DNA from: Ophelia neglecta
Taxonomy: Eukaryota
DNA: 64,000 nucleotides
NCBI GenBank assembly: GCA_965285935.1
Contig: OZ260665.1
Coordinates: 14,384,001 to 14,448,000, forward strand
Direction: 5' to 3'
Numbering within the stretch: the stretch's first letter is position 1; the number at the start of each line of letters is the position of its first letter. This document shows positions 1 to 64,000 of the stretch, piece after piece. Made by a program: the position numbers and the translations under genes. A model generated the notes under the pieces. That model did no database searches. It had not been told where the DNA came from and saw only the letters and a list, made by a program, of their open reading frames with translations.

Positions 1-957
1 AGCAGTCAACAAAAAGCCACGTACACACGACGTAGAGCAAGGGTGATTGTGTGGCTGATTCTGTGAGTGTTTTCTACTCCCGGTTATCTCAGGAAATTAG
101 ACACCAGACTGAAGAAATGTGCAAAATTCACATCAGATTGTAAACAGGGGAATAGAACGAGAACATACCCAAGGTATGTTCTTGTTATATACCTGTTTAA
201 TTAACAGTATTAGATATCTCTTCTGGGGCATTTCTGTAATAAAAGTCAATGCACTATGTGTTAGGTCAAGAAAGGTTATCCCACTCACTGAGATTGATGT
301 CGCACAAAGGCATATAATATGTTTTGCTTTTGCTGCGACAAGATTTTATTACACTTTATTATTAGACCACACGTGCAGAATGTAAACCCCAGCCTTGAAT
401 AAAATCAAACAGACAATTATAAGGGTTTATCCATTCAGCAGAATGTTTATATAACCGGGGAATAAAATAAACTACTACTACTAACACTATAACCAACGCA
501 TTATTAACCTCCTACTAGCATATAGCAACCTGCCAACATGTTTATATCTTTTGCCTGTGTGGCATAAACTGCGAGTTAGTGACGCACTGCAGAGATGGCT
601 CATCCCTGGGCAACATTCTTATGCAGATGGAACCAGCCAGTCTGGTTATGGTAACTTACTATGGTTAGGGCAAGGCATAGTTTTAGCAGTAGATTATACG
701 CTCAGTAGACGAAGACATAACCGTTTCCGACAGAAATATTTTTTAACATACACGTACTTCATACTGTATCTAAATTACTTGAAGACATATACAGCTTAAT
801 CTTATAGACATTCGTGAATCTTGTTGACTGGCTAACTGGAGTGAACCAGCCCGTATGCGGTGTATGCAGTGGTTGTTATAACACATTGTATGCAGTATTT
901 ACCATGGTGTAACTGGTTGTACAGTGTTAATCAGTCGTCGCAACCCTGACACTTTAC

Positions 958-2320
958 CCACCTGGGTGGAATCTTCTAAAGAGGCGCTCTTCGTCAGATC
1001 AGTGATAAAGTCAGGGGCGTTATCGTTAACATCAGTGATCTTGATGTTGACAACAGTAGTAGCAGTTCTTGATGGGGTCCCGCTGTCAGCACCGTGGACG
1101 GTCAGAGTGTAGAACTACAACAGAGAAAGACGCATGAACACTGACAACACCCAACATATTAATGCAGGACATTATTCCAGTGTCCTACAGCAGTCAGGAC
1201 GGCAAATGCTGGTATATCCATTGGATTTTGTGGCTAGCGAAATAGAAGTTGCTGCAGTAGGATTGATCTTTAGTTTGGTCAAGATCCAATGTGTACGCCC
1301 ACAATTGTGCTTTAATGTTGTTTTAGCAAATTAAGGAAGATGTATACAAATAATATGTATATATGTACCCATAGTTTAAAAATTCCTTATAATAACATAC
1401 CTAAAGAGGCACCAACATGTTATGGAAATACATTTTCGAAACATGACTTATAAAATTGGACAATGTCAAATTAAAGTTCACCATTAGACTTTTATATTTT
1501 AGTAATATTTATTTCTTTTTCTTGCCAGTTACTTTTCGGGTCCGTCTATGCCCGCATACTCCAGTTTTCATATCGTTTGCTTAGGCATTCCGCCATTGTT
1601 CATCTACGTTTTGTATTTTCTTAACTGTATTTAATTAGGATAAACTGGTTTATTTGCAATATGGTGCCTTACAAATCAATAAGTGGTCCCGGTGGAGAAT
1701 CATTCTGATGCAAAATAGACGTGATCGTTATTCAGGATTCGAAGAGGAATATTTATTTTACCTTACATACCTCTGATATGTTAACGCTTAAATGTAGGGC
1801 AGAGTAACCCAATTATATACAGTTGAGAAAGAACAAAATGTAGATGAACAATGTCGGAACGTCTTAGCATAATGATTTACTGATTTAGTAAAAGAAATAC
1901 CAAACGATATGGTTATTAGCTATATTCTAAATAGGTGTCACATTTCTTTTGCGATTTGTCAGCTTGACGCGCAATCTAAAAGGTTTTGGCGAAGTGCATT
2001 TAGCCTCTTGAAAAACCTAAATCAATTTTAGATATACACAAGCTCTATATATATGTTCTATTTTCGATAGAACTTGCCTCTGTTTCCTCCCTATCTACTG
2101 TTCCGCGCAGTCTCAGAGATCCAGTGAACTGCCCCAACGAAAACAAACCACCCATGTCGTCCAAAAGATTGTAGACGACAGTGTCCTGATCGGCGTCTGT
2201 GGCTTTTAATGTTAAAATATCAAGTGGAGGCATGGATGCTTCGCTCACTTCAACTGTGTTACTGGGGTTTGTGAATCGAGGACGATTCTGATTTGTCCTT
2301 ACAAAGGATATATCATAGTC
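958..2320 (-). CDS. Gene A: cadherin repeat and start of a second (exons 2078-2320, 958-1114)
   Basis: NQNRPRF...VEVSE...LKATDAD...VDREETE|FYTLTVHGADSGTP...ITDVNDNAPDF, the canonical cadherin Ca-binding motifs (DxD, DRE, DxNDNxPxF). Confidence 0.9.
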
Positions 2321-5300
2321 CTACAAAATAACATAGGCGGCATATTTAGTGAAATGCCCTTGCCACGAAGGATTCCTTCTATATACTCGGTTCAAGGCTT
2401 ATTGTTACTACCAATTAATATCTGGTCCGTACAAACTATTACAGTTTTATATCATTTGTATCATTTTGTATTATTTGAATTCAATTGTAGTCCTACAACA
2501 ACAAAACAACTGATGTTGGAATGTTGAACTGCTTACGATAATTAAGTTCTGTGGCAAATATTATCTTACATGTTCTCCTTCCGTCTCGAACAGGTCGAAT
2601 ATATGTAAATAATAATCCTTGTTAATTTCTGACACCCAACTGAAAGTAAACAGATTCCAAGAAGTCTATCATAATCTAAAAATGCAATGAAAAAAGCATC
2701 TCCATTACTGGTCGGATACTAAGTCATTAGAAGCTCAATTGAAATTAATCTAGTCATCCTGATTAGTGCGATTTATTGTTTTTTTTAAAAAAGGAAAATC
2801 TTGCTATTTAAGAACCATAAATATGTTGGATATTGGCATACACGTTAAATTCGGGGATGAGTTGTCGACCATCTTGCCTCAGGGCGCCCCCTACAGTCAG
2901 GGGTTGGTCTGTGTCGTATTTATAAAACATGTAGTTCCACCCTACTCGATGCTGCGTCACGAACGCCTATAATATAGATAATATAATATTAAACTTTTAA
3001 TAATATTTAATTTAAGTTTCATCGTAAGTCAATAGGTAAACCATGCAGTCGCTGCCAACATCGCAGATATTGGTAAAATTAGCAAACTTGATACCAAGTG
3101 GTACAAGGAACAACTTATTAAGTTGGTTTTTTCAAGTGAAGCCTATGAAATATAAAAACCAGGGGTGGCAAAGCGGGCCCGGTCTGCAACTGGGGTGATA
3201 TATCTCGAAGTATGCAACCCGTATATGCTCGGGAACTCAGAACATTGCTATCATGAATATAAACTTTACTATTGGAAAATCGAAATCATATCTATTGTCT
3301 AAAGACGTGAACTTCATTAATATGTATTTTCTTTTTGAAGACTATTATATCCAAATAGTAGCAACCATCAGATAGCTGCGATAACAGGCTTATTCTTCAT
3401 GTTGGTTTACTTACGGGGATACCCTTACCTTGATATATTGAGGTGTGCTTACCCTGATGTTTGTATACCTTACGGAATAAGCGGAGGTGATAGTGCTTAC
3501 CCTGATAGTGCTTACCCTGATGTTGGTAGTGCTTAGTGTCTCCAGCTTGGTAATATTACTGACACTAACGTTCAGAGGATCAAGGCCGCCGTCACTCAAA
3601 TAAACTCTGTTTGGAAGGCCCTGAAAACGACATATCCTGGTTATACTGGTTATATTAGAATCAAATTCATTAAACAGTATCCACTTCATTTTCACAAATG
3701 ATTGGACAACAAGTAATTACTTCAACCAGTATAGTTTATATGGACAGAAAATGATAATAGTTTTAAATTTCCCGTTTAAAATAATTAAAGCGCACGAATT
3801 AGTGTACGTGTTTACAACTCAAACGGAATCAATCCGGGTATATAAAGGGCATATCAAATTTGTTTGACTCCCTGAGTTTACGAGAAAAAAAACATATTCA
3901 AGATTGTCGCTTTATCCCATTATGATAATCAATTAAATAATGATGCTTCATTTTCATAAGGTTAATCCCAAATTATAGAAAATCTGTTCAAATGTTTTAA
4001 ACTATTGCTTTCTGGTTTTAATTAAGCTCTTGCAGTTGTTGCACCAAGTAATGTAAATCATTGTTTGAATAAAATCCAATTTGTATTGTCGTGCGCCTCT
4101 CCTTCTCTTAGTAGTAACCAGACACGATGCAGTCATTTCTCGTACCCAAATCTGGGTTACTGCGATGCCTTGCCCGACAGTTAGCTACGTAAGCGTATTT
4201 TTGAAATACTAGAAAACAATTTCGGGCTATGGATAATAGTTGCCTGAAATGGCTAGTAGTATATTCCTGTAAAACAGACTGCTTTTTGGGAATGGCAAAG
4301 GCCACAGGTCGTTAACAGTAACAATGTAGACTAGATGACAGTATGAAGAGCCTTGATGCAAGCCTAGCAAAAGGTTGACACTTTATAATATGTGAAATAC
4401 ATTCCGGAGTGGCAGCTTTTCTCAGAAATTAATTGATCGAAATGGTGATTTATTTTGTGTTGGTCGTTATGTTTGGTTTCAGTAACGAGAATAAGCCAAA
4501 CTCAATTACAAGTTTACATCCGATATCAAATTATATATATAAAATACATGTTAATGTTTACAGATTCCCATTTGATCTGGTATCCCTCACCAATGATAAT
4601 ATCAGAAATTGCTTGACCAAACCACCTATTATATTAGTATTTACGATATGCTGCAGTATTTTCCATACTACTTCATATACCGCATCAGAAAGGTGGGCCA
4701 TCGATATGGGCATATTTGAAATTTTTCAGACGTAACTATCACTGAACGAAAAATCATTGAGCGTTCATATATATTTAGTTTTGCGTCGAAATAATAATTC
4801 AAACACAAGACATCTTTTTTCTCAGGGTTAACGGTTTAACTACTTTCACTGGCCCTTGACTAGCCAGGTTTGTAATGTATGCATGTAAGAATACCTGAAG
4901 TCCTTGGGTGTCGATTGTCAGGAAGTCAGGCACTCCATCATCCCGAGGTTTGTCCACACGTACCACGTGTGACAGCTCGTGGAAGTTCACAGACTCCATT
5001 ATGGACAACTGATGATCTCCTTCATGGAACAGTAAAATGTATGTTATGGTCACGTGACTCAAACGTCATGCAATGTTCGATCAACGGAATTGTAACATGA
5101 ACGTATAGAATCGTGGAAATAAAAGAAGAACTTCTCTATTGCATTGATTAACAGGATCACATACATCTTCATTATTTGCATGGTGATAAATATGCACGCA
5201 AATAATGTGAGGTAGGATTGATGGAACCAAACCGAAATTAATGTATATAATGCTAGGACAAATCCATCAGCAACCGAATATAAAAATTCTGTTTTTCATT

Positions 5301-8300
5301 ACCGAGAGGATTGACATTTTCGAAAGAGGCTGAATAGTTAGAGAAAGTCCCTCGGAGTGATGACGTCATTAGCCAACGTGCCATCTTCGTAGTAAAAGGG
5401 TCAATGTCTCCGAAGTTGATTGTGAGTGAGGGTGATAATTGCTTAGATCCAAGCTGGGAGGATATCAGTTTGAAATTGATCAGGAGTCCTACAAGAGGAT
5501 AGTGAACAAGATGAACAAAGATAGAGCCGGCAAATACATTATTGTACCGAATATTATACACACATATACACCATTAATGTTAAGCCTAAACGAAATGCTG
5601 ACGTGTGGTTTGGAACCGTTATTAGCAACAGCATCAGTATTTACTTGGGCCAACAAATATGTATAATATTATTTACGAAATACGTTGGTATGCATTTTAA
5701 TTTTGTATATGCAACAAGTAAAACACTTATACACTGCCGTATGTGTGTGGACCATATTACGCATTACATAGTGCTAACGTAAATATAAAAATCTGCAGGA
5801 CCCCTGTAATAAAGAGAAGGCTGAAAGTCGAGGTCCATATATCTCAGCACCTGGCGGCTTGCAGACAGTCTCTGCTAGTAGCCGCTGCACATCTGTGGCG
5901 TGCTATTTAATACATCGTCATTTTAGACAGGAAGACATTAATACTGGCATGGTCTAACTTAGGATTACACACGACTTGTTATTATAGTCATTATTTAGAT
6001 AATATAGTGCAAAACACACTTTCCTTATAACCTACCCTTCTCATTTTCTACGATGGTCGGTTGCCCGGATGTGATTTTCAGTTGGTTGGCAGACCCATAT
6101 CCGGTGTTTGTTATGAGGATTCCAAGAGAAAACGGCACTGGCGGTTCTATATCTGAAACGTATATATTTAGCCATGTACCAGTGGATTATATGAATGCGA
6201 ATATATTCATTAGTTTGAACTTCGTTTTAACACATTTCAGATTGATCTGAAACGTATATATCAAGCCATGTACCAGTGGATTATATGAATGCGAATATAT
6301 TCATTAGTTTGAACTTCAGAACGAGTGCATATTGTAAGAATGTATACAAATGGATACAAACTCCATCAATATAATAAGAGGTAAACATGCGCATTTAAAT
6401 CGTAGCTACCGTCTGTGAATGGATTGTCTGATCGGACGTATTTCTCCAGAAAGTAGTTCAGATGCAATCGTGGATCTGGTTTGACAGTTACCTGTCAATA
6501 TAAAATATGGCGCGCCTTTATAAATGTTACTTTAAACTTAATAAGTAACATAATAAGTAATATTCTTATTGACGAATGATCAACCAGATACAGTGTTGGC
6601 GCATTTTTAAATGAAGCATTGGTCAGGATCTGTCTACATGCTCGAATTGCACTAATTAATATAACAGACTAATCACGTGAAATATAATAAATCGTTTTTA
6701 CCGTGTCGGGAAAAAGAGGGACGCTGATTTCATTTCCATCTACTGAGTAGAGTAGAGTCCCTCCGATGGCGTACTCCACGTCCTTGCTGGGAGCAGCCTC
6801 AGAGTAAGGTACGATAAGCCACACGGCTGTACCCTTCTCTTTGACCTCTAGCACGCCCGTGCCGTCCACTCCTGAAAGTCCTGTGAGCTTGGGATTTCCT
6901 GCAGATCAAACCAAAGCCTGTTATTTATTTAAACATATGTTATTTCCTTTAGGAAGGAAACGCATCATACATAATTCCTGAGATCTTTTCTTTCCGGTTA
7001 GCCAATAGTAAACTTAACATTTCTTCTTAGCAGTTTTTCTTTTCCACAGTATAATTGGGATCTACTTGTATTCCGTTAATCATAGAGTAAACACTAACTT
7101 TAGCTTAGACACATAAATCACAAATAGGCAAGATGTGTTTTGCATGCTACGACGAAAATATATTTGAATATCATTTTCTTTTCACCCGCTGAATGTCGAG
7201 GCTACCTCATAGGCAATGAAACCCAGTTTGTCGAGTTGCTTAACTTCCTCATAAATAACATTTTTGAGCACGTGGGTAGTGAGGTGTTTCTGCAAACTAT
7301 TGGTTTTCTAAATGGGTACCAACTGCCCTCATTTGATTGCAGTTTTGCATCTATTTACATACGAATATGATTTTATTACTAGTTTGCTGCCGGGTAGGAA
7401 ATTGCTCATAACTAGGAATGTTCTTCAATGAGTTATATAGATGATTTATTTTCATTTAATAACAAATTCTTCAGGCAATATGTTAGTGAAATTCACCATT
7501 TTTAGAACTCAAATGTAGATCGCATTCTAGCATTATTTTTGTTGTCCAGCGACGTTGGTTTTTAGTTTGACTCGTATCATGATAAATTGCTTTCAATTCG
7601 AAAGTGGTTACAAGTTTTGTTCAATTGTTCGTTCCTTTCAACAAATGGTTTGAGCATCATTGGATGATATTGGTATAAATGCATACCGGCTCGAACAACA
7701 TAATATATGGGTGAATAAATGACCTATTTCGTTTAAATTAAAAAAATACAAAGGCTATGCTGCCATATTATAGCAACAGCCTCTCGTTTGATCCGCCTTA
7801 GAACACAAACTATTAGACAGAAATGTATACACGAGGTAGCAATTACATGCCTTTGTAGCATTATTAGGATGCCTCGACAATGGACAGTTTTAAAACTTTG
7901 AGACGTGTCCGTTTGTATTATTAGTGGCCCGGCAAAAGTAAAGAAAACGATGTGCATATACTGTCCAAAACCAACCCTATTGAAAACTCATTGCTCAGCT
8001 GGCTGGGACCTATGTTTCGCGGACGGAGCACCTCGTAAACATATACAACTTATATTGAAGAGCCCGCTGTGGAAAGATATGATGCGTATCAATTGCAGTA
8101 AAAGTCCAACCTTCTTACCAATACTAAATTTCTCTGTGGCTATCTCTTTGGATTCTTCGTCTTTGATGTAGATCTCCACTTTGATGCCATCTAACCTTGA
8201 CGTATCGCCGTTATCGAGCTCCAATGTCGCCTCAAACGCTTCTCGAGTAATGACTAGGCGCTGTTTAATTTGTATCCGAACTTTTGCACATACACCTTCC

Positions 8301-11300
8301 TCCTTCTGAATGGCAAAATAGTATACTAAATAATAGTAGAAATGATTTCGTTTGCTTTGTAGTTTATGACCAAATGAGTACGATGCCTACCTAGTTCTAC
8401 TCTAACAAAAATCACTCACCAGTTCAGCACGGTTAAACTTATTGATAGCATCTCCCACCCAGTCTGCCGCTGAGGAAAAGCCATCCTATAAAAATAGATT
8501 CCTTTCGAAGTGAAAAGACAACCATTAACCAGCAAAATTCGCAAGTTTCATGCATTCCTTACGAAGCATAACTAGGAATAGGAAATAACTTTTGTTCCTA
8601 TTCGGCAAAGGACTTTATTTTCGAAAAGAAAGGGAAACTATCACACGGCAGAATAAACATTCGAATGGTACGAAATTATTACACTTGGTGCAATGATTCG
8701 CTAAATGTTTCTGCAAGCGAAAGATTTTTGTTTAATTTAAAAGGTTACTAGGCAAATAAGTCATGTCTTTAGATGTACTATCGGCCTAATTATGACTTAT
8801 CTAACCTGTTGGGCGCTTGCTTCCGCTATCTGGATCATCAAATTCAGCTTGGAGATTTCAGAATGACTGATAATGTCTGGCCCCTCTAGCACACCATTGT
8901 CCCAACTCCATTGTGTGCGGTTCAACCTTTATCAATAGCAAAGTATAAAGTATATTAATAACAGTAGAAATGACAGTAGAAATGATTTCGTTTCGCAATT
9001 TTTTAAGGCGCGCAGTAATGGCAGTATCGCAGTTGGTTTTGAAAATTCAAAGGAAATTAATAATCAAATTGTTATTTTATCAGTTAGTTCGAAACCTCGT
9101 GATAAAGGTTTCCACCATATCCTTATCAGTTCCGTTAGGGGCTGGATACTGAAGTATTGAGTTCATCTCTGATTGGCTGATATACACTCCGCCCTCACTG
9201 GCGTCTGATATGGTTGGTGTCACAGCGGCATTCCACCACTCCGGAGACTCAACCTCAGCCCTGACATAATGACAAAAGATATGAACGAGTCAGAATAAAA
9301 CTCCAATCTAACTCATTAGAGATACACAGGCCATTCTCGCTCACAGCTTTAGATTTGTCGGCCGAACAATCTAAGATACATTTAAGATACCAAGTTATCA
9401 TGACAGAACGTTTCGAACTATTCTTGCTGATTAATATTGTTGACACGCGATAAGGTGCATAACTACTGTGGCAAATTGCTTGTGTGTCCATGTTACAATT
9501 ACTCGCCCCCCCCCCCTTATTTCTTACCATCTAGAGTCGCCTGCTATCAGTAGGGCCTTGTGCAGGTAAACACTGGAGATAATAATCCGTTTTCTGACCT
9601 CGGGGACAAGGTCAGCCTGAGTCAGTTGTGTCTGACGCTTCCTTCGTTGTCCCGAGTTCAACTTATTCAAACAGTCGTTCAGTTTGATAAGGGAACAGAC
9701 CGGCCGCAATCTAGGTATGGGGTTTTCAGTTCGATTAGCAGCTTAGAGAGTCATAATTCATCAGTTGATAATTACATACATTTACGCTGTTTTTGGACAG
9801 TAGTTATTAGCCAGATTAAGAACATGGATGTCATTAGAGCCACTGACTAAGGAATATTCTATATTATGATATGTCTGGTTATCATTGATCGATGAAGGCG
9901 CCAACACCTTAAAAACTTTCAAGAAGCTGGCAAGCGTTATTATTTGGCTATGAGGCAAATCATACATTTGTCGATTTCATGTATGCAATAAGTGTACTTA
10001 AGATCATGCTGATTCAGGGATATAAAAAGAATTGATTAATAAATGTACCACAATCTAGTTTTCTATGTATTCCCCATTCTAGCCTGACTTAGCGGTTATG
10101 CAAGTTAAACTGATGGACAGAAAGTTAGAATAGAATAAAGTTTGAACCACGCCTTTGGACCCTAAACTCCAGCTTTCAATTCCATTTAAATGCCATGCTC
10201 CAACGCGTAATAAAAAGCTTATGGAGGCTTAACTAATTTTGGTTAAAAATAGCCAACGATAATCATTTTATTCTGGTGACATATGATATGTTTTGATATA
10301 AAACTAGTCCGACCTAGGACACAACTTACACGCAAACATGAGCGATTTCATTTCATACATTTCTTAGTTATGGCACTTACGGCAATATATAGGTAAGGGG
10401 GTCTTTGACATCTGGGACAAGACATTGCCAAACAGCACTCTCTGCACATTCCGTCTCATCAGGAACGAAACATTTCAGTACAGAGTGGACGCAACTAAAA
10501 AACGTAGAACGTCATATTGCTAATTCGTAAATAACAGATGAGTTAGCATTATCAAAGTAGTTATAAATTTCTACTAACTAATAATGTGATTATGTGCACT
10601 TTTTTATACTACAACACCTTAGATTACCCCTTATGACTTCTACATCAGCAAATATCGCAGCTTTATTTTCCCGCCGTTGCTTATTACGGCAATAATAATA
10701 CTTACCCAAAAATGGATGCTGGTGGAAAGAAACAGCCGACAATGCTCTCGGCAGCTCCCAACGGGTCATTGCTGCCGACCGACCCTGCCACTGGTACGAA
10801 ACACTTAAGCCCCGGGGGCAGACCAAGGGAGCCACAGCTCAACACGATTGGAAGGCAGTTTTCACATGTTATTGGCTGATCCACATGAACCTTTGGTCTC
10901 CAATTGGGACCTCCACAACAGCCTACAATATGTTTTAGTCAGATGACTATGAGTCTAGGCAAAGTACAGTTTCACTGTGATAAGATGTATATCACTGCCA
11001 ATCGTTAGAAGAAAAAAATATACAATGTTTCCTGTCCTTTAACTTACCTAAACAAAAATACCCTACCTCAAAATTCTTATTTACATTTCCTTCAATTTAT
11101 GAAACATTGTCTAATTTTGAGTCCTGACCGGAATAGTATGTCTCCCTTAACTGTAGCCACAGTCTTCAGTGACAAAGCACATTAAACACATGAAACACCG
11201 AACAATGGACACTATTCACCAAAAAATATATAGAAAACTTTTAACTGTATAAAGCTTAATGCACTATCATACTGTCTATGTCCGGCCCTCCATCACCGCC

Positions 11301-14300
11301 TCCATGTTGTTCCGGACGGACATCATGTGGCGTCACTTTACACGTCCGTTTTATAGCGTCGTAGATAGCGACATCCATTTCAACCGCCCTCTCTCTGTCG
11401 CACAGATAAGAAAACCCCGCGTACAGGGCAAGTGCCAGACATGGGAGGCTGAAATGAATGAAATATGACATATGCTATTTAGTCCAAACTATTTCCAGTG
11501 GATTAGGAAATACAATGTTGTTTGTTTCATATGAGCTGAGTACATACACTGACTAAACGCAGGTGGCGAATTGAACCCATTTGACTTCAGTTTCTATACA
11601 TCTAACTATACTAGAATTAAACCCATCCCATTGATCGGGTGGTGGAGTAATAGGTCTAACACTGCAAAAACGATAGTAATGTTTAGTTCTAATGTCATTT
11701 GATGTGAATATTTGATCAAAATAAGAGTTTACACACAAAGAACGTTTCCTGCGCCCAGGTTCAGTTCCTGTATGTTTAGCAATGTAAGCGTCCTTTTTAT
11801 TCTGGTCCAAGGTAACCAACACAGGGACGTGAATAGTCGAGTTAGCGGCCAAATCACCAATTGGATCGGGGTCCTTTAATCAACAAATGTATATATCAGA
11901 CAACTTTCGCCCTTTTAAATTGGCCACTGATATCTTGCGACTCTTCAGTTGAGTGTCCTTCTATAGTTGGACCATTAATTAATATTATCTTGACATCTGG
12001 TTTTGTATTGTTTGCTTATCCATTCGTGTTCTTTAACAAGTGTGTACTCCTACTCGACATTTTTCTTTTGAAGATATCTTAAAAAGGAAAGTTTTTAATC
12101 GATTGTTCCTACGGTAAAGTGAAAGTAGCAAGAAATAAAACAATATATTATCATTTGTATTTGTTTCTAAGTCGTTCATTAATCCATATGATTACTGACC
12201 ATTGAGAATGAAAGATACGGATGAGCTTCGTCGAGAGGCGGTTTCAAATACACGTTATTTGCTTTAATCAAGCCGTGATTGGTCAGTTTAAAATTAATGA
12301 TTGGCATCAAGCCTCTCTCGAGGACCGAGAGATCCACCTCCTTGGGATCTATGGTAACGACGGGGATGGGAACCTGTGTCTTAAAATCGGCTTCTATTGT
12401 CACATCATAACGATCCTCGAATATAACTGGCTTCACAGACCATCTGAAATAAATCATGCTTGTACTTTCAGTTCTTATTACTTTAATGAAAGCAATGTTA
12501 CTGTAATATCGATTTCGTTGTCATATGACTTAGACAGTTTTGCATGATTGGTAAAGTCTCAACACTGGCTAGGTTGATGTAGGAATTTAACGCTTGGACA
12601 ATGAATGATTTAATTTGCAACCTGTACGTCACAGCCGTCCTTTGCAGGAAGACAGTCACCCTGTTGGCCAGGGGCCGTGCGAACACCACCCTGCTGTCAC
12701 CCGTATGACGATCGGCAGAACTGTACAGGTTGTAGTAGTTCTCCGTGATGCCCTCAAACACAACGAAACCTGATTCATTGGAATATTAGATGAAATGAGA
12801 TTAGAATATACCTTACCATTACAACGGAAATAAGGGAACTAGACTGTGGTTGTTTAGTGTCCGTGAGCTCAGGATGTTTAAGAAAGTGCCGTAGTGTGTT
12901 CATAACTAAAGGGTAACATTAAACATTGTTCTATTTATGAACATATATATGTATATAATCCCATTATGTTAAAAGATCAAAAGTGATTAGCGTTAATTGG
13001 TGTGTTTGTTTTAATTGAGCCAGAAAAGCACTTAAACTTAAACCAGTCTTTCTATTTAACCTTTTTAATAATGTCATTCCATTGCTATATAGATTACAAG
13101 TCTTTATATATTACAACACTGTTATTTACACTCTTGGGTATAGCTTTGAGGTAGTATTTACCAAAGGTATGTTCACAGTACAAATTGGCAATTGGCACGT
13201 TCTTTGTCACATGATTCGCAATGTGCAAAAGTTTGAAAGATTCACCTTTCATCACGTTTAATATTCATGAATTATAATAAATGTTGCCTAAGTGCTTGCT
13301 TTCAGTCAATCATTACATTCAACATATTACGGTCGTCTGCTGTCATTTGTCTGTTGGTACGACTGTCGAGTATTCGATGCGAGGAGAGTGTATAGCCTAC
13401 CAGACGCATTGGTGACACGTTCCAAAGTTCCGCCACCAAAGGCGTTTTTAAGTTTGACTGTGGCGCCCTCTAGGAAGGGTTTGTCTTCGGCGAAGTATGT
13501 GTACTCGTCTTCTATGTACACAATGAGGTCTAGAACACTGGTCGAAGCTACCACAAATCTGGTACAAAAGTTAATGGGAAATATTTAAACAACTATACAA
13601 GGTAGAAGCTAATAATGCATCATATAAACCACGAAAATCGGCGCAATGGACCTTGCTCTCTTTGAACGAACTATTACAAAAAGGTATTATTTATGATAAA
13701 CAGACACTCAGTCTATGTTCCAATTGTCAACACAGTGTTGCTCACCGAACCGTTGCTATATTAACATACGTACACATAGTTTAGTGCGACCCACGTCTCA
13801 GCTGCTCGAATACCAATTCTGCCCGATAAGGATTCCAGTTGGCGTTTTGGGTCGGGGGTAAGCCCAAATACCAATTGGGCTGTATCACCGGGTTGGAGAA
13901 TGATATCTTCATCAACCTCTGATGTCACACCAAATGATATGACGGAGAACATAGGATCTGAAGGTAGCTCTACGTGAACCCCCGTGGCAGGCCGCTGACC
14001 GACATTCTGAACTTGGGCCTATATTGGAAAAAGCACTGATAAGTGGTACGACAAGTAGTATAGTTTAGTATAATGCAATTAGCATTGTTAATAATTGATT
14101 GTATACATAGCTGAGGGTTCCTGGTGTTTTGGACCCTTTGTTTCTGATCTCGTTCCTTTTAAATTAGTTGATTTTATGTTTTAAACAAGCTAGTTATAGA
14201 GACGGTGGTTGATAATGTGTGTATGACGTGCTTACACTGTAAACACTTACAGTGAATGTGCGAGAGGATCCCCTTAGAACAGTGCCTGATATCCGAGTCG

Positions 14301-17300
14301 GTTTTACCTTCAACGCTGGTCGTTTGACTTTAAATTCAAAGTCTACCCGACATTTTTCAAACACTCCTCCTTTTGTTGTCAGTGATATGTAGAACATTCC
14401 TCTACTAGGGGCTTGCACTGACGATATAATACAAATCTTTATATATAGGGAAAACAGTCATGCCAATGTCTTAGTGTATATTAATGAGCATTCAATAATA
14501 ATGTTTTAATGGATTATTCAATGCCCATAAATAGTAGTCTCAGCCTTAAAATCATAATTGTATTAGCAATTTTCCCGAAAGTAGTATTTGACCATGCAAT
14601 TGTTGTTTTGTTCTTGGTTTACCTCGAACGGTAAGTGTAAGCTGAATCTCTTCCGATGCAATCATTTGATCTCGGAGCAAACAGTCTCCACGTTCCAATA
14701 AACAGTGAGGTGACGTAACATTTGTTTCCCATAAAAGTATGTCCATCGCTTCCAGTTCCGGTATCCTCTGTATGATTCATTCCAATAATGAAGTTTGCAA
14801 TACTTTGACGAGACCAAACATCGAAACGTTTCATATATTTTGAATATTAGTTTAATAGCGCTGACTACCTACCTGAGCAATGACCTTCAACACAGCGTCA
14901 TTACCAACATTGGTGACCTTGAGATTTGTAGAGAAAGACGTCTGATCTACAAACCCAGTCAGAGATATATAGGAGGGCTTAAAGCGCATACCAAGCACGG
15001 ACCACTGTATCTGAGGGGAGAAACCCGAGTCACGGGGATGCCGTGCGTCCTATAAATATAAAGCAAGAATATCCACACAATAGCTAGCAAAATACACAAA
15101 TTCAAAACCGCTCATATGACCAGTCGTTTAGGTCGTTTATCGCACAGCATGGTCATTTGTGGACAACTTATCTTTCCTAGGGGTATTATATGATAGGTAT
15201 CTTTAATCTAATTATCATTCATAGAATTTGGTACTAGTTCCAAACGTATTAGCATGTATAAATTTTATGATTAAGGTAGAAATTTTGGACGGATGCCCTT
15301 TGTCTTAAGCATTGAGTGTTCAGGAGTAAGTAACATTCCACATATAATGCAAATTGGAATAATTGACTATTCAAAAAAAAATATAGTAGTGTACAGGTAC
15401 TGTTATCTATAATAGCCTTATAAATAAAAAGAATGTTCCAACTTACAGCTTTAAACACTCCATATTCATTTTGTGAAGGGAAGAACCGAGTATAAAATAT
15501 TCCTGTTCCGGGCATGGATTTCACATTGAGCGTCCTTACCGCTTTATTGGAATGGATTCTGAAATTTGGTGTAAGTCAGGTTCAATTATAAATGAGTTGA
15601 CGTCCTATGGTTAATACACATAAGAATCAAAGCATCTGTACATCCAATGCGTCATCCTTAGACCCGCCATATATGCGGCTAAATTGACCGGCTTAATGAT
15701 AAATTGCAATTTGTTTGATACGTGTTTTTCTGTGCTCTGACTATAAAGAAAGAGTGGGCAAAAAACCCTATTCAGAAGTTGTGGCTATATAGTTATGCTT
15801 TATAATTATGCACATCCTATCTCTGCTCGTTCCGTGATCAAAATTCCTCATGAAATAGACTGTACTTATGTTAACTGACAACATATGAGCTGTACAGATT
15901 TATATCTGGCCAGGGATAGAGTAAACAATATTCAGTAGATTGGTTTTATTAACTGTTCATATATATACCGACCCTCTCCTTTTATTTCTCATTTTGTTTT
16001 TCATATAACCGACCGACTCAGTATAATTTTGATATACCTTATTACAACTGGCACTTTGGACTGTTGTAGATCCTCTGCTGCATTGTCAAAAACAACTCTT
16101 CCACTGATCAGCATTGGCAAAGCCTTCGGATATGGCCCCGGAAGCACGCCATCTAGTGTCACGTGATAAGTGAGCGGTACGTTGAGTTTGAAGGTCATCT
16201 CATCCTTGCCGTAGGTGTTCTTACACGTGACTGTAAGAGTGTACGGTCGCTCCGACGCCACTGCATGTGGCCAGTGGACCATTCCTGCGTCGTTCATGGT
16301 CATGCCTGAGGGGTTGCCTGACAGACGCCAAATCACGGGTTGCTGACCCTAAATCATACATTCAAAGGGTTTATATGGAACAAAATACAATTTTAAGTCA
16401 GTTCGACATTAACTGTGCAAAGACCACTATACAATGTATCAAAAATAGATAGCTGACCTCTGCCAGGTAAAGTTGCAAAGTGAATTCACTCCTCTCCATC
16501 GCCTCGAGGGTAGTGACTGGTGTTATGACTGGTGGCAGACCAACCTCGGAGCAGCTGTCTCCTCTCCAGGGTTTAATACAGACACATCTTCCCTTAGAGC
16601 AAACTCCTCTCTGGGGAACCTCTCTTGACCCGCAGGCGCTCTCAGGGCAAAGCGCGTAGTACTCATAATACACCTACATGTAAATATCAATGCATTAGAA
16701 TGTTACCTTGACCACATATAGTCTATTTTATTCATAGGTCATGCTAGTTTGTCCTCACAAAGTATGGGGAATTTCTGAAACATCTTCATCTGTCAGGTGT
16801 ACCCCTGGACGCTTCCTTTGATTTGCCGGTTTCACGACTGTGATATGTTACCAGCTGGATGCAAGGTTGCGATTAGTTTTTCAATTTTGCTTTTTCATAT
16901 GCTCATTTACAGTGACTGAATGATGTTTATCATACAAATTCTTAAACAGTACAACCAACAGCGAAATCGACCCACTGATTGGAGGTGGAATAAAAATCAT
17001 GGTTGTTGCAAATAATTTATTGTTAGGGTCTGGCTTGTGTTAGTGGTTAAGGTTCGCATGCGGCACATTGATTTTACAACATTTTAAAAAGACTGCCATA
17101 GGCTAAAATCGTGAGTTTTGCTAGAGATAGTTGTAGGAAGAATGTTGTCAAAATGACATCCGCTGTCGTAGTAATCATCGGACGAGGGACTTATGACCTT
17201 GAATACCTCTAGTACATGTTAATCCACTTGGATTGATCACTCAACATCATACATCAGTCACGTCCTCTGGACAGGGGTTTGAGACTTAACTTAACTAGAC

Positions 17301-20300
17301 CACTGTTGTGCTAGGAACACACTTTTCTTGATCAGACTAATGACGATAATGATGTTACTACCTTTTCATTGGTGAATGGTAAACCAAGGCCAGACGATAC
17401 TGACACCCTGACCCGACCTGGATTATTCTCAGGGGCGCGGCAGACTATCTCCTCTTTCGACTGCCATTCAGCAGGGACTTCATCGTTGTTAAATCTGAGA
17501 AGATTGTTTAACATTATAGTTTTACAGCTAAATAACATGTGGAAACAGCGGCTTGGGCTTCACTTTATTTCTATTTCTACCTAACACCGGGTAATATAGT
17601 AGCAAAATGGCAATATCGGCCTTTCCTACATGTCCTACTTGTATCATTGCGCAAAACTATTTTCCAATGCTATCATAGCTTTTTTTCCACAATAACTGCT
17701 ATTGTGGAAAAAAGGAAATTTTATTTGTACCAGCCTTCTTGCATTTGGGCTCAAATGGATAATTACCTACCAAATTATTTGAAAAAAACTGAGTCTTGAC
17801 TGTAAGAACACAGCACTTTGAAAGCCGATTTAAGGTCGTTATTATTATGACCTTGTCCGTTCATTGCACGTACCTGCATCTATATTGCGATGAGCTGGGA
17901 AAGTTATGACCGAACACGTGTACCAGGTTTCCTCCTGTATCCGGGCCTCTTTCGGGGGTTACGAATAATACCTGGATGCATCGATCATAATCGTTTTATT
18001 TGTTTGGTCATATACCAATTGGAAGTACATGTAGTTGGCTTTAATCATAATTTTAATTATAAACTTGTATTGTTATTTGTAAGGAAGAGTAGTTACTTCA
18101 ATTGATGTCATAAAAAATGTATTAAGTGTAGATTTTCTTCACCCATATTTACCTTGGTAAAGGGTTATTTTTTTACTAAATTTTATTTTCCATATTTAAA
18201 CTTCGGGCTACATCGAATTAATACAAGTTACATCATATGATCCATAACATAAGTAACCTTGGTAAAGGGTTGACACGTTGGTCCGTAAAACGTCTCAGCA
18301 CATTCCGAACATTGATCCCCAGCCCAGTTGGCCTCTGAACACACGCAAACTCCTGATTCAAATAAACACATTACGGTGTACGATTTTTTTCCATTAACTC
18401 GCCAAAGTTCAAGAAGGTTACTACACAGATAACATGAGTTGTAAAGAGATGAAATCAAAACATTTAAAACGAGTCAAAGTGACAAAAGCTCTCGAGTAAT
18501 GTGTGAAAAGGAATAATGTGAATATGGCATAGAGCTGTGTAGTTTATTTTGTTAGAATACGTATGGGTTGAATTTGCATTCCATGTGTCAGTGTCCAATA
18601 TCATCATTTCATTCTTATAGCACTAGCTTTTTCATCTGATAACATGAAGAATTGACTGATTTGATATCACTTACGTTGAGAAGTAATCAAATATTGTATT
18701 TGTAATGTTTTCCACACGTGGATTAATTTTATTCTACTAACAAGTATTTCTTATAAAACATTTTAGATACCTGAGTTAGGGTGACAGAATCCATTCACAC
18801 ATTCAGGGCAGGCTAAACACAATGGACCCCAGCGATCTTCGGCACAATTATCACAAGCCTCACCGCCAAATCCCTCGTAACAGTAACACCTGACGAAAAC
18901 AAAGTTATACTCAGCACCACTATGTAAGATATGGCGCCCGAAGTATCCTTATATGAACCACTTAGCACCACCCATATATTGCTAGTTGAATGCCTTAAAA
19001 GGCTGCTTTGTGGTACTGCTTTTCCGATTATTAAGCACTGTGCTAAAATTAAAGGCAATAGTAATGTTAAACTAATGGTATATTGTTTCACCAATACTGT
19101 TCTGTAGTTTATGCTCATGTTAATCAACAAACGACAATAAAATCGATTTAATTTAAACAGGAATCATGACTAATATTTCATATAATGTTTTAATAAACAA
19201 TGCTAAATTGCATAATCTTTTATTGGTGGTGTTGATTATATGTGATCAGCTTTGCTCACATTATATCATTCACTCAGGTGACATGGCGGCTACCAGCTAC
19301 ATAATTTGGATTCTATGAACTAACGGTAAGATTAAAAAAGAATCAAATGCTATTAAAACTGAATTTGCTATTCTGTGTCTTTGTGGCAAGGGTGACCATG
19401 GGCAAAAACTTTAGATAGGTAATGTTTTATACCTGTCAGGTGATACACAAACTCCATTTAAACTGCAGTTTTTCCTGTTGTAACACGTTGGTTTGGAGCA
19501 GTCCGGCGGTAGCCATCCCGGTTGACATTGGCAAACATTAGGGGCTACACAGTCTCCATTACCTTGACATTCATACATCTTAGCGCAAGACACCTATGAG
19601 CATAATAAGTCCACTAGCGTGTGATGATGTAAACAACATCATCAACCAAAACATATAATATACACAAATTTACCGCCACCATATTTCGTAATGTAACCAT
19701 TTGCTTGTAAACCCATGCTTGATTCATCCCAATATGTATTCAATTTAAGTGCGATCAAACTTACAGTTCCACAGTCCGCCCCGGCCCAGCCCTCGTGACA
19801 GACACACACATCAGGTCTCCTGCAATCTCCGTGTGCACTGCAATTGTTAACATTGTGACACGATACTTCAGGAGATTTCAAGGGGTCGGTCCAAGTCACG
19901 GTACCCACCTGTGGGTCATCCGCATTGTCAAAAATTCTATTCTACAAGATTTGAATGGAAAACACAATGTTAGGGCAACCGATGATTATATGACAAACAA
20001 ATACATGTATGATTAACGGTATATGAGATGTTACACATGTTCTAACAATCAAGAGAATGCATTTCATACTGAACGATTTAATAAGAAAATTTAGTTTCTG
20101 CAATTATAGCATTCAATTTTGGCACCGAGCGGTTTATATTCTGGATTAACGCATTATCTGTGTCTGTCGGATATTCACACCCGTTTTATTAAGTCAAACA
20201 ATCGTAAATTTTCATTTCAACCTAAAATTTACAGTCAATAAGTTAACGACTGTGTAACTTACAGCGTTAGCCGAAGAAAACACATTTGTATTAAACCATC

Positions 20301-23300
20301 TAATAAGTATCAGAAAAAATCCAGAACTTTTTATACATTATTTGATTTAAATTAACACGTTTTACCGGAATCAGAGCTTCATCACTAGTGCCCCACCAGT
20401 TGTTTGGACACATCAAGGTATTATCGCTCATGGCAAAGGTTGCTTTGACATCGAATTTACTCAGAGGATTAATAAAGATATTCCTACAAAAGAACGCAAA
20501 GGCACAAGTGATATATTCTAAAATGAAAACCCGTTTTGACAGAAAACCCTTGACTATCATTATTTCTTTAAGGATACCTGCGGCATTTGAATGCGTTGGT
20601 TGAACAAACTATAGCACTTATGCAATATAAACACACTTGCTATGTGATGTGGAACAGAACAGCGAAAGTAATACGCGCCAGAATAACAGAGTAGGTTTAG
20701 AGTATAACCGGTTAACAGTAGATATATGAGCTGCCAAAGAACAAATGCACAAATACAGAGAAATAAACAAACACCGGATGGAGCAATTTTATAATTCCCA
20801 CCTCTCTAAAAGCACAGCCACCGCCATCGAATTTTAGCTTTAGCAGACAAACATGCATTGGCATATATTCAGAAAAATTGCTGGATGGTAAAAAACTATG
20901 TGTTCTTAAATAATAATTTCTCATTTTGGTTCACCATTAAAGCCTACCTTTCTACTGTGGCCCTGTAGGTTTGCGTTTGCAAAACGGCCGCCGTGGCCCA
21001 GTTACCCGTGAACAGGTTTCCAGACACTTTGATGTATGGACTTCCTTCTGCCAATACACGACTATCGATCTACAAATATTAATCCAAAGATAACGTAGCA
21101 AAAATACCTTAACCCAAGAAAAAAAATTTGAAATTCTGTGTGGGTATAAACCTTGTTTCAAGCATGTATTAAATCAAGTAGCTATTATACTGAGTGTAGC
21201 CTGATGTCTGTTTCAACATCAAGGCATATAACGTAAAGTTCTGGGGATACATTATTTGCAATCGGATTAAAACAAAGATAAACACCTCCGATTGTCATTG
21301 TTTACCTGAAGTATGGACGTCCCTTCATTTTTGTTGAAGTCGTTGGTTTCAATACTAAGTTTATTTTCACTGTGGCTATTCCCAAAAGAAGATATGATAC
21401 CAACGCAACCGTCATGATATGTGTTGTTGTAGAAAGTGTTGTTCCTTATCGTGATGTCTACGTTATCAACACTTTTCAACACAATAGCAGATCTAGTCGA
21501 GTTAGCGAAAACATTGGAGAGCACCTATAAAAGAACACGGTACAATGAGAAACGAAATGAGATAGCCAAGAACATTATTCGGCGTATAACATATTATGTG
21601 GGCTTAAAGTACAGGTATTCGACGAAACTTACAGAAGGGGAGGCTTTGGCGAATGGGTCTGATGTATGGGGGTGGGGGGGGGGGGGGGGGGGGTGGTGTT
21701 GTTTAGATGACTTAACTCATAATGAACTACACCGCATAGTTTAAAGTACTAACCGATAGTACATTTCCCCTGCCATAGGTCGTACTGTACACTTCCAGAC
21801 ATTCATACATGTTTTCTGACCAAGTGTTAAACTCTACATTAACTACAGAGTCAATTCCATATATTTTCAAGTATACGGACTTTCCAGTTAGAGTTCCAAA
21901 GAATCTGTCGATTGATATGATAACGAAATCTTACAACAACGATTTGATCAATATGTTCATTTGCGAACAAAGACGTGTGCAAATATATGTGGAAACTGAC
22001 ATAATACAATAAGTTTCACCATAAAAGCTGTTATAATTTACTCGTTAATTCTCAACGGATATCAGACTTATGTTATTATATGTACGGCTGCAAACAAACT
22101 GGCCACGGCTTATCAGGTATCCAGGTGGCCTAATGCACAACTAAATGGTTCTTCTATATTGATCTCATTTTAAACTAACCTGTTATGACTAAGGTGTAAA
22201 ACCGCGCTATCTTGCGTGCGTATATCAATGGCATTAGTCTTGCTGTGTTGGAATACACATCTGGCGATACTGATGTCCGTTACACCGACCAGGATAATGC
22301 CATTCGTTTTATAGAAGGAGCAGTCTTCCACAGTTAGGTTAGTGTGCAAATTTAAGTAGTTGGTCATAAACACTGCTTGTTCACTAATATCTGTGAAACT
22401 AGAAATTATTATGTATTAGATATTTATAACCTAATACACAGGGCAAGATCACAAGGACGAATTTGAGTGCAAACCAAGAGCATCATGGGTTGGACAGCGT
22501 GAAGTGCAAAAGCGCTGATAAAATATAATATGAAAATTCACTACGAAAAATAAATAATGGCCCACAATATTTTGCTGTCATTTCCAATAAAAAAAGTTAG
22601 TCTTGGATGAATTTGACAATGACTGCAGCTTATTGGGTTGACATAAAAACATTAATACATCCAAAACTAAGCGAGGTCTCGTAGAAATACAAGTGGCAAC
22701 GCAAACTGTTACAAATGAAAAGGGTTCTAAAATGTTTATACTATTTCACTGCGTATTGAGAAAAAAACTGTAACCTGTTTACCTTGAGTTTTTTACCACC
22801 AGTCGCCCGATTTTATTGAAGTTAATAGCCTTGCCAGATGTGGCATTGAAAAATAACGAGTCTGTGACAGACAGTGCAACACCTTCATCCATCAGCTTCA
22901 TTGCATCATGACGGAAGTGACGAATTATCAGGCGTGACAAATTAAGTTGTCCACTTCCGTAAACTTGTATAGCATCATTTTTCATACGTTCCAGTATGAC
23001 ATTTTCAAATCTGCAACATTCGCACTCTATAAAGAAAACACATTTAGATTACAAGTAGCATTCATGTTGTCTTTCGCCACTCTTTTAACATAATTAAGCT
23101 TGTTGTCGCCAGAGTCAATCGAGTGTTCCAAAAAGGTTGAAATGTGATGCAAAATTAACACAAGACACATGAATTATATCATTCATGTGGTTTTGCCACT
23201 GCACGTGGATACCCTCTCCAATGATTGGTGGTATTTCCTGGCTTGTGGGGACCTCATTTGGAGTTGGCACTATTGGTTCAAATGGTAAAACAGAAAGCGT

Positions 23301-26300
23301 CATAACTAAATCAAATATATGCCTTCCTACCTGCCACAGGAGGTAGGTATATAATTAATCCATGCCAGGGAAAAGAGGGATCCTCAGCTGTGAGTATTGT
23401 ACTCTCCCATGCGTCCTCATCGAAGCACACGTTACCTGCAAATCGGGTGTTTTATGATAATATATCAAAAAGCTGTAACGCATAGGAATCAAAATAATGG
23501 GTTAATAAAAAGTAACATCAATTTGGACATATGTCATAAAAACGGAATAGCTGATTTATAAGATTAATTGACCATATGCCATGGAACAGACAAAATAAAG
23601 TATATTATTGTTTCAGTTCAGCCAAATTGATAAACTGATAGAAGTTGAACTTTCAGCATATCTTTTACAAGCTATCTGCATGATACTGGATGGTCTGTTC
23701 TATCAAATATGTTTTATTACGCGACAAATCAGGCAAATACATCATTAATGATTCTAAAATGAATGCCCCTACAAACTATAGTAGCTACCTTCACTTAGCA
23801 ATCCTCTATGTTCCTTGAATTTTAGTGTAACACCTCTCTCTAGAATCAGTTTTCCACCATTCCTAGTAATATGTCTTAACCAATAAGTATTTCAATCATA
23901 TTTATCATTGATAGTCGTTTTCATTTTGAAACCCAAAAACAAAGCATTAGGGATACTTTTATCAAACACATTAATATAGCATACCTAATATATATACTTC
24001 GTGTTACTATGTATGGCTCAGCACGTGATTTGACAACGCTATTTCCAATGACATCTCCTCCAATGCCATCTGCCCCGACAAAGTGGCCAGATGGGGGTTG
24101 GTGGACAAGTCTAGTGAGCATGCGGTCCGAATAAAACGGCCAAATATCCAAGGCGACTAAGGAAGCATCTTTAAAAAAGTCACACGTCCTAGAAAAACGT
24201 AATCATTTTAAGAGCCATATTTGTCTGTATTTAAATATAGGGATTTATAGGTTTTGCTATGTCTAGTAAATTTGTCTAACGAGTTGAATAAAAGCAGATA
24301 TAGTTATTATTATCGCTCGCACCATGATCAGAGGTTATTGTGGTACTGGAGTATCCTTCCATCTACGTACCACGTCAAGTGATGATTATTATTGATGATA
24401 ACTGGCACGTACATGTCATCTTCCATTTAGCACATGACTTACAGTGTCTCACCATCCTCTGCAGTATATTCTTTTGCCCTTATTTGTTCAAGGCCGGCGG
24501 TTACTAATATTTTATTAACATTTTATTTTCTCCACCTCACCTGTTATACACAGCTTCGTAGGTTTGTTCCCCCCAGTAGTTGTACGGCGCCGATACTGTC
24601 CCGCTATGTATGTTATTTGACACCCGAGTTGCGGTTGATATTTCGCACTCGGCTTTGTTGTTAAACACGTTTCTGGTGATAGACAGCCCTGGGAACTTCA
24701 CGTATACAACCTGTTGCTTATAGCCTGGGCTAAAAATAAAATCAAATATAAGTTGGCGAAGAAAATATTAGGAAATATACTGTTTAACTTCATTGATATT
24801 TAAATAGCTGATCATGGAGCAACGCGTTCTAAAAAGACCGCCATCCACGAGTGCCGAGTGTACTATGTTCGAAAAACAATTTGCTTTTCTTATACTGTTT
24901 TTTCAATAGAGATAATTAATGGCTGAATGAAATATAACTCCCATTGCCCTGTGAAATGTGGTTCTAAATAAACCAAAACATAGTGTGATATACTCACAAG
25001 GCAGTATTGTTTGTAAATGTATTTTCCGTCAAAGTACAGTTTGTGCACCCATCCCCAGCGCTTTCCAACGCAATTATTCTATTCGCCTTATTGTCTGTGA
25101 ACGTGTTATTTGAAATCTGAAATGGAGTGTAGGTATATTTTTACTGGTCAGATAAAGCAGAAAGCTTTAATCATCCGTATTATTTACAATGGTGTTGAAA
25201 ATGGATAGATTAAAAATGAGTGAAGAACTAGGGCGCAAAGGTAATGAGCCGGTGCCTTTAAAAGAAGAAACCAGAAAGCAAAGTAAATTTCTACCGACCA
25301 TCCCAATTTAAAAAACTTTATAATCTCACCTGTTATTATATACACAATGTATGTTCAGAAAACTATATTTTAATTCCTATTACCAATATTTCAATAGTTA
25401 CGTGTCCACGAATGACGAAGTTTACTTGCGCATTCAAATTAAAACAACTTCGCTTGTAGTGTTGAATAAGGCTATTTTATCAAATGTAACATGTTACATA
25501 AATTCACAAAGGGGAGGGGGGGAGGGGGGAAGCTTACCCAACAAATATAATGACACTGTTAAAATGCAAATAAAAATAAATTTGTGATTCCAAACTAGTA
25601 CAAAGTTCCTATTTAAGTAGTTTCATATCAATTGTGTGCAGCTAGTTTGGACATCTACAGCAGGTCTGGTCTGTCTCTGGCATCAACCAGTTTAAAGTGG
25701 CAGCAACCAGATTTGTATGAAGGACTCTTGTAACAGGCTGGCAATTGTTTTTCGAGAGCAATACTATTGTATTCAGGCGCCCTTCGTGTTTTTTCACAGT
25801 GGGACACTTTAGGAGGAAAATAATCTTCTCTGTCCAAAGCAGCTGATTTGGATGGATTAGCTTTCAATCCATCTCATGTAGGGGGCATTTTTCCTTTATC
25901 TACACTCTGAAGTGATTAGTTGTAGGATACATAATTAGGGATTTCAGCATGAGTCAAATATGGGATGGATGTTTCGACTTGTGCTGTCTTGTTCAATGGC
26001 GCTGAATGAGTAGACCTTTGGTGACTAATTATCTGTGCTACTGCTTCTTTCAAAGTAACGGAAGATTTTATATTATTCTTGACCATAAAAAGTTCGTGGA
26101 TTTACATTCATAGTGTCTCATTTTCTTGTTTATCTTGTGAAATGTTTATCAGAATTTCTGAACACTTCCATTTTCACAGTCTTTAATTGTACACCAGCAG
26201 CCGGACATATAGAAAAGTCTGATCTGCTATGCTAACATACATGTAGGAATTCATATATCTCTTGTCTGAGTCAATGGACTTGGAAGTTTTTTCCGATGAG

Positions 26301-29300
26301 CGCGTATCAAATTAGGACTTAAATTTGCATTTGCCCTCCACCGCCGCAGGGCAGCAACAATCGCAAAATATAGTTCTGTAAACACCCTGTAGTACAAACC
26401 ATATAAAACTAATTTAAAAGGCATGTTAAATCCTCGTTTCAAACAGGGCCCCAACATATTTAGACAGCCATGTAAAAAAGTTAAATGCATTTAAAATAGC
26501 AATTTTTAAAGGAGTGCGAAACTACTTGACATACATCCACTTGTGCGTCGTAAAGATAAACATTAAGGAATGGCCACTTTGGGATTATGACAAAATTAAG
26601 AAAATCGGATCGTTTACCTTAAATTCGAGTGCTCTTCCGTCCACTTGCAAAAGAGTCGATATAACATATCTTGATGTGTGGTTGATAAATATATTGTTTC
26701 TGATCTCAAGATTTCCATGGTTTCCATGATTGGACACCTTCATGCACAAATGCACAATTGAGTGAATTAAAATTCAAAGGGGATAAAACGACAAGGAATG
26801 ATTTGTTAGGAAGATCATACCAGTAACAACGTACATGGTGTCAATTCTTTGGGTTAAATCCAAAGACACAGTCATGTTATTAAGTGCTGATCTTGTGGCT
26901 ACCTGGTACGGTTCCCTGTTTCCTGTGCAATTCGAGAATGTGTTATCTTCCATCAGTACATTATACATAAACCGAACATCCAAGCCTCTGTGGTTCTTTG
27001 TCACATTGCAACCTCGGATAGTGAACACGCTCGCCTGCTGTTGACTGTGAATAATAAGGAGAACTGATTGACCAATATCTCTATTACTTCCGAGATTAAC
27101 GGCAGCAATAAATTCCTACATCTGAATATATTTTAAAAGGCATAAAACCAACGATTGTGTTATATCTAGTCTCGCTGTAAATGTATGCAGCTAAAATACC
27201 GATTTGAAAATAGGAGCAATTTTTGTCAAGAGACTGCTGGCTCTAAATTTCGCCAAGACAGGGTGACAGTGAAAGTAATAACTACATTATTACGACGACC
27301 AGGTACTACTACCGCATTTTACAACGCTTTCCACTACTGGCCCGGTAAGCCCTATATAAGGAGCACAGTATGTGGCAGTGCAGTTATCCCCTGCATTCAA
27401 GCCCTCTCTATTCAAAGTTAAGTCACAGGAGTGTTCATAATTAGTCTCGACTATATTTTTCTCTGGCGAGTTGTTTTTCGACCAGAATAAGAACAAAGAA
27501 CTCAGTTGCATATAACCTTACCATTCAGATTTATGTACCATCGACTCACCAAATCATCAATGGTTGTTTTATGGACAGATTGATTTCTAAACTTATATTT
27601 TTATGTTATGAGAAATCCTAACTATTTATCGCAGTGTTAACAGACGAAGTGGTCCCGCAGAAACACACTGTAAGGGCAACAAAAATATCTGGTTTTAGAA
27701 TAGCCTGCAAACTGTTTAAAATATGTCTACATGCTCAACTAATATTTAATTTGCAATTTAGAATTACACTGCGGTTGTTTATTTTAATGTCCTAAGGTGT
27801 ATGGGAAGGAGGAATATACCGCTCCACAATATCATAATATTACCGAGAATATGAATAAAGTGGCCATGCGTGCATGTGATACAAAGCAGTGAGTTTAGAA
27901 AGGCGTTGATGTCAGTACATAGTTTACGGTTCTATGTGTTGTTCATAGCGATTGCCTACCACACAAATCTATATATCAAATTATGTATCACAATTATGTT
28001 GACCAACACCTTAAACCAAACCAAACATAAGCTGCAATCGCTCCTAGTACCTGATATAGAGTCCAGTTTGTGCGTTGCTGTATATATCAGTGTCCTCTAT
28101 TGTGAGATTAGGGCTTCCTTGGCTAAACTGAATACCATACTGGGAGTTGTCAAACACACGACAATGCTGTATGTAGACGTCACTGTACGTGGGGCCTGAT
28201 TCCAGGTTGTATTGGGCTTCGTTAACATTGGTGAATTCAAAACGGAAACCTACCTGGAAACAACAAAAGGCAAGATGAGCAATATAAATGCAACGGGGTT
28301 ATCTGAAAAAACATACATTCCAAAAGTAAACATAAGGGAATAATCCCGCTAATTTATTTATTTATTTATTTTTATATCTATTTATTACATTTATAGAGCG
28401 TTATTTCCAAAAAACTTGTTCAATAGCGCCTAACAATAAAAAAATGTAGAGTTATGTTAAAACAATTGGGTTAAAAACAAACATAGTTTACAAGTTTTTG
28501 AAAGCTGCATTAAAAAGAAAAGTCTTTATTTTACGTTTAAAACCGGAAACAGTCTCATACAAACGTGCATCACTTGGCAAACTGTTCCATATTTTGGGAG
28601 CTAGATGCGATAATTGCCTATGTCCAAAACTAACGGTTCTGACCTTTGGTACCACCAACAAATTGTGACCCCGTGATCTTAAGTCTCTGGTTGGCACATA
28701 TGGGAGCAACATATCCCTGACGTATGGGGGAGCCAGCCCATTGAGAGCCGTAAATGTGATCAGGCAGATTTTAAATTGTATGCGTTGTTGCACTGGCAGC
28801 CAGTGCAACTGCTTGAGAAGTGGTGTGATATATGCCCATGCGGGCTGCTGCATTCTGCACCCGTTGCAATTTTTGAACTAGAAAAACAGGGAGCCCTCCA
28901 TAGAGTGAGTTCAAATTATCAATTTTTGATGTTACAAATGCATGAGTTATAGTCTGCAGGGCCTCTGGTGTGAGATACTTTTTTATCTTGGCAATATTGC
29001 GCAGCTGAAAAAATGCACCCTTGCAGGCTGCGTTGATGTGTGCTTCGAGAGTGCCATCACAACTGAAAATTGCTCCAATATTTCGTGCTGAAGAGGAAAG
29101 CTGAATCAGAGACTCCCCTATTCGAACGCCTGTATCAATGCTTTGATTGCTTCCTCTTGACCTGATACACATAATTTCTGTCTTAGTGTCATTAAGACGA
29201 AGAAAATTGTGAGCCATCCATTTCCTCACACCATCAATGCAGATCTCAACTTTCGATTTTGCCTCCGGCAAGTCCTCCGGTTTAAAAGAGATATATACCT

Positions 29301-32300
29301 GAGTATCATCAGCATAAAAATGGTATGGGATCTGGTAATATCCCATGAGATCCCCCAATGGCAGTGTATAGACTGAGAACAAAAGCGGCCCTAGTACGCT
29401 CCCCTGGGGCACGCCACGAGCTAGAAGCTTCGACTCAGAACAAGTGGAGCCAATGCTCACGCACTGGGATCTATCAGAAATATATAAACTGAACCAAGCA
29501 AGGGCACTGCCTTGGACACCGATGCGACTCTCTAGCCGCTCTAATAAGACTGCATGGTCAACGGTGTCAAAGGCACAAGATAAATCAAGAAGAACCAACA
29601 GTACACATTTCTGTTGGTCTAGAGCCATCATCACATCGTTGTGAACCCGCACCAGGGATGTTTCAACGCTGTGGAATTTCTTGTAAGCGGATTGAAACAA
29701 CTCATCTAATTCCATTAGTTATCTCAGGGTTTGCTAACTCTTGTGGACAGGTACAGACAAACTATGTCCACAACTTGACCAATGTATATCCGACAATTTT
29801 TAATCTAGTTATTTTTGCTTTTGTTTCCTTTTTATTTATTTTTTTCTCAAATTTGTTGGGGGTGGGGTGGGCTCCTACCACTTACGGCTTCGTCCTGGCT
29901 CAAATATATGCTATGCATTTTCATGCAGCCGGGGTATTTTTTACCTCGTGATACCCTATATTATTTCTTTTATTATCATGTGCTTGTAATTGAATATCTG
30001 TGGATGGTTTGTGCAACCATGTATGACTGTATGTATTTCTTGTTTATGACGTCTTCTACTGTGGCCATTGAGCACATGCTCATGCATGAAAAACTCTTTT
30101 TTTTCGCATTGTATTATACCTGTCCATTTATATGATTCATTAATAATGATCATATGTTGTATCTTTTGTATCATATATTGGATGTATCAGCTGGTTTAGA
30201 ATTTATATTTCTGTAAATATGTATTATTGAAGCCAAATAAATGAAATTACTTACTTACTTACTTTATGATTAAATAACCCCATATCTATTATGAGTTGTA
30301 AGCTATTCAATGGATATATAAGCAGCGGTATTAAATAAGGCTTGATACCACGTTCCAGCCTGCTCGACACACTAGGTTTAACAGGTTTCAGCGGGTGAAA
30401 GTTCCTCTTGCATGGTGTCCATTTTCCCCGTATGTAATGGGCTGCGGGTCACGTATTATTAAATTTATTCCTGTTTGCCCTCTCCTTAAGTAGTTCCTCA
30501 TGGACGCGAAATACAGCAATTCGCAAGCATGACAACCAATGTAAAACTTGCCACCCATATATTCGGCCCAATATTGGATATTTTTAATTTTAAATAATCT
30601 GTACAAACAGATCATATACGTAATTAGAGCAGCAGGTGGTTTCAGCAGATATAACCCTGCAAAGAGCGGGCGATAAAAGTGACGTGATGCCTCGAGCTGT
30701 TGTGTTTTCTACACCGGAATAGCATGTAAAGTAAGTAGTTATTGGTATCTTATATGCATATCGGTATCTTAATGAAAAGAAGAAACCATCCGCTGTACTT
30801 ACCCCGGTAGTTTTCGACACCTGTGAGTATTCTATCCGCAGCTGCGTAGGTAGAAAACCATCAAATTTCATTCCGTAGTCTTTTGATTTAGTGACATTGA
30901 CACCATACATGATAGGAGGACGACCCGTGACTGTGACGCCCTCTGTTGGCGCCACAATATGTGTCCATCTCAATTCACTCCTCAAACTCATATACTCAGC
31001 TATAGCAAAATACGTGGTCGTAAATAAATTAAACAATGCATCATGAGAAAGTATTTATCTGTTTGACCGTGCAACGATACCTTACGATTAAACAATAAGT
31101 TGGCTTATGATACAATCGTGTTCAAGTGGATTGGCGTAAATAAAATGTAACTAAACATAAAAACTATAACATTAAGTGTATTTGCCTGAAGGTGAAGAGC
31201 AACCAGTCGGATCACAGTTGACAGTAGCCTGACTGTAGCAATTCCTCCTCTGTGACCAGGAGCAAGTTTGTTGACGCAAATCCCAACCGAAACATCCACC
31301 TTCTTCGAGCCGATCGCCTGGTCCAAGCTTCCGGTAAAGTGATGACTGGCTGGAAATGGCGACCAATGTCACAATATAATATATCACGATATCGTGATAG
31401 CGCCAGGTAGAAATGGAGTATCCTTGGTAACATATAAGCATTCCACAATTATTCCAAAGCCGAAAAATAGATGTACACTTTGCTGGAATGATTTGGTAAC
31501 GCAGCGTAAAGAGGTCTCATAATCGACACAGGAATAGAGAGGATTAATATTGGTAGCAATTGCAAGAGAGCATTCTAATGAATGTATTATTATATGGCTT
31601 ACGGGTTCACACTGTTCCAGTCTATTGCCTTAGTGTAACCAAGCTGCTCGCACACCTGGTCCGCCATCGCTTGATTCCAATAACTATTACACACCGGAAG
31701 AAACTTGCCTGAGGGTCTGTCCCCAGTGCTGGAAACCATACGCCACACTTCTAACCGACCCGCGCTGCATGTGTTACTACCCGACAAACGGTACATTCCT
31801 GATAAGTAAAAAATGAGCAGATATTCGCCTATATTAATAAGTTATGAAAGTATTAGAAACGTGCACAAAATGTTTAGAGTTACTAAGACCGCACCATCCC
31901 AAAAGGGAAATTTCTAATTACTATCTAAACAGAAACAAACGGTCAGAGAATCATAGATCCATCTATAAAATGCTGATCCCCATCAATGAACTAGTATACG
32001 AAATTACCTGTCTGTGCCTCCTGAATCCTAACGCCTTTCCAGCTGCCCCCTTCTGCCGCCTTCAATATCACTGGGCTAGAACCTTCTCCCAGGCTCTTTA
32101 AACGGCCTAGATCGAATTAAAAAAAAACATAAACCCTACTAATGTTTATATTTATATGGGCTTTAATTTTGGGAAATATGTGGCTGTTTTTATCAGTCAA
32201 TATGTTGGTCTGTGCAATATAAAACGCTATTTGTAAGCCTAATCCGACGCTCGGCCCCGAACATTTACCCACAGGTTCATCATTGCTTTGTCACCGATCA

Positions 32301-35300
32301 TGGAAAACTTGACTTGTTTTCGTTTAGATGAATAGGACCTGATGTTTCTATTTTTATTCACATTAGATGTTTTATTCACTGGAGCAGGGGTTTATTGTAC
32401 GTAGTCATGTGGCTGCCAGCTAAAGAAAATTTAGGCCCAATTTATCAGATTATTTTGTATTAAAGATTTTGGCTTTTCTGTCGTGTGTCGACTCCCGTTT
32501 TGTTTTAGAGTGCTATCGTAGTGATATAAATCGATTTGACAGCTCGTGACATCATAAAAAATATTTCGTAACCGTCAGTAATCTAAAAAATTAACAGAAA
32601 TTTATAGACCTCATTTACTCAATTCTATACAATGACATTTAATTAAGGGCTTAAAGACCTGTCGTACCCACGTTTTTTCGTCTAACGAAAACTACAGGCT
32701 TTAAGTAAACGAAGAATCATCACCTTAATACTGTTGATAGTTAATTAGTTAAACGCACATACATGACAAACGTGCCATGAAATACCTCTCATACCTCTCA
32801 CAAATAAGGATCCAAGTGAAAAGTGTAATTCAACCCCCGCCTCTAGTGTAAACGTTCGTCCAGGTGGTACTTCAATATCCTTGACCACTTCGTAAGGATG
32901 CCCTGTAAAATAATAGTCAAAACATAAGTCCATATAACGAGAGGTCTTTAAGCAATTGTTGAATAACGTAAAATTCATGCTAGCTCCGTGTTCTTGAATT
33001 TATTTTATCAATATATCAGACATTTATATGCTTAATTACCAATATTTCTTAGCGTTATGTCTTCCTGTAGTATACCACCAATCTTTACATCGGACAGGAA
33101 AAACTGGTGTACACTGCTGTTCATGAAAATGGTTCTGTCCCTAGATGTCAGATAGGGTTCAAATTCCACCTCCACCAGTTTTGAATCTCGACTATGATCC
33201 TTAATAAACCAAAATATGTTCTTCTTAACAATTGGACATTGTTTATAACACTAGCTGAAAAATATGTCTATGAATTGTAATGTGTAGAATTGTGGGTTTT
33301 GAAGGCAGAGGAGAAGACATGTTATTAAGTAAAGAAACTATCATACGATGTAGGCTGTGTGTATGTGTGCGTTTTTGTGTTTAGGGGGGGGGGGGGTGTC
33401 AATGTTCTACTGTTTTAAAAAGATACTCTGCTTGTCGCTTTGCCCCAGAAAGGCTCCATAAATTAAAAGGCTTACATAGATTCTTTTGATGACGTCACTG
33501 TAGGAAGCAGACCCCCACCAATTGCGTAGAGCCTGAATAGTCCGACCGGTCGAGATAGGACTACTGACTCTAAGGTCATAGGTCGCTAAGGGGTTGTCAA
33601 AATAGTTTCCGCTGGCAGTGACAAACACACTTTCGATAAACAAAACTGAATCTCCTCTATTATCCGCGAATGTGTTGTTCGTTACATTGACTTCTGACTT
33701 ATAGGAATTTTCCAAATGGAAGCAATAATGACTGTTGTTCCTGGGAATAAATGAAATAGGGTAAACTTATTCGTGTTTTTTGTCAGGAAATACTTATGGT
33801 CAATTAACCTGTAATAGATCTACGAATTAAGAAGTTGAATGCCATGCCGTTTAGATGTGCTGAATCTATCACGTCAATTGTGTTTACTAAAACGAAACAC
33901 ACTGCGACGAACTATCCAAACATGTAATACCTAAATGTGTTGCTAACCAGTGATACATTGCTCTTTTGGCCCAATCGGAGGTAGAAGGCTGTGTGGGAAA
34001 ACTGGAAAACATTACTGGACACATCAAGAGTTCCACGAAAACTATAGACACGAACGCATGTGGTGCCATGCGAACGACACTCCAAAGTGTTACCGTGCAA
34101 GACAACAGTCACTGGCCTGAAAATACACATTGTCTGGAAGCAATACGTGTAATCACATGCAAAATAGGAAAGCGACTTCTATTCAACAATTTCAAAACAA
34201 CTTCTTACCAAAGTATATAGTGGCACATTAAATCCAACACACACATACATGTGCATTAATTTGCAAGATACCAAATTACACACACTTTCACTACTTTAGG
34301 CACATCAGTCAAATGCAGTTATACATAAACTAAACGACTTTAGTTTTTTTCGAAATCAAATTTTGGAAGGGCATGCCAGAAGCAATATGTTCTGCACAAT
34401 ACGATATGTTCGTTTCCAAATAAGACATGTGCAAAATACCGGTAAATGATATATATTATTGTAAATCGACGTCATAGTGTTTTGATAATGTGTTTGTAAA
34501 TATTTTTTGCTACATTCTCCCTTACAGCACTTGTACCTAATAATATAAACAGGTCCGCATGCATTTAGAAATACCTTATAAACGGGTCGGTGAATATATT
34601 TTCCTCTGATACATAGTATGTCTATTGGGTCATGCAGTTCTAACCCGCGCAATATTCAACAATTATTAAGGTGCCCGATACAAATGACAGAATTTTTATA
34701 ATAAGCTCGTTAAATAATTTTTTTTTACACTTACCTAAAATAATATGCGTTTATGTCAATAGCACGAGAATATCGGTTTCTGGCATTGCGTAACATGAAT
34801 TCATTGTCAGTCATTTCAATTTCGGGAGAGCCTGTCAAGCTGCGAATGTCCATTCTTACGATTGAACCCCTCTGTCCGTCATATATAAAACGGTTGCTCC
34901 TCATTATGAAAGTCTGTAAATATGAATGGTCTTCATTTGCTATCAATAGCTCTGTTATAAGTGTGTCTAATTTAACGGAAAAACGTATAAAGGCATAAAC
35001 ATAGAGGTTATTATTTTTATGTCCATATGTGTTGCTCGTCTTCTAAACAACGTCCTAAATCATATAGTGTGTGACTTATATTCTTATCCCCGGCAACAAA
35101 TAGATTGATTTCCACCATTCAACTTACTGTGTTTTCGCCCGATGTTGTTAGCGCAAACTCCATCAGATTATCCCACCCGTCTGCACTCTGCACTGTATTG
35201 TTGAATAGGTCCACGTGACCTTTTTGAAAAGACATCATGATACCAACTCTGGACGCTCCGGTGTTGCTCAGTGTGGAATGACGCATGGACACGTTAGCTG

Positions 35301-38300
35301 CCAGTGATTTAGAGTCTATGTATATTTGGTTGACTTCATTGTTACTGATGTCAACTTCATCGAGATCCAGATTAAACATGTGTTCATCTGTACCGCTACC
35401 ATAAACCTGATCGAAATACGAAGGACTTGCAAAAGTATCCTTACAAATGAAATATTCACTATGGTTATGTGCATATTGACAATCAGTATATTAGGATATA
35501 CATATAATATTAGTTACTTAAAGTGTAGTTGGAAACTTAATCTTTTCAATGTTGTATCGTCTAGAACGACATGACAGAATGTTTAATCTTAGAACACTAG
35601 ATACATGTCCTTGCGTTTTGACCAACCTCTTTAAAAATATAAACTTCAAGCTTTAATCATAATAATGAAACACTTAAGTCAAGACTCAATCATTCATTGT
35701 TTCAATTGATAAAATAAACCCAAAGATATTCCATGATTATATTTTTGATTTAATGGACCTTTTTTTATCAATAGTTTTGCTTTGCCAATTTGTGTTTACG
35801 CCATATTAACAAATAATAAAACGTGAGTCGCTTACAGTAATTCCTCTGCTCTGACAACCTTTGATAGTAGAGTTGACAATTTTCAGACTGCTTTTGTCAT
35901 TAGCGGAGTGATAAATACCATTTTCACATTTCTCGATCAAGGTAGAGTTTAGCTCTATACTACTTTTGATCAGTCGTACACAGGCGCTAGCCCCGCCAAT
36001 ATATGCTCCATGTATGGTTTGTCCTGAGAAATGTTTAAATGAATGTCAAATTTGAGCAGGCAAATAAGCCGATTCTTCGATTATTTAAACATTGCTTGTT
36101 TTACGAGTAATAAACACGTATGGTATGTATACATTTAGAACGCAACTGACCGATTATAGCTTAATATGTTTTCAACCGTGTTCGGAATAAACACAGAGGA
36201 ACAAAATAAAAAAACATTTGGTAATTACACTACTTTCATTTTATGTTTTTTACCTGAACGTCCGCCTCTACCACAACCAAAAGTCGCGATAAACACCTTT
36301 CATATTATACTACTATGCATACCTGACGTATTGTAGTATATCAAGCCTCCCCACATTCCATCGCCGTCCGGTTGAAGAACCACGTTTTTCGCCAATAAAA
36401 GTACACCTTGATTGAGAAGGCACAGATAGATACAGACAAAGAAACATGTAGGTAGGTAAGTCTTATAGTTTCTTTTGTACTCGCTCGTTTATCTACATAA
36501 TATGAAAATGTTTATAAACAGGCCGGTAAAAACATTTGATGCAAAATCACTTAACTAGACATTGAAAGCTTACAAACGATATCAATAGTTACCTTCCACT
36601 AATATTCCAGTCGATAGTGTAAAGTAAAGCACACTCCCCTCTCCAACTGACAAAGTCATACCATACGGTATATGTATCGATGATAATACTCTCAGTTTAG
36701 ATCCAGAGGCTATTGTAACATCTGTTGTCAGTTTGCCTCCAATGCCATCCTCCATTCCGGCGTAGTAACGCTCCAGGGAAAGGTTCCCTTCTTTGAAGGC
36801 GGTCATCCTAGACGATTGAATAGGGCTTATCATCGCTGGGACCCTTCTAACATTACGGTAAAAATCCGACAACTGCAAACGAGGATATTAATTTATCATT
36901 CAATTTGTGATATAATTTGCATAATGTCAGTTTGTCAAAAATTCATTGATTATGTAACAAAAGTACCATGATTGAGTGTGGAATAGGAACTCCTGTAACG
37001 ACAAATATTGAAATTACAGTGAAACCTGTGAATTAAGACCACCCAATGGACTGGACAATGGTGGTCTGATTTTGGAGGTGGTCTGTTTAGACAGGTTATT
37101 TAACATTGAACGTATACATCATGGTCCTCATATTTGTGGTCTGGATTGACAGGTGGTCTGATAAAAGAAGTGGTCTTTAAGGCAGGTTTCAATGTACTAT
37201 CTGTTTCATATTGTTCCTACAGCAAGGTGTATCGGTGTATATAGGTAAATAAGTATTACCTTGTAAGTGATGTCGGTGAGGTCCACTGTACCCCACCAAT
37301 TGTGGCGGGCATCAACATGTGTCCCAGGCTCCCATGTGGCATCTATTGACAACTCTATTACGTCAGGGTTTTCAAATATATTGTGGGTAACTATTACTCT
37401 GCAAAAAAAAGAAATCGATGCTTACTGCATAAAAACAGCGAAACCTGTTTGATGCTAACTGCTTTACAAAATTTATAAATATTTCGCATAGCGACACTGT
37501 TAACACTGTCGCATATTCCTGATTCAACAATACATTATTACACTTATTCAATATTCAGCATATAAGATAGGACATCGATTAACAAAGTTTATGGATTATA
37601 TATAGGTCAAACTGTGGACGTTTCTTTAAACAGGATGAACTTGAAAAAATAACACAATTTTTTTACATAAATGAGGCACATAGAAAATGCTAAGAATATG
37701 AATAAAATGGCTGTAATATATCTTACCCATTCTTATTGACGTTAGACAGATCAAGAGAGATGGTATTTGTGGCAGTATTGGTTGAAAATATATTCTTTGT
37801 TATTGCAACATAATTGTCATCTCCTGACGTTGTGACACTGATCACCGAATCTTCCGTGTTATCGCTGAAGGTGTTGTTTTCAATAAAGACCTGTGGATAA
37901 TGTAACCGGTACAACGGATGAGTGGTTATCGGGATGAAACCAGTATATTATTATCTGGAAAACTACAACTTGCGAGCTTGGTCCCGTATCAATTTAAACG
38001 TATATAACACATATGTACGATAACTGAGCGATAAGAAGTATATGTTCAATGGTGTTGCTTTCTTTTATAAATTAACTTCTCGTAGGAGTTCGCGGACAAA
38101 CGGTTCTACCTAAAATGTTATTCAATGCGTAATATTGTTACAGACCATGTATACTTCTCCATTTGTTACATATTGCTGGTCAATAATTTGTTCAGATCCT
38201 TGCAGTGTATTGTTTGACAAAAATAGACATGTACTTGCCATAGCCACCCATTAGATAGTATTGTGAATGTTTCAATGACATCACTTGCAATTACCTGCAT

Positions 38301-41300
38301 TGGGTTGAGTTGAACATAGGATTTAGCAATGGTGAATGCGTCCTTGTTCTTATGGAATTGACTTCGTCTTACAGTTAGGTTTCCCTTACAGCCTTGTCCA
38401 TATTTCTGCATCATAAATCCTCGTCTATTGTGACCAGACAACGTCACATTTTCCAACAAGACATTCATGTCTTGGCGATAGAAGTAAAATACAAATTAAA
38501 CGTGAGAGACAAGAACAGATGCCTGTGGTCCGTATCATTAATAACATTAATAGCAATACTAGTAGAAACATGAGCGCACATAAATATTAAGCATGCATAT
38601 CTGTTAAATTGGCATTTCCAAAATATTAAGGTTTACTGTTTACCTATGGTGCAATCGACGCTCATCCCCAAATTATTATTTTCCAAAACCGTGTCCTTAA
38701 CTTCCACTGTCATATTTGCAGCGTATCTAGCTCCAAGGATAATCGTAAAATAATTGCCACTATTTTCTGTCAGTCTGTTGTTATATATGCTGACTTTTGA
38801 TGACGTGCGAGCCTTATCTTTGGAATGAACCTCGATGGATTTTGCATGGTTATGATTGAATTCACAATTATTTAGCACAAGGTCAGTGTTTCGAGGATAA
38901 ACCTGTAGTCCAGCCGATGTTGTTGCATTCACCACCACATCTGTTAGGGCCACATTCAGTCTGCCACCTTCGGTGTCCCGATCTAGGAAAATGCCCACGG
39001 AGGTGCCATTGAACGTACTCTTCGAGATGCTGAGATTACTCTCAAGATTCGACCAGACGGACCGTTGAGAATTCCCGCGAAATATGCTGTTCCCAATAGA
39101 AACTGTGCCGCCTGATGAAGTTGGTTTCACCTAGGATTCAAATTGAATGCTAACTGAGGTCAAACTGACGATATTTCTTGGTTTAACTTAATATTTACTA
39201 TTAACAGCGTATTATTACTTTGAAGTAATTTCAACAATACTCATAGAACTGTATGACTATACGGGGCTTGTCCCAGTTTGATAAATAACAATTCTCGAAT
39301 GGTATGATCTCATTGGTCATGAATTTGTGAGAACAGTGTGCAGCGCTATGCGCAGATTTTATCTGTACATTATCGTGGTTTGACAGTATGCACAGGAATT
39401 ACCTGAACTCCGTTTTGGTTGTAGATGAACTTTGCCCCGTGTATGTTCAAGGTGTCGACTTTTACCGTTACGGCGTTCAACGCACCCTCGACTTTCACAC
39501 CGGACAAGGTCACGTTGGTACAGGCTGCAAAACGATGTCAATCAAATTCAAATAGTATTACAGTTCGTTCTTTTGTAAATGTAAAAAAAAAATTAGTTAC
39601 GGACATATCCTCTGCGGATAAAAACCGCAGGCATCACGTTGCCCCTCACCTACTTGTATCTTGAGGAAATACGTCACCCAAAAAAAAAGCGTTAAAGAAT
39701 ACGCATTCTTTAACAGACAAAGCTAGCAGTAGCAACAAAATAAATTAAATAACATATATCTTTTTGATATTTGTAAAACACTCAGCATAAGGTTATTCAT
39801 AAAATACATGATATAAATTCAATAGAATATACTTTCCCATTACCAAATACTGATAGCTTCAAATAAAGTCAATTGATTTAATGTTCATTTATTTTATACT
39901 AAAAGTAAACGTACTTGATTTGCATTCATGCATTAAATCTAATATACTGTCCTGTTTTCGACACGTCGTTAATTTGACTATCTTAAGTAATCTTATTTTC
40001 TAATACACGACAAACCTGAACTTACACAACAATTGGATGTCAATTCCCTGCCAGCTGCCAACTCCATTAATGGTAGCTTTTAGATACCCAGGTTTGAAAA
40101 CGGTCATCAGGTCTGGCGTTCCCCGAGTATGTATACAACCTCCTGAAAGCATTGTACAAAAGTGTCAGACGGTATTTTGAAATATTCGACACAAAACTAA
40201 ATTGCACACCTGTACAATTATGCCAGTCCGTAGGGCTTTACAACCTCAAGATGTAACATGTAACATGCTACTGCACCCAGCCAAACAAAAATGGCGCAAT
40301 AATATAATGTAGAAGCTAACCCTTTACGGTAATGCCTGCTTCCTTGTTGGTGAACAGGACCTTGACCCCAGCGTCTATGGTCAGATCGCCACCGGCACCC
40401 AGAAGTATGCTTTTTGATATGACGTAAGGGCTAGCACTTAAATGCCATAATTCTTTGCTCTAAAAAAAAAGTTGTCGGAATTTATAATCATTACTTTTAC
40501 GCTGCTATTTGTAAATTGTGTATACAAATACAATACCCTTTCGGTAAATAATTTCTTAACCACGTATATTTTTGGTCCTTATGACAATGCGATTTATGAT
40601 TGGAGGCGAGGTACTTGACTAACAGTGATGTCCTGGTCTACCATGGTGGGAACAGTTGTTTCGTAGGTCGTACATCCATAAAGATCCAGTTTGACAGCTA
40701 TCCCCCTGTAATATGATCGTGGCAGCAAAGCCACGTAACGAGCCTGCGGAATAAAGAACAGACCTTGATTTGATATATTTGATTGTAGCCAGTTTTATAC
40801 CAGAACGCCTCAGAAGTTTAGACAACATATAAGATAAACTAATAAAAAACACACTCGCCACTAAAGCTGTTTGAATAGACTGTAATCATAACCAGTTGCT
40901 AAATTTAAGATATATTAACAACAGGAAAATTTAATAACAAAGCATATTACTGTAATAGATATAACGCATTGAAGTATACCACCATGCCATTTCATTGTGT
41001 CAACTTGGGTAAATATTACAATACTAAAAACGTGAGATTTGCCATTACTTTCGAAGAGCCATGTCATCCACCAAGTTCTACTGAAACGAATCTATTATAT
41101 TCAACTTCAACCGTTTACTTCTAAACGGAAACGCGAATAGGTCAAACATATTTTAAAGTCTGTTGTCATCAATGTGAATCCGATTTCCTCAATTTAAAAT
41201 TGACAAATTGTTGAACAAAATCAACACCTGCACCATAAAATAACAATATTCAAATTACTAGCCTTTATCGGTTTAGATAGCATGTTCGTTCGGGTGTGCA

Positions 41301-44300
41301 CTGGGTTGGAATTTCCGAGGAAATCCACAGGGACATCATTTTCCTGGTATAACGACCAATCCCATTGGTCAATGCTATAAGCTAATCTATATTGTGACAC
41401 CCAAGATCCATATGGCACAATTGCATCTGATCCTCTCGTCACCAGTCCTGTTACCATCGTTACATTTCTTAAGTCAATTCGCAACCATTGTTTAGAAAAT
41501 GATTTAGGTATCCATGCCTCTTCTCCTGTGAAGGTGGGATATAGAGGAACATAATTTGATTAGTAGTATAATATTTCATTGGGTTGTTTGGGTATTTGTA
41601 CCGTATGGGAAGTACTCGAACATGTTAGATGTTAGAACTGTTCTCACGATTACTTTAGATCAATTACATAAATCAGAAAAGTTAAACTTTACGTTAGAAG
41701 TAGCGGATATTATAGGTGACTAGCTATTACTGTCAGACGACATTCGAACCATTTTCAATCTAATGCTTCAAGATGTAAGACAGACGAAAACACATTCAAC
41801 GAAAACAGAGGTGTGTGTTAATGCTCGTACCGAATAGAGATATGTTCTGGGGTGAGCTGTCTTCGGATGAGGAGGAGAAATGGTCGGCCGGAAGATCGGC
41901 TACCCTGAGAGAGTTCACACAATCTATTTCCTCTGGAAGGGAATAATGGAACACATTCGGACGTATGCAAACGAAATTACCAAAGACCGACAAAGAGCTT
42001 CGGCATAGATGCCAAAGAACTTTAGCATAGACGGGCATATCTAGGTTATTTAGGAAATATTTTAACTCCGTATAAAAGCCACCTTAAAATCTTACTGCCA
42101 TGATAAAAGTAGTTCTGTTAGCTATAAGCAGATAGGGACCTACCTGGAAGGCTTTGGCAGATGAAGCCTTTTTTCTGTTTACACGGTCTACTCATCATCC
42201 TCATGTGATCATTTGTGGCTGGTGCGGTATGGTAGTAGTAATTGTCGATTTCTATACACTGCTCACCTAGATTCATTTGAATAGTTGACGTAACCCTTTT
42301 TTACGAAGATAATTTGGAACTTGCTGGTTACACATGGTTCAGCGAATGAAAAGATACAATAGAGACATTGGCCGCAGGTAGCCACTATTATTTATTGCCG
42401 CTCACGACAAGTTCTGCTCAAATTTAAAGTAAACACAAATGTTTGACTACTCTCTCTACAGTATATAATTATGTCGGCTTAATTAACATACCCGTTGATA
42501 TGATGTCTGAGTTGGGACTACAAGCATAACCTGATATAGTACGACACGATATGATCAGGTAAGATCAGTGCTCACACATTCATATGCACATTCAAACATA
42601 CGCGTTTGAATATAATTCATTGAATGGCTAAGATGTCTAGTCAGAATTTATAAAGTCAGCTCAGAATATTCTGCCATGAGTTGCTTAACAAGTCCTGGAT
42701 TTGTTCTTATACCTAGCCATTTGGGATCAAACCTAATCCTGGTCAATGGAAAGACAGATAATTTGGTCTCAGCTAATCGATCAAAGGCTCTCCTTAACTC
42801 TCAACGTAAGACCCCTTGCAGAAACCGGGCCCAACGTATTTACAAACTGGACATTTGGCAAAATATCATGATAAAAGTGCTAATCAAATAGCTCTACATT
42901 CCATAGGAATGTCTCTCCTTCTTACTTAGCGACAAATTGTCATGGTAAAAATTACGACTTACGAATATTTATAAACTACTTTCGAACATTTCATTTTACA
43001 GTATATTCGGTTTCTACACTTGCCTTTCGTTCAACACTGGCTTATTATGAACTAATGCTTTTTTTTTTATCCAATCCTACATGTTAATATAAATACATAT
43101 AATTATGATACTAACATATGAAATATTCCTACTTAAAAAATAAATTGTGTTTATGTGTCGTTAAACCCTAAAAATACAAATACTAATTCGTTCAACAAAA
43201 ATGTGTTTTATACCAATAAAGCTGCCTTTTTAACAACAAACTAAGGTATAAGCCTAGACAGATGTGAATAAAGATTTTCCCTACACTTGCTCATACCTAA
43301 GATATACATAACTTATACATCGGTCGTCATAAGCTGACCTTTGAAATGTTACCCTAGGTTGTGGCCCCATTAAATATCTGCTATCAGTATTATCACTGTA
43401 TCTAGCGTTTGCACAGTTCATCCTTCCATATTGCGTCGGACCGTTAATATAAACGTCGTTGTGGCTATTGTTCATTACCTGCTGTAATATTTTGACTCGG
43501 ATCTATCTCTGTTTGTGCTGGTTTGGAGGTGGTGCCACCTGTCCATACAGTTATCCGGTAATATCGGCCTACACCTCTCGCGCCTGAAAGAAAAGACAAA
43601 TAAGTCATGAGGTATATATTCACTTTGACTTCAAAGAAGATGGTTGGCTTAATACATAGCAGTTCCTAGATAATCTAATAATGCTGGGATCTGTGAAAAC
43701 AAGTTGTGGGTGGAACCAATCAACTTCTTTGAGTTAAAAATAGACCTCTTCAATAAGTAAACTGTTAGGCATATCGAGGGAATTCCGTACACAGCTGATC
43801 AAAACCAGTTGGCACAATAGAGTTTGAAACTCCATGTGTGTTTACGGTTGGCTGTATGCGGAAGAGGGCGGGGAAGGGTGGTGTGGGGTTGGGGTGGGGG
43901 GCGAGGCGCTTGTGATGAAGCGGACTAAAAAACCATATGACCCTCAAAAGTCAAGCCTTTCTACCTTTATCGATCCTACAATTTGATCGTTTAATCAATA
44001 GATTGTCACGTTCCAAGGCACTTCATAATAAACTATAACCAAAAAGAACACTTAAGAATAAAAAGAGGATTTCGTTGGCATAAATATGGTTGTTATAGTG
44101 ACAGCTATATTCATATATGCTTTATTTTACTAACAGTATGTTACTCGCGTGGTTAGGCCAAGAACAACATCACCTGGACATTAATTTGTTACAATCTGTA
44201 ATCGGGATTCAACGGAGAAAAACGGATAGCAAATTAAACTTATTATTCAACTGCTTGCTGCTTACTATTTACTGCTCCTATTAAACGGACATAACACGAG

Positions 44301-47300
44301 AGCACGTCGTACTTACTACTCTGAGGCAACAAGTAATTTTCAAGGGTTATTAGATCGGCCAGGGTAGATATCCTGTACAGCATTCCACTAAATTCTTCAT
44401 TGCAGCGTCTCTCGGCTTCGACTCGGGTAACTCCAGTTTGGTCCATGATCATAATCAAACGGCCACCAGAGGGCAGCAGGCCAGGATCGTTTGAAACATC
44501 ACCTTAGAAAACAGCACATTTTTATCTATTTATATCATATGGCACAGCTGTATTTATTCTTAGAAGTTTATTATCAATAATAAAGCACAATCAAACATTA
44601 TTTGCATTTCGAATATATGTATAAAGATAAAAACAAGAATATCCAAATGCTTCAATGCCAATCATATGTCTCCTGCTCTCGCTGCTCTCATAGTTCAAAG
44701 CATATCATGCATCATGTTGAATACATGGCTTTCAAGACCGAGATTGTAGGTGCTATACTGTCATGTCAGTTCGTAGGAAGAAACATTGTTTGAATAATCT
44801 GTCTTAGGTGTACAACTTACAAACCTCATTCGAAACAAGTTTGCAAAGTTATCAGCAAATCAGAATTCTACTCCCATCGAGCGTAGTTATGTTATCGGCC
44901 CAATTTAATGGAATGTGTCTATCTACTGTCCGCCGAGTATTCACTCACGCTACACACCAAAGCTGCGTTTAACTACCTGCGAAAACGCTTGATACCGGGA
45001 CCACTATTTGTCCCCGGCTTATGCCTCACTGGTGCCTAGCTGCTTTTGACTTAATTTGGCGAAGACAAAAGCAGGGTAGATAACAGCAGAAGAAAAGGAT
45101 GATGAATCAGTCAATAAAACTGCGTACATGCATGGTACTCCAACGAATAACCAGCTTACTTCGGTTATATGAAATCAAATATAACGCGAAATTCATCAAA
45201 TATTTGAAAAGGTAAAACGTTTGTGGAGGGGTTCCAGACAAATGACGTGTTGTGTCTGGCTCCTTTTTACAAGATTTGTCGACAAAAACGCAAAGTTCGT
45301 ATAGTGCAAACATGTCTCTCTGGCATGATGTTTTGATAATATAAACTTGCCGCGCTGTTTGGGAACGCTCTCTCTGTATTCGGCGAGGGCATGCCACATT
45401 GTTTGGGAACGCTCTTTGTGTATTCGGCGCTTCCCTGCCGCGCTGTGTGTGGACGCCCTCCCAGTATAAGTTGCCGCCATGCCGCGCTGTATGGGGACGG
45501 CCTCCCGTATTCGACGCCGCCCTGCTGCACTGTTTGGGGAGGATCGATGTCATGAAGCTACCGGCATGACCTATACATCAGAACATCTATGCTATAGAGT
45601 AGAAATATTCTTAGAGTCTACTTGGATCTGTGAAAAAAACATGAAGTGCGTATTGATGTATGGATGAAGGCGTTGTAAAGCTAATTTAGTGGTCAGTTTA
45701 GCCGGGAGGTCTAGCTTGCGTAGCGATATAATGCCAGGGAACTTAGGACAAATTTACGTTTTTCGCTGTAACTGGGAAATTATTGAAAAATGCCCCCGAT
45801 ATCAAAGATAAAGAATGTAGCCAATGACTAGACGCACATTTTAAGTCAAATCGGAGGTTCCTAGCCAGAATGAGTTGGGGCGATCGAAATTTTTGTTGAA
45901 ATGACGCGAGGCGTGCTTCAAAATGGTGTAGATTTTTTTTTGATAGATTACAAGGAAAAAAACAGATTAGTCAGCGTGCATGCCCGGCCAATGGCATGAA
46001 GCAATTCTTAAACACCGCATGATGGTATAACCAATAGGTCTTTTAGTAAAGGGCGAATAAGTTATGTTTGGAGTATTGCTCTCCATTATTTATGGTGTAT
46101 TGCTATAAGTTATTATTGGTGAATCATTATCAGATATTTTTGATGTATTGTTATCAGTTATTTATGATATATTGCTATAAGTTATTTTTGGTGTATTGCT
46201 ATAAGTTACTTTTTGTGTGCATTTTCATCTGTTATTTTTTGTGTGCATTGCTCTCCATTATTTTTGGTGTATTGTTATAAGTTATTTTCTGGTGCATTGC
46301 TATAAGTTATTCTGTGTGTGTACAGCTATAAGTTATTTTTGCTGTATTGCTATTTTTGCTATTTTTGATTTATTGCTCTAAGTTATTTCTGGATGCGCTG
46401 CTAATGTATATTTCAGTAATTCAGTTGTGTTTAAGCCTGCACTGCAGCGGCAGTGTGGATATCGATGGTCACACACCAGCGAGTTCAAAAGCCATGGACG
46501 CATTACACCTTTTTATATGCTTTTGTTGGCATGTGCGGAGATATATTTCACATGAATACTACAACGACATGGTATTTGTTGATAATAGCTGTCCACAGAC
46601 CGGACCAGTAAGATCTATTATTTAGATAACGGATATGAATCCTGAGTATATTGATCAATAAAGTCCTCAAGCATGTACAGGGCATGTACGGCCATATCGC
46701 CGTATTAGTATTGTTTTCAAGCTTATACTTATAATATGTTGATTATCATCTCAACATTCCGGTTATGATTATCAGCCCACTGTTAATATTCCACACATAA
46801 GCCCACCTGTGGTATTTCCCTAGGCCCAGCTCGAACAGGCTGCAATTCCCCAGTTTTGTAATCAAAAACAATACAAAAACATACATGTCTCGCTTTTTGG
46901 CGTGCGTCTGCCTGGGAAGGTTTGTTTTGCCGCGCATTGACAGACAACATTATATTTAAACACTGCAAAATGGCTGTTGGGTTGACTTCATATAATGTAG
47001 AAGCTATACAGACAGAGGTTGAACATAGCCAAATTAGCTGTACTTGTAGAATTAAAGTGTATTGTAAAGGATATGGTGTGTACGTTACAGGTGAATGCGT
47101 ATATATTCTAAAGTGGCGTATTAACATGTATGCTCCGCTAACTATTGTCAACATGTTGGTAGCCTGAGGTTGACCGAGCCTTAAAGTATACTGACTATTC
47201 GGGGATAATGTTCCAGCAGTTTTTCTCACCTAGATACGCATAAGACAGACAGGTGCATACGAATATTGTGTCTCCTTTCTGTAAGGTCCCAGGGAATCTA

Positions 47301-47666
47301 ACCCTGAGATAATATACCATGGCGACGTAATAAGCTAGCATTTTCAGACAGGGCATGTAATTAACAGGGATTTCTAGACCGGATTACTACTATATTAGAG
47401 TTTGTTTTCGAGACCAGTGTGCTTAAAATATTACGAATTTGAGACCTTGGACTCCCAAGTTTGGGTTATTTAAAATAGCATAGGGGCGGGTGGGGGATAC
47501 CTCCAATCAGCGGATCCAGACTCCTTTACCCTTAAAATCAGCTATCAGTCTAGGCACGGAATCCAAACTCACACAAGACCTGCACGTGGCACTCACCTTC
47601 AAGTCCTTGACAGGTGGCTAGCCCTAACACTGTACCCAAAAGCTTTATAATCCACAGGTGTCTCAT
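958..47666 (-). CDS. Gene A: giant multidomain extracellular protein (signal peptide, CTL, F5/8C, 4x parallel beta-helix units with SRCR, EGF, IPT, Ig-like, furin-flanked Cys-rich segment, bacterial-like module, cadherin); 77 exons, >=4,145 aa, 3' end unresolved
   Basis: 77 exons traced by hand with GT(or GC)-AG boundaries. Intron phases match at every junction and the summed 12,436 nt read without a stop. Recognisable domain motifs run across exon junctions (e.g. PIK|ARYV, DREETE|FYTLTV, IP|NRIFDNADD). Confidence 0.85.
2570..9260 (-). CDS. Gene A: conserved C-terminal module resembling large bacterial surface/secreted proteins (exons 9096-9260, 8806-8926, 8420-8485, 8119-8305, 6702-6898, 6410-6491, 6036-6152, 5303-5488, 4895-5019, 3516-3620, 2842-2966, 2570-2639)
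   Basis: GVCAKVRIQIKQRLVITREAFEATLELDNG; WLIVPYSEAAP; PDPRLHLNYFLEKYVRSDNPFT; EPPVPFSLGILITNTGYG; GQPTIVENEKGLLINF; ARWLMTSSLRGTF; FHELSHVV; DGVPDFL; NVW...LHIFD. Confidence 0.8.
6151..6317. repeat. 73-bp direct repeat (period 94) duplicating a splice acceptor of gene A
   Basis: ATCTGAAACGTATATA...GTTTGAACTTC at 6151-6223 and 6245-6317. Confidence 0.9.
9528..11873 (-). CDS. Gene A: Cys-rich segment bracketed by two RRKR furin sites (exons 11737-11873, 11273-11448, 10706-10922, 10381-10494, 9528-9710)
   Basis: GRRKR|S at 11753-11742 and QRRKR|Q at 9646-9635; 16 Cys counted in the ~196 aa between them. Confidence 0.75.
11737..16348 (-). CDS. Gene A: putative-Ig/dystroglycan-cadherin-like domain, further Ig-like beta-sandwiches and carboxypeptidase-regulatory-like domain (exons 16038-16348, 15447-15558, 14873-15049, 14623-14767, 14251-14417, 13774-14018, 13401-13558, 12622-12769, 12200-12443, 11737-11873)
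   Basis: PVIWRLSGNPSGMTMNDAGMVHW...YTLTVTCKNTYG; V.NVG motifs; EGATVKL...TNASGFVVFEGITENYYNL; TQVPIPVVTIDP...LTNHGLIKA. Confidence 0.7.
16458..19941 (-). CDS. Gene A: EGF-like repeats, IPT/TIG domain, EGF (exons 19765-19941, 19433-19593, 18771-18889, 18258-18352, 17874-17971, 17362-17494, 16458-16673)
   Basis: CSAHGDC..PDVCVCHEGWAGADC and further EGF repeats; IPT motif VTPERGPDTGGNLVHVFGHNF...YRCRF...IVCRAP...GRVRVSVS; GVCSKGRCVCIKPWRGDSC. Confidence 0.9.
20366..24188 (-). CDS. Gene A: parallel beta-helix unit 4 (exons 23985-24188, 23789-23862, 23331-23435, 23213-23269, 22783-23026, 22180-22398, 21763-21904, 21306-21524, 20948-21069, 20366-20483)
   Basis: IGGDVIGN...EPYIVTRSIYI...LILERGVTLKF...WHGL; NNTFYNN repeats; ends NIFINP...CPNNWWG. 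Confidence 0.8.
24541..33199 (-). CDS. Gene A: parallel beta-helix unit 3 with embedded SRCR (exons 33040-33199, 32795-32902, 32008-32106, 31603-31798, 31204-31349, 30803-30999, 28051-28253, 26903-27044, 26618-26737, 24998-25116, 24541-24729)
   Basis: IGGILQEDITL..GHPYEVVKDIEV...LEAGVELHF...WKGV; beta-helix repeats; ends APYNYWG. An L2 fragment sits in the 28254-30802 intron. Confidence 0.75.
28354..29715 (-). mobile_element. 5'-truncated L2/CR1-group LINE (reverse transcriptase, frameshifted) in a gene A intron
   Basis: QSAYKKFHSVET, LLDLSCAFDTVDH, GVPQGSVLGPLLF, YADDTQ, LHWLPV..RIQFK; frame break near 28830-28850; 3' UTR ending CGCTCTATAAAT and an (AATA)n tail at 28354-28370. Confidence 0.9.
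30235..30263 (+). repeat. AATAAA followed by (TTAC)n, probable 3' tail of a plus-strand retroelement fragment
   Basis: AAATAAATGAAATTACTTACTTACTTAC ending an AT-rich UTR-like stretch adjacent to the L2 insertion. Confidence 0.4.
31204..31798 (-). CDS. Gene A: SRCR (scavenger receptor Cys-rich) domain
   Basis: YRLSGSNTCSAGRLEVW...VCNSYWNQAMADQVCEQLGY...GC...C...C...ATVNC. Confidence 0.85.
33476..36872 (-). CDS. Gene A: parallel beta-helix unit 2 (exons 36593-36872, 36323-36406, 35836-36023, 35128-35406, 34735-34913, 33931-34116, 33476-33740)
   Basis: IGGKLTTDVTI...LSVGEGSVLYF...GILVEG...WGGL; NNTFADN repeats; ends GNYFDNP...QALRNWWG...KRIY. Confidence 0.8.
37017..37194. mobile_element. Tc1/mariner (pogo/Tigger-type) MITE, 178 bp
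   Basis: TA|CAGTGAAACCTG...CAGGTTTCAATG|TA terminal inverted repeats with TA target duplication; internal (A)GGTGGTCT sub-repeats. Confidence 0.85.
37260..40459 (-). CDS. Gene A: parallel beta-helix unit 1 (exons 40321-40459, 40026-40142, 39403-39524, 38644-39130, 38295-38470, 37727-37890, 37260-37398)
   Basis: Starts SPYVISKSI...LTIDAGVKVLF...GT...WQGI; Asn-ladder repeats (NNCEFNHN, ENNTFSDN); ends HNIFENP...DARHNWWG. Confidence 0.8.
40624..41932 (-). CDS. Gene A: F5/8 type C (discoidin) domain (exons 41831-41932, 41263-41525, 40624-40743)
   Basis: CVNSL...FSSSS...AWIP...QWLRIDL...VTGLVTRG...WVSQYRLAYSID...FLGN...PIKARYVALLP...IAVKLDLYGC. Confidence 0.9.
42144..44502 (-). CDS. Gene A: C-type lectin-like domain (exons 44317-44502, 43479-43583, 42144-42266)
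   Basis: VTRVEAERRC...GMLYRI...VWTGG...GEQCIEI...RPCKQKKGFICQ gives the CTL cysteine/WxGG pattern; all junctions phase 1. Confidence 0.8.
45231..46402 (+). mobile_element. Left copy of a non-autonomous repeat element with 44-bp and 24-bp minisatellites (gene A intron 1)
   Basis: 45231-45680 is the diverged reverse complement of 48775-49460 (both begin GTTCCAGACAAATGACG). 24-bp array at 46058-46402; the extra ~380 bp at 45680-46057 is absent from the right copy. Confidence 0.75.
46058..46402. repeat. AT-rich 24-bp minisatellite (inverted relative to 48505-48785), about 14 degenerate copies
   Basis: Unit TTATTTTTGGTGTATTGCTATAAG. Confidence 0.85.
47597..47666 (-). CDS. Gene A exon 1: signal peptide MRHLWIIKLLGTVLGLATCQG-LE
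   Basis: ATG at 47666; basic N-terminus, hydrophobic core, small-residue cleavage region; strong phase-1 donor GAAG|GTGAGT matching the phase-1 acceptor at 44502. Too short for the ORF track. Confidence 0.8.
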
Positions 47667-47799
47667 TATTTCTAACGTGTATCTGTCCACGTCAGGGCAG
47701 AACTATTAACTGAGCCGCTCCGATCACTCCTATGATCGTGACACACTGCTTGTCTAGTCTAAACACGGGACACCGCTGAATTTACCCAGATTCACTCAA

Positions 47800-47956
47800 G
47801 CGGGACAGCTTCTAGTGTGTGACGGTTAAGGTTATATATATGCATCAAACATTGCAAGGCTATCCACAATAGAATTCTCTGTGAAGGCTTGAGGCCTGCA
47901 ACTTGCATCGATTTGACAAAGGCTTAATGTGTATTAAAATATTTTTGTGACGTCAC
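47800..47956 (-). promoter_or_regulatory. Putative core promoter of gene A: TATA box and CRE
   Basis: Minus-strand TATATATAA at about 47832-47840, ~170 nt upstream of the ATG; perfect palindrome GTGACGTCAC (CRE core TGACGTCA) at 47947-47956. Confidence 0.5.
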
Positions 47957-48070
47957 TCTTTATCAGAGGACAGTAGATTCGGAAGCATGAATGTACTGCT
48001 CATTGTCTCGAATCTACTGCTCATTGTCTCAAGCTTCACTATATGACCATGCAAATAATTTAAGTCGGAC

Positions 48071-48139
48071 AATTGACTCGGAGCGATAGATTCGTGCAGA
48101 TCGAATTCGACTGCACGAATCTACCGCTCCTCGTCAATT
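48071..48139. repeat. Near-perfect 69-bp palindrome centred on GAATTC
   Basis: AATTGAC-TC-GGAGCGATAGATTCGTGCAG-A-TCGAATTCGA-CTGCACGAATCTACCGCTCC-TC-GTCAATT; weaker symmetry extends to TTAAGT/ACTTAA. Confidence 0.9.
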
Positions 48140-48237
48140 CTCCTATACTTAATGTTTACGTGTACGTTATTTAACTTTTAATTGAAATAAACCATCTAGA
48201 AGCTTCGCGTCAGTTGTTAAAGCAGGAGTGATTAACA

Positions 48238-48440
48238 ATCCCCCTCCCCTTTCCCCTACCATCCACCCCACCATCCCCTTCCCCTTCCATCCACCCCACC
48301 ATCCCCTTCCCCTTCCATCCACCCCACCATCCCCTGCACCCTTGCCTCCACCCCACCATCCCCTTCAACATCCATCCACCCCACCATCCCCTGCACCCTT
48401 GCCTCCATCCGTTGCTACCCCATCCCCTCCTCTACCGCCC
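48238..48440. repeat. C-rich ~28-bp tandem repeat (G-rich on the minus strand)
   Basis: CCATCCACCCCACCATCCCCTTCCCCTT repeated with variants. Confidence 0.85.
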
Positions 48441-48504
48441 TGTAAGAAGAATCAAACAATATAATGGTAGTGTATCGTAAGCCGGTGGATCTCCACCAAA
48501 TAAT

Positions 48505-48785
48505 CTTGCAATACACCAAAAATAATAGATAGCAATACACCAGAAATAGCTGATAGCAATACACCAAAAATAATAGATAGCAATACACCAGAAATAGCTG
48601 ATAGCAATACACCAAAAATAGCTGATAGCAATAAACCAAAAATAACTGATAGCAATACACCAAAAATAAGGGATAGCAATACTTTAGAAATAGCTGATAG
48701 CAAAACACCAAAAACCAAAAATAACGGATAGCAATACACCAAATATAACTTAAAGCAATACACCAAAAATAACTTAAAGCAATAC
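48505..48785. repeat. AT-rich 24-bp minisatellite, about 11 copies
   Basis: Unit CAATACACCA(A/G)AAATA(GCT/ATA)GATAG; source of the spurious LVYCYQLF ORFs. Confidence 0.9.
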
Positions 48786-48957
48786 CTTCACACATACCTC
48801 GGTACGCACTTTTTCATGTTTTTTTTCACAGATCCAAGTTAACTCGGAGAACATTTCTACTTTATAGCATAGATGCTCTGATGTACAAGTCTTGCCGGTA
48901 CCTTCATGACATCGAGCCTCCCCAAACAGTGCCGCTGGGGGGGGGGGGGGGGGGCAC

Positions 48958-49345
48958 CGAATACAGAGACAGCGTTCACAAACAGTATGGCATAGCGACG
49001 TCGAATACAGGGAGGGCGTCCCCAAACAGGGCAGCAGGGCGACGTCCAATACGGAGAGGGCTTCCGCAAACAGAGCGGCAGGACGGCGCCGAATACGGAA
49101 AGGGCGTCCCCAAACAGAGCGGCAGGGCGGCGACGAATACGGGTGGGCGTCAACAAACAGCGCGGCAGGGCGGTGCCGAATACGGGTAGGATGTCCCCAT
49201 ACAGCGCGGCAGGGCGGTGCCGAATACGGGAAGGGCGTCCCCATACAGCGCGGCAGGGCGGTGCCGAATACGGGTAGGGCGTCCACAAACTGCGCGGCAG
49301 GGCGGCGCCGAATACAGAGAGAGCGTTCCAAAACAGCGCGGCAAG
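48958..49345. repeat. GC-rich 44-bp minisatellite, about 9 copies
   Basis: Unit CGAATACGGGAAGGGCGTCCCCATACAGCGCGGCAGGGCGGTGC; about 4 degenerate inverted copies at 45348-45540. Confidence 0.9.
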
Positions 49346-50164
49346 TCTATAGTTGCAAAACATCATGGCAGACAGGCATGTTAGCACCACACGAACCTTG
49401 CGTGTTTGTTGACAAATGTTGTAAAAAGGAGCCAGACACAAAACGTCATTTGTCTGGAACATTGTTATTTGATATATCGTCGCTTTGTTCTGTTTCTTCC
49501 TATTAATTACATGCCTTATGACATTGCAGGTTTTCTGAGCCTACTTTTATAATCCTGTTCCTTCTCACGTTCTATTTTCATGTTCCTTTTCACAGTTATG
49601 AAGTAAAGATAGCAGTTTATTTTTGTATATTTTATAAAAGGGTCCTAAATGTAGAATGTTTTCAGTCTATTATTAAGATTATTTTTAGCATTTTTAATTG
49701 ACCTTTTACACCTTCAGTTAAACCAGGATTTTCGATTTATGAACATTGAATTTGAACATTGAACATAAGGAAAGCATGATTCATAATAACATAAAATGTT
49801 CGTGGAAAGGCAACACCTCATATTCCAGCCATGTGTCTTTCAATGATTTATAAACGTTTATGGAGCAGCTTTGTTATACAATCTCTGTGGTATGAAGTGG
49901 ACCGGTATGAAACAACGGAAATGGTAGAAAATATCATTATAGAAGACACGCTGGTAAGTATATTCTGATGTCTACGAAAATATTGTCAATGAGACTTGCC
50001 GATAAGCGAGTAATTCTAGTTGGCATGATAATAGTTGGAAGTTATGAAAACAGGTCAATGAATTCCTGGGAAGAAGAATGTCTGTCTTATAGTTACAAGT
50101 CTATATAAAAGTCTCCCAGCAAATAGCATAATTTATTGGTTTCTCTCAGTTCCATATGTCAGAT

Positions 50165-50460
50165 ATACATTCGTTGAACTGATCAACGTTGGTGTCAGGA
50201 GGTCAGTAAATGACTCCAAATTATGATTATTAATATTTCTTAATAAAACAACCCTCAATTGTATAATTAAACATATCTTAATTGTGTTCAGTGCTATAAG
50301 GATGTCTTTTTTCTTCAATAGAGACACACCACCTCCTGTCCTATTTGTTCGGCGCATATTTTCAGTCGAGTATATCCGTTATGTGTACAGATCAACAGAA
50401 TTCACACTGATCCCTGTCTCCAATAAAGCAACAATTGAAAATCCAAATTCACGGTTATTC
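50165..50460 (-). pseudogene. Degenerate LINE APE-endonuclease remnant
   Basis: FSIVALLETG...DLYT*...RTNRTGGGVSL and GVIY*PPDTNVDQFNE match APE motifs (I.lSETW, R..GGGV, IYRPP), with in-frame stops. Confidence 0.7.
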
Positions 50461-52692
50461 AAATAAGGTACATGATGTGTTAGATTGCGAGGAGCATTTT
50501 TGATATTCGTATGATACAAAGAGAAACATAATGAATAGAGGTTTCACCTTGTCTCACGTGACCTCGACTATGACTTGTGCACCCATCGTTCGGTCCAAGG
50601 TTGACAGGTCTCATGTGTGGTGAGGTAAGAACCAGCCGCTGTAAAGCAATAAATACCAAATCCATACATGCCAGAGTAGTTGCTTGACATAATATAGATG
50701 TAAAGGTAATTTACTTATAACTATATAAAGCCATATGACAGTTTTTTTAACCAAAATATATGAGGAGCAAAATGGGGAGTGATATATTCGCCGAATTCAT
50801 TCCAGGATATGTCTAACGCCCCCCCCCCCCCCCCACCCAATTTCGCACAGAATATTTTATTTCTGTCAATGCTTAATTTTGACAAGTCGAGGAATGTGAT
50901 GTATTGATTGTGCTGCCTGAAGGGTGTATTGATAATTTGGTTCCAGGCACCACTCTAAAAATGCCGTTCTTCTTTGGGTTTTACGAGTATTATAGTGAGT
51001 GAACCGTCATCGGTAAAGTATAATATACATCCAAACACGACCAGGAGACTGCCACAACTACCGGAACCCTGTAATGACGAAAGACGAGCACACTTGTCTA
51101 TTCCATTCAAGACAACCACTTAGAAAGAGATGAGGCCGACATTTTCATTCAGGCAAGGCTATTATTTTATCATATTGGAGAATTCAGGATTTTGATAAAG
51201 TCTATCCGGGAAATGTTAAGGGATTTAGCCTGATATGATATCCTGTCAGATTTCATCGCAGATTGTTGATCTGATCTCGGGCATATTATGGCGTATTTTG
51301 CTTTGGTTACTGTCTGCTTTTCAGTTGTGGATTGCATAATATCGGAAGTAATTATTGCACATTTAATTCGTTTCATACCATATTATTTTCTTACGTAACG
51401 TCAGATATTTACGTTTTCTGTTCTTCGGTTAGTTTTTATTTCAAACGTTGGGATTTTTACAGGCTACTAATATACCTATAATAGAGGTACCTTTGCATAT
51501 TTAATTATAAGAGTAGATTTACATGTTGTTGAATATCTCTTTTCCCCGACATCTTATTGCATCAATCAAGTGCAATTCGCGAAAAAGATAAAAGTTTAAT
51601 CTTCATGAGCACTTGGATAGATGAAAGTGTAGTTCTATCCGCGGCTTATAGCTGGATTTGTTAGCGATCGCAGATATGGTAGAAAGTTGTATTCTTTAAC
51701 GCTCTTTTACTTTCACAGGGGGATGTCTTAATTATAACGTATTTCACAACATGCATATTTCGGGAATGGGGTTCCCATAAACATTTTTTCTAGTTCAATT
51801 TCCATTGTAATGATGGCCTGCTATACATTTACTGTGACCCTACAAACCTAGATTATGCAAATATGCCTAAATAAAGTAGTTAGCAAGGTAATTGATCAAG
51901 AAGTCTTGATAAAATGAGGGTGTAATGAAAGACGAGGTATGTCTAACGGTTGCACGGGTGTCAATGGTCCACCTTAATCATCAAAGAAGAAATACGATTG
52001 ACCCCCAGGCTTGACAAATTGCCAAATTCGCTGTATATCAATTGGCACTACATATTATTAGAGGGGGCTATTTACCGACTTCCAACAATGTTAGCTTGTA
52101 CTTTTTTCTTTTTGTCCATATAATTAAAGAAAATTAAATAATTATAATTATGTGGAATGTAAAAAACTCCTTTTCTTGAGAATGAAGTCAAGTAAATGGC
52201 GAAGCGCTTAAGCCCAGCCGCATGAGCGGTGGATGGGCCAATGAACTATCATTTTCATGTTTGTTTATTGAAACCATCCATATCAATATTGAAGTTAACT
52301 ACAGGCAAACATGTTGAGATAATTATGTGGACTTGACAGACTTGTTCTCATTAAACAGCTATGTGTCATTTTAAGAAAGAATGTAATCGTTCTTTTATTG
52401 AGGTACATTCTGCGATAAAGCAACACCCCCCCCCCCCCCTCCCCCTTGATATGCAACATGATTAAATTTGAATAAAAATATATCCATAAATAAAGCCCTT
52501 AGACTATATGATATAACATTATGTTAAAGTTAGCATTTTTCTACCCAAACCCCTCATTTAAGTAAATTACCTTTATTTTTTTTATATTTAAATCGACAAT
52601 AACAATTCATATTTTTGACAAATTAATGGTTGAATCTTATACAGGCAAATTGTATTAGACTATAGTAAAAATATTATATAAATTAATAATCT

Positions 52693-52926
52693 CTACTTGA
52701 ATTGACCTGTTGGATATGGCAAGTGTAGGTCAGATATGTTGCTCATTTGTCCGTTCGTATAACACGACACATGAGAACGATGCCCAGTGCGCTCCTTTAC
52801 AAGTTGTTCGGGTATCCCTGGGGTATACGGGCGAGTAGCGCATGTCGTTCTGAGGGAGTGATATGTGTAGGAACCTTGGATTGACATAGATAATAACACC
52901 AACTTCTCATGTATTGTTAATAGCAT
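52693..52926 (-). pseudogene. Tyrosine-recombinase (Crypton/DUF3504-like) C-terminal remnant
   Basis: YTYHSLRTTCATR...GIPEQLVKERTGHRS carries the HxLR and TGHxS motifs; the frame is lost before the catalytic Tyr and no upstream part is evident. Confidence 0.75.
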
Positions 52927-53326
52927 GTGGTTTAAAAGAAAATTGTCTTATATGCGATACGGTTGTGGCTCATTATCATATGACCGGTAGGTGCAGGGGA
53001 CCGGTTAAATTCGATAATACATTTTTGTATTTTGGGTCAGTAACACCAAACGTTCAAATCGTCAGTGTTACTTCCGATTTCAAAAATCATGTTATATATG
53101 TTTCTAACAATCAAAACCAAATAGTTTTAAATAAAGACTGGTTTTAGAGATAAGACTATTCTATTAGTTAGCATTTTAAAAATATTACAACTAAGCCTAC
53201 GTATTATATTCCTTCATTTTAGTCATTTAATTAAGAACAGCTTATCGTCAAATCCAGCCCGTTTGCTTAGATCCTTCACGATGTTAATATTAGCCAGTTT
53301 ATATTGTCTAATGGGAATTTGGTCAT

Positions 53327-53945
53327 ATTATTATTATTATTATTAAGAAACATTTATAGAGCGCCTTATCCAATTAATATTTAAAAGCGGTAAGGCGCTG
53401 TACAAGTTTTGTACACATGCATACAGTCACATATAAAAGTTTAAAAGATATCGTCTATTGTCCCGTATGAAGAACTAAAAAGCAAGTCCATTGTATTTAA
53501 CCATATGTTTGTCTAAAAAGGCACGTCTTCAACCGACGTTTAAAACAACTGACGGAGGGACTATCTTTCACTTGCTCTGGTAGGTTGTTCCACAGGGTAG
53601 CAGACACCCTGCTGAAACCACGGCTTCCATAGTTTTCAGTCCGGACCCTTGGCACAACTAATAAAGAGCGCGATCCTGATCTAAGGGATCTAGCCGGAGA
53701 GTAGAGCTGCACCAAGTCAGAAATATACCCTGGTGTTAGTCCATTTAAAGCCTTATAGGTGTAAAGCAGCACCTTAAACTGTATCCGCCTCTTAATAGGC
53801 AACCAGTGCAGTTGCTGCAAGACTGGCGTAATGTGATCACGGTGAGGAGTGCGGGTCCCAACCCGAGCGGCAAAGTTCTGCACTTTCTGCAGACGTGAGA
53901 GAAGGGCTTGCGTGATCCCAGACAACATGGCGTTTCCGTCATACC
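53327..53945 (-). mobile_element. 3' fragment of an L2-type LINE
   Basis: LQKVQNFAAR...HITPVLQQLHWLPIKRRIQFK...WNNLP...FKRRLKT; 3' UTR AGCGCC...GGCGCT stem then CTATAAAT; (TAA)n tail at 53327-53345. Confidence 0.9.
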
Positions 53946-54727
53946 ATGTACTAGGATTGGGCTTTCTCGAATGTCGCAGATATGTCACAGATAGGGAGCG
54001 CCGTATAAAAGTCTCTCTCTGGATGCTCAAATTAGAATTAGAATAGACTAGTTTAGTCTGCTCTAATAAAAGTACACATTAATTACCAAGACATTATATT
54101 TATTTTAATGCCGATGGGTTATGTGCTGCCCCCCCCCCCCCGTGCCCAAAAGCATTTGCCCTATCCCCCCACCCCCTCCATCACCACCGCCACCACCCTT
54201 TGAAATATCTGGCGGCACACACCCATTCAGTTTCGTGATCATTGCCTCCCATGATGACTTTGTGCACTTAAGTATATTTTAAAATGGCTAGTTTCAATTG
54301 ATTTAGGGCCATGGATTGTGACAAGGAAAAATGTGTCTGACATTTAAAGGGAAACAAGATTAGGATGCTCTTTGACATTTTTTAACAGAAAATGGCTAAT
54401 TGTGTTGATTTATTTAAGCACAAACTACTGTTTGGGACACATTAGTTTTATTGGCAAAAAAGTAATGCTTTATAACATAAAATGTCAAGCTAAAATATGA
54501 AAACCATTCTAAATATAATGTGTCATAAGCATTGCCTTCATTAAATAATGGTATGTTTATACATAAATTATTTTAGAACATACTGTCGTCTAAAAAACAA
54601 TAATTAACAATTATCAATAAATGAGATTAAATACGCTTCATTTGGCAGGAAAAAAGAATGTTCATGGATATAAAATATCATTGTTATCCGTGGTAGAGGT
54701 TGTCTTCAAACAATGTCCATGGTTTCA

Positions 54728-57101
54728 CTAGAGCATCGGGTATCCGTACAACTCCCAGGCGAAATATATGTATTTGGCGTATTTGATAGGGTAGACCCTA
54801 ACAGCGGTTGCTTGGATAGGAGGCTCCAGGGAGTGACTTTTTTCCGCAATAGAGGAGACGTTGAAAATCTGCGATATGAAAAACAAAGAAGCGCTTTATT
54901 TATATTTTCATATATTTCTTTTCAAAAATGTGGCATAGAAATAAAAATAATACATATTGTCGGTACTGGTTCGCAAGAAATTTTATGACACGCGACTTCC
55001 CCAGAATTCTCATTTTAATAAAGGTAAGTTGGGCACATTCAGCAACTAATGCTTTCTTGTTAGGGAGCTGTGGATTAATTCTTATTTTCCTGCAGCTGGT
55101 GGTTTCTGATGAAAATTATCTTGCTCTGTCTCCAGTATTAACTCCTGTTTTTTTATTTATCTACGAGCATATATCATCGGAGGGATATATAGGCGAACAC
55201 GTAGGGTCAAAGTAGAACAATATAGTATCTTTCACTGGAAAGGATGCCATATGAAGGACAGAACAAACTTTTTATGCACATTGTTATAAGTACGTGTGTT
55301 TACCGCTACTTTTTACTATCACAGTCATGAAAAAAATTTAAATCATAGATATATGCCAGCCTTTGCCGGGCCAACCCTATTAAAAGTAACTTGTAGCAAA
55401 CCTTATGGTTAGATTGTTCATCCAGATAGTATACAAGGTCAGTGTTTTTTCTGTAGGCCAGTTTGTACTGAGACACGAAGTTTGAGCCTGACCCTTTAGT
55501 AGAAATTGCTGTCACCACAAACTTAGTCTTCACGTTGGCAAAATTGACCTACAATAGAATGAACCGCTTAGAATTATAATTCAACTGTTTCAAAAAGGGT
55601 ACTGCGTTATGCAATGATAGTAATATGACATTGACAAGACATCAGACATATATGAATAACCTCAATGATTTTCAGATGTTAGTCAAGATATTGCACATCA
55701 TTATACGGGTACTGCGTCATGCACTGATAGTAATATGACCTCCACGAGGCATCAGACATATATGAATAACCTCAATGATTTTCAGATGTTTGCCGAGATA
55801 TTGCACATCATTATAACTCCATAGCCAGGAATTATATTGAAATACCTCAATCCAGGAACCAGAATGTACAGAAGGGCGCCAGAAACGATTATTGCTACAT
55901 GATTTCGCAACAGAGGCATTTATTCGTCCACAGAAGCCATTCAATACCGAGTATACTGATGACACAGTTACGTCACAGTCACTCACGTGGTACAAATTTC
56001 CGGAGATTAGAGCTACAAAAAAAAACAGCGATGAATATCTATCCACGGAAAATGCCAACGGTAAAACATATATCAGAAACTATACATTAAACTTTTATCT
56101 ATATGTTAATTTGTATAACCCTGTTCTTTGTTCCAATCAGTGTTGAATTTGCAATCTCCTGCTGGAGGTTTTAAAGGACTCGATGTGCTTAGTAGACCTC
56201 CACTAGGACATTCTGCAAAATTAAATAAAACATTATGACATCAGTTGTGCAACGCGAAGCCGGGGATTAGGAAACCATATTGACCAAAAGAAAATATCGA
56301 GAATAAGCACATTTCAAAACGTCATTGCTCCATAACGGTTTACAAATGAAGGACCCGTGCATACTTTAATATGTCTAGGGGCCTAGTTAAGCCCATCCTA
56401 TTGTCACGCAATGAAATACTTAACCTAATGAGAGTACACATCGAGCACTATATATCTGACACATTGGGCTACTTTAATTACATAGTGCCGTGTTTCCTAT
56501 TTATAGACCCAAGGAGGATTTAGGTGGATTCCGTAGCCATTATTCGGTCTGAACAGGTCACGTACGTTTATTCTATGATGATATAATGTGTTTAAACCGG
56601 AACCATATATAACACAATAACTTACCATAGGAACAACAACAAATCAAACGATCAAGTATTTTCCCGCGAAAAGGAGCTTTAAGTAACTTTACTATAACAG
56701 CAAACAACATTTAGAAAGTTTATGACTTTATATACACTGTTCTAATAGTTCCTTGATGCATGGCTTGAGTGATACTAGCGTTTTCGAGGCGTTATTTGAA
56801 AATGACATAAACAAATCTTCTTCGTCTACTGGGTATCCAATTATTATATGCATGTAATTAATATTGTTTGAACTGCGTTATATAGTTACTTGCCTTGATT
56901 TTTTGCCACACATTCTTCTAATAAATTCACCATCCTATCCATTTTTTCCTGAACTATTTTCATCTGTTCGCTGTGTCTACTGTGCTCAATGAGACAATAA
57001 TCACTGACTACCGTTTTGTCAGTGGTCGGCTGGGATTTAACATTATTTGGTAAACAAACAGACAGCCAAATGGTGACGAAAGTGAACAAGAAAGCCGCCA
57101 T
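54728..57101 (-). CDS. Gene C: secreted coiled-coil + F5/8 type C (discoidin) domain protein, 251 aa, 5 exons (56894-57101, 56120-56212, 55846-56012, 55402-55548, 54728-54868)
   Basis: Signal peptide MAAFLFTFVTIWLSVCLP; amphipathic helix EQMKIVQEKMDRMVNLLEEC; discoidin motifs VTVSS, FWRP..SWIEV, VTAISTKG..FVSQYKLAY, PPIQATAVRVYP..WELYG; TAG at 54728-54730; exons sum to 756 nt. The exon-2 donor is weak. Confidence 0.85.
55597..55815. repeat. 110-bp tandem duplication in gene C intron 3
   Basis: GGGTACTGCG...CATCAGACATATATGAATAACCTCAATGATTTTCAGATG...GATATTGCACATCATTATA at 55597 and 55707. Confidence 0.9.
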
Positions 57102-60100
57102 TGTATTGTCTGTATTTATTTGATATGAACACCCAATCCGTGTACTTGTGTAACAAGCAGGATACAAAGTGAATCTCGAGTCACCGTGGAAATTGCACTT
57201 AGTCGAATCTTGTTAAAATACTAGTAAACAGGATCTAGACGCAGGCGGGCGATGTTGTCTCTTCTTCCATGATCATGTGAAGGCTGGTGATATACATTAA
57301 ACATGTAAAAATAAATAAAAATTAACAAAAGAGTCATATAGTCTGGAGAACAGGAATTGATGGTGCCCAAGTGGAATATGTACTGACAGTTACTTGGAAT
57401 CAACACTGATAAATTTTATAACGGCGTGCGTACAATTTAAACTATAAATGAACTATAGTCGGCTGCTGTGTGTAACACTCTAAATGTTTATCTAAGATAC
57501 CCTGATACCAACGTTGATATTTACAACACCAGAAATAAACAATTGAAGGTTTGATTTCTTGGCTTTCATTTCTTCTTTAAGTGTTATTGGCATATTTAAA
57601 GGTCTGAAACCAGTCTTTATTAAATCAATGGCACGAAAATATTTTGTATGTAGTTCTTTAAATATTGAAGTAAGTTGTGGTTATATATTAGCAATATTGA
57701 ATAAAATATTACTTTATATTTGTTAATAACAAATATAATACTAATGTGATCAGTCACCGGAACAAAAAAAAATACAGGAAGATATTACCTAAAATGATTT
57801 GTTAAAACTCAAGCGTGGAATAATGCGAACACATATTATACATATAAAATATGCAAGATACATAAAAGTTAAATCAGCTATTATCTTGCTGATGATGTGA
57901 TTAGCTATCCGTCAGATAAAGCAAAACTATTATAATAAGTGAGGGTCAATTAAATATCCAAATTTGCCATTCGTGTGTAAGTTGCTTTACAACAATAAAT
58001 AAAAAATTATATGCTACAATGACAACATGACTTTAGGTCGAGTATGCCCCATTTGACATTAAAAATAACTAATGGATATTACGTCTTATGGTGAGATTGA
58101 AACAAGGTTGAGAATGAATGATTAGTTTGTTCAAATGGTTTTAAGATGGACGGTGCAATCTTGGGTAGATAGTCAGACATTTCATGGTCCTTAGCTTTAC
58201 AATATTTGTCAATATTTCATATAAAATAATCCGTGAATCCCAGGAGAAGAAGACTTGTTATTCCAACTGGAACAAAGGTATAATTTGTTCTAAACGTCAA
58301 GACACTTAAAAATCAAAATGTATAGCGTATGATATAAAGAAACGTAATAGACACTATGCTTACTGGGGAGGGGTCTATTGACATATTTCTGACCAATGGG
58401 GGGCAGGAGGATCAATAGGTTGTTTACACATCTGTTGCATATTCAAGGTCAGCTTGCACAGCTGAGCTCTTCAAATACTGTTAGCCCACAGATAATGTTG
58501 GCCCTCGCATCTATTCTCAATTATGTCTTTCGATTTCTTCCCAAAAACAATCAGTCGTTCAAATTCATCTTTACACATACGTGCTTTTTTCACGCCCCGT
58601 TGACATAATTTTAGCATAACAAGTATAGTGATATATATATATATACAATCATAAAATATAAATTCTACACCAATATAGCAGCCCACTGTGGAAGATGATC
58701 CGGGATTCGTTTCACTCAATGACAGCCCAAGCTGTAGTTTCTGGTCAAAACAAATCATTCGAGGTGCTACAATCGTGTAGACAGGGGTCTGTATAAGGTG
58801 CGTGGTACTACCTGGCCTACATACACGAGCTGACAGTAGCTCTCAAAATGCCCGGCCATGGCGCTGAAATGGACGGGCTTTTCTGTGAAGCGGAACAACA
58901 GGCAGACGACATCGCTGTGTTGTTACTTAGTCCCTTGTCGCTACAAGCTATGATTGACATCTGTTAGAAATATGCAAGCCAGTGGAGATACTAATATAAT
59001 GCACATAGAACAAAAATCAGGGCATTCAATGAATGCCCGCGGAAAGCCAAGCGACAGCCAGCCAAAAGGTTCTGATTTCTCAAGGGTAGGAAGATTAGCA
59101 GTCTCTTGTTGGACTCACCCCACAGCACCAAGAGTCACGAGGAAAGAGTCAAGCATATAAGTCTTAATTCCTATCAAAATACTCTCGACTAGCTATAGTG
59201 TGGTTTCGTTCTTTTTGATAATAAGCTGCTGAGATATATGAGCATTTGAAATGTTCAAACTGGTGAAACGCTGAAAGTAGTCCATACCTGTTTCAAAAGG
59301 TATTCTCAACTGCAAATAAAACAAAAACTAAACATTATTCGCTTTGTATCATTTACTTTGATTCTAATCTAAATATATAATTGTTATTGATTTGTGGTTA
59401 AATTTAATCTTGTTGTTATCTGATTATATGCTCCTACGTTCAGATTATTTTTTTTTAACTTTTATCTCTTCTTTTTATACATTTGATTTTACCATACTGT
59501 GACATTTTATCTGTTTTTTTGAGTTTCTTGTTCATTGTGTCTAACCACTATAAAACTGTGGAGAACATTCTGCCACGAATGGAACCACCAGTTCCGTCAA
59601 CAGGATCAATTCATTAACTGATACAGCACAGTTTCAAAGAAAAGCAGGCACATGTATTAATATTTGATAATGCCTTCTGATCAATAAACAACAACTCTTA
59701 CTTCATTATTCATAAATTCGAAAGATCGAAATTTTCAATTACAAAAACGTCGGTTTTTGGTGGTAATAGCCCATATTAACACCATTTCATACCCGAGAGA
59801 ATACCAGTATTTGTGACTGTATACGGCGATTATTTTGACTTTTATTGACCCTTTCTAGTCTGAAAACTCGTCCATCATAAGCTATAATAGAGCCACTACA
59901 TTTCATATATATAATCAGGCGGGGCGCGGATACGGACAGTTATGCTGTTCTGTGAGCCGTTCCCAGTTTCAGGCTATGGACGATGAGGCTGGTAGCCTGC
60001 TGTGGCGTGGTCTCTGGGAACTTTTCATTATCTTCCAGTGACCATGTTCTTTGCAGATTAAATATTAATATGGTGTGCATGTAGGTATGCATAACTTATC

Positions 60101-60970
60101 GGTCTTTTATTTCCTTTACAAGATACCGAACTAAATCAAACATTATTATTTATGCTAACAGCTGATCCATGCATATCAACTATTTAATATATTGCAACGC
60201 AGCTCTCTTCGCATTGTCTTTGTTGAAAGAGTTAATGAGTGTTTTCCTGGCCTGTTCATTTAGTCTATTAGAATTAAAGTCAACAATATCTGATTACTTT
60301 GTTTCTACCTATGAAATTATTAACCAATTAGTCATAATGCTACATTCGCATTTTAGAAAAACTATGAAGTCAACCGTTTACCGAATGCCGTTCTATATAT
60401 CATCAGTATGCCAATGCATTCAGCTAACTTTAGTGGATTCTTATATGACTACGCACATATATACTTCATGCCAATAGATGGATGGCAGACGTAATGGTAG
60501 CAACAGAGGCAACTTGATCGATATTTGACACCGCTATGGCGTTAAGGCTCTTTTATCAGTGGATATTGTTATTGTAAAGTCCTATAACATGTTTTGATCC
60601 TGGATTTATGAGAACTCTACACCAAAACATATCTCTTTTAAATACACCATAACCCGTCGTCCTAAGTGTGTGCTTATTTATAAATCCGAACTTTATACGG
60701 ACCTATTACCGAAGGATACCCTCCTTTTAATAGTTCATCATTATCTACATTTTGGCAGTCTGAAGACGGCTGTTAGCAGTCTGTTGCTGTTTATATTACC
60801 CCATATGCTATACAAAATAATGTCCACAAGACGATTTTCACGTAAGTTGGTTCGAGAAATTTTAAATCGTCGACAACTTCTATTTCGATATTCTTGATAT
60901 AAACCTTTGGGTTATTCACCTTTTTCAGTGACATATGAATAACCATTATATTTGATATATTAATAGACAA

Positions 60971-61222
60971 TTAATTTGGTTTCAGCAAATCTATTACACT
61001 CGACAACTCAGAATTAACGTTTTCATTTAAATTATCAGTGTTATTAGGATCTACAAAGGTATGTAAAGTGCCAGATAAAGTATCGTCTGCATATGAAGAA
61101 AAATTGTTACTTGTATTGTTCAGATCATTCATATATATGATGAATAAGACTGGTCCTGAAATTGATTCATGGGGAACCCAAGAGACCAGAGACAAGAGAA
61201 AGAGAAGTAACTTGTTCGTCAA
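60971..61222 (-). pseudogene. Degenerate LINE reverse transcriptase remnant
   Basis: VPHESISGPVLFIIYMNDL...YADDT...VNSELSSVIDLLKPN matches RT motifs (VPQGSILGP.LF..Y.NDL, YADDT) with substitutions. Confidence 0.8.
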
Positions 61223-61949
61223 ATTAGGTATACTGTTTCCTATTACTTAAATAACTTCGAATTTTAACTAACTAAATTTACAGCCAATTAACATTATTAG
61301 ACATTGGTTTGAATGCATAGATATTTATTGAATAGCATTATTATTTAGAGCGAGATTTATAGTATGTTCCTTATTCAAATGTGTCAATAGAAAATAATAG
61401 CATATGGAACTCAATAAGTATTGCAACAGTGTTACATTATTTCATTATTGTGTAATCTCTAATGCTTAAAGAATCAGTATTTCCTTTACAAGTTTCGAGA
61501 GCAGTTTGTCTTCTCGAATGGGTGCATGTTAAATTCTTCGTGAAGTTAATATGATATTGAGAGCACATGGGATAACTTGATTAAGTCGCTTATAAAAGTT
61601 TTATTGAAACCGACTAGCGGGAAATACATTAGTTATCTATTTGTTTATACAATATCACAAACTAGTGATTCGTATATAGTTTCTTTATGTGTCATTTTAA
61701 AACTAGATCCACTTGCTTGTTACATCCGATACTATGTTATCCAATTTATACTCATCGACCATTAGCCGCTTATCACATAATGGAAACAGGTTTTCTATAC
61801 GCATAGCGCATTCCAGAAAAAAAAACCTTATGCCGAGAAATTTCTTCTCCGGGTATATAACACTACTAGTTATAGGAGGTAAAACAGAAACTCATAACAC
61901 GCTACAGTATTTCACAGCCAATTATGTAATTTCAAATGGAATTTGGAAT

Positions 61950-63846
61950 TTATAACACCCGCTTACCATTGTATTTTATCTTCCTTTTCAAAATGTCAAA
62001 TTTGAATTTGATAAGATTTCTGTACAATACTCTGCTATCTGATAAGCAAATGGTCACGAGGAATAATATACAGAACGACCAGATCGTAATTGCAATGACA
62101 GCGGACGATTTCCTGAAGTCATAGATTATCTCCGGCGACGGAAACAACCCTGAAAAGACAAACTTTCTCTGAAAAAATGCTAGAAAAAAAGTAACAGTTA
62201 CTGATTTATTTATAGCCTTAAATTATGTCATTAAAATTTCCTGTATATTTAACATCAAAACTCTTTAAGCAAAAGAGTAAAGTATAACATTATGATTCAG
62301 TACGCATGGATTCATTTTCAACGGAGAAAGGAAATTCGTACTCCAAGAATAAGTGATTCAGTCTACCGAGATTGGTGAATATACTCCATGCAAAGAGTGC
62401 AAATGTTGAATATCGTATACAAAAGGCATCATACATCATGAATGCCAGAATAAAAACTTTCTGAAACTGTTGAAACAAATATATTCTTTACTTTTTGTAC
62501 AGGGTTTGTAACTCTGACACTTTCCATGGCTTAGATTTTTTCCAAAACATTCTGAACGTCCGAACCAATAGCCGACACATCGCCGTTTTCTGGTAAAGGT
62601 GCCTTCCATAGAACACCAGGATGTACAATTGTTAGTCAGAACCCAGGACGTCCAGATCCCAGGCAGAGGACACTGGGCGATATTACAGCGTCTACGTACT
62701 ACTTCAAAACCTGTATCAAAGCAGGAGTGTACATCCGGCATGAAATCTGAATTCATTAGTTGAGGAACGTTTATTAAATTTGTCCGACAATGTCACTAAA
62801 GTTTATAAATATGCGAAGACCTACCTAGTACACTATTGACGTCATTCATGGTATGATTTGAACAAAAGGCCGTAGACTGGTGTTGACACAACTTTAATCT
62901 GACTTGCAGCCCACCATTACACGAGTGAGAACACTTTGTCCATGGCGTCCATAGCAACCATTTCAATCCAGCTGTATTGAAACAAGTAATAAGCATAGTA
63001 ATAATTTATTTGGTGATATTCGGGAAAATTAATAATGCTCCTTTGTACGCTTCTTATTTTTATACTGGTTAAATATCAACTACATTTATAAATTAATTTT
63101 ACTATCGGATTAACTCACCACTTGCCGCGTTCAATGATGGATTATCCGTTGAATATGTAGACATAGTAGACGGATTTTTCAAAATAGAATTAAAAAATCC
63201 ACTACCCTGCTCAAACTTGATAGATGTCCGTACGCTGAGCCTACTGGTAGCCTCAGAAACGCTATAAGTGGATTTAAATGGTAGAGTTGTGTGTGTTTCC
63301 ACTAGGGTATACACAGTATGGCTTGGTCCCCGGTTGGTAGAGGCTGTTACTGGAGTGTCAGAGGTGTGTTCTTGGGTAGAGGTTTGTATTGGACCAACAG
63401 TAGAAAATGATGCTGACATGATAAAGGTTGGGGCTGGAGTAGTAGAAATTGGAAATTGAGTAGTATGGTATGTGGACGGCATAGAAAAGGTTTCCAACAG
63501 AGTAGTACCATCCGTTGCTGGAATAGTAGCTGCTGATTCGGGAGAAGTAGAGGTACACTCTGGGTTAGTATTAGTTGTTTCCGGTGTAGTTGACGTTATC
63601 AAGGCAGTTGATGACGACTCCGCGATGGAGGTTGTGTCAAAGATATTGGTTGTAAGCCTCACGGCAGTATATATTTTCTCAGAGGTCGTTGTAACCATAT
63701 CTTGTGGTGTAGGGCTAGGTTCTATAATGGTTTGGATGAAAAACAGAAGTACATAAATACAATTTATCGATTACCTGTGACATGCAGACCTGACCCAAAG
63801 GGTAAAGCAGGAATATTAGAAAGTTTTTGAAAAGAAATATTTCCAT
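61950..63846 (-). CDS. Gene B (3' part): mucin-like Thr/Ser-rich stalk, two thrombospondin type-1 repeats, transmembrane helix and short basic tail (exons 63775-63846, 63119-63721, 62825-62971, 62492-62710, 61950-62149)
   Basis: T/S/P-rich exon; WLLWTPWTKCSHSCNGGLQVRLKLC and WTSW...CTSWC...RKRRC TSP1 motifs; hydrophobic AVIAITIWSFCILFLVTICL then basic tail and TAA; all introns phase 1. The 5' end lies beyond the window. Confidence 0.8.
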
Positions 63847-64000
63847 CTTAGTGTTCCAGGTTTACACTTATGGAGCAAAAAACAACTGTTTGTCTCAACA
63901 TTTGGGAAACAATTATATGCATTGAATGATATAGTGACACATTTTGCGACAAGTAAAATTTACCACACTTATTGAAGCAAGGCACGTCCTTCTTACTAAT

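What the first reader, a model, noticed from the sequence alone, without database searches (positions are those of the whole stretch)
958..47666. A >4,100-aa, 77-exon mosaic extracellular protein with an architecture matching no named family I know
Seen: 77 exons splice in one frame to give SP-CTL-F5/8C-(beta-helix unit)x4 with SRCR-EGFs-IPT-EGF-Ig-like-Cys-rich-conserved module-cadherin. Known: CTL, discoidin, SRCR and parallel beta-helix folds commonly bind glycans or microbes; EGF, IPT and cadherin domains typically act as stalks or adhesion modules. Inference: a giant recognition/adhesion platform (immune, matrix or adhesive) with a processed C-terminal half. The exons are small (57-487 nt), so automated annotation probably fragments it.
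Basis: partly seen in the sequence, partly recalled or inferred. Interest (0 to 1): 0.85.

Follow-up and report, generated by a model that had tools for sequence, protein, structure and literature searches.

The report
Giant mosaic cadherin-tailed surface protein gene
The window holds most of one real minus-strand animal gene of about 79 small exons, coding a roughly 5,000-residue membrane-anchored surface protein that belongs to an unnamed, uncharacterised family found from choanoflagellates to hemichordates.

Summary
On the minus strand, a Met and signal peptide at 47666 open a chain of about 73 GT-AG exons (about 4,200 aa) running to a donor at 962.

Exon-by-exon Pfam scans confirm discoidin, four right-handed beta-helix units, one SRCR, EGFs, IPT, EGF/DUF7949, He_PIG and cadherin. 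The C-type lectin call is supported only weakly.

The gene is not complete in the window. Six more exons just beyond the window start add about seven cadherin repeats, a Ser/Thr stalk and a GPI-like hydrophobic tail, giving about 5,030 aa in total.

The architecture is not unique. Collinear "uncharacterized" proteins exist in Saccoglossus, Lingula, Haliotis and Mytilus. The EGF-plus-module core is also found in crustaceans, a rotifer and the choanoflagellate Monosiga.

The two parts I folded (about 780 aa) are tandem beta-sandwiches. The module aligns collinearly at 25-33% identity with giant surface proteins from metagenome contigs; bacterial CARDB proteins match its last third. Animal members carry two conserved furin-type sites, which supports the "processed" idea.

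Two paralogs on the same chromosome keep the CTL, discoidin and module order.

No RNA data were available, so the single-transcript reading is inferred. Function is inferred as a glycan-recognition and adhesion platform.

The parts
47597..47666 (-). Exon 1: start Met and signal peptide (MRHLWIIKLLGTVLGLATCQG), donor AAG|gtgagt
   Evidence: The region is single copy in the genome apart from a 220-bp dispersed repeat upstream.
42144..44502 (-). Three exons (44502-44266, 43583-43479, 42266-42144) coding a C-type-lectin-like domain. All three are phase-neutral.
   Evidence: No Pfam hit on the exon pieces. Atlas features: 26 of 30 named hits are Lectin_C, score 0.91. The only two relatives of exon 2 in the genome lie at the two paralog loci, just upstream of their discoidin exons.
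41245..41932 (-). Discoidin (F5/8 type C) domain, two exons
   Evidence: Pfam F5_F8_type_C 1.2e-13. HSPs to Saccoglossus and Haliotis homologs.
37260..40743 (-). Beta-helix unit 1 (includes the 487-nt exon 39130-38644). Ends with an NWWG motif.
   Evidence: Pfam Beta_helix 1.3e-7. Atlas beta-helix clusters. NWWG at about aa 781.
33476..36872 (-). Beta-helix unit 2. Ends with NWWG.
   Evidence: Beta_helix 7e-5 and 4e-4. HSPs from up to 16 homologs at 33748-33422.
31204..33199 (-). Cap/linker exons (33199-32795) and the single SRCR domain (32106-31204)
   Evidence: SRCR and SRCR_2 2.2e-6. Homology blocks at 33205-33047 and 32909-32778.
24541..30999 (-). Beta-helix unit 3. Ends with NYWG. Its 2.5-kb intron holds a LINE-type reverse-transcriptase ORF.
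   Evidence: Beta_helix hits at 28047-28298, 26777-27115 and 24997-25140. RVT_1 3e-21 at 28774-29718.
20366..24188 (-). Beta-helix unit 4. Ends with NWWG.
   Evidence: Beta_helix at 22782-23048 and 22173-22415. HSPs at 24193-23772 and 20500-20354.
18258..19941 (-). EGF cluster (teneurin-type and laminin-type EGFs), four exons
   Evidence: EGF_2, EGF_TEN, EGF_laminin. HSPs from all 17 animal homologs that gave matches.
17362..17971 (-). IPT/TIG domain, two exons
   Evidence: TIG 4.3e-5. HSPs.
16010..16673 (-). EGF/DUF7949 exon (16673-16458) and He_PIG Ig-like exon (16348-16010)
   Evidence: DUF7949 1.3e-6. He_PIG 9e-4, below the curated cut-off. Strongest HSPs, up to 80 bits.
4805..15049 (-). 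The 'conserved module': about 19 exons and about 1,150 aa. The folded parts are tandem beta-sandwich domains; the stretch between them is Cys-rich. Exon ends at 12769-12200 and 5488-4805 are uncertain.
   Evidence: Collinear HSPs and local profile hits for 11867-8261. Single 1,130-1,370-aa alignments at 25-33% identity to unnamed giant proteins. Named bacterial CARDB proteins cover 24-39% of the query. AF2 models of homolog segments, pLDDT 81-82, are all-beta. Only generic Ig-like fold matches.
11742..11753 (-). First RRKR furin-type site
   Evidence: The dibasic column conserved in most animal homologs lies 12 residues upstream of it.
9635..9646 (-). Second RRKR furin-type site
   Evidence: Aligns exactly with the conserved 'rrrr' column of the family profile.
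962..3620 (-). Linker and the first cadherin repeats (exons 3620-3453, 2966-2842, 2639-2570, 2320-2099, 1114-962). The gene continues in L002 (G000:C8:14374001-14384000).
   Evidence: Cadherin 1.7e-6 at 2048-2320. DVNDNAP motif in 1114-962. No Pfam hit for 3716-3414 or 2966-2811. Downstream exons on L002 minus, about 9589-5641, carry Cadherin 7e-38 and further hits.

Best explanation
This is one intact, very large protein-coding gene on the minus strand. It has about 79 exons and codes about 5,030 aa. About 73 exons lie in the window and six lie just beyond its start.

The product is a secreted, C-terminally membrane-anchored surface glycoprotein. From the distal tip to the membrane it reads:
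- signal peptide
- a C-type-lectin-like domain
- discoidin
- two right-handed beta-helix units, one SRCR, then two more beta-helix units
- EGFs, IPT, EGF/DUF7949 and an Ig-like He_PIG domain
- a module of about 1,150-1,250 aa, tandem beta-sandwich domains where folded, with a Cys-rich stretch and two furin-type RRKR sites
- about nine cadherin repeats
- a Ser/Thr-rich stalk and a hydrophobic tail with no cytoplasmic domain, which looks like a GPI-anchor signal

Shown here: the exon chain, the domain content, collinearity with homologs, the dibasic sites, the tail and the paralogs.

Inferred: a single transcript. Convertase cleavage giving a head fragment and a membrane-bound cadherin fragment. 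GPI anchoring. A working mode in which the long rigid stalk presents a glycan-binding head (beta-helices, discoidin, lectin-like, SRCR) for cell-cell, cell-matrix or cell-microbe recognition.

The gene belongs to an unnamed family. The core of that family (EGF, then the module) is found in animals and a choanoflagellate and has bacterial relatives. The head domains vary between lineages.
For: - Strand, start and exon chain with no internal stop.
- Pfam on single exons.
- Collinear homologs: tblastn HSPs of Saccoglossus XP_006822956 (41 HSPs, window 41550 to 4898), Lingula XP_023932459, Haliotis and others run across beta-helix, EGF, IPT, He_PIG and module.
- Same Pfam order in Lingula, Haliotis and Mytilus proteins, with a cadherin near the C-terminus of Mytilus P0158 and a cadherin-23-like stretch near the C-terminus of Haliotis P0056.
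- Continuation outside the window: cadherin exons (7e-38) and a tail ending ...SSSHMTISCLSTLLLFLAIAFKFV-stop.
- The same kind of tail in Mytilus, Haliotis and Sinanodonta homologs; TM plus a short tail in Mercenaria, Saccoglossus and Oscarella.
- Two dibasic columns conserved in animal members.
- Module segments fold as beta-sandwich arrays.
- Two paralogs on the same chromosome keep the order CTL exon, discoidin exon, module exon on one strand.
- Other family members carry different glycan-binding heads on the same core, for example WSC domains in Monosiga.
Against: - No RNA run of this organism could be found. No splice junction, transcript end or expression is therefore verified.
- Several exon boundaries are uncertain: about 40209-40026, 33740-32786, 12769-12200, 5488-4805, and L002 around 8608-8322. 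The length ranges from 4,990 to 5,085 aa depending on settings.
- The CTL domain has no Pfam support and is absent from the homologs seen in other phyla.
- Exon 1 lies between two 1.2-kb inverted satellite arms.
- GPI anchoring, furin cleavage and ligand binding are sequence-based guesses.
- Fold matches of the module are generic (Z 7-9, TM about 0.2) and give no function.
Confidence: 0.72

Rival explanations
1. The stretch holds two or more independent genes that my model and the reader's model join wrongly. One case is a small secreted C-type lectin (exon 1 plus the CTL exons) upstream of the giant gene. Another is a separate cadherin gene downstream of the module.
For: There is no transcript evidence. 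Homologs in other phyla start with a signal peptide directly followed by discoidin and have no CTL. The CTL exons are all phase-neutral, so they can be dropped without a frame change. The intron before the first L002 cadherin exon is about 1.4 kb. Pieces 3716-3414 and 2966-2811 have no Pfam hit.
Against: The CTL-like exon has only two relatives in the 762-Mb genome. Both lie 1.5-2.5 kb upstream of the discoidin exon of a paralog, on the same strand. The discoidin exon at 41932 starts at an acceptor and has no convincing signal peptide of its own. Cadherins near the C-terminus occur in Mytilus, Lingula and Haliotis family members. Phases fit through all junctions with no stop.
Confidence: 0.12
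2. It is the ortholog, or a close relative, of Drosophila Bark beetle/Anakonda and works at tricellular septate junctions.
For: Bark/Anakonda is a giant surface protein described with SRCR, parallel beta-helix, CUB and C-type lectin domains (PMC5509417, PMC8006247). The N-terminal half here has SRCR, beta-helix units and a CTL-like domain.
Against: [quoted passage not shown] Here there are four beta-helix units, one SRCR and one CTL-like domain. No CUB appeared in any tested exon piece. The EGF, IPT, module and cadherin parts are not listed for Bark. The protein ends in a hydrophobic tail. No homolog found carries a 'bark beetle' name. Direct sequence comparison with Bark was not possible.
Confidence: 0.06
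3. It works mainly as a shed immune pattern-recognition molecule. Convertase cleavage at the two RRKR sites releases the roughly 3,300-aa lectin, SRCR and beta-helix head as a soluble opsonin or agglutinin, and the cadherin part is only a carrier.
For: CTL-like, discoidin and SRCR domains are common in invertebrate immune recognition proteins (general knowledge). The dibasic sites are conserved. Local expansion to three paralogs at about 55-71% identity fits a diversifying recognition family.
Against: No expression or inducibility data exist. The core is conserved back to choanoflagellates, and nine cadherin repeats suggest a structural or adhesive role. About 10 Cys are conserved around the sites and may keep the fragments together.
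Confidence: 0.2
4. It is a decaying or non-functional copy (pseudogene), and the open frame is an artefact of a model that picks splice sites to avoid stops.
For: The model was built to maximise an open frame. Some splice sites score poorly. One paralog shows in-match stop codons.
Against: About 43 in-window exons carry independent homology in the predicted frame. Long exons of 487 and 1,032 nt are open. Conserved Cys, motifs and dibasic sites are kept. All introns are GT-AG.
Confidence: 0.04

Closest known systems
Uncharacterised homologs: Saccoglossus kowalevskii LOC100371179 (XP_006822956.1), Lingula anatina LOC106176343 (XP_023932459.1) and LOC106155684, Haliotis rufescens LOC124124111, Mytilus galloprovincialis LOC143063814
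   Same: Collinear discoidin, beta-helix units with one SRCR, teneurin-type EGFs, IPT, EGF/DUF7949, He_PIG, the roughly 1,250-aa module with two dibasic sites, and then (in Mytilus, Lingula, Haliotis) cadherin and a hydrophobic tail.
   Different: Only about 40% identity. None has the N-terminal CTL-like domain. The number of cadherins differs (one Pfam hit in Mytilus against about nine here). Saccoglossus has the module three times. None has a known function.
Monosiga brevicollis MONBRDRAFT_24936 (XP_001745227.1), Adineta vaga UJR06540.1, Macrobrachium rosenbergii XP_066948200.1
   Same: They share the module. In the tree of its last 410 aa, the two crustaceans fall in the 28-row animal group. 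Adineta is its sister and Monosiga sits just outside in an unresolved fork. All are separated from the named bacteria. Monosiga and Adineta also carry EGFs before the module.
   Different: The heads differ: WSC domains in Monosiga, long EGF/IPT arrays in Adineta, no beta-helix or SRCR. No cadherin tail was seen.
Giant bacterial surface proteins annotated 'CARDB domain-containing' (for example Rubripirellula lacrimiformis and MAGs of Verrucomicrobiota, Kiritimatiellia and Sedimentisphaerales)
   Same: They match the module of Haliotis P0056 at E down to about 1e-121, and the conserved Cys are kept. Unnamed giant proteins from metagenome contigs align in single stretches of 1,130-1,370 aa at 25-33% identity.
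   Different: The named bacterial proteins cover only about 24-39% of the query, mostly the last third. They have no EGF, IPT, beta-helix/SRCR head or true cadherin tail. Several of the more distant relatives lack the dibasic sites. They separate from the named animal proteins by one branch (SH-aLRT 92).
Drosophila Bark beetle / Anakonda
   Same: A giant surface protein that combines SRCR, parallel beta-helix and C-type lectin domains (PMC5509417, PMC8006247).
   Different: It has a tripartite repeat, a CUB domain, a TM segment and a PDZ-binding tail. It has no EGF, IPT, module or cadherin part. Homology was not tested here.
Teneurins
   Same: The EGFs here match the teneurin EGF models best. 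Teneurins are also holozoan surface proteins with a large part related to bacterial surface proteins (PMC3278476; bioRxiv 10.1101/2025.11.11.687626).
   Different: There is no YD shell, NHL or toxin-like domain here. EGF_TEN scores (26-30 bits) are far below that model's cut-off of 65. Topology is type I or GPI-like, not type II.
T-cadherin and giant atypical cadherins (FAT, Dachsous, cadherin-23); from my own knowledge
   Same: Tandem extracellular cadherin repeats with DxNDN calcium motifs. T-cadherin is GPI-anchored and has no cytoplasmic domain.
   Different: None of them carries a beta-helix, SRCR or discoidin head, or the beta-sandwich module, N-terminal to the cadherins.

Membership tests
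Unnamed family with a beta-helix/SRCR head, EGF-IPT and the beta-sandwich module (Saccoglossus, Lingula, Haliotis, Mytilus type) | Collinear order: discoidin, beta-helix units with one SRCR, EGFs, IPT, EGF/DUF7949, He_PIG, module | tested here: met
   Exon-wise Pfam. Collinear tblastn HSPs of 17 animal homologs. Same order in Pfam scans of the homologs.
Unnamed family with a beta-helix/SRCR head, EGF-IPT and the beta-sandwich module | Complete module of about 1,250 aa with its conserved Cys and motifs | tested here: met
   HSPs from 15049 to 4805 and profile hits collinear over 11867-8261. The query exon at 12182-12520 found 1,483 proteins at E<=0.001.
Unnamed family with a beta-helix/SRCR head, EGF-IPT and the beta-sandwich module | Two dibasic (R-x-K/R-R) sites flanking the Cys-rich stretch | tested here: met
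   RRKR at 9646-9635 aligns to the conserved column. RRKR at 11753-11742 lies 12 residues from the other. Cleavage itself was not tested.
Unnamed family with a beta-helix/SRCR head, EGF-IPT and the beta-sandwich module | C-terminal membrane anchor (hydrophobic tail, or TM plus a short tail) | tested here: met
   The last exon on L002 ends in an 18-residue hydrophobic tail after an S/T-rich stalk. Homolog tails compared. A GPI anchor against a TM segment cannot be told apart with these tools.
Cadherin superfamily | Tandem extracellular cadherin repeats with calcium-binding motifs | tested here: met
   Pfam Cadherin 7e-38 (three repeats in one exon) and five further hits. Four DVNDxxP motifs.
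Classical cadherins | Cytoplasmic catenin-binding domain | tested here: not met
   The ORF stops directly after the hydrophobic tail.
Bark beetle / Anakonda | [quoted passage not shown] | tested here: not met
   One SRCR, one CTL-like domain, four beta-helix units. No CUB in any exon piece scanned. The protein ends in a hydrophobic tail. Definition taken from PMC5509417.
Bark beetle / Anakonda | Sequence homology of the beta-helix/SRCR units to Bark | not tested
   No Bark sequence could be obtained. The word-indexed search is too insensitive for this.
C-type lectin-like domain | Match to the Lectin_C profile, with the conserved Cys and WIGL framework | tested here: inconclusive
   No Pfam hit on three exon pieces at E<=10. 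Atlas features point to Lectin_C clusters at 0.91 with 133-150 shared features over the three top hits, which is lead level. By eye, motifs such as EAERRC...L, VWTGG and C...C....FICQ are present. The joined domain was not searched.
Teneurin | YD shell, NHL and FN-plug after eight EGFs; type II topology | tested here: not met
   Only EGF-level similarity below the EGF_TEN cut-off. There is an N-terminal signal peptide.
Fibrocystin / PKHD1-like | IPT arrays with G8 and PbH1 domains | tested here: not met
   A single IPT, placed after the beta-helix units. No G8 hit in the scanned pieces.

The most novel reading that the evidence does not exclude
This gene would represent an unrecognised, ancient branch of the cadherin superfamily. 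The branch combines a GPI-anchored cadherin stalk with a roughly 1,250-aa beta-sandwich core shared with giant bacterial adhesins. That core would have been gained once, before animals arose, as proposed for teneurins, and in animals it is cut at two conserved furin sites. Lineage-specific glycan-binding heads (WSC in choanoflagellates; beta-helix, SRCR, discoidin and lectin in bilaterians) would make it a modular self/non-self or matrix recognition system.
Probability: 0.3. Interest if true: 0.7.

Novelty: new variant of a known kind. Interest (0 to 1): 0.5.

Why it matters
Giant mosaic surface proteins are common in invertebrates. This one belongs to a family that is conserved from choanoflagellates to hemichordates and still has no name, no structure and no known function.

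Three features give concrete handles for experiments:
- the bacterial-type core
- the two conserved convertase sites
- the interchangeable glycan-binding heads

The family may bear on how early holozoans assembled adhesion and recognition molecules from bacterial and eukaryotic parts.

For genome annotation, the result shows that the gene continues beyond the window and that three paralogs lie on one chromosome.

Tried and rejected
The cadherin motif on the reverse strand showed the true orientation.
- Over-fitted model: a low intron penalty added 7-14-nt micro-exons and ran past the natural stop. I discarded it in favour of models with a minimum exon length of 40 nt.
- HExxH idea: HELSH in window piece 5065-4802 suggested a metalloprotease. 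The motif is not conserved across 32 homologs, so I rejected it.
- PDB by sequence: no informative match for the module. Fold searches gave only generic Ig-like or beta-sandwich matches.
- Pfam for the CTL pieces: nothing, even at E<=10.
- RNA evidence: the look-up of sequencing runs listed three runs, none on record as RNA.
- Was exon 1 inside a transposon? Only a 220-bp piece upstream of it is repeated in the genome.
- Bark beetle homology could not be tested. The N-terminal search returned 9 proteins, none named.
- Papers: searches found no description of this family.
- Earlier notes of this scan: none.
- The joined (spliced) protein was never sent to any search or fold tool. All database work was done exon by exon, by reference, or on database homologs. 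The joined translation was used only inside my scripts, to count length and locate short motifs.

Full report
**Orientation and start.** Long plus-strand ORFs looked non-coding. Reading 900-1114 on the reverse strand gave TVHGADSGTPSRTATTVVNIKITDVNDNAPDF, a cadherin repeat end. Minus-strand open frames then showed many domain-like pieces. The Met at 47666 opens MRHLWIIKLLGTVLGLATCQG, which looks like a signal peptide. The gene therefore runs from 47666 down to, and past, 958.

**Gene model.** I wrote a small splice and codon dynamic-programming model. It was self-trained on the minus strand and later guided by tblastn matches.
- Without homology it gave 73 exons and 4,122 aa in the window, with no stop.
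- With homology, a minimum exon length of 40 nt, and the flanking DNA added, it gave 78 exons.
- I added the phase-neutral exon 42266-42144 by hand. The model then has 79 exons and about 5,030 aa (4,990-5,085 by settings). Of these, 73 exons and about 4,200 aa lie in the window.
- In-window exons are 66-487 nt. Introns are 49-3,094 nt with a median of about 305, and all are GT-AG.
- A low-penalty run over-fitted with micro-exons and was discarded.
- Boundaries near 40209-40026, 33740-32786, 12769-12200, 5488-4805 and the first two L002 exons remain unsure.

**Domains, exon by exon (Pfam).**

| Domain | Window coordinates | E-value |
|---|---|---|
| F5_F8_type_C | 41224-41559 | 1.2e-13 |
| Beta_helix | 38636-39130, 35809-36045, 33410-33766, 28047-28298, 26777-27115, 24997-25140, 22782-23048, 22173-22415 | 1e-7 to 1e-2 |
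| SRCR | 31602-31841 | 2.2e-6 |
| EGF_2 / EGF_TEN / EGF_laminin | 19941-18231 | about 2e-7 to 5e-5 |
| TIG | 17335-17559 | 4.3e-5 |
| DUF7949 / EGF | 16401-16673 | 1.3e-6 |
| He_PIG | 16004-16348 | 9e-4 |
| Cadherin | 2048-2320 | 1.7e-6 |

Four NWWG/NYWG motifs, at about aa 781, 1277, 1849 and 2336, close the four beta-helix units. The SRCR sits between units 2 and 3.

The CTL pieces gave no Pfam hit even at E<=10. Atlas language-model features put exon 44500-44267 with Lectin_C clusters (26 of 30 named hits, score 0.91). That is a lead only.

**The gene leaves the window.** The window is G000:C8:14384001-14448000. In the 10 kb before it (L002), the minus strand carries six further exons.
- One roughly 1-kb exon holds three cadherin repeats (Pfam 7e-38).
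- Four more pieces have Cadherin hits.
- The last exon ends in a Ser/Thr-rich stretch followed by ...SSSHMTISCLSTLLLFLAIAFKFV and a stop.

A hydrophobic end with no cytoplasmic tail looks like a GPI-anchor signal; this is inference. Homologs from Mytilus, Haliotis and Sinanodonta end the same way. Mercenaria, Saccoglossus and Oscarella homologs have a TM segment and a short tail.

**Relatives.**
- One module exon (12182-12520) found 1,483 proteins at E<=0.001.
- Laid back on the window, Saccoglossus XP_006822956 (7,485 aa) gives 41 collinear HSPs from 41550 to 4898. Lingula XP_023932459, several Haliotis proteins, Mytilus, Sinanodonta, Mercenaria and others do likewise, all at about 40% identity.
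- Their own Pfam order is discoidin, beta-helix with one SRCR, EGF_TEN, TIG, then the module. Mytilus P0158 has a cadherin near its C-terminus, and Haliotis P0056 has a cadherin-23-like stretch near its end.
- All are named 'uncharacterized'. An Oscarella protein combines beta-helix, SRCR, EGF and cadherin but did not match the module.
- The module also occurs in decapod crustaceans, a Mya 'WIF1-like' protein, the rotifer Adineta and the choanoflagellate Monosiga. In Monosiga the head is made of WSC domains.
- Paper searches found no description of the family.

**The module.**
- Proteins named as bacterial (Rubripirellula, Fuerstiella, and Verrucomicrobiota, Kiritimatiellia and Sedimentisphaerales MAGs, mostly 'CARDB domain-containing') match at E down to about 1e-121. 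They cover only about a quarter to two fifths of the query, mostly its last third.
- An HELxH stretch is not conserved. There is no PDB match by sequence.
- AlphaFold models of two homolog segments (pLDDT 81 and 82) are all-beta. They match only generic tandem Ig-like or beta-sandwich structures such as pilins, integrin legs, macroglobulin domains and adhesins.
- A local profile of the less conserved middle part recovers the window exons from 11867 to 8261 in order.
- About ten Cys are conserved in both kingdoms. Two dibasic columns are conserved in nearly all animal members. The window has RRKR at both places, one aligned exactly and one 12 residues off.
- In a quick tree of the last 410 aa, 17 named animal rows and 9 named bacterial rows separate at one branch (SH-aLRT 92). 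Monosiga and Adineta lie next to the animal group. The root is unknown, so no direction of transfer can be claimed.

**Paralogs.** The module exon, the CTL-like exon and the discoidin exon each have relatives at just two other loci, both on chromosome C8. One discoidin match on C9 is weak.

| Locus | Strand | CTL-like exon | Discoidin exon | Module exon |
|---|---|---|---|---|
| Paralog A | + | 14284069 | 14285580 | 14312719 |
| Paralog B | - | 13744461 | 13741884 | 13704526 |

Identity is 55-71%. This repeated linkage is the best available evidence that the CTL-like domain belongs to the gene. Paralog B shows stop codons inside two matches.

**Limits.**
- No run on record as RNA holds this locus. 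Splicing, transcript ends and expression are therefore unverified, and read laying was not used.
- The joined protein was not searched or folded. All searches used single exons by reference or database homologs.
- Homology to Drosophila Bark beetle/Anakonda could not be tested. Bark is described with SRCR, parallel beta-helix, CUB and CLECT domains, a tripartite repeat and a PDZ-binding tail (PMC5509417, PMC8006247). The defining triple repeat and tail are not met here.

**Verdict.** This is a real, apparently intact giant gene and a member of an unnamed, uncharacterised holozoan family. It is best read as a membrane-anchored stalk (cadherins, a beta-sandwich module, and EGF/IPT) that carries a glycan-binding head and is probably cut by convertases. 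Interest is moderate.

Noticed in passing
window 28491-29718 (minus strand): A non-LTR retrotransposon reverse-transcriptase ORF (315 aa, RVT_1 3e-21), plus a following 129-aa ORF. It lies inside the 2.5-kb intron of beta-helix unit 3, on the same strand as the gene.
   Followed up: partly
window 45231-46392 and 48508-49460: Two arms of about 1.2 kb, 73-90% complementary to each other, each made of a 44-bp and a 24-bp tandem repeat. They flank the 2.1-kb stretch that holds exon 1. The long multi-frame ORFs at 48.8-49.5 kb are artefacts of these satellites.
   Followed up: partly
window 47929-48155: A dispersed repeat of about 220 bp (SINE- or MITE-like) with more than 40 copies at 77-92% identity on many chromosomes. 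It lies 260 bp upstream of the start codon.
   Followed up: partly
G000:C8:14284069-14312991 (+) and G000:C8:13704526-13744688 (-): Two paralogs of the gene on the same chromosome with the same CTL, discoidin and module order. The second has stop codons inside two exon matches and may be decaying.
   Followed up: partly
L002:147-361 and L003:6922-9555 (plus strand; window coordinates -9659 to -13078): Weak plus-strand matches (E 1e-4 to 5e-3) to SRCR and beta-helix parts of the homologs. They suggest another gene with related domains, convergent with this one.
   Followed up: no
window 49600-64000: The ten long ORFs tested, most of them from this stretch, gave no Pfam family. I recognised no gene upstream of the start.
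   Followed up: partly

Follow-up and report, generated by a model that had tools for sequence, protein, structure and literature searches.

A core module of giant bacterial proteins in an intron-rich animal gene, most likely acquired by one old transfer

Teneurins are metazoan receptors that derive from bacterial YD/Rhs toxins (PMC3278476, PMC6425310, bioRxiv 10.1101/2025.11.11.687626), and giant bacterial adhesins are built from variable strings of CARDB, He_PIG, Calx-beta, cadherin-like and Big repeats. The locus described here can be compared with both. It lies on the minus strand of a 64-kb stretch of animal DNA (the window; positions refer to its whole length), where about 26 exons are predicted to encode a module of roughly 1,300 residues that is homologous end to end to an unnamed core module of giant bacterial proteins.

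A preliminary description of the window had listed nine motifs of this module, spread over about 27 exons. All nine were found in stop-free frames of the minus strand, at the positions listed below, and conservation with paralogs gives 26 exons between 16348 and 2564. A profile HMM deduced from 46 bacterial modules was run against all 2,387 stop-free frames of both strands, with a threshold of i-E < 1. It yielded 16 matches, all of them on the minus strand and strictly colinear, such that profile positions 199 to 1368 correspond to window positions 15046 to 2835; the best i-E values were 4e-29, 4e-26 and 1.5e-23. The profile found no further match on either strand of the 64-kb window, and chance can therefore be excluded. 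The features are, in the direction of the gene:

41224..41559, minus: F5/8 type C exon, upstream (Pfam)
31602..31841, minus: SRCR exon, upstream (Pfam)
21270..39130, minus: many parallel beta-helix exons, upstream (Pfam)
18231..19941, minus: EGF exons, upstream (Pfam)
17335..17559, minus: TIG exon, upstream (Pfam)
16437..16673, minus: EGF exon (DUF7949 / teneurin-type EGF), directly upstream of the module; Pfam DUF7949 29 bits, EGF_Teneurin 25 bits; kept in both paralogs and in L004
16034..16348, minus: He_PIG-like (putative Ig) exon; Pfam He_PIG E 9e-4, below cut-off
15435..15560, minus: short exon with no family match; tblastn 43-72% identity to paralogs and L004
14858..15049, minus: N-half exon, profile 199-256, site of the bacterial CARDB domain; HMM i-E 1e-3; kept in paralogs
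14600..14770, minus: N-half exon, known by paralog conservation only; tblastn 47-48% identity to both paralogs
14236..14427, minus: N-half exon, profile 286-349; HMM i-E 6e-5
13764..14018, minus: N-half exon, profile 346-423, NEW3/CARDB-like sandwich; HMM i-E 3e-7; bacterial NPCBM_assoc at the equivalent place
13390..13575, minus: N-half exon, profile 420-477, CarboxypepD_reg-like, with EDEYTYF (open frame 13330-13584); HMM i-E 8e-11; weak Pfam CarboxypepD_reg
12600..12782, minus: N-half exon, profile 470-528; HMM i-E 1e-7
12200..12443, minus: exon A, last N-half sandwich, with TQVPIPVVTIDP and LTNHGLIKA, profile 520-593; HMM i-E 4e-26
11766..11873, minus: exon bridging the end of the N-half and the beginning of the centre, profile 605-639, ending in dibasic RRKRS; HMM i-E 0.03
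8417..11462, minus: variable Cys-rich centre of about 350 aa, kept with paralogs, in seven exons (11340-11462, 10705-10923, 10380-10502, 9527-9712, 9083-9271, 8800-8928, 8417-8485)
8120..8305, minus: C-half exon 1, with VCAKVRIQIKQ..TREAFEATL, profile 991-1053; HMM i-E 5e-22; splice sites read directly
6696..6902, minus: C-half exon 2, profile 1055-1121; HMM i-E 1.5e-23
6408..6494, minus: C-half exon 3, with DNPFT, profile 1119-1146; HMM i-E 9e-10
6028..6156, minus: C-half exon 4, with IEPPVPFSLG and QPTIVENEKG, the latter continued by LLINF of the next exon, profile 1146-1186; HMM i-E 6e-19
5292..5489, minus: C-half exon 5, from LLINF to ARWLMTSSLRG, profile 1186-1251; HMM i-E 4e-29
4889..5032, minus: C-half exon 6, with HELSHVV and DGVPDFL, profile 1248-1291; HMM i-E 8e-13
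3441..3626, minus: C-half exon 7, profile 1289-1342, weak; HMM i-E 0.08; paralogs 70-76% identity
2835..2966, minus: C-half exon 8, profile 1329-1368, weak but colinear; HMM i-E 0.2; paralogs 62-84% identity
2564..2647, minus: linker exon from the module to the cadherin repeats, kept in both paralogs
953..2320, minus: downstream cadherin-repeat exons (2075-2320, 953-1114), in the same order in both paralogs; the gene then leaves the window

Bacterial proteins carry the window motifs little altered. Searches, alignments and trees used single exons as input. Colinear tblastn of the window exons against proteins of Paraflavitalea, Calothrix, Sedimentisphaerales and P0028 gave identities of 37-74% per exon. 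Of the 52 covered columns with a conservation of at least 90% in bacteria, 49 have the same residue in the window. Exon A, whose AG acceptor and GT donor are read straight from the sequence, is 38-52% identical to 232 bacterial loci, and C-half exon 1 retains the bacterial invariant residues C, Q, R and N. Within the centre, only 9092-9250 matches the bacterial profile (869-921, i-E 6e-4). The He_PIG-like exon aligns with the He_PIG repeats found ahead of the module in bacterial L084, L059 and P0028, at 30-47% identity. The motif series had been ascribed to giant bacterial CARDB/putative-Ig/Calx-beta proteins, and a large family of such giant CARDB/He_PIG/Calx-beta proteins indeed carries it, with a variable Cys-rich stretch at the same position.

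The N-half of the module comprises about 500 aa in about five beta-sandwich domains (CARDB-like, NEW3-like, CarboxypepD_reg-like, and a PapD/ASH-like last domain) and has the VP.PVVT / TNHGLI domain at its end. Seven exons of the window are matched, in order, by profile 199-639. The bacterial centre is a variable, Cys-rich, helical stretch of 300-430 aa with conserved Cys. The C-half, about 400 aa in three to four beta-sandwiches, is matched by eight window exons (profile 991-1368); its opening motif GVCA.V.I.I.Q...R.AF.A.L...N is the most conserved. Pfam and NCBIfam hold no model for the last N-half domain, the centre or the C-half. For CARDB (PF07705), all window exons stayed below the gathering cut-off when scanned singly, a procedure that loses power; the bacterial homologues score CARDB at the position equivalent to exon 14858..15049. 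Among solved structures, a sequence search yielded nothing for the C-half; for the N-half it found SdrD-B and NOMO, both only generic matches. AF2 models the C-half as all-beta (pLDDT 86), and fold searches with this model returned generic beta-sandwiches; the model of the centre had no PDB match at E <= 0.001. A protein atlas queried with exon A gave only weak HYDIN/ASH-like leads (score <=0.86). A zinc metalloprotease (HExxH) was considered and rejected: HEL[SI]H is largely conserved but lies in a beta-strand (residues 270-282) of the confident all-beta model. The Pfam hint of DUF2268 (E 0.09) is below cut-off.

More than 800 giant "hypothetical" proteins contain the module, which was defined from 46-99 bacterial proteins. 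It is fixed, non-repetitive, present once per protein, and 45-55% identical across phyla; N-half and C-half always co-occur, in this order. The host proteins contain CARDB, He_PIG and Calx-beta domains, and also cadherin, I-set Ig, FN3 and C-type lectin. Two protein searches, with the bacterial C-half and with a eukaryote-weighted alignment led by a long bacterial row, found 694 and 839 proteins, and all among the matches listed were bacterial-type; because its scoring was confined to 8,000 candidates, the search with the eukaryote-weighted alignment does not show that eukaryotic proteins are absent. From 232 confirmed loci, 80 were kept, which carry 12 phylum labels and include isolate genomes. 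Ten bacterial phyla account for 78 of these 80; L006, an animal contaminant, and L025, a Nanoarchaeia contig that is probably mis-binned, were left out of the phylum count. The family is sparse: when genomes of three phyla were sampled evenly, 1/80, 0/150 and 3/80 were positive (0 to 4% of species). Its hosts include free-living isolates from soil and water. The literature on CARDB/He_PIG proteins, DUF7949, annelid HGT, and Rhs/giant adhesins yielded no description of the module; it has no name and no family model, and none of its bacterial members has been assigned a function.

The eukaryotic copies all fall into a single clade, with an SH-aLRT of 94 in the exon A tree (207 rows) and of 98 in the C-half tree (86 rows), and have the substitutions H258N and D157N in common. 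The window exons belong to this clade, which is attached among bacterial members. Its stem (0.34-0.48) is not longer than bacterial branches, the midpoint root falls among bacteria, and the two trees agree on the bacterial neighbours. The earlier proposal that a bacterial module was domesticated in animals is supported in part; the single eukaryotic clade among bacterial sequences agrees with it. The sister group of this clade is weakly supported (29-66), and nesting is not proven by an unrooted tree. The proposed date may be too late, since the clade includes an intron-poor, possibly non-animal eukaryote, and in the protein atlas a cluster with this fold and these features carries the label 50% Eukaryota, most commonly Prasinodermophyta, a green-algal hint that rests on two members. 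For the same reasons the transfer could be older than animals, or the family could extend further than supposed.

Could the locus be an artefact, that is, bacterial contamination, an assembly chimera, or a chance likeness of generic Ig-like repeats? The public MAG L006 does mix animal and bacterial contigs, though in the opposite sense. For the window this reading is refuted, and its probability is negligible: the 26 short exons are separated by GT-AG introns; on the same strand, the module is flanked by a pair of EGF and He_PIG exons on one side and by cadherin exons on the other (Pfam Cadherin 28.8 bits at a cut-off of 28.8 for frame 2048-2320; the second exon is partial), on a contig of 85.8 Mb; the GC content is 36-40% throughout; three diverged paralogs with the same exon order are under purifying selection (pooled dN/dS 0.11 and 0.17 with dS > 1, from summed per-exon counts); and none of the HMM matches is off-target. 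Moreover, a second animal lineage (L004/L005) has most intron positions in common. As judged from conservation, which also suggests splicing and expression, positions 2564-16348 of the minus strand are part of a real, selectively constrained, intron-rich animal gene. The upstream exons 17335..41559 most likely belong to the same giant gene, and presumably to a single transcript. The module is fused with EGF, TIG, SRCR, F5/8-C and cadherin exons, as Pfam matches and the exon order of the paralogs indicate, in line with the intron-rich fusion gene suggested before. The He_PIG domain just upstream may belong to the transferred segment and not be a metazoan addition.

How the module reached this gene can be explained in several ways. 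It may be old and wider in eukaryotes, so that the animal genes are ordinary descendants; it would then have come down vertically from an early eukaryote and been lost many times, or have been gained long before animals arose. A deep branch of intron-poor genomes (P0011/L086, P0012) already has the order EGF, He_PIG, module; the atlas label points the same way, and a root on the eukaryotic stem is compatible with the unrooted tree. Yet the lineages recovered were only about five in eukaryotes and hundreds in bacteria, the stem of the eukaryotic clade is short when set against bacterial diversity, the atlas label comes from two members only, and bacterial phyla are intermixed in both trees, which means that the family moves horizontally. 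We regard this explanation as unlikely, though it carries a real share of the probability. Very improbable, by comparison, is the uptake of a eukaryotic or animal extracellular module by bacteria with subsequent spread among them. The eukaryote-like domains of the bacterial members (cadherin, I-set Ig, FN3, C-type lectin) would fit, but the single eukaryotic clade is surrounded and far exceeded by bacterial diversity, the fetched loci cover at least ten bacterial phyla including the free-living isolates, and the two-gene split and Rhs-linked forms exist in bacteria only. A single old transfer from bacteria to eukaryotes, with direction and single origin deduced from the trees, is most likely. 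Its combination with a real animal gene, a bacterial module, a scaffold role and a candidate cleavage is the overall explanation that we consider probable, if by no means certain.

In bacteria the module also occurs in split form. In the Armatimonadota locus L011 its halves are encoded by overlapping ATG/TGA genes, many stand-alone C-half proteins exist, and in six bacterial loci the halves, as separate genes, flank an Rhs/YD toxin gene. No homology was found between the intervening Rhs proteins and the missing centre. At the boundary between N-half and centre, the window has the dibasic RRKRS, and KR-S occurs at the same spot in paralog 2, L004 and L006, that is, in four animal copies in all. 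According to the favoured scenario, part of a bacterial gene, probably with the adjacent upstream He_PIG domain, would have entered a eukaryotic lineage once, long ago; it would then have gained introns, fused with EGF, TIG, SRCR, F5/8-C and cadherin exons, and duplicated. The two conserved halves may act as a rigid scaffold outside the cell on which the variable centre is exposed, and this centre would give a giant adhesion or recognition receptor its specificity. A proprotein convertase may cut the animal protein at the dibasic site, where many bacteria split the module in two. The scaffold role is a reasoned guess because fold searches gave generic matches at best, with none for the centre, and the bacterial members have no assigned function. 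A more far-reaching and rather doubtful idea is that the module is the two-part carrier of an undescribed bacterial surface system, whose halves would present or deliver a variable central cargo that is replaced by a separately encoded Rhs toxin in some lineages; eukaryotes would have domesticated this carrier once, in parallel to teneurins, as giant recognition receptors cut at the dibasic site into the same two pieces.

If true, this would be a second large case of the teneurin kind, with a bacterial surface or toxin-associated protein as the source of part of an animal surface receptor. It would also bring to light a 1,300-residue module in at least ten bacterial phyla that lacks a name, a family model and a known function. 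The single-chain, two-gene and Rhs-linked forms in bacteria offer a direct experimental route to its function, and the animal paralogs provide a test of its reuse in cell adhesion or recognition.

Among known systems, alpha-2-macroglobulin and complement C3 have a similar length and a similar succession of MG-like sandwiches, a helical domain, and more sandwiches; weak Pfam hints of bMG3 and MG2 were obtained, and MG7 of C3/C4/C5/A2M is among the structural matches. A thioester protein was rejected: there is no conserved CxEQ, the CREQ of L084 is absent from the family consensus, no match to a thioester domain was obtained with the central model, and the Z-scores tie with many unrelated sandwiches. 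On present evidence, the module is not a member of the A2M/C3 family. In Foldseek, the C-half model matched best to integrin alpha legs, Gram-positive pilins and antigen I/II stalks, which likewise form stalks of serial Ig-like sandwiches; TM-scores of 0.1-0.2 and identities of 6-13% indicate that only the general arrangement is in common. With the giant bacterial repeat adhesins, the module shares the host proteins, the domain vocabulary, all-beta Ig-like arrays, and a probably extracellular location; in contrast to their repeat strings, it is one fixed, non-repetitive unit. Teneurins are similar in that a giant surface protein of animals carries a large bacterial extracellular module after teneurin-type EGF repeats, one old transfer from bacteria to eukaryotes is deduced, the bacterial relatives have the same variable decorations (CARDB, CarboxypepD, PKD, He_PIG/CADG), and the module halves flank the Rhs/YD toxin gene in the six bacterial loci. 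In contrast to teneurins, the Pfam scan of the module exons gave no YD shell, NHL, FN-plug or toxin domain, with no match to RHS or TEN_YD-shell in any of them, and the N-terminal parts of the bacterial Rhs proteins showed no similarity to the window. The conserved part consists here of beta-sandwich arrays with a Cys-rich, helical centre; teneurin/Rhs-YD proteins and the module are different protein families.

The module gene runs on the minus strand of the window, which has an even GC content of 36-40% and lies within an 85.8-Mb contig of the 762-Mb genome. All nine motifs on which the preliminary description was based were found in stop-free minus-strand frames where it had located them, and its observation was confirmed in full. 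Scanning exon by exon against Pfam identified the following flanking domains.

Exons with Pfam matches in the exon-by-exon scan
16401-16673, minus strand: EGF exon, teneurin-type / DUF7949
16004-16348, minus strand: He_PIG exon (sub-threshold match)
2048-2320 and 902-1114, minus strand: cadherin exons

Scanned singly, the exons from about 15050 to 2800 matched no Pfam family, so that the flanks alone are recognised. Further upstream on the same strand follow TIG, EGF, many parallel beta-helix exons, one SRCR and one F5/8 type C domain. The gene was compared with two paralogs on the same contig (at 13.70 and 14.31 Mb) and with L004/L005, two tandem copies from a second animal lineage. From 16348 to 2564, the comparison yielded 26 conserved exons. 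Their order is common to all copies, namely EGF, He_PIG, module, and then cadherin where the locus extends that far. Intron positions are mostly common to both animal lineages; L004 lacks two of the introns of the window. For exon A of the N-half (12200-12443, minus strand), the splice sites were read from the sequence. All of these comparisons were made on individual exons. The animal gene is genuine; that it is expressed and spliced, we infer.

Several other frames of the window were noted. Two long open frames at 28774-29718 and 53500-54078 (both minus strand), located in introns of the giant gene, resemble reverse transcriptase or a retroelement, as judged by eye from their translation. 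A low-complexity, Pro/Arg-rich repeat region at 48186-49540 is G+C-rich (44%) and has several frames open on both strands. In the frame at 56889-57212 (minus strand), a hydrophobic, signal-peptide-like stretch comes after a Met. The giant gene may begin in this frame, which lies about 57 kb upstream of the low end of the window and is followed by F5/8-C-like frames at 55309-56079. At 62439-63770 (minus strand), a Trp/Cys-rich frame resembling thrombospondin type 1 repeats, which has no Pfam match, and a Ser/Thr/Pro-rich, mucin-like frame may be part of a neighbouring gene.

The block that is conserved among bacteria comprises about 1,325 residues (1925-3250 in the numbering of locus L084). Its N-half has about 500 residues and its C-half about 400; the Cys-rich centre between them is less conserved. 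Both halves, in the same order and separated by 300-430 residues, were present in 119 of the 120 proteins examined. The bacterial consensus contains each motif of the preliminary description in a slightly different form. All 2,387 stop-free frames of the window, on both strands, were compared with a profile of 46 bacterial modules. This gave 16 matches with i-E <1. All of them are minus-strand matches in strictly colinear order, leading from profile position 199 to 1368 and from window position 15046 to 2835; elsewhere in the window, this profile had no match on either strand. Among 71 bacterial sequences, 65 columns of the C-half are at least 90% conserved. The window exons cover 52 of these and are identical in 49. 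This is homology across the whole module and not a likeness of generic Ig-like repeats.

Exon A was aligned with exon-sized eukaryotic relatives and then scanned across one genome per bacterial and archaeal species. The scan gave 232 confirmed loci filed as bacterial or archaeal. The 80 loci that were kept have an identity to exon A of 38-52%, except for L006 (62%), which is an animal contig. These 80 carry 12 phylum labels, mainly Verrucomicrobiota, Pseudomonadota, Planctomycetota, Bacteroidota, Armatimonadota and Cyanobacteriota; 10 bacterial phyla are left when the labels of L006 and L025, both single contigs and probably wrongly binned, are set aside. L006 (CBDHHR010000748.1), from a MAG labelled Metamycoplasmataceae, has the gene in its animal form with introns and is thus host contamination. 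L025 (JAWABC010000105.1), from a MAG labelled Nanoarchaeia, is only 2.8 kb long, has a bacterial-type module and was probably mis-binned. Isolate genomes are represented by Calothrix, Paraflavitalea, Variovorax, Cellvibrio, Haloferula, Botryobacter, Methylomonas and Chitinolyticbacter. The bacterial proteins have 2,000-5,000 residues and contain CARDB, He_PIG, Calx-beta, RTX, PKD, cadherin-like, Ig and FN3 domains, and sometimes a subtilase or dockerin domain. This agrees with the giant CARDB/putative-Ig/Calx-beta proteins named in the preliminary description. The family is sparse: in genomes sampled evenly per phylum, with the centre genomes left out, it occurred in 1 of 80 Verrucomicrobiota, 0 of 150 Pseudomonadota and 3 of 80 Planctomycetota.

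Two trees were calculated, one for exon A (207 rows, 79 columns) and one for the C-half (86 rows, 412 columns); in the latter, each eukaryotic exon formed a fragment row of its own, positioned with hmmalign. In each tree, a branch separates all 15 eukaryotic rows from the remainder; its SH-aLRT value is 94 for exon A and 98 for the C-half. Two substitutions at otherwise conserved positions are shared: H258N by all four eukaryotic groups that cover the position, and D157N by three groups. The eukaryotic stem (0.48 and 0.34 in the two trees) does not exceed usual bacterial branches in length, the mean depth from root to tip is equal (1.02 versus 1.03), and the midpoint root of the trees, which are themselves unrooted, falls among bacteria. 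For both regions independently, the neighbours of the eukaryotic clade are a mixture of Verrucomicrobiota, Lentisphaerota and Gamma-/Betaproteobacteria together with P0028, with weak support (29-66). P0028 is the bacterial protein closest to the window; it has 54-74% identity in several C-half exons and, like the animal gene, a He_PIG domain directly before the module. In both trees, the bacterial phyla are mixed with one another. Together with the sparse occurrence, this means that the family behaves as a mobile accessory gene. The single clade, the shared substitutions, the values for stem, root and depth, the same bacterial neighbours in both trees, and the intermixed phyla of a sparse family favour one old transfer from bacteria to eukaryotes.

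A deep branch within the eukaryotic clade is formed by P0011 (= L086) and P0012, both from intron-poor genomes. The P0012 contigs have 330-800 kb and include a Complex1_LYR gene as well as a long gene for a cytosolic carboxypeptidase; L086 has the order EGF, He_PIG, module without introns. Moreover, an atlas cluster that agrees in fold and features has labels that are half eukaryotic, Prasinodermophyta being the commonest phylum, on the basis of two labelled members only. Because of this branch and this cluster, the acquisition may be older than animals, or the family may extend further among eukaryotes. The preliminary description had inferred that a bacterial surface-protein module was intronised and fused into an animal gene, possibly after an old horizontal transfer. 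The homology, the fusion with animal domains and one origin of the eukaryotic copies could be established, and the direction is well supported; a bacterial module domesticated in animals is the best available, but only partly proven, interpretation.

In many bacteria, the module is distributed over two polypeptides, with the break in the centre. At L011 (11494-11512), on an Armatimonadota chromosome, the ATG of the C-half overlaps the TGA stop of the N-half by 19 bases. Such overlaps are typical of translational coupling, and the two-gene split is therefore real and not a frameshift error. L016 has the same layout. The C-half is also commonly found by itself, as a protein of about 680 residues. 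At each of the six Comamonadaceae (three Variovorax, one Ramlibacter) and Cellvibrionaceae (two Cellvibrio) loci tested, a gene for an Rhs-repeat toxin of 1,400-1,770 residues lies between the N-half and C-half genes, with small ORFs downstream.

Rhs genes between the N-half and C-half genes
L072:11275-16467
L083:11238-15803
L068:10234-15276
L031:11237-15832
L026:7703-11938
L037:10699-14961

The toxin of L072 (Variovorax W6) contains PT-HINT and Ntox21 domains. In Methylomonas (L043), rhodanese and transglutaminase-like ORFs occupy the Rhs position instead. The Rhs proteins have no similarity to the centre of the module or to the window; Comamonadaceae and Cellvibrionaceae both belong to the set nearest the eukaryotic clade. 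The coexistence of single-chain and two-gene forms suggests that the two halves act together around whatever lies between them. In the animal gene, the exon closing the N-half (11766-11873, minus strand) ends in the dibasic site RRKRS, and paralog 2 (RGKRS), L004 (AKRS) and L006 (SKRS) likewise have KR-S there. RRKRS and RGKRS fit the furin consensus. The site may be a proprotein-convertase site at the boundary of N-half and centre, and cleavage there would restore the bacterial two-piece arrangement.

A bacterial C-half was modelled confidently with AlphaFold2 from a 59-sequence alignment (pLDDT 86, pTM 0.81). It is all beta, with three to four Ig-like sandwiches, and its fold matches (Foldseek, VIA-align) are generic sandwich stalks only (top Z 9.1), among them integrin alpha legs, pilins, antigen I/II, MG7 domains and adaptin ears. 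The model of the centre (pLDDT 68 overall) is poor in the Cys-rich first part; its last 170 residues form a well-modelled helical bundle. A fold search with this model gave no PDB match, and profile searches of PDB sequences gave nothing specific. Two catalytic or chemical readings were rejected. The motif HEL[SI]H is largely conserved but is located within a beta-strand of the model and is therefore no metalloprotease motif. The CREQ of one bacterium is not conserved in the family, so that a thioester signature is absent.

Nei-Gojobori counts, made per exon and then summed, yielded dN/dS values of 0.11 (window versus paralog 2) and 0.17 (versus paralog 3) with dS >1, so that the duplicates are old and constrained. 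Paralog 3 (G000:C8:14311240-14324000, plus strand; L095, L096) contains a TAG inside one C-half exon and is altered at 11 of the 40 conserved residues that it covers, so that this copy is probably decaying. The exon at 6696-6896 has 94% identity to L096:4159-4356 of paralog 3 (pS 0.18), the adjoining exons 48-84% (pS about 0.4-0.8). The pattern resembles local gene conversion between two copies at a distance of 70 kb.

Neither Pfam nor NCBIfam has a model for the greater part of the module, and no paper describing it was found in the literature. We rate the module of the animal gene as most probably an extracellular module of bacterial origin that was domesticated within a metazoan receptor, the kind of event known from teneurins.

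Follow-up and report, generated by a model that had tools for sequence, protein, structure and literature searches.

A giant protein of Ophelia neglecta with a predicted furin-flanked, cysteine-rich cassette in a scaffold shared with bacteria

A 64,000-nucleotide stretch of Ophelia neglecta DNA (OZ260665.1, positions 14,384,001 to 14,448,000; hereafter the window) carries a giant minus-strand gene whose product, about 4,500 aa long, holds a Cys-rich cassette between two furin-type sites, in a scaffold that is also found in bacteria. The device is likely an undescribed protease-primed machinery for delivery or recognition. Judging from the structure model of a homolog, the protein is probably processed into chains that stay associated, and given such processing a membrane-active role is slightly favored. 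The reading tentatively placed first is that priming by a convertase unlatches a tethered hydrophobic module which is likely membrane-active; a role in recognition or adhesion ranks as its close rival.

Gene Organization

The gene combines SRCR, beta-helix, EGF, and cadherin domain types (Table 1), and the model built from the window covers 856 aa of the protein. Through the segment that runs from RRKR to RRKR, splicing of five exons is predicted from the DNA (11873-11737, 11448-11273, 10922-10706, 10494-10381, and 9710-9528, minus strand); they have AG/GT ends throughout and join into a single open frame. The SF/LPCL junction has a weak GTGTGT donor, and paralog 2 was found to have a donor at the matching place and phase. 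Three DNA read runs, which derive from one sample, contained no evidence of splicing. Paralog 3 contains an apparent frameshift. The initial annotation had described two RRKR sites around a 16-Cys segment of about 196 aa in a giant protein, and the coordinates and the open spliced frame agree with it, the segment between the sites being 192 aa (196 counting the second RRKR) with 16 Cys.

The most upstream exons of the arm match N-terminal parts of homologs (tblastn). At the other end, frames and tblastn matches indicate that the cadherin repeats run past the window edge into a Ser/Thr stalk and a hydrophobic end near 14,379,644, which by eye is GPI-signal-like. From this C-terminus, a signal-like first exon (both read by eye), and extracellular domains identified by Pfam, the protein may enter the secretory pathway.

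Table 1. Features of the giant gene, in positions of the window.
Feature	Positions	Strand	Basis
Putative first coding exon, signal-peptide-like start	47597..47666	-	Read by eye; link to gene inferred
N-terminal arm: SRCR, right-handed beta-helix repeats, EGF, IPT/TIG, He_PIG; many exons	16004..41550	-	Pfam on single exon frames
Transthyretin-like (CarboxypepD_reg) domain	12622..13559	-	Pfam in homologs, mostly below curated cut-off
Conserved N-flank	11754..12443	-	Relatives at E<=1e-3 and homolog model
Furin-type site 1, RRKR/S	11742..11753	-	Motif and conservation; loop pLDDT<50 in homolog model
Cassette part A, predicted beta-hairpin (YxYxC...C)	11340..11741	-	Homolog model, VIA
Cassette part B, Gly/Pro-rich linker	10876..11339	-	pLDDT<50 in homolog model
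Cassette part C, Cys-framed hydrophobic helical module, about 109 aa, 11 Cys	9668..10875	-	Bacterial HMM, alignment, predicted helices
Furin-type site 2, RRKR/Q	9635..9646	-	Strict motif in 103/135
Helical domain H, about 150 aa	8420..9634	-	pLDDT about 90 in homolog model
Conserved C-flank beta-sandwich domains, start GVCAKV	3516..8305	-	Sequence conservation
Cadherin repeats	902..2320	-	Pfam

Conservation of the Furin-Type Sites

The strict motif (R-X-K/R-R) occurs twice in the 856-aa model, at the two RRKR sites. Conservation was assessed in a clade of 135 proteins, which takes in every named animal member but one, a rotifer. Under the looser criterion (KR/RR), site 1 is kept in 125 and site 2 in 127 of these; the strict motif is present in 49 and 103, respectively, against a background of 0.1% of 9,364 sequence windows, and these counts are not independent because about 110 of the 135 members are contig ORFs that belong to a small number of expanded groups. 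Across 20 named single-core animal proteins, the span from site 1 to site 2 contains 31 strict motifs in 4,417 aa, compared with a single one in the 59,796 aa outside it. This enrichment in the homologs excludes a chance origin of the RRKR pair. Joint loss of both sites was found in P0026, P0152-4, P0261, and paralog 3, which represent about four lineages. The lamprey protein has additional basic sites within its cassette. Bacterial relatives are without the RRKR sites: the strict motif was found in 1 of 62 bacterial inserts, and unrelated Ala/Ser-rich linkers are present at the slot.

Composition and Variability of the Cassette

Pairwise identity is 21-28% in the cassette vs. 54-62% in the flanks, while the Cys frame is fixed. 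Together with the clade counts, this bears out the expectation that conserved basic sites and flanks surround a variable Cys-rich insert. Within animals there is no exchange of payload, and the cassettes keep one Cys frame throughout. Among the paralogs, dN/dS values of 0.15-0.31 indicate purifying selection and no positive selection was seen, with dS near saturation.

In the model of the homolog, the first 40 or so residues of the cassette form a long beta-hairpin (pLDDT 76-80) and the next 38 or so a Gly-rich linker (pLDDT<50), so that the small helical cassette originally proposed is helical in part C and not in these two stretches. Bacterial forms with an empty slot or of the RHS type likewise have part A. 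The part B linker varies from 16 to 62 aa across the clade. Part C is homologous to a 72-aa, 8-Cys unit of Verrucomicrobia, the bacterial HMM scoring 17.0 bits on the window and -1.4 on a reversed control.

A 19-residue hydropathy peak of at least 1.6 was found in 32 of the 49 bacterial cassettes and in 55 of the 135 from the clade (1.67 in the window), and in only 1-5 of 135 for the N-flank, H, or the C-flank; a TM-grade hydrophobic stretch is absent from 80 of the 135 clade cassettes. Of the 135 clade cassettes, 106 have an even number of Cys. The net charge of the window cassette is -8 (clade median +2, range -19 to +12), which makes a cationic antimicrobial peptide, one of the roles first envisaged, unlikely.

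Predicted Structure of the Flanks and Domain H

Structure models were made for homolog P0015 rather than for the window protein. In this model one split Ig domain is common to both flanks: the N-flank provides a long strand which completes the Ig domain of the C-flank and then forms most of an Ig/MSP-like domain. Site 1 is a loop within the latter domain, which is completed by the first 40 residues of the cassette. Both sites lie in loops with pLDDT<50, consistent with the view that they are not buried. The cassette helices are of low confidence (pLDDT 40-75). VIA matched the model to Ig domains of about 110 residues over range 139-711 (2r39_A, Z 9.2, rmsd 3.0, 107 aligned) and to MSP/chaperone domains over range 168-291 or thereabouts (1grw_A, Z 8.8, rmsd 3.4, 104 aligned); Z values near 9 are modest, and the ranges report end points only. 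The TTR-like domain matched 5aq0_B (Z 11.5, rmsd 1.8 A, 80 aligned).

Moreover, the Cys of the C-flank motif G[VI]CA.V (8290-8288) has no evident partner, and it is conserved in 163/163 payload-bearing cores. Domain H occurs only alongside the Cys-helical payload and is a candidate shield or chaperone in cis. A mutual-information contact analysis was dominated by phylogenetic signal.

Searches for Known Families and Folds

The core has no match in Pfam, NCBIfam, or PDB, and for 37 members of the Cys-helical unit no NCBIfam or Pfam family rose above noise. The halocin_C8_dom profile (TIGR04449), whose presence in the library copy is unconfirmed, was among the matches of none of the 37 cassettes at E<=0.1. 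A PDB sequence search with the family profile reached a best E of 0.057, and Foldseek returned no match for the cassette with H in PDB or BFVD at E<=1e-3. The best VIA match of the same region had Z 6.2 (rmsd 4.8, 134 aligned), and no pore-forming or fusion-protein fold was among those listed, although the region may have one. No usable match to the mussel cassette was obtained from the ESM Atlas, and a word search with a single exon and the first GTDB scan gave none. No description of the family was found in the literature outside subscription journals and supplements.

The wreath domain of sponge aggregation factors was considered as a relative and is unsupported, with no vWFD row in the VIA list. 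As described, the wreath domain is a vWFD-like sandwich with an Asp-Pro site, restricted to demosponges (PMC11670116, PMC5400394). The core in the window is widespread in bacteria and bilaterians.

Bacterial Relatives and the Payload Slot

At least 1,439 relatives of the core were found at E<=1e-3 (clustered at 50% identity); they come from bacteria, a choanoflagellate, and numerous animals, lamprey among them. As delimited by sequence comparison, the evolutionary module begins after the Gly linker, extends to G[VI]CA, and includes the H domain of about 150 aa after site 2. The RRKR-to-RRKR segment is thus not the unit that is swapped, contrary to what the initial annotation implied.

Sixty-two bacterial ORFs with both flanks contain the helical unit with H (49), a beta-rich payload (11), a degenerate helical one (1), or an empty slot (1). 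The beta type is an amphipathic beta module, and its profile matched neither an RHS tip nor the helical payload. Among 150 relatives examined, RHS follows the N-flank in seven, including P0014, where it lies between both flanks, and the slot is empty in five. The RHS tip of P0047 is a TNT domain (E 1.2e-30), the only one in three RHS tips scanned. Since RHS cages and a TNT domain follow the matching N-flank in bacterial homologs, the link to polymorphic-toxin organization proposed at the outset is a real one. RHS payloads reveal the capacity of the slot and not the function of the helical payload.

In 16 loci and 4 proteins, the helical module was always paired with H. It was not seen outside the scaffold: 4 proteins (206-2,000 aa) and 13 matches in 6 of 401 genomes were all full scaffolds, and no orphan cassettes were seen in those bacterial genomes. 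No recurring immunity-like ORF was noticed downstream by eye among ORFs of at least 90 aa. It is an uncommon design for a slot within a predicted split-Ig clamp to be either empty or occupied by a helical module, a beta module, or an RHS toxin cage.

Proposed Mechanism and Alternatives

In the mechanism put forward here, the giant protein would be membrane-anchored at the cell surface, and the SRCR/beta-helix/EGF arm would bind the target. Furin-type convertases likely cut the two conserved RRKR sites to give three chains, which the single-chain homolog model predicts to remain assembled: the cassette would be held by its beta-hairpin inside the Ig/MSP-like domain of the N-chain, and the Ig domain of the anchored C-chain would include a strand from the N-chain. 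Until cleavage at site 2, domain H may shield the hydrophobic module. This cut would then release the latch on a helical module, likely disulfide-stapled, which likely acts on the target membrane. Three Cys (hairpin YxC, the first Cys of CxxC, and GVCA) may cluster as a covalent latch. If such a furin-primed membrane-active device exists, it would constitute an overlooked defense system and a second teneurin-like adoption of a bacterial conflict scaffold.

A more far-reaching version seems rather unlikely. It would make the family the second domesticated bacterial polymorphic-effector scaffold besides teneurins, kept in animals ranging from hemichordates and molluscs to lamprey, and in a choanoflagellate, as a target-binding, surface-anchored giant protein with an internal payload slot. 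Furin sites would have replaced bacterial linkers as the trigger, H would be a built-in immunity domain, and the three-Cys latch would control a new class of disulfide-stapled membrane-inserting modules.

It is possible, if doubtful, that cleavage instead matures a recognition or adhesion receptor, with the Cys-helical module as a variable binding tip or force-released sensor and no membrane disruption. The lectin-type/SRCR/EGF/cadherin architecture, anchor-like C-termini, position of site 1 within a beta domain (homolog model), purifying selection, and acidic window cassette are all consistent with such a receptor, and the turn from toxin scaffold to adhesion receptor has a precedent in teneurins (PMC13018210). 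However, this leaves unexplained why the bacterial versions are strongly hydrophobic, why the module is constantly paired with H, and why toxin cages occupy the slot. As a receptor, the protein would represent a new family of cleavage-matured surface sensors.

Excision of the RRKR-to-RRKR cassette as a free toxin, antimicrobial, or signal, as initially proposed, is improbable. In its favor are the two optimal sites with their tendency toward joint loss, the extra basic sites of the lamprey cassette, and a commonly even Cys count, with which no disulfide to the rest of the protein is needed. Free release is nevertheless unlikely because, in the homolog model, the N-terminal chain has an Ig/MSP-like domain that the hairpin after site 1 completes; these 40 residues are also kept in payload-free bacterial forms, and the boundaries of the swapped module differ from those of the furin sites.

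Quite improbable is a protease bait with a covalent trap, in which the Gly-rich linker would be the bait region and the odd GVCA Cys a reactive thiol. Furin sites in the insertion of a split Ig domain, the highly variable linker, and the invariant Cys without an evident partner would suit this arrangement, but there is no thioester motif, and Foldseek matches to A2ML1/C3 have TM-scores of 0.07-0.08. That the sites are basic linkers, uncut or cut without consequence, is most improbable given the motif enrichment from hemichordate to lamprey, even though some members lack both sites and the bacterial Ala/Ser-rich linkers are unrelated.

Comparison With Known Systems

Complement C3/C4 and alpha-2-macroglobulin mature into several chains at tetrabasic sites located in an insertion of a split beta domain, which adjoins a small disulfide-bonded helical domain and a variable linker. 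The window protein resembles them in its tetrabasic sites inserted in a predicted split beta domain, predicted helical Cys module, and variable linker. The thioester motif of C3, alpha-2-macroglobulin, and TEPs is of the GCGEQ type; it is absent from the 856-aa model, where G[VI]CA.V contains the invariant Cys instead. Moreover, the domain set is unrelated and there is no meaningful structural match (Foldseek TM 0.07-0.08, generic Ig chains). In Notch S1 and SEA-domain cleavage, the cut falls in a loop of a beta domain and the chains stay joined through shared strands. The same is predicted here; however, the window protein has two sites around a payload module, and no sequence or fold relationship is shown.

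Halocin C8 is Cys-rich and hydrophobic. This toxin of about 76 aa shares a precursor with its own immunity domain and also occurs in RHS proteins (bioRxiv 10.64898/2026.07.27.741052). It differs in being C-terminal and released, and the 37 cassettes had no HMM match in NCBIfam or Pfam. With polymorphic toxin systems (PMC3482391) the bacterial relatives, and not the animal ones among themselves, share a constant scaffold with interchangeable payloads, and the ends of RHS-type relatives are variable tips, among them a TNT domain. In contrast, the helical and beta payloads lie mid-protein, and in the window H, the C-flank, and cadherins come after the payload; neither orphan cassettes nor a conserved immunity gene turned up, and animals hold one payload type.

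Teneurins have an FN-plug/NHL/YD shell for which the 856-aa model has neither room nor motif after the TTR-like domain, and no RHS or NHL families were found in the animal homologs scanned. The payload slot of the window protein is internal rather than C-terminal, its anchor is predicted to be C-terminal, and its opening is predicted to proceed via furin sites rather than an RHS self-protease. What it shares with teneurins and bacterial teneurin-like proteins is the use of a bacterial scaffold with variable payloads by an animal surface protein (PMC6425310, PMC13018210), EGF repeats and a TTR-like domain before the core (found in the window gene or its homologs), and bacterial relatives with Ig/CARDB/fn3 arms, some of which carry RHS cages.

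Gene Model and Furin-Type Sites

The window is intron-rich animal DNA, and the two RRKR motifs that the initial annotation placed around a 196-residue, 16-Cys segment were confirmed there. Joined in a single frame, five exons with AG/GT ends encode 192 residues from one site to the other (196 counting the second RRKR), and 16 Cys lie in this cassette of the predicted splice model. The predicted donor at the junction between SF and LPCL is weak; that of paralog 2 matches it in position and phase. Homolog tblastn and open frames trace the giant gene to about 4.4 kb past the window. One terminus is a signal-like exon at 47666 and the other a Ser/Thr stalk with a hydrophobic end, both judged by eye. 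Single exon frames match the SRCR, beta-helix, EGF, TIG, He_PIG, and cadherin families.

Features located in the window
Feature	Position	Strand	Basis	Remark
RRKR site 1	11753-11742	minus	sequence	
RRKR site 2	9646-9635	minus	sequence	
Reverse-transcriptase-like retroelement fragment	28491-29718		by eye	intron of giant gene
Reverse-transcriptase-like retroelement fragment	53500-54078		by eye	
Upstream-gene exons	59900-63770, 54731-54895	minus	by eye	Thr/Ser-rich stretch and F5/8-like exon
Tandem repeats	48170-49540			

Two paralogs (loci L004-L013) are found on the same contig (G000:C8), at ~13.70 Mb (minus strand) and ~14.31 Mb (plus strand). In paralog 2 both sites are kept (RGKR and RMKR), and the linker contains an extra run of basic residues. 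The reading frame of paralog 3 appears shifted at an A-run in the exon preceding the cassette, which may reflect an assembly error or a pseudogene. The window exon 6702-6898 and paralog 3 share 94% identity, and their pS is 0.16 against ~0.6 in adjoining exons, which points to a likely recent gene conversion between them.

Family Distribution and Site Conservation

A profile from the exon preceding site 1 identified at least 1,439 relatives (E<=1e-3), and a further search added 120 proteins among the matches listed, of 391. Both flanks were present in 167 of the 270 proteins collected; site counts exclude the remainder (fragments, early ends, and RHS carriers). Members occur in several bacterial phyla and in Saccoglossus, Lingula, Haliotis, Mytilus, other molluscs, two shrimps, Lampetra, Adineta, and the choanoflagellate Monosiga. 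In a midpoint-rooted tree of flank columns, the window and every named animal in the tree but Adineta fall in a 135-leaf clade (support 0.993), of which ~110 leaves are contig ORFs. The ~110 single-ORF members (P0170-P0270, from ENA, Logan, and NCBI contigs) are ~2,200 aa long and often occur several per contig; signal-like starts are present in just 11 of 97, so that these ORFs may represent giant exons of eukaryotic genes. The Saccoglossus protein P0002 contains three tandem cores, two of them with both RRKR sites, and the shrimp protein P0022 contains two cores.

Within the clade, KR/RR is retained at site 1 in 125/135 members and at site 2 in 127/135, with the strict motif in 49 and 103, respectively, and at both sites in 45. 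Background per 28-residue window is 6.4% for KR/RR and 0.1% for the strict motif. Outside the clade the strict motif was found in 0/28 proteins at site 1, in 1/28 (Monosiga) at site 2, and in 1/62 further bacterial inserts. Moreover, 20 named single-core animal proteins have 31 motifs within 4,417 residues of site span versus 1 within 59,796 elsewhere. Five proteins from three lineages that lack site 1 also lack site 2, an association that a Fisher test overstates because the rows are related; paralog 3 has the strict motif at neither site. The two furin-type sites are real and conserved within the clade.

Cassette Variability and the Payload Slot

As had been anticipated, the cassette is more variable than its flanks. 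Mean pairwise identity is 0.28 in its hairpin, 0.21 in the Gly-rich linker, and 0.27 in the Cys-helical part, compared to 0.54 and 0.62 in the conserved N- and C-flanks; H, the helical domain past site 2, has 0.43. Between the window and its paralogs, cassettes are 55-61% and flanks 71-79% identical; dN/dS is 0.15-0.31, and no positive selection was found among the paralogs. Eight cassette Cys are kept at 92-99%, and co-loss correlations (r 0.89, 0.81, and 0.59) suggest nested pairs. An HMM from 49 bacterial cassettes scored at least 10 bits in 105/135 clade members (window 17.0) and in 0 reversed controls, which argues that the animal Cys-helical module is descended from the bacterial one.

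From 385 GTDB matches, 72 loci were kept. The 62 ORFs with both flanks (4 more are truncated) comprise 49 Cys-helical forms with H, 11 beta-rich without H, 1 degenerate helical, and 1 empty. Among the best 150 of the 1,439 relatives, 5 were empty, 3 beta, and 7 had RHS repeats past the linker, 74 N-domain matches being fragments or without a payload call. Only P0014 (Kiritimatiellae) of these RHS forms has RHS between both flanks; a profile confirmed RHS in P0095, P0134, and P0139, and a TNT domain was found in one of three RHS tips scanned. These payload swaps leave hairpin and linker in place, therefore the swappable unit in bacteria spans the linker to G[VI]CA, the opening of the C-flank, and not RRKR to RRKR as proposed initially. 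The smallest bacterial helical unit, which is very hydrophobic, has 72 residues with 8 Cys. Neither a helical unit without H (bacterial loci and proteins searched) nor an orphan cassette or immunity gene (bacterial genomes and loci searched) was seen.

Beta payloads (L022, L024, L026, L030, L032, L063, L066, L068, L069, L079, and L087; Verrucomicrobia) have long Gly-rich alternating strands, as in amphipathic beta-hairpins, and neither Pfam nor NCBIfam gave a match for the members scanned. A short tail rich in Cys closes about 14 long bacterial-type proteins (P0020, P0041, P0050, P0054, P0064, and others), which end 108-143 aa past the N-flank; their payload may be encoded by a separate downstream gene.

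The Cys of GVCAKV (8288-8290) is kept in 163/163 payload-bearing cores and absent from 4/5 empty-slot forms. Cys counts between N-flank and H are even in 106/135 clade and 55/61 bacterial proteins, and by this parity the invariant Cys lacks an evident partner.

Predicted Structure and Mechanism

The homolog P0015 was modeled from a 40-sequence alignment (mean pLDDT 77, pTM 0.60). Both sites, whose burial the initial annotation named as evidence against its proposal, are predicted loops with pLDDT<50, a value that the Gly linker shares; a long hairpin follows site 1 (residues 260-290, pLDDT 76-80). By VIA, residues 168-291 align with MSP/chaperone domains (1grw_A, Z 8.8, rmsd 3.4, 104 aligned; 5ghu_A, Z 9.0, rmsd 3.7, 101 aligned) and residues 139-711 with many ~110-residue Ig domains (2r39_A, Z 9.2, rmsd 3.0, 107/109). 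With these modest Z values, the prediction is a nested insertion, in which a split Ig domain would enclose an Ig/MSP-like domain followed by linker, payload, and H. Folded alone, cassette and H gave an all-helical model (pLDDT 50-75 and ~90, respectively), for which structure searches found no clear match.

Beyond the demonstrated sites, their conservation, cassette variability, and slot polymorphism, a tethered membrane-active module primed by furin is tentatively favored. A convertase would cleave the two loops of an anchored protein, the chains would stay joined through shared strands predicted in the homolog model, and H would shield a module that acts on membranes. Against this stand transmembrane-grade hydropathy in only 55/135 cassettes, the acidic window cassette, and the lack of a pore-forming fold match; the unseen immunity genes and orphan cassettes and the lack of positive selection were also counted against it. 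A recognition receptor matured by cleavage is somewhat less likely but not far behind. Release of the cassette as free cargo, one of the two fates proposed initially, is improbable and disfavored by the hairpin after site 1, which falls within the MSP-aligned range. A bait-and-trap device is slightly less probable still, and inert linkers at the sites are very improbable. The initial observation stands, and its interpretation, supported in part, is redirected.

Comparison With Known Systems

Complement, alpha-2-macroglobulin, and Notch provide general comparisons for the core. The family is apparently undescribed, with an internal payload slot that is putatively furin-gated in animals; no published description was found in the portions of the literature available, and its novelty could be affected by the supplementary domain lists of PMC3482391 and PMC13018210. 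Further comparisons come from reports on the sponge aggregation factor wreath domain (PMC11670116; PMC5400394) and the halocin C8 precursor (bioRxiv 10.64898/2026.07.27.741052). Teneurins and teneurin-like proteins (PMC6425310; PMC13018210) and polymorphic toxin systems (PMC3482391, whose available text mentions neither CARDB nor furin) are the ones that the initial annotation loosely compared. The likeness holds in that these scaffolds work similarly and a TNT tip occurs; however, the animal gene has no YD shell and its payload is internal, and therefore the core is not a member of either group.
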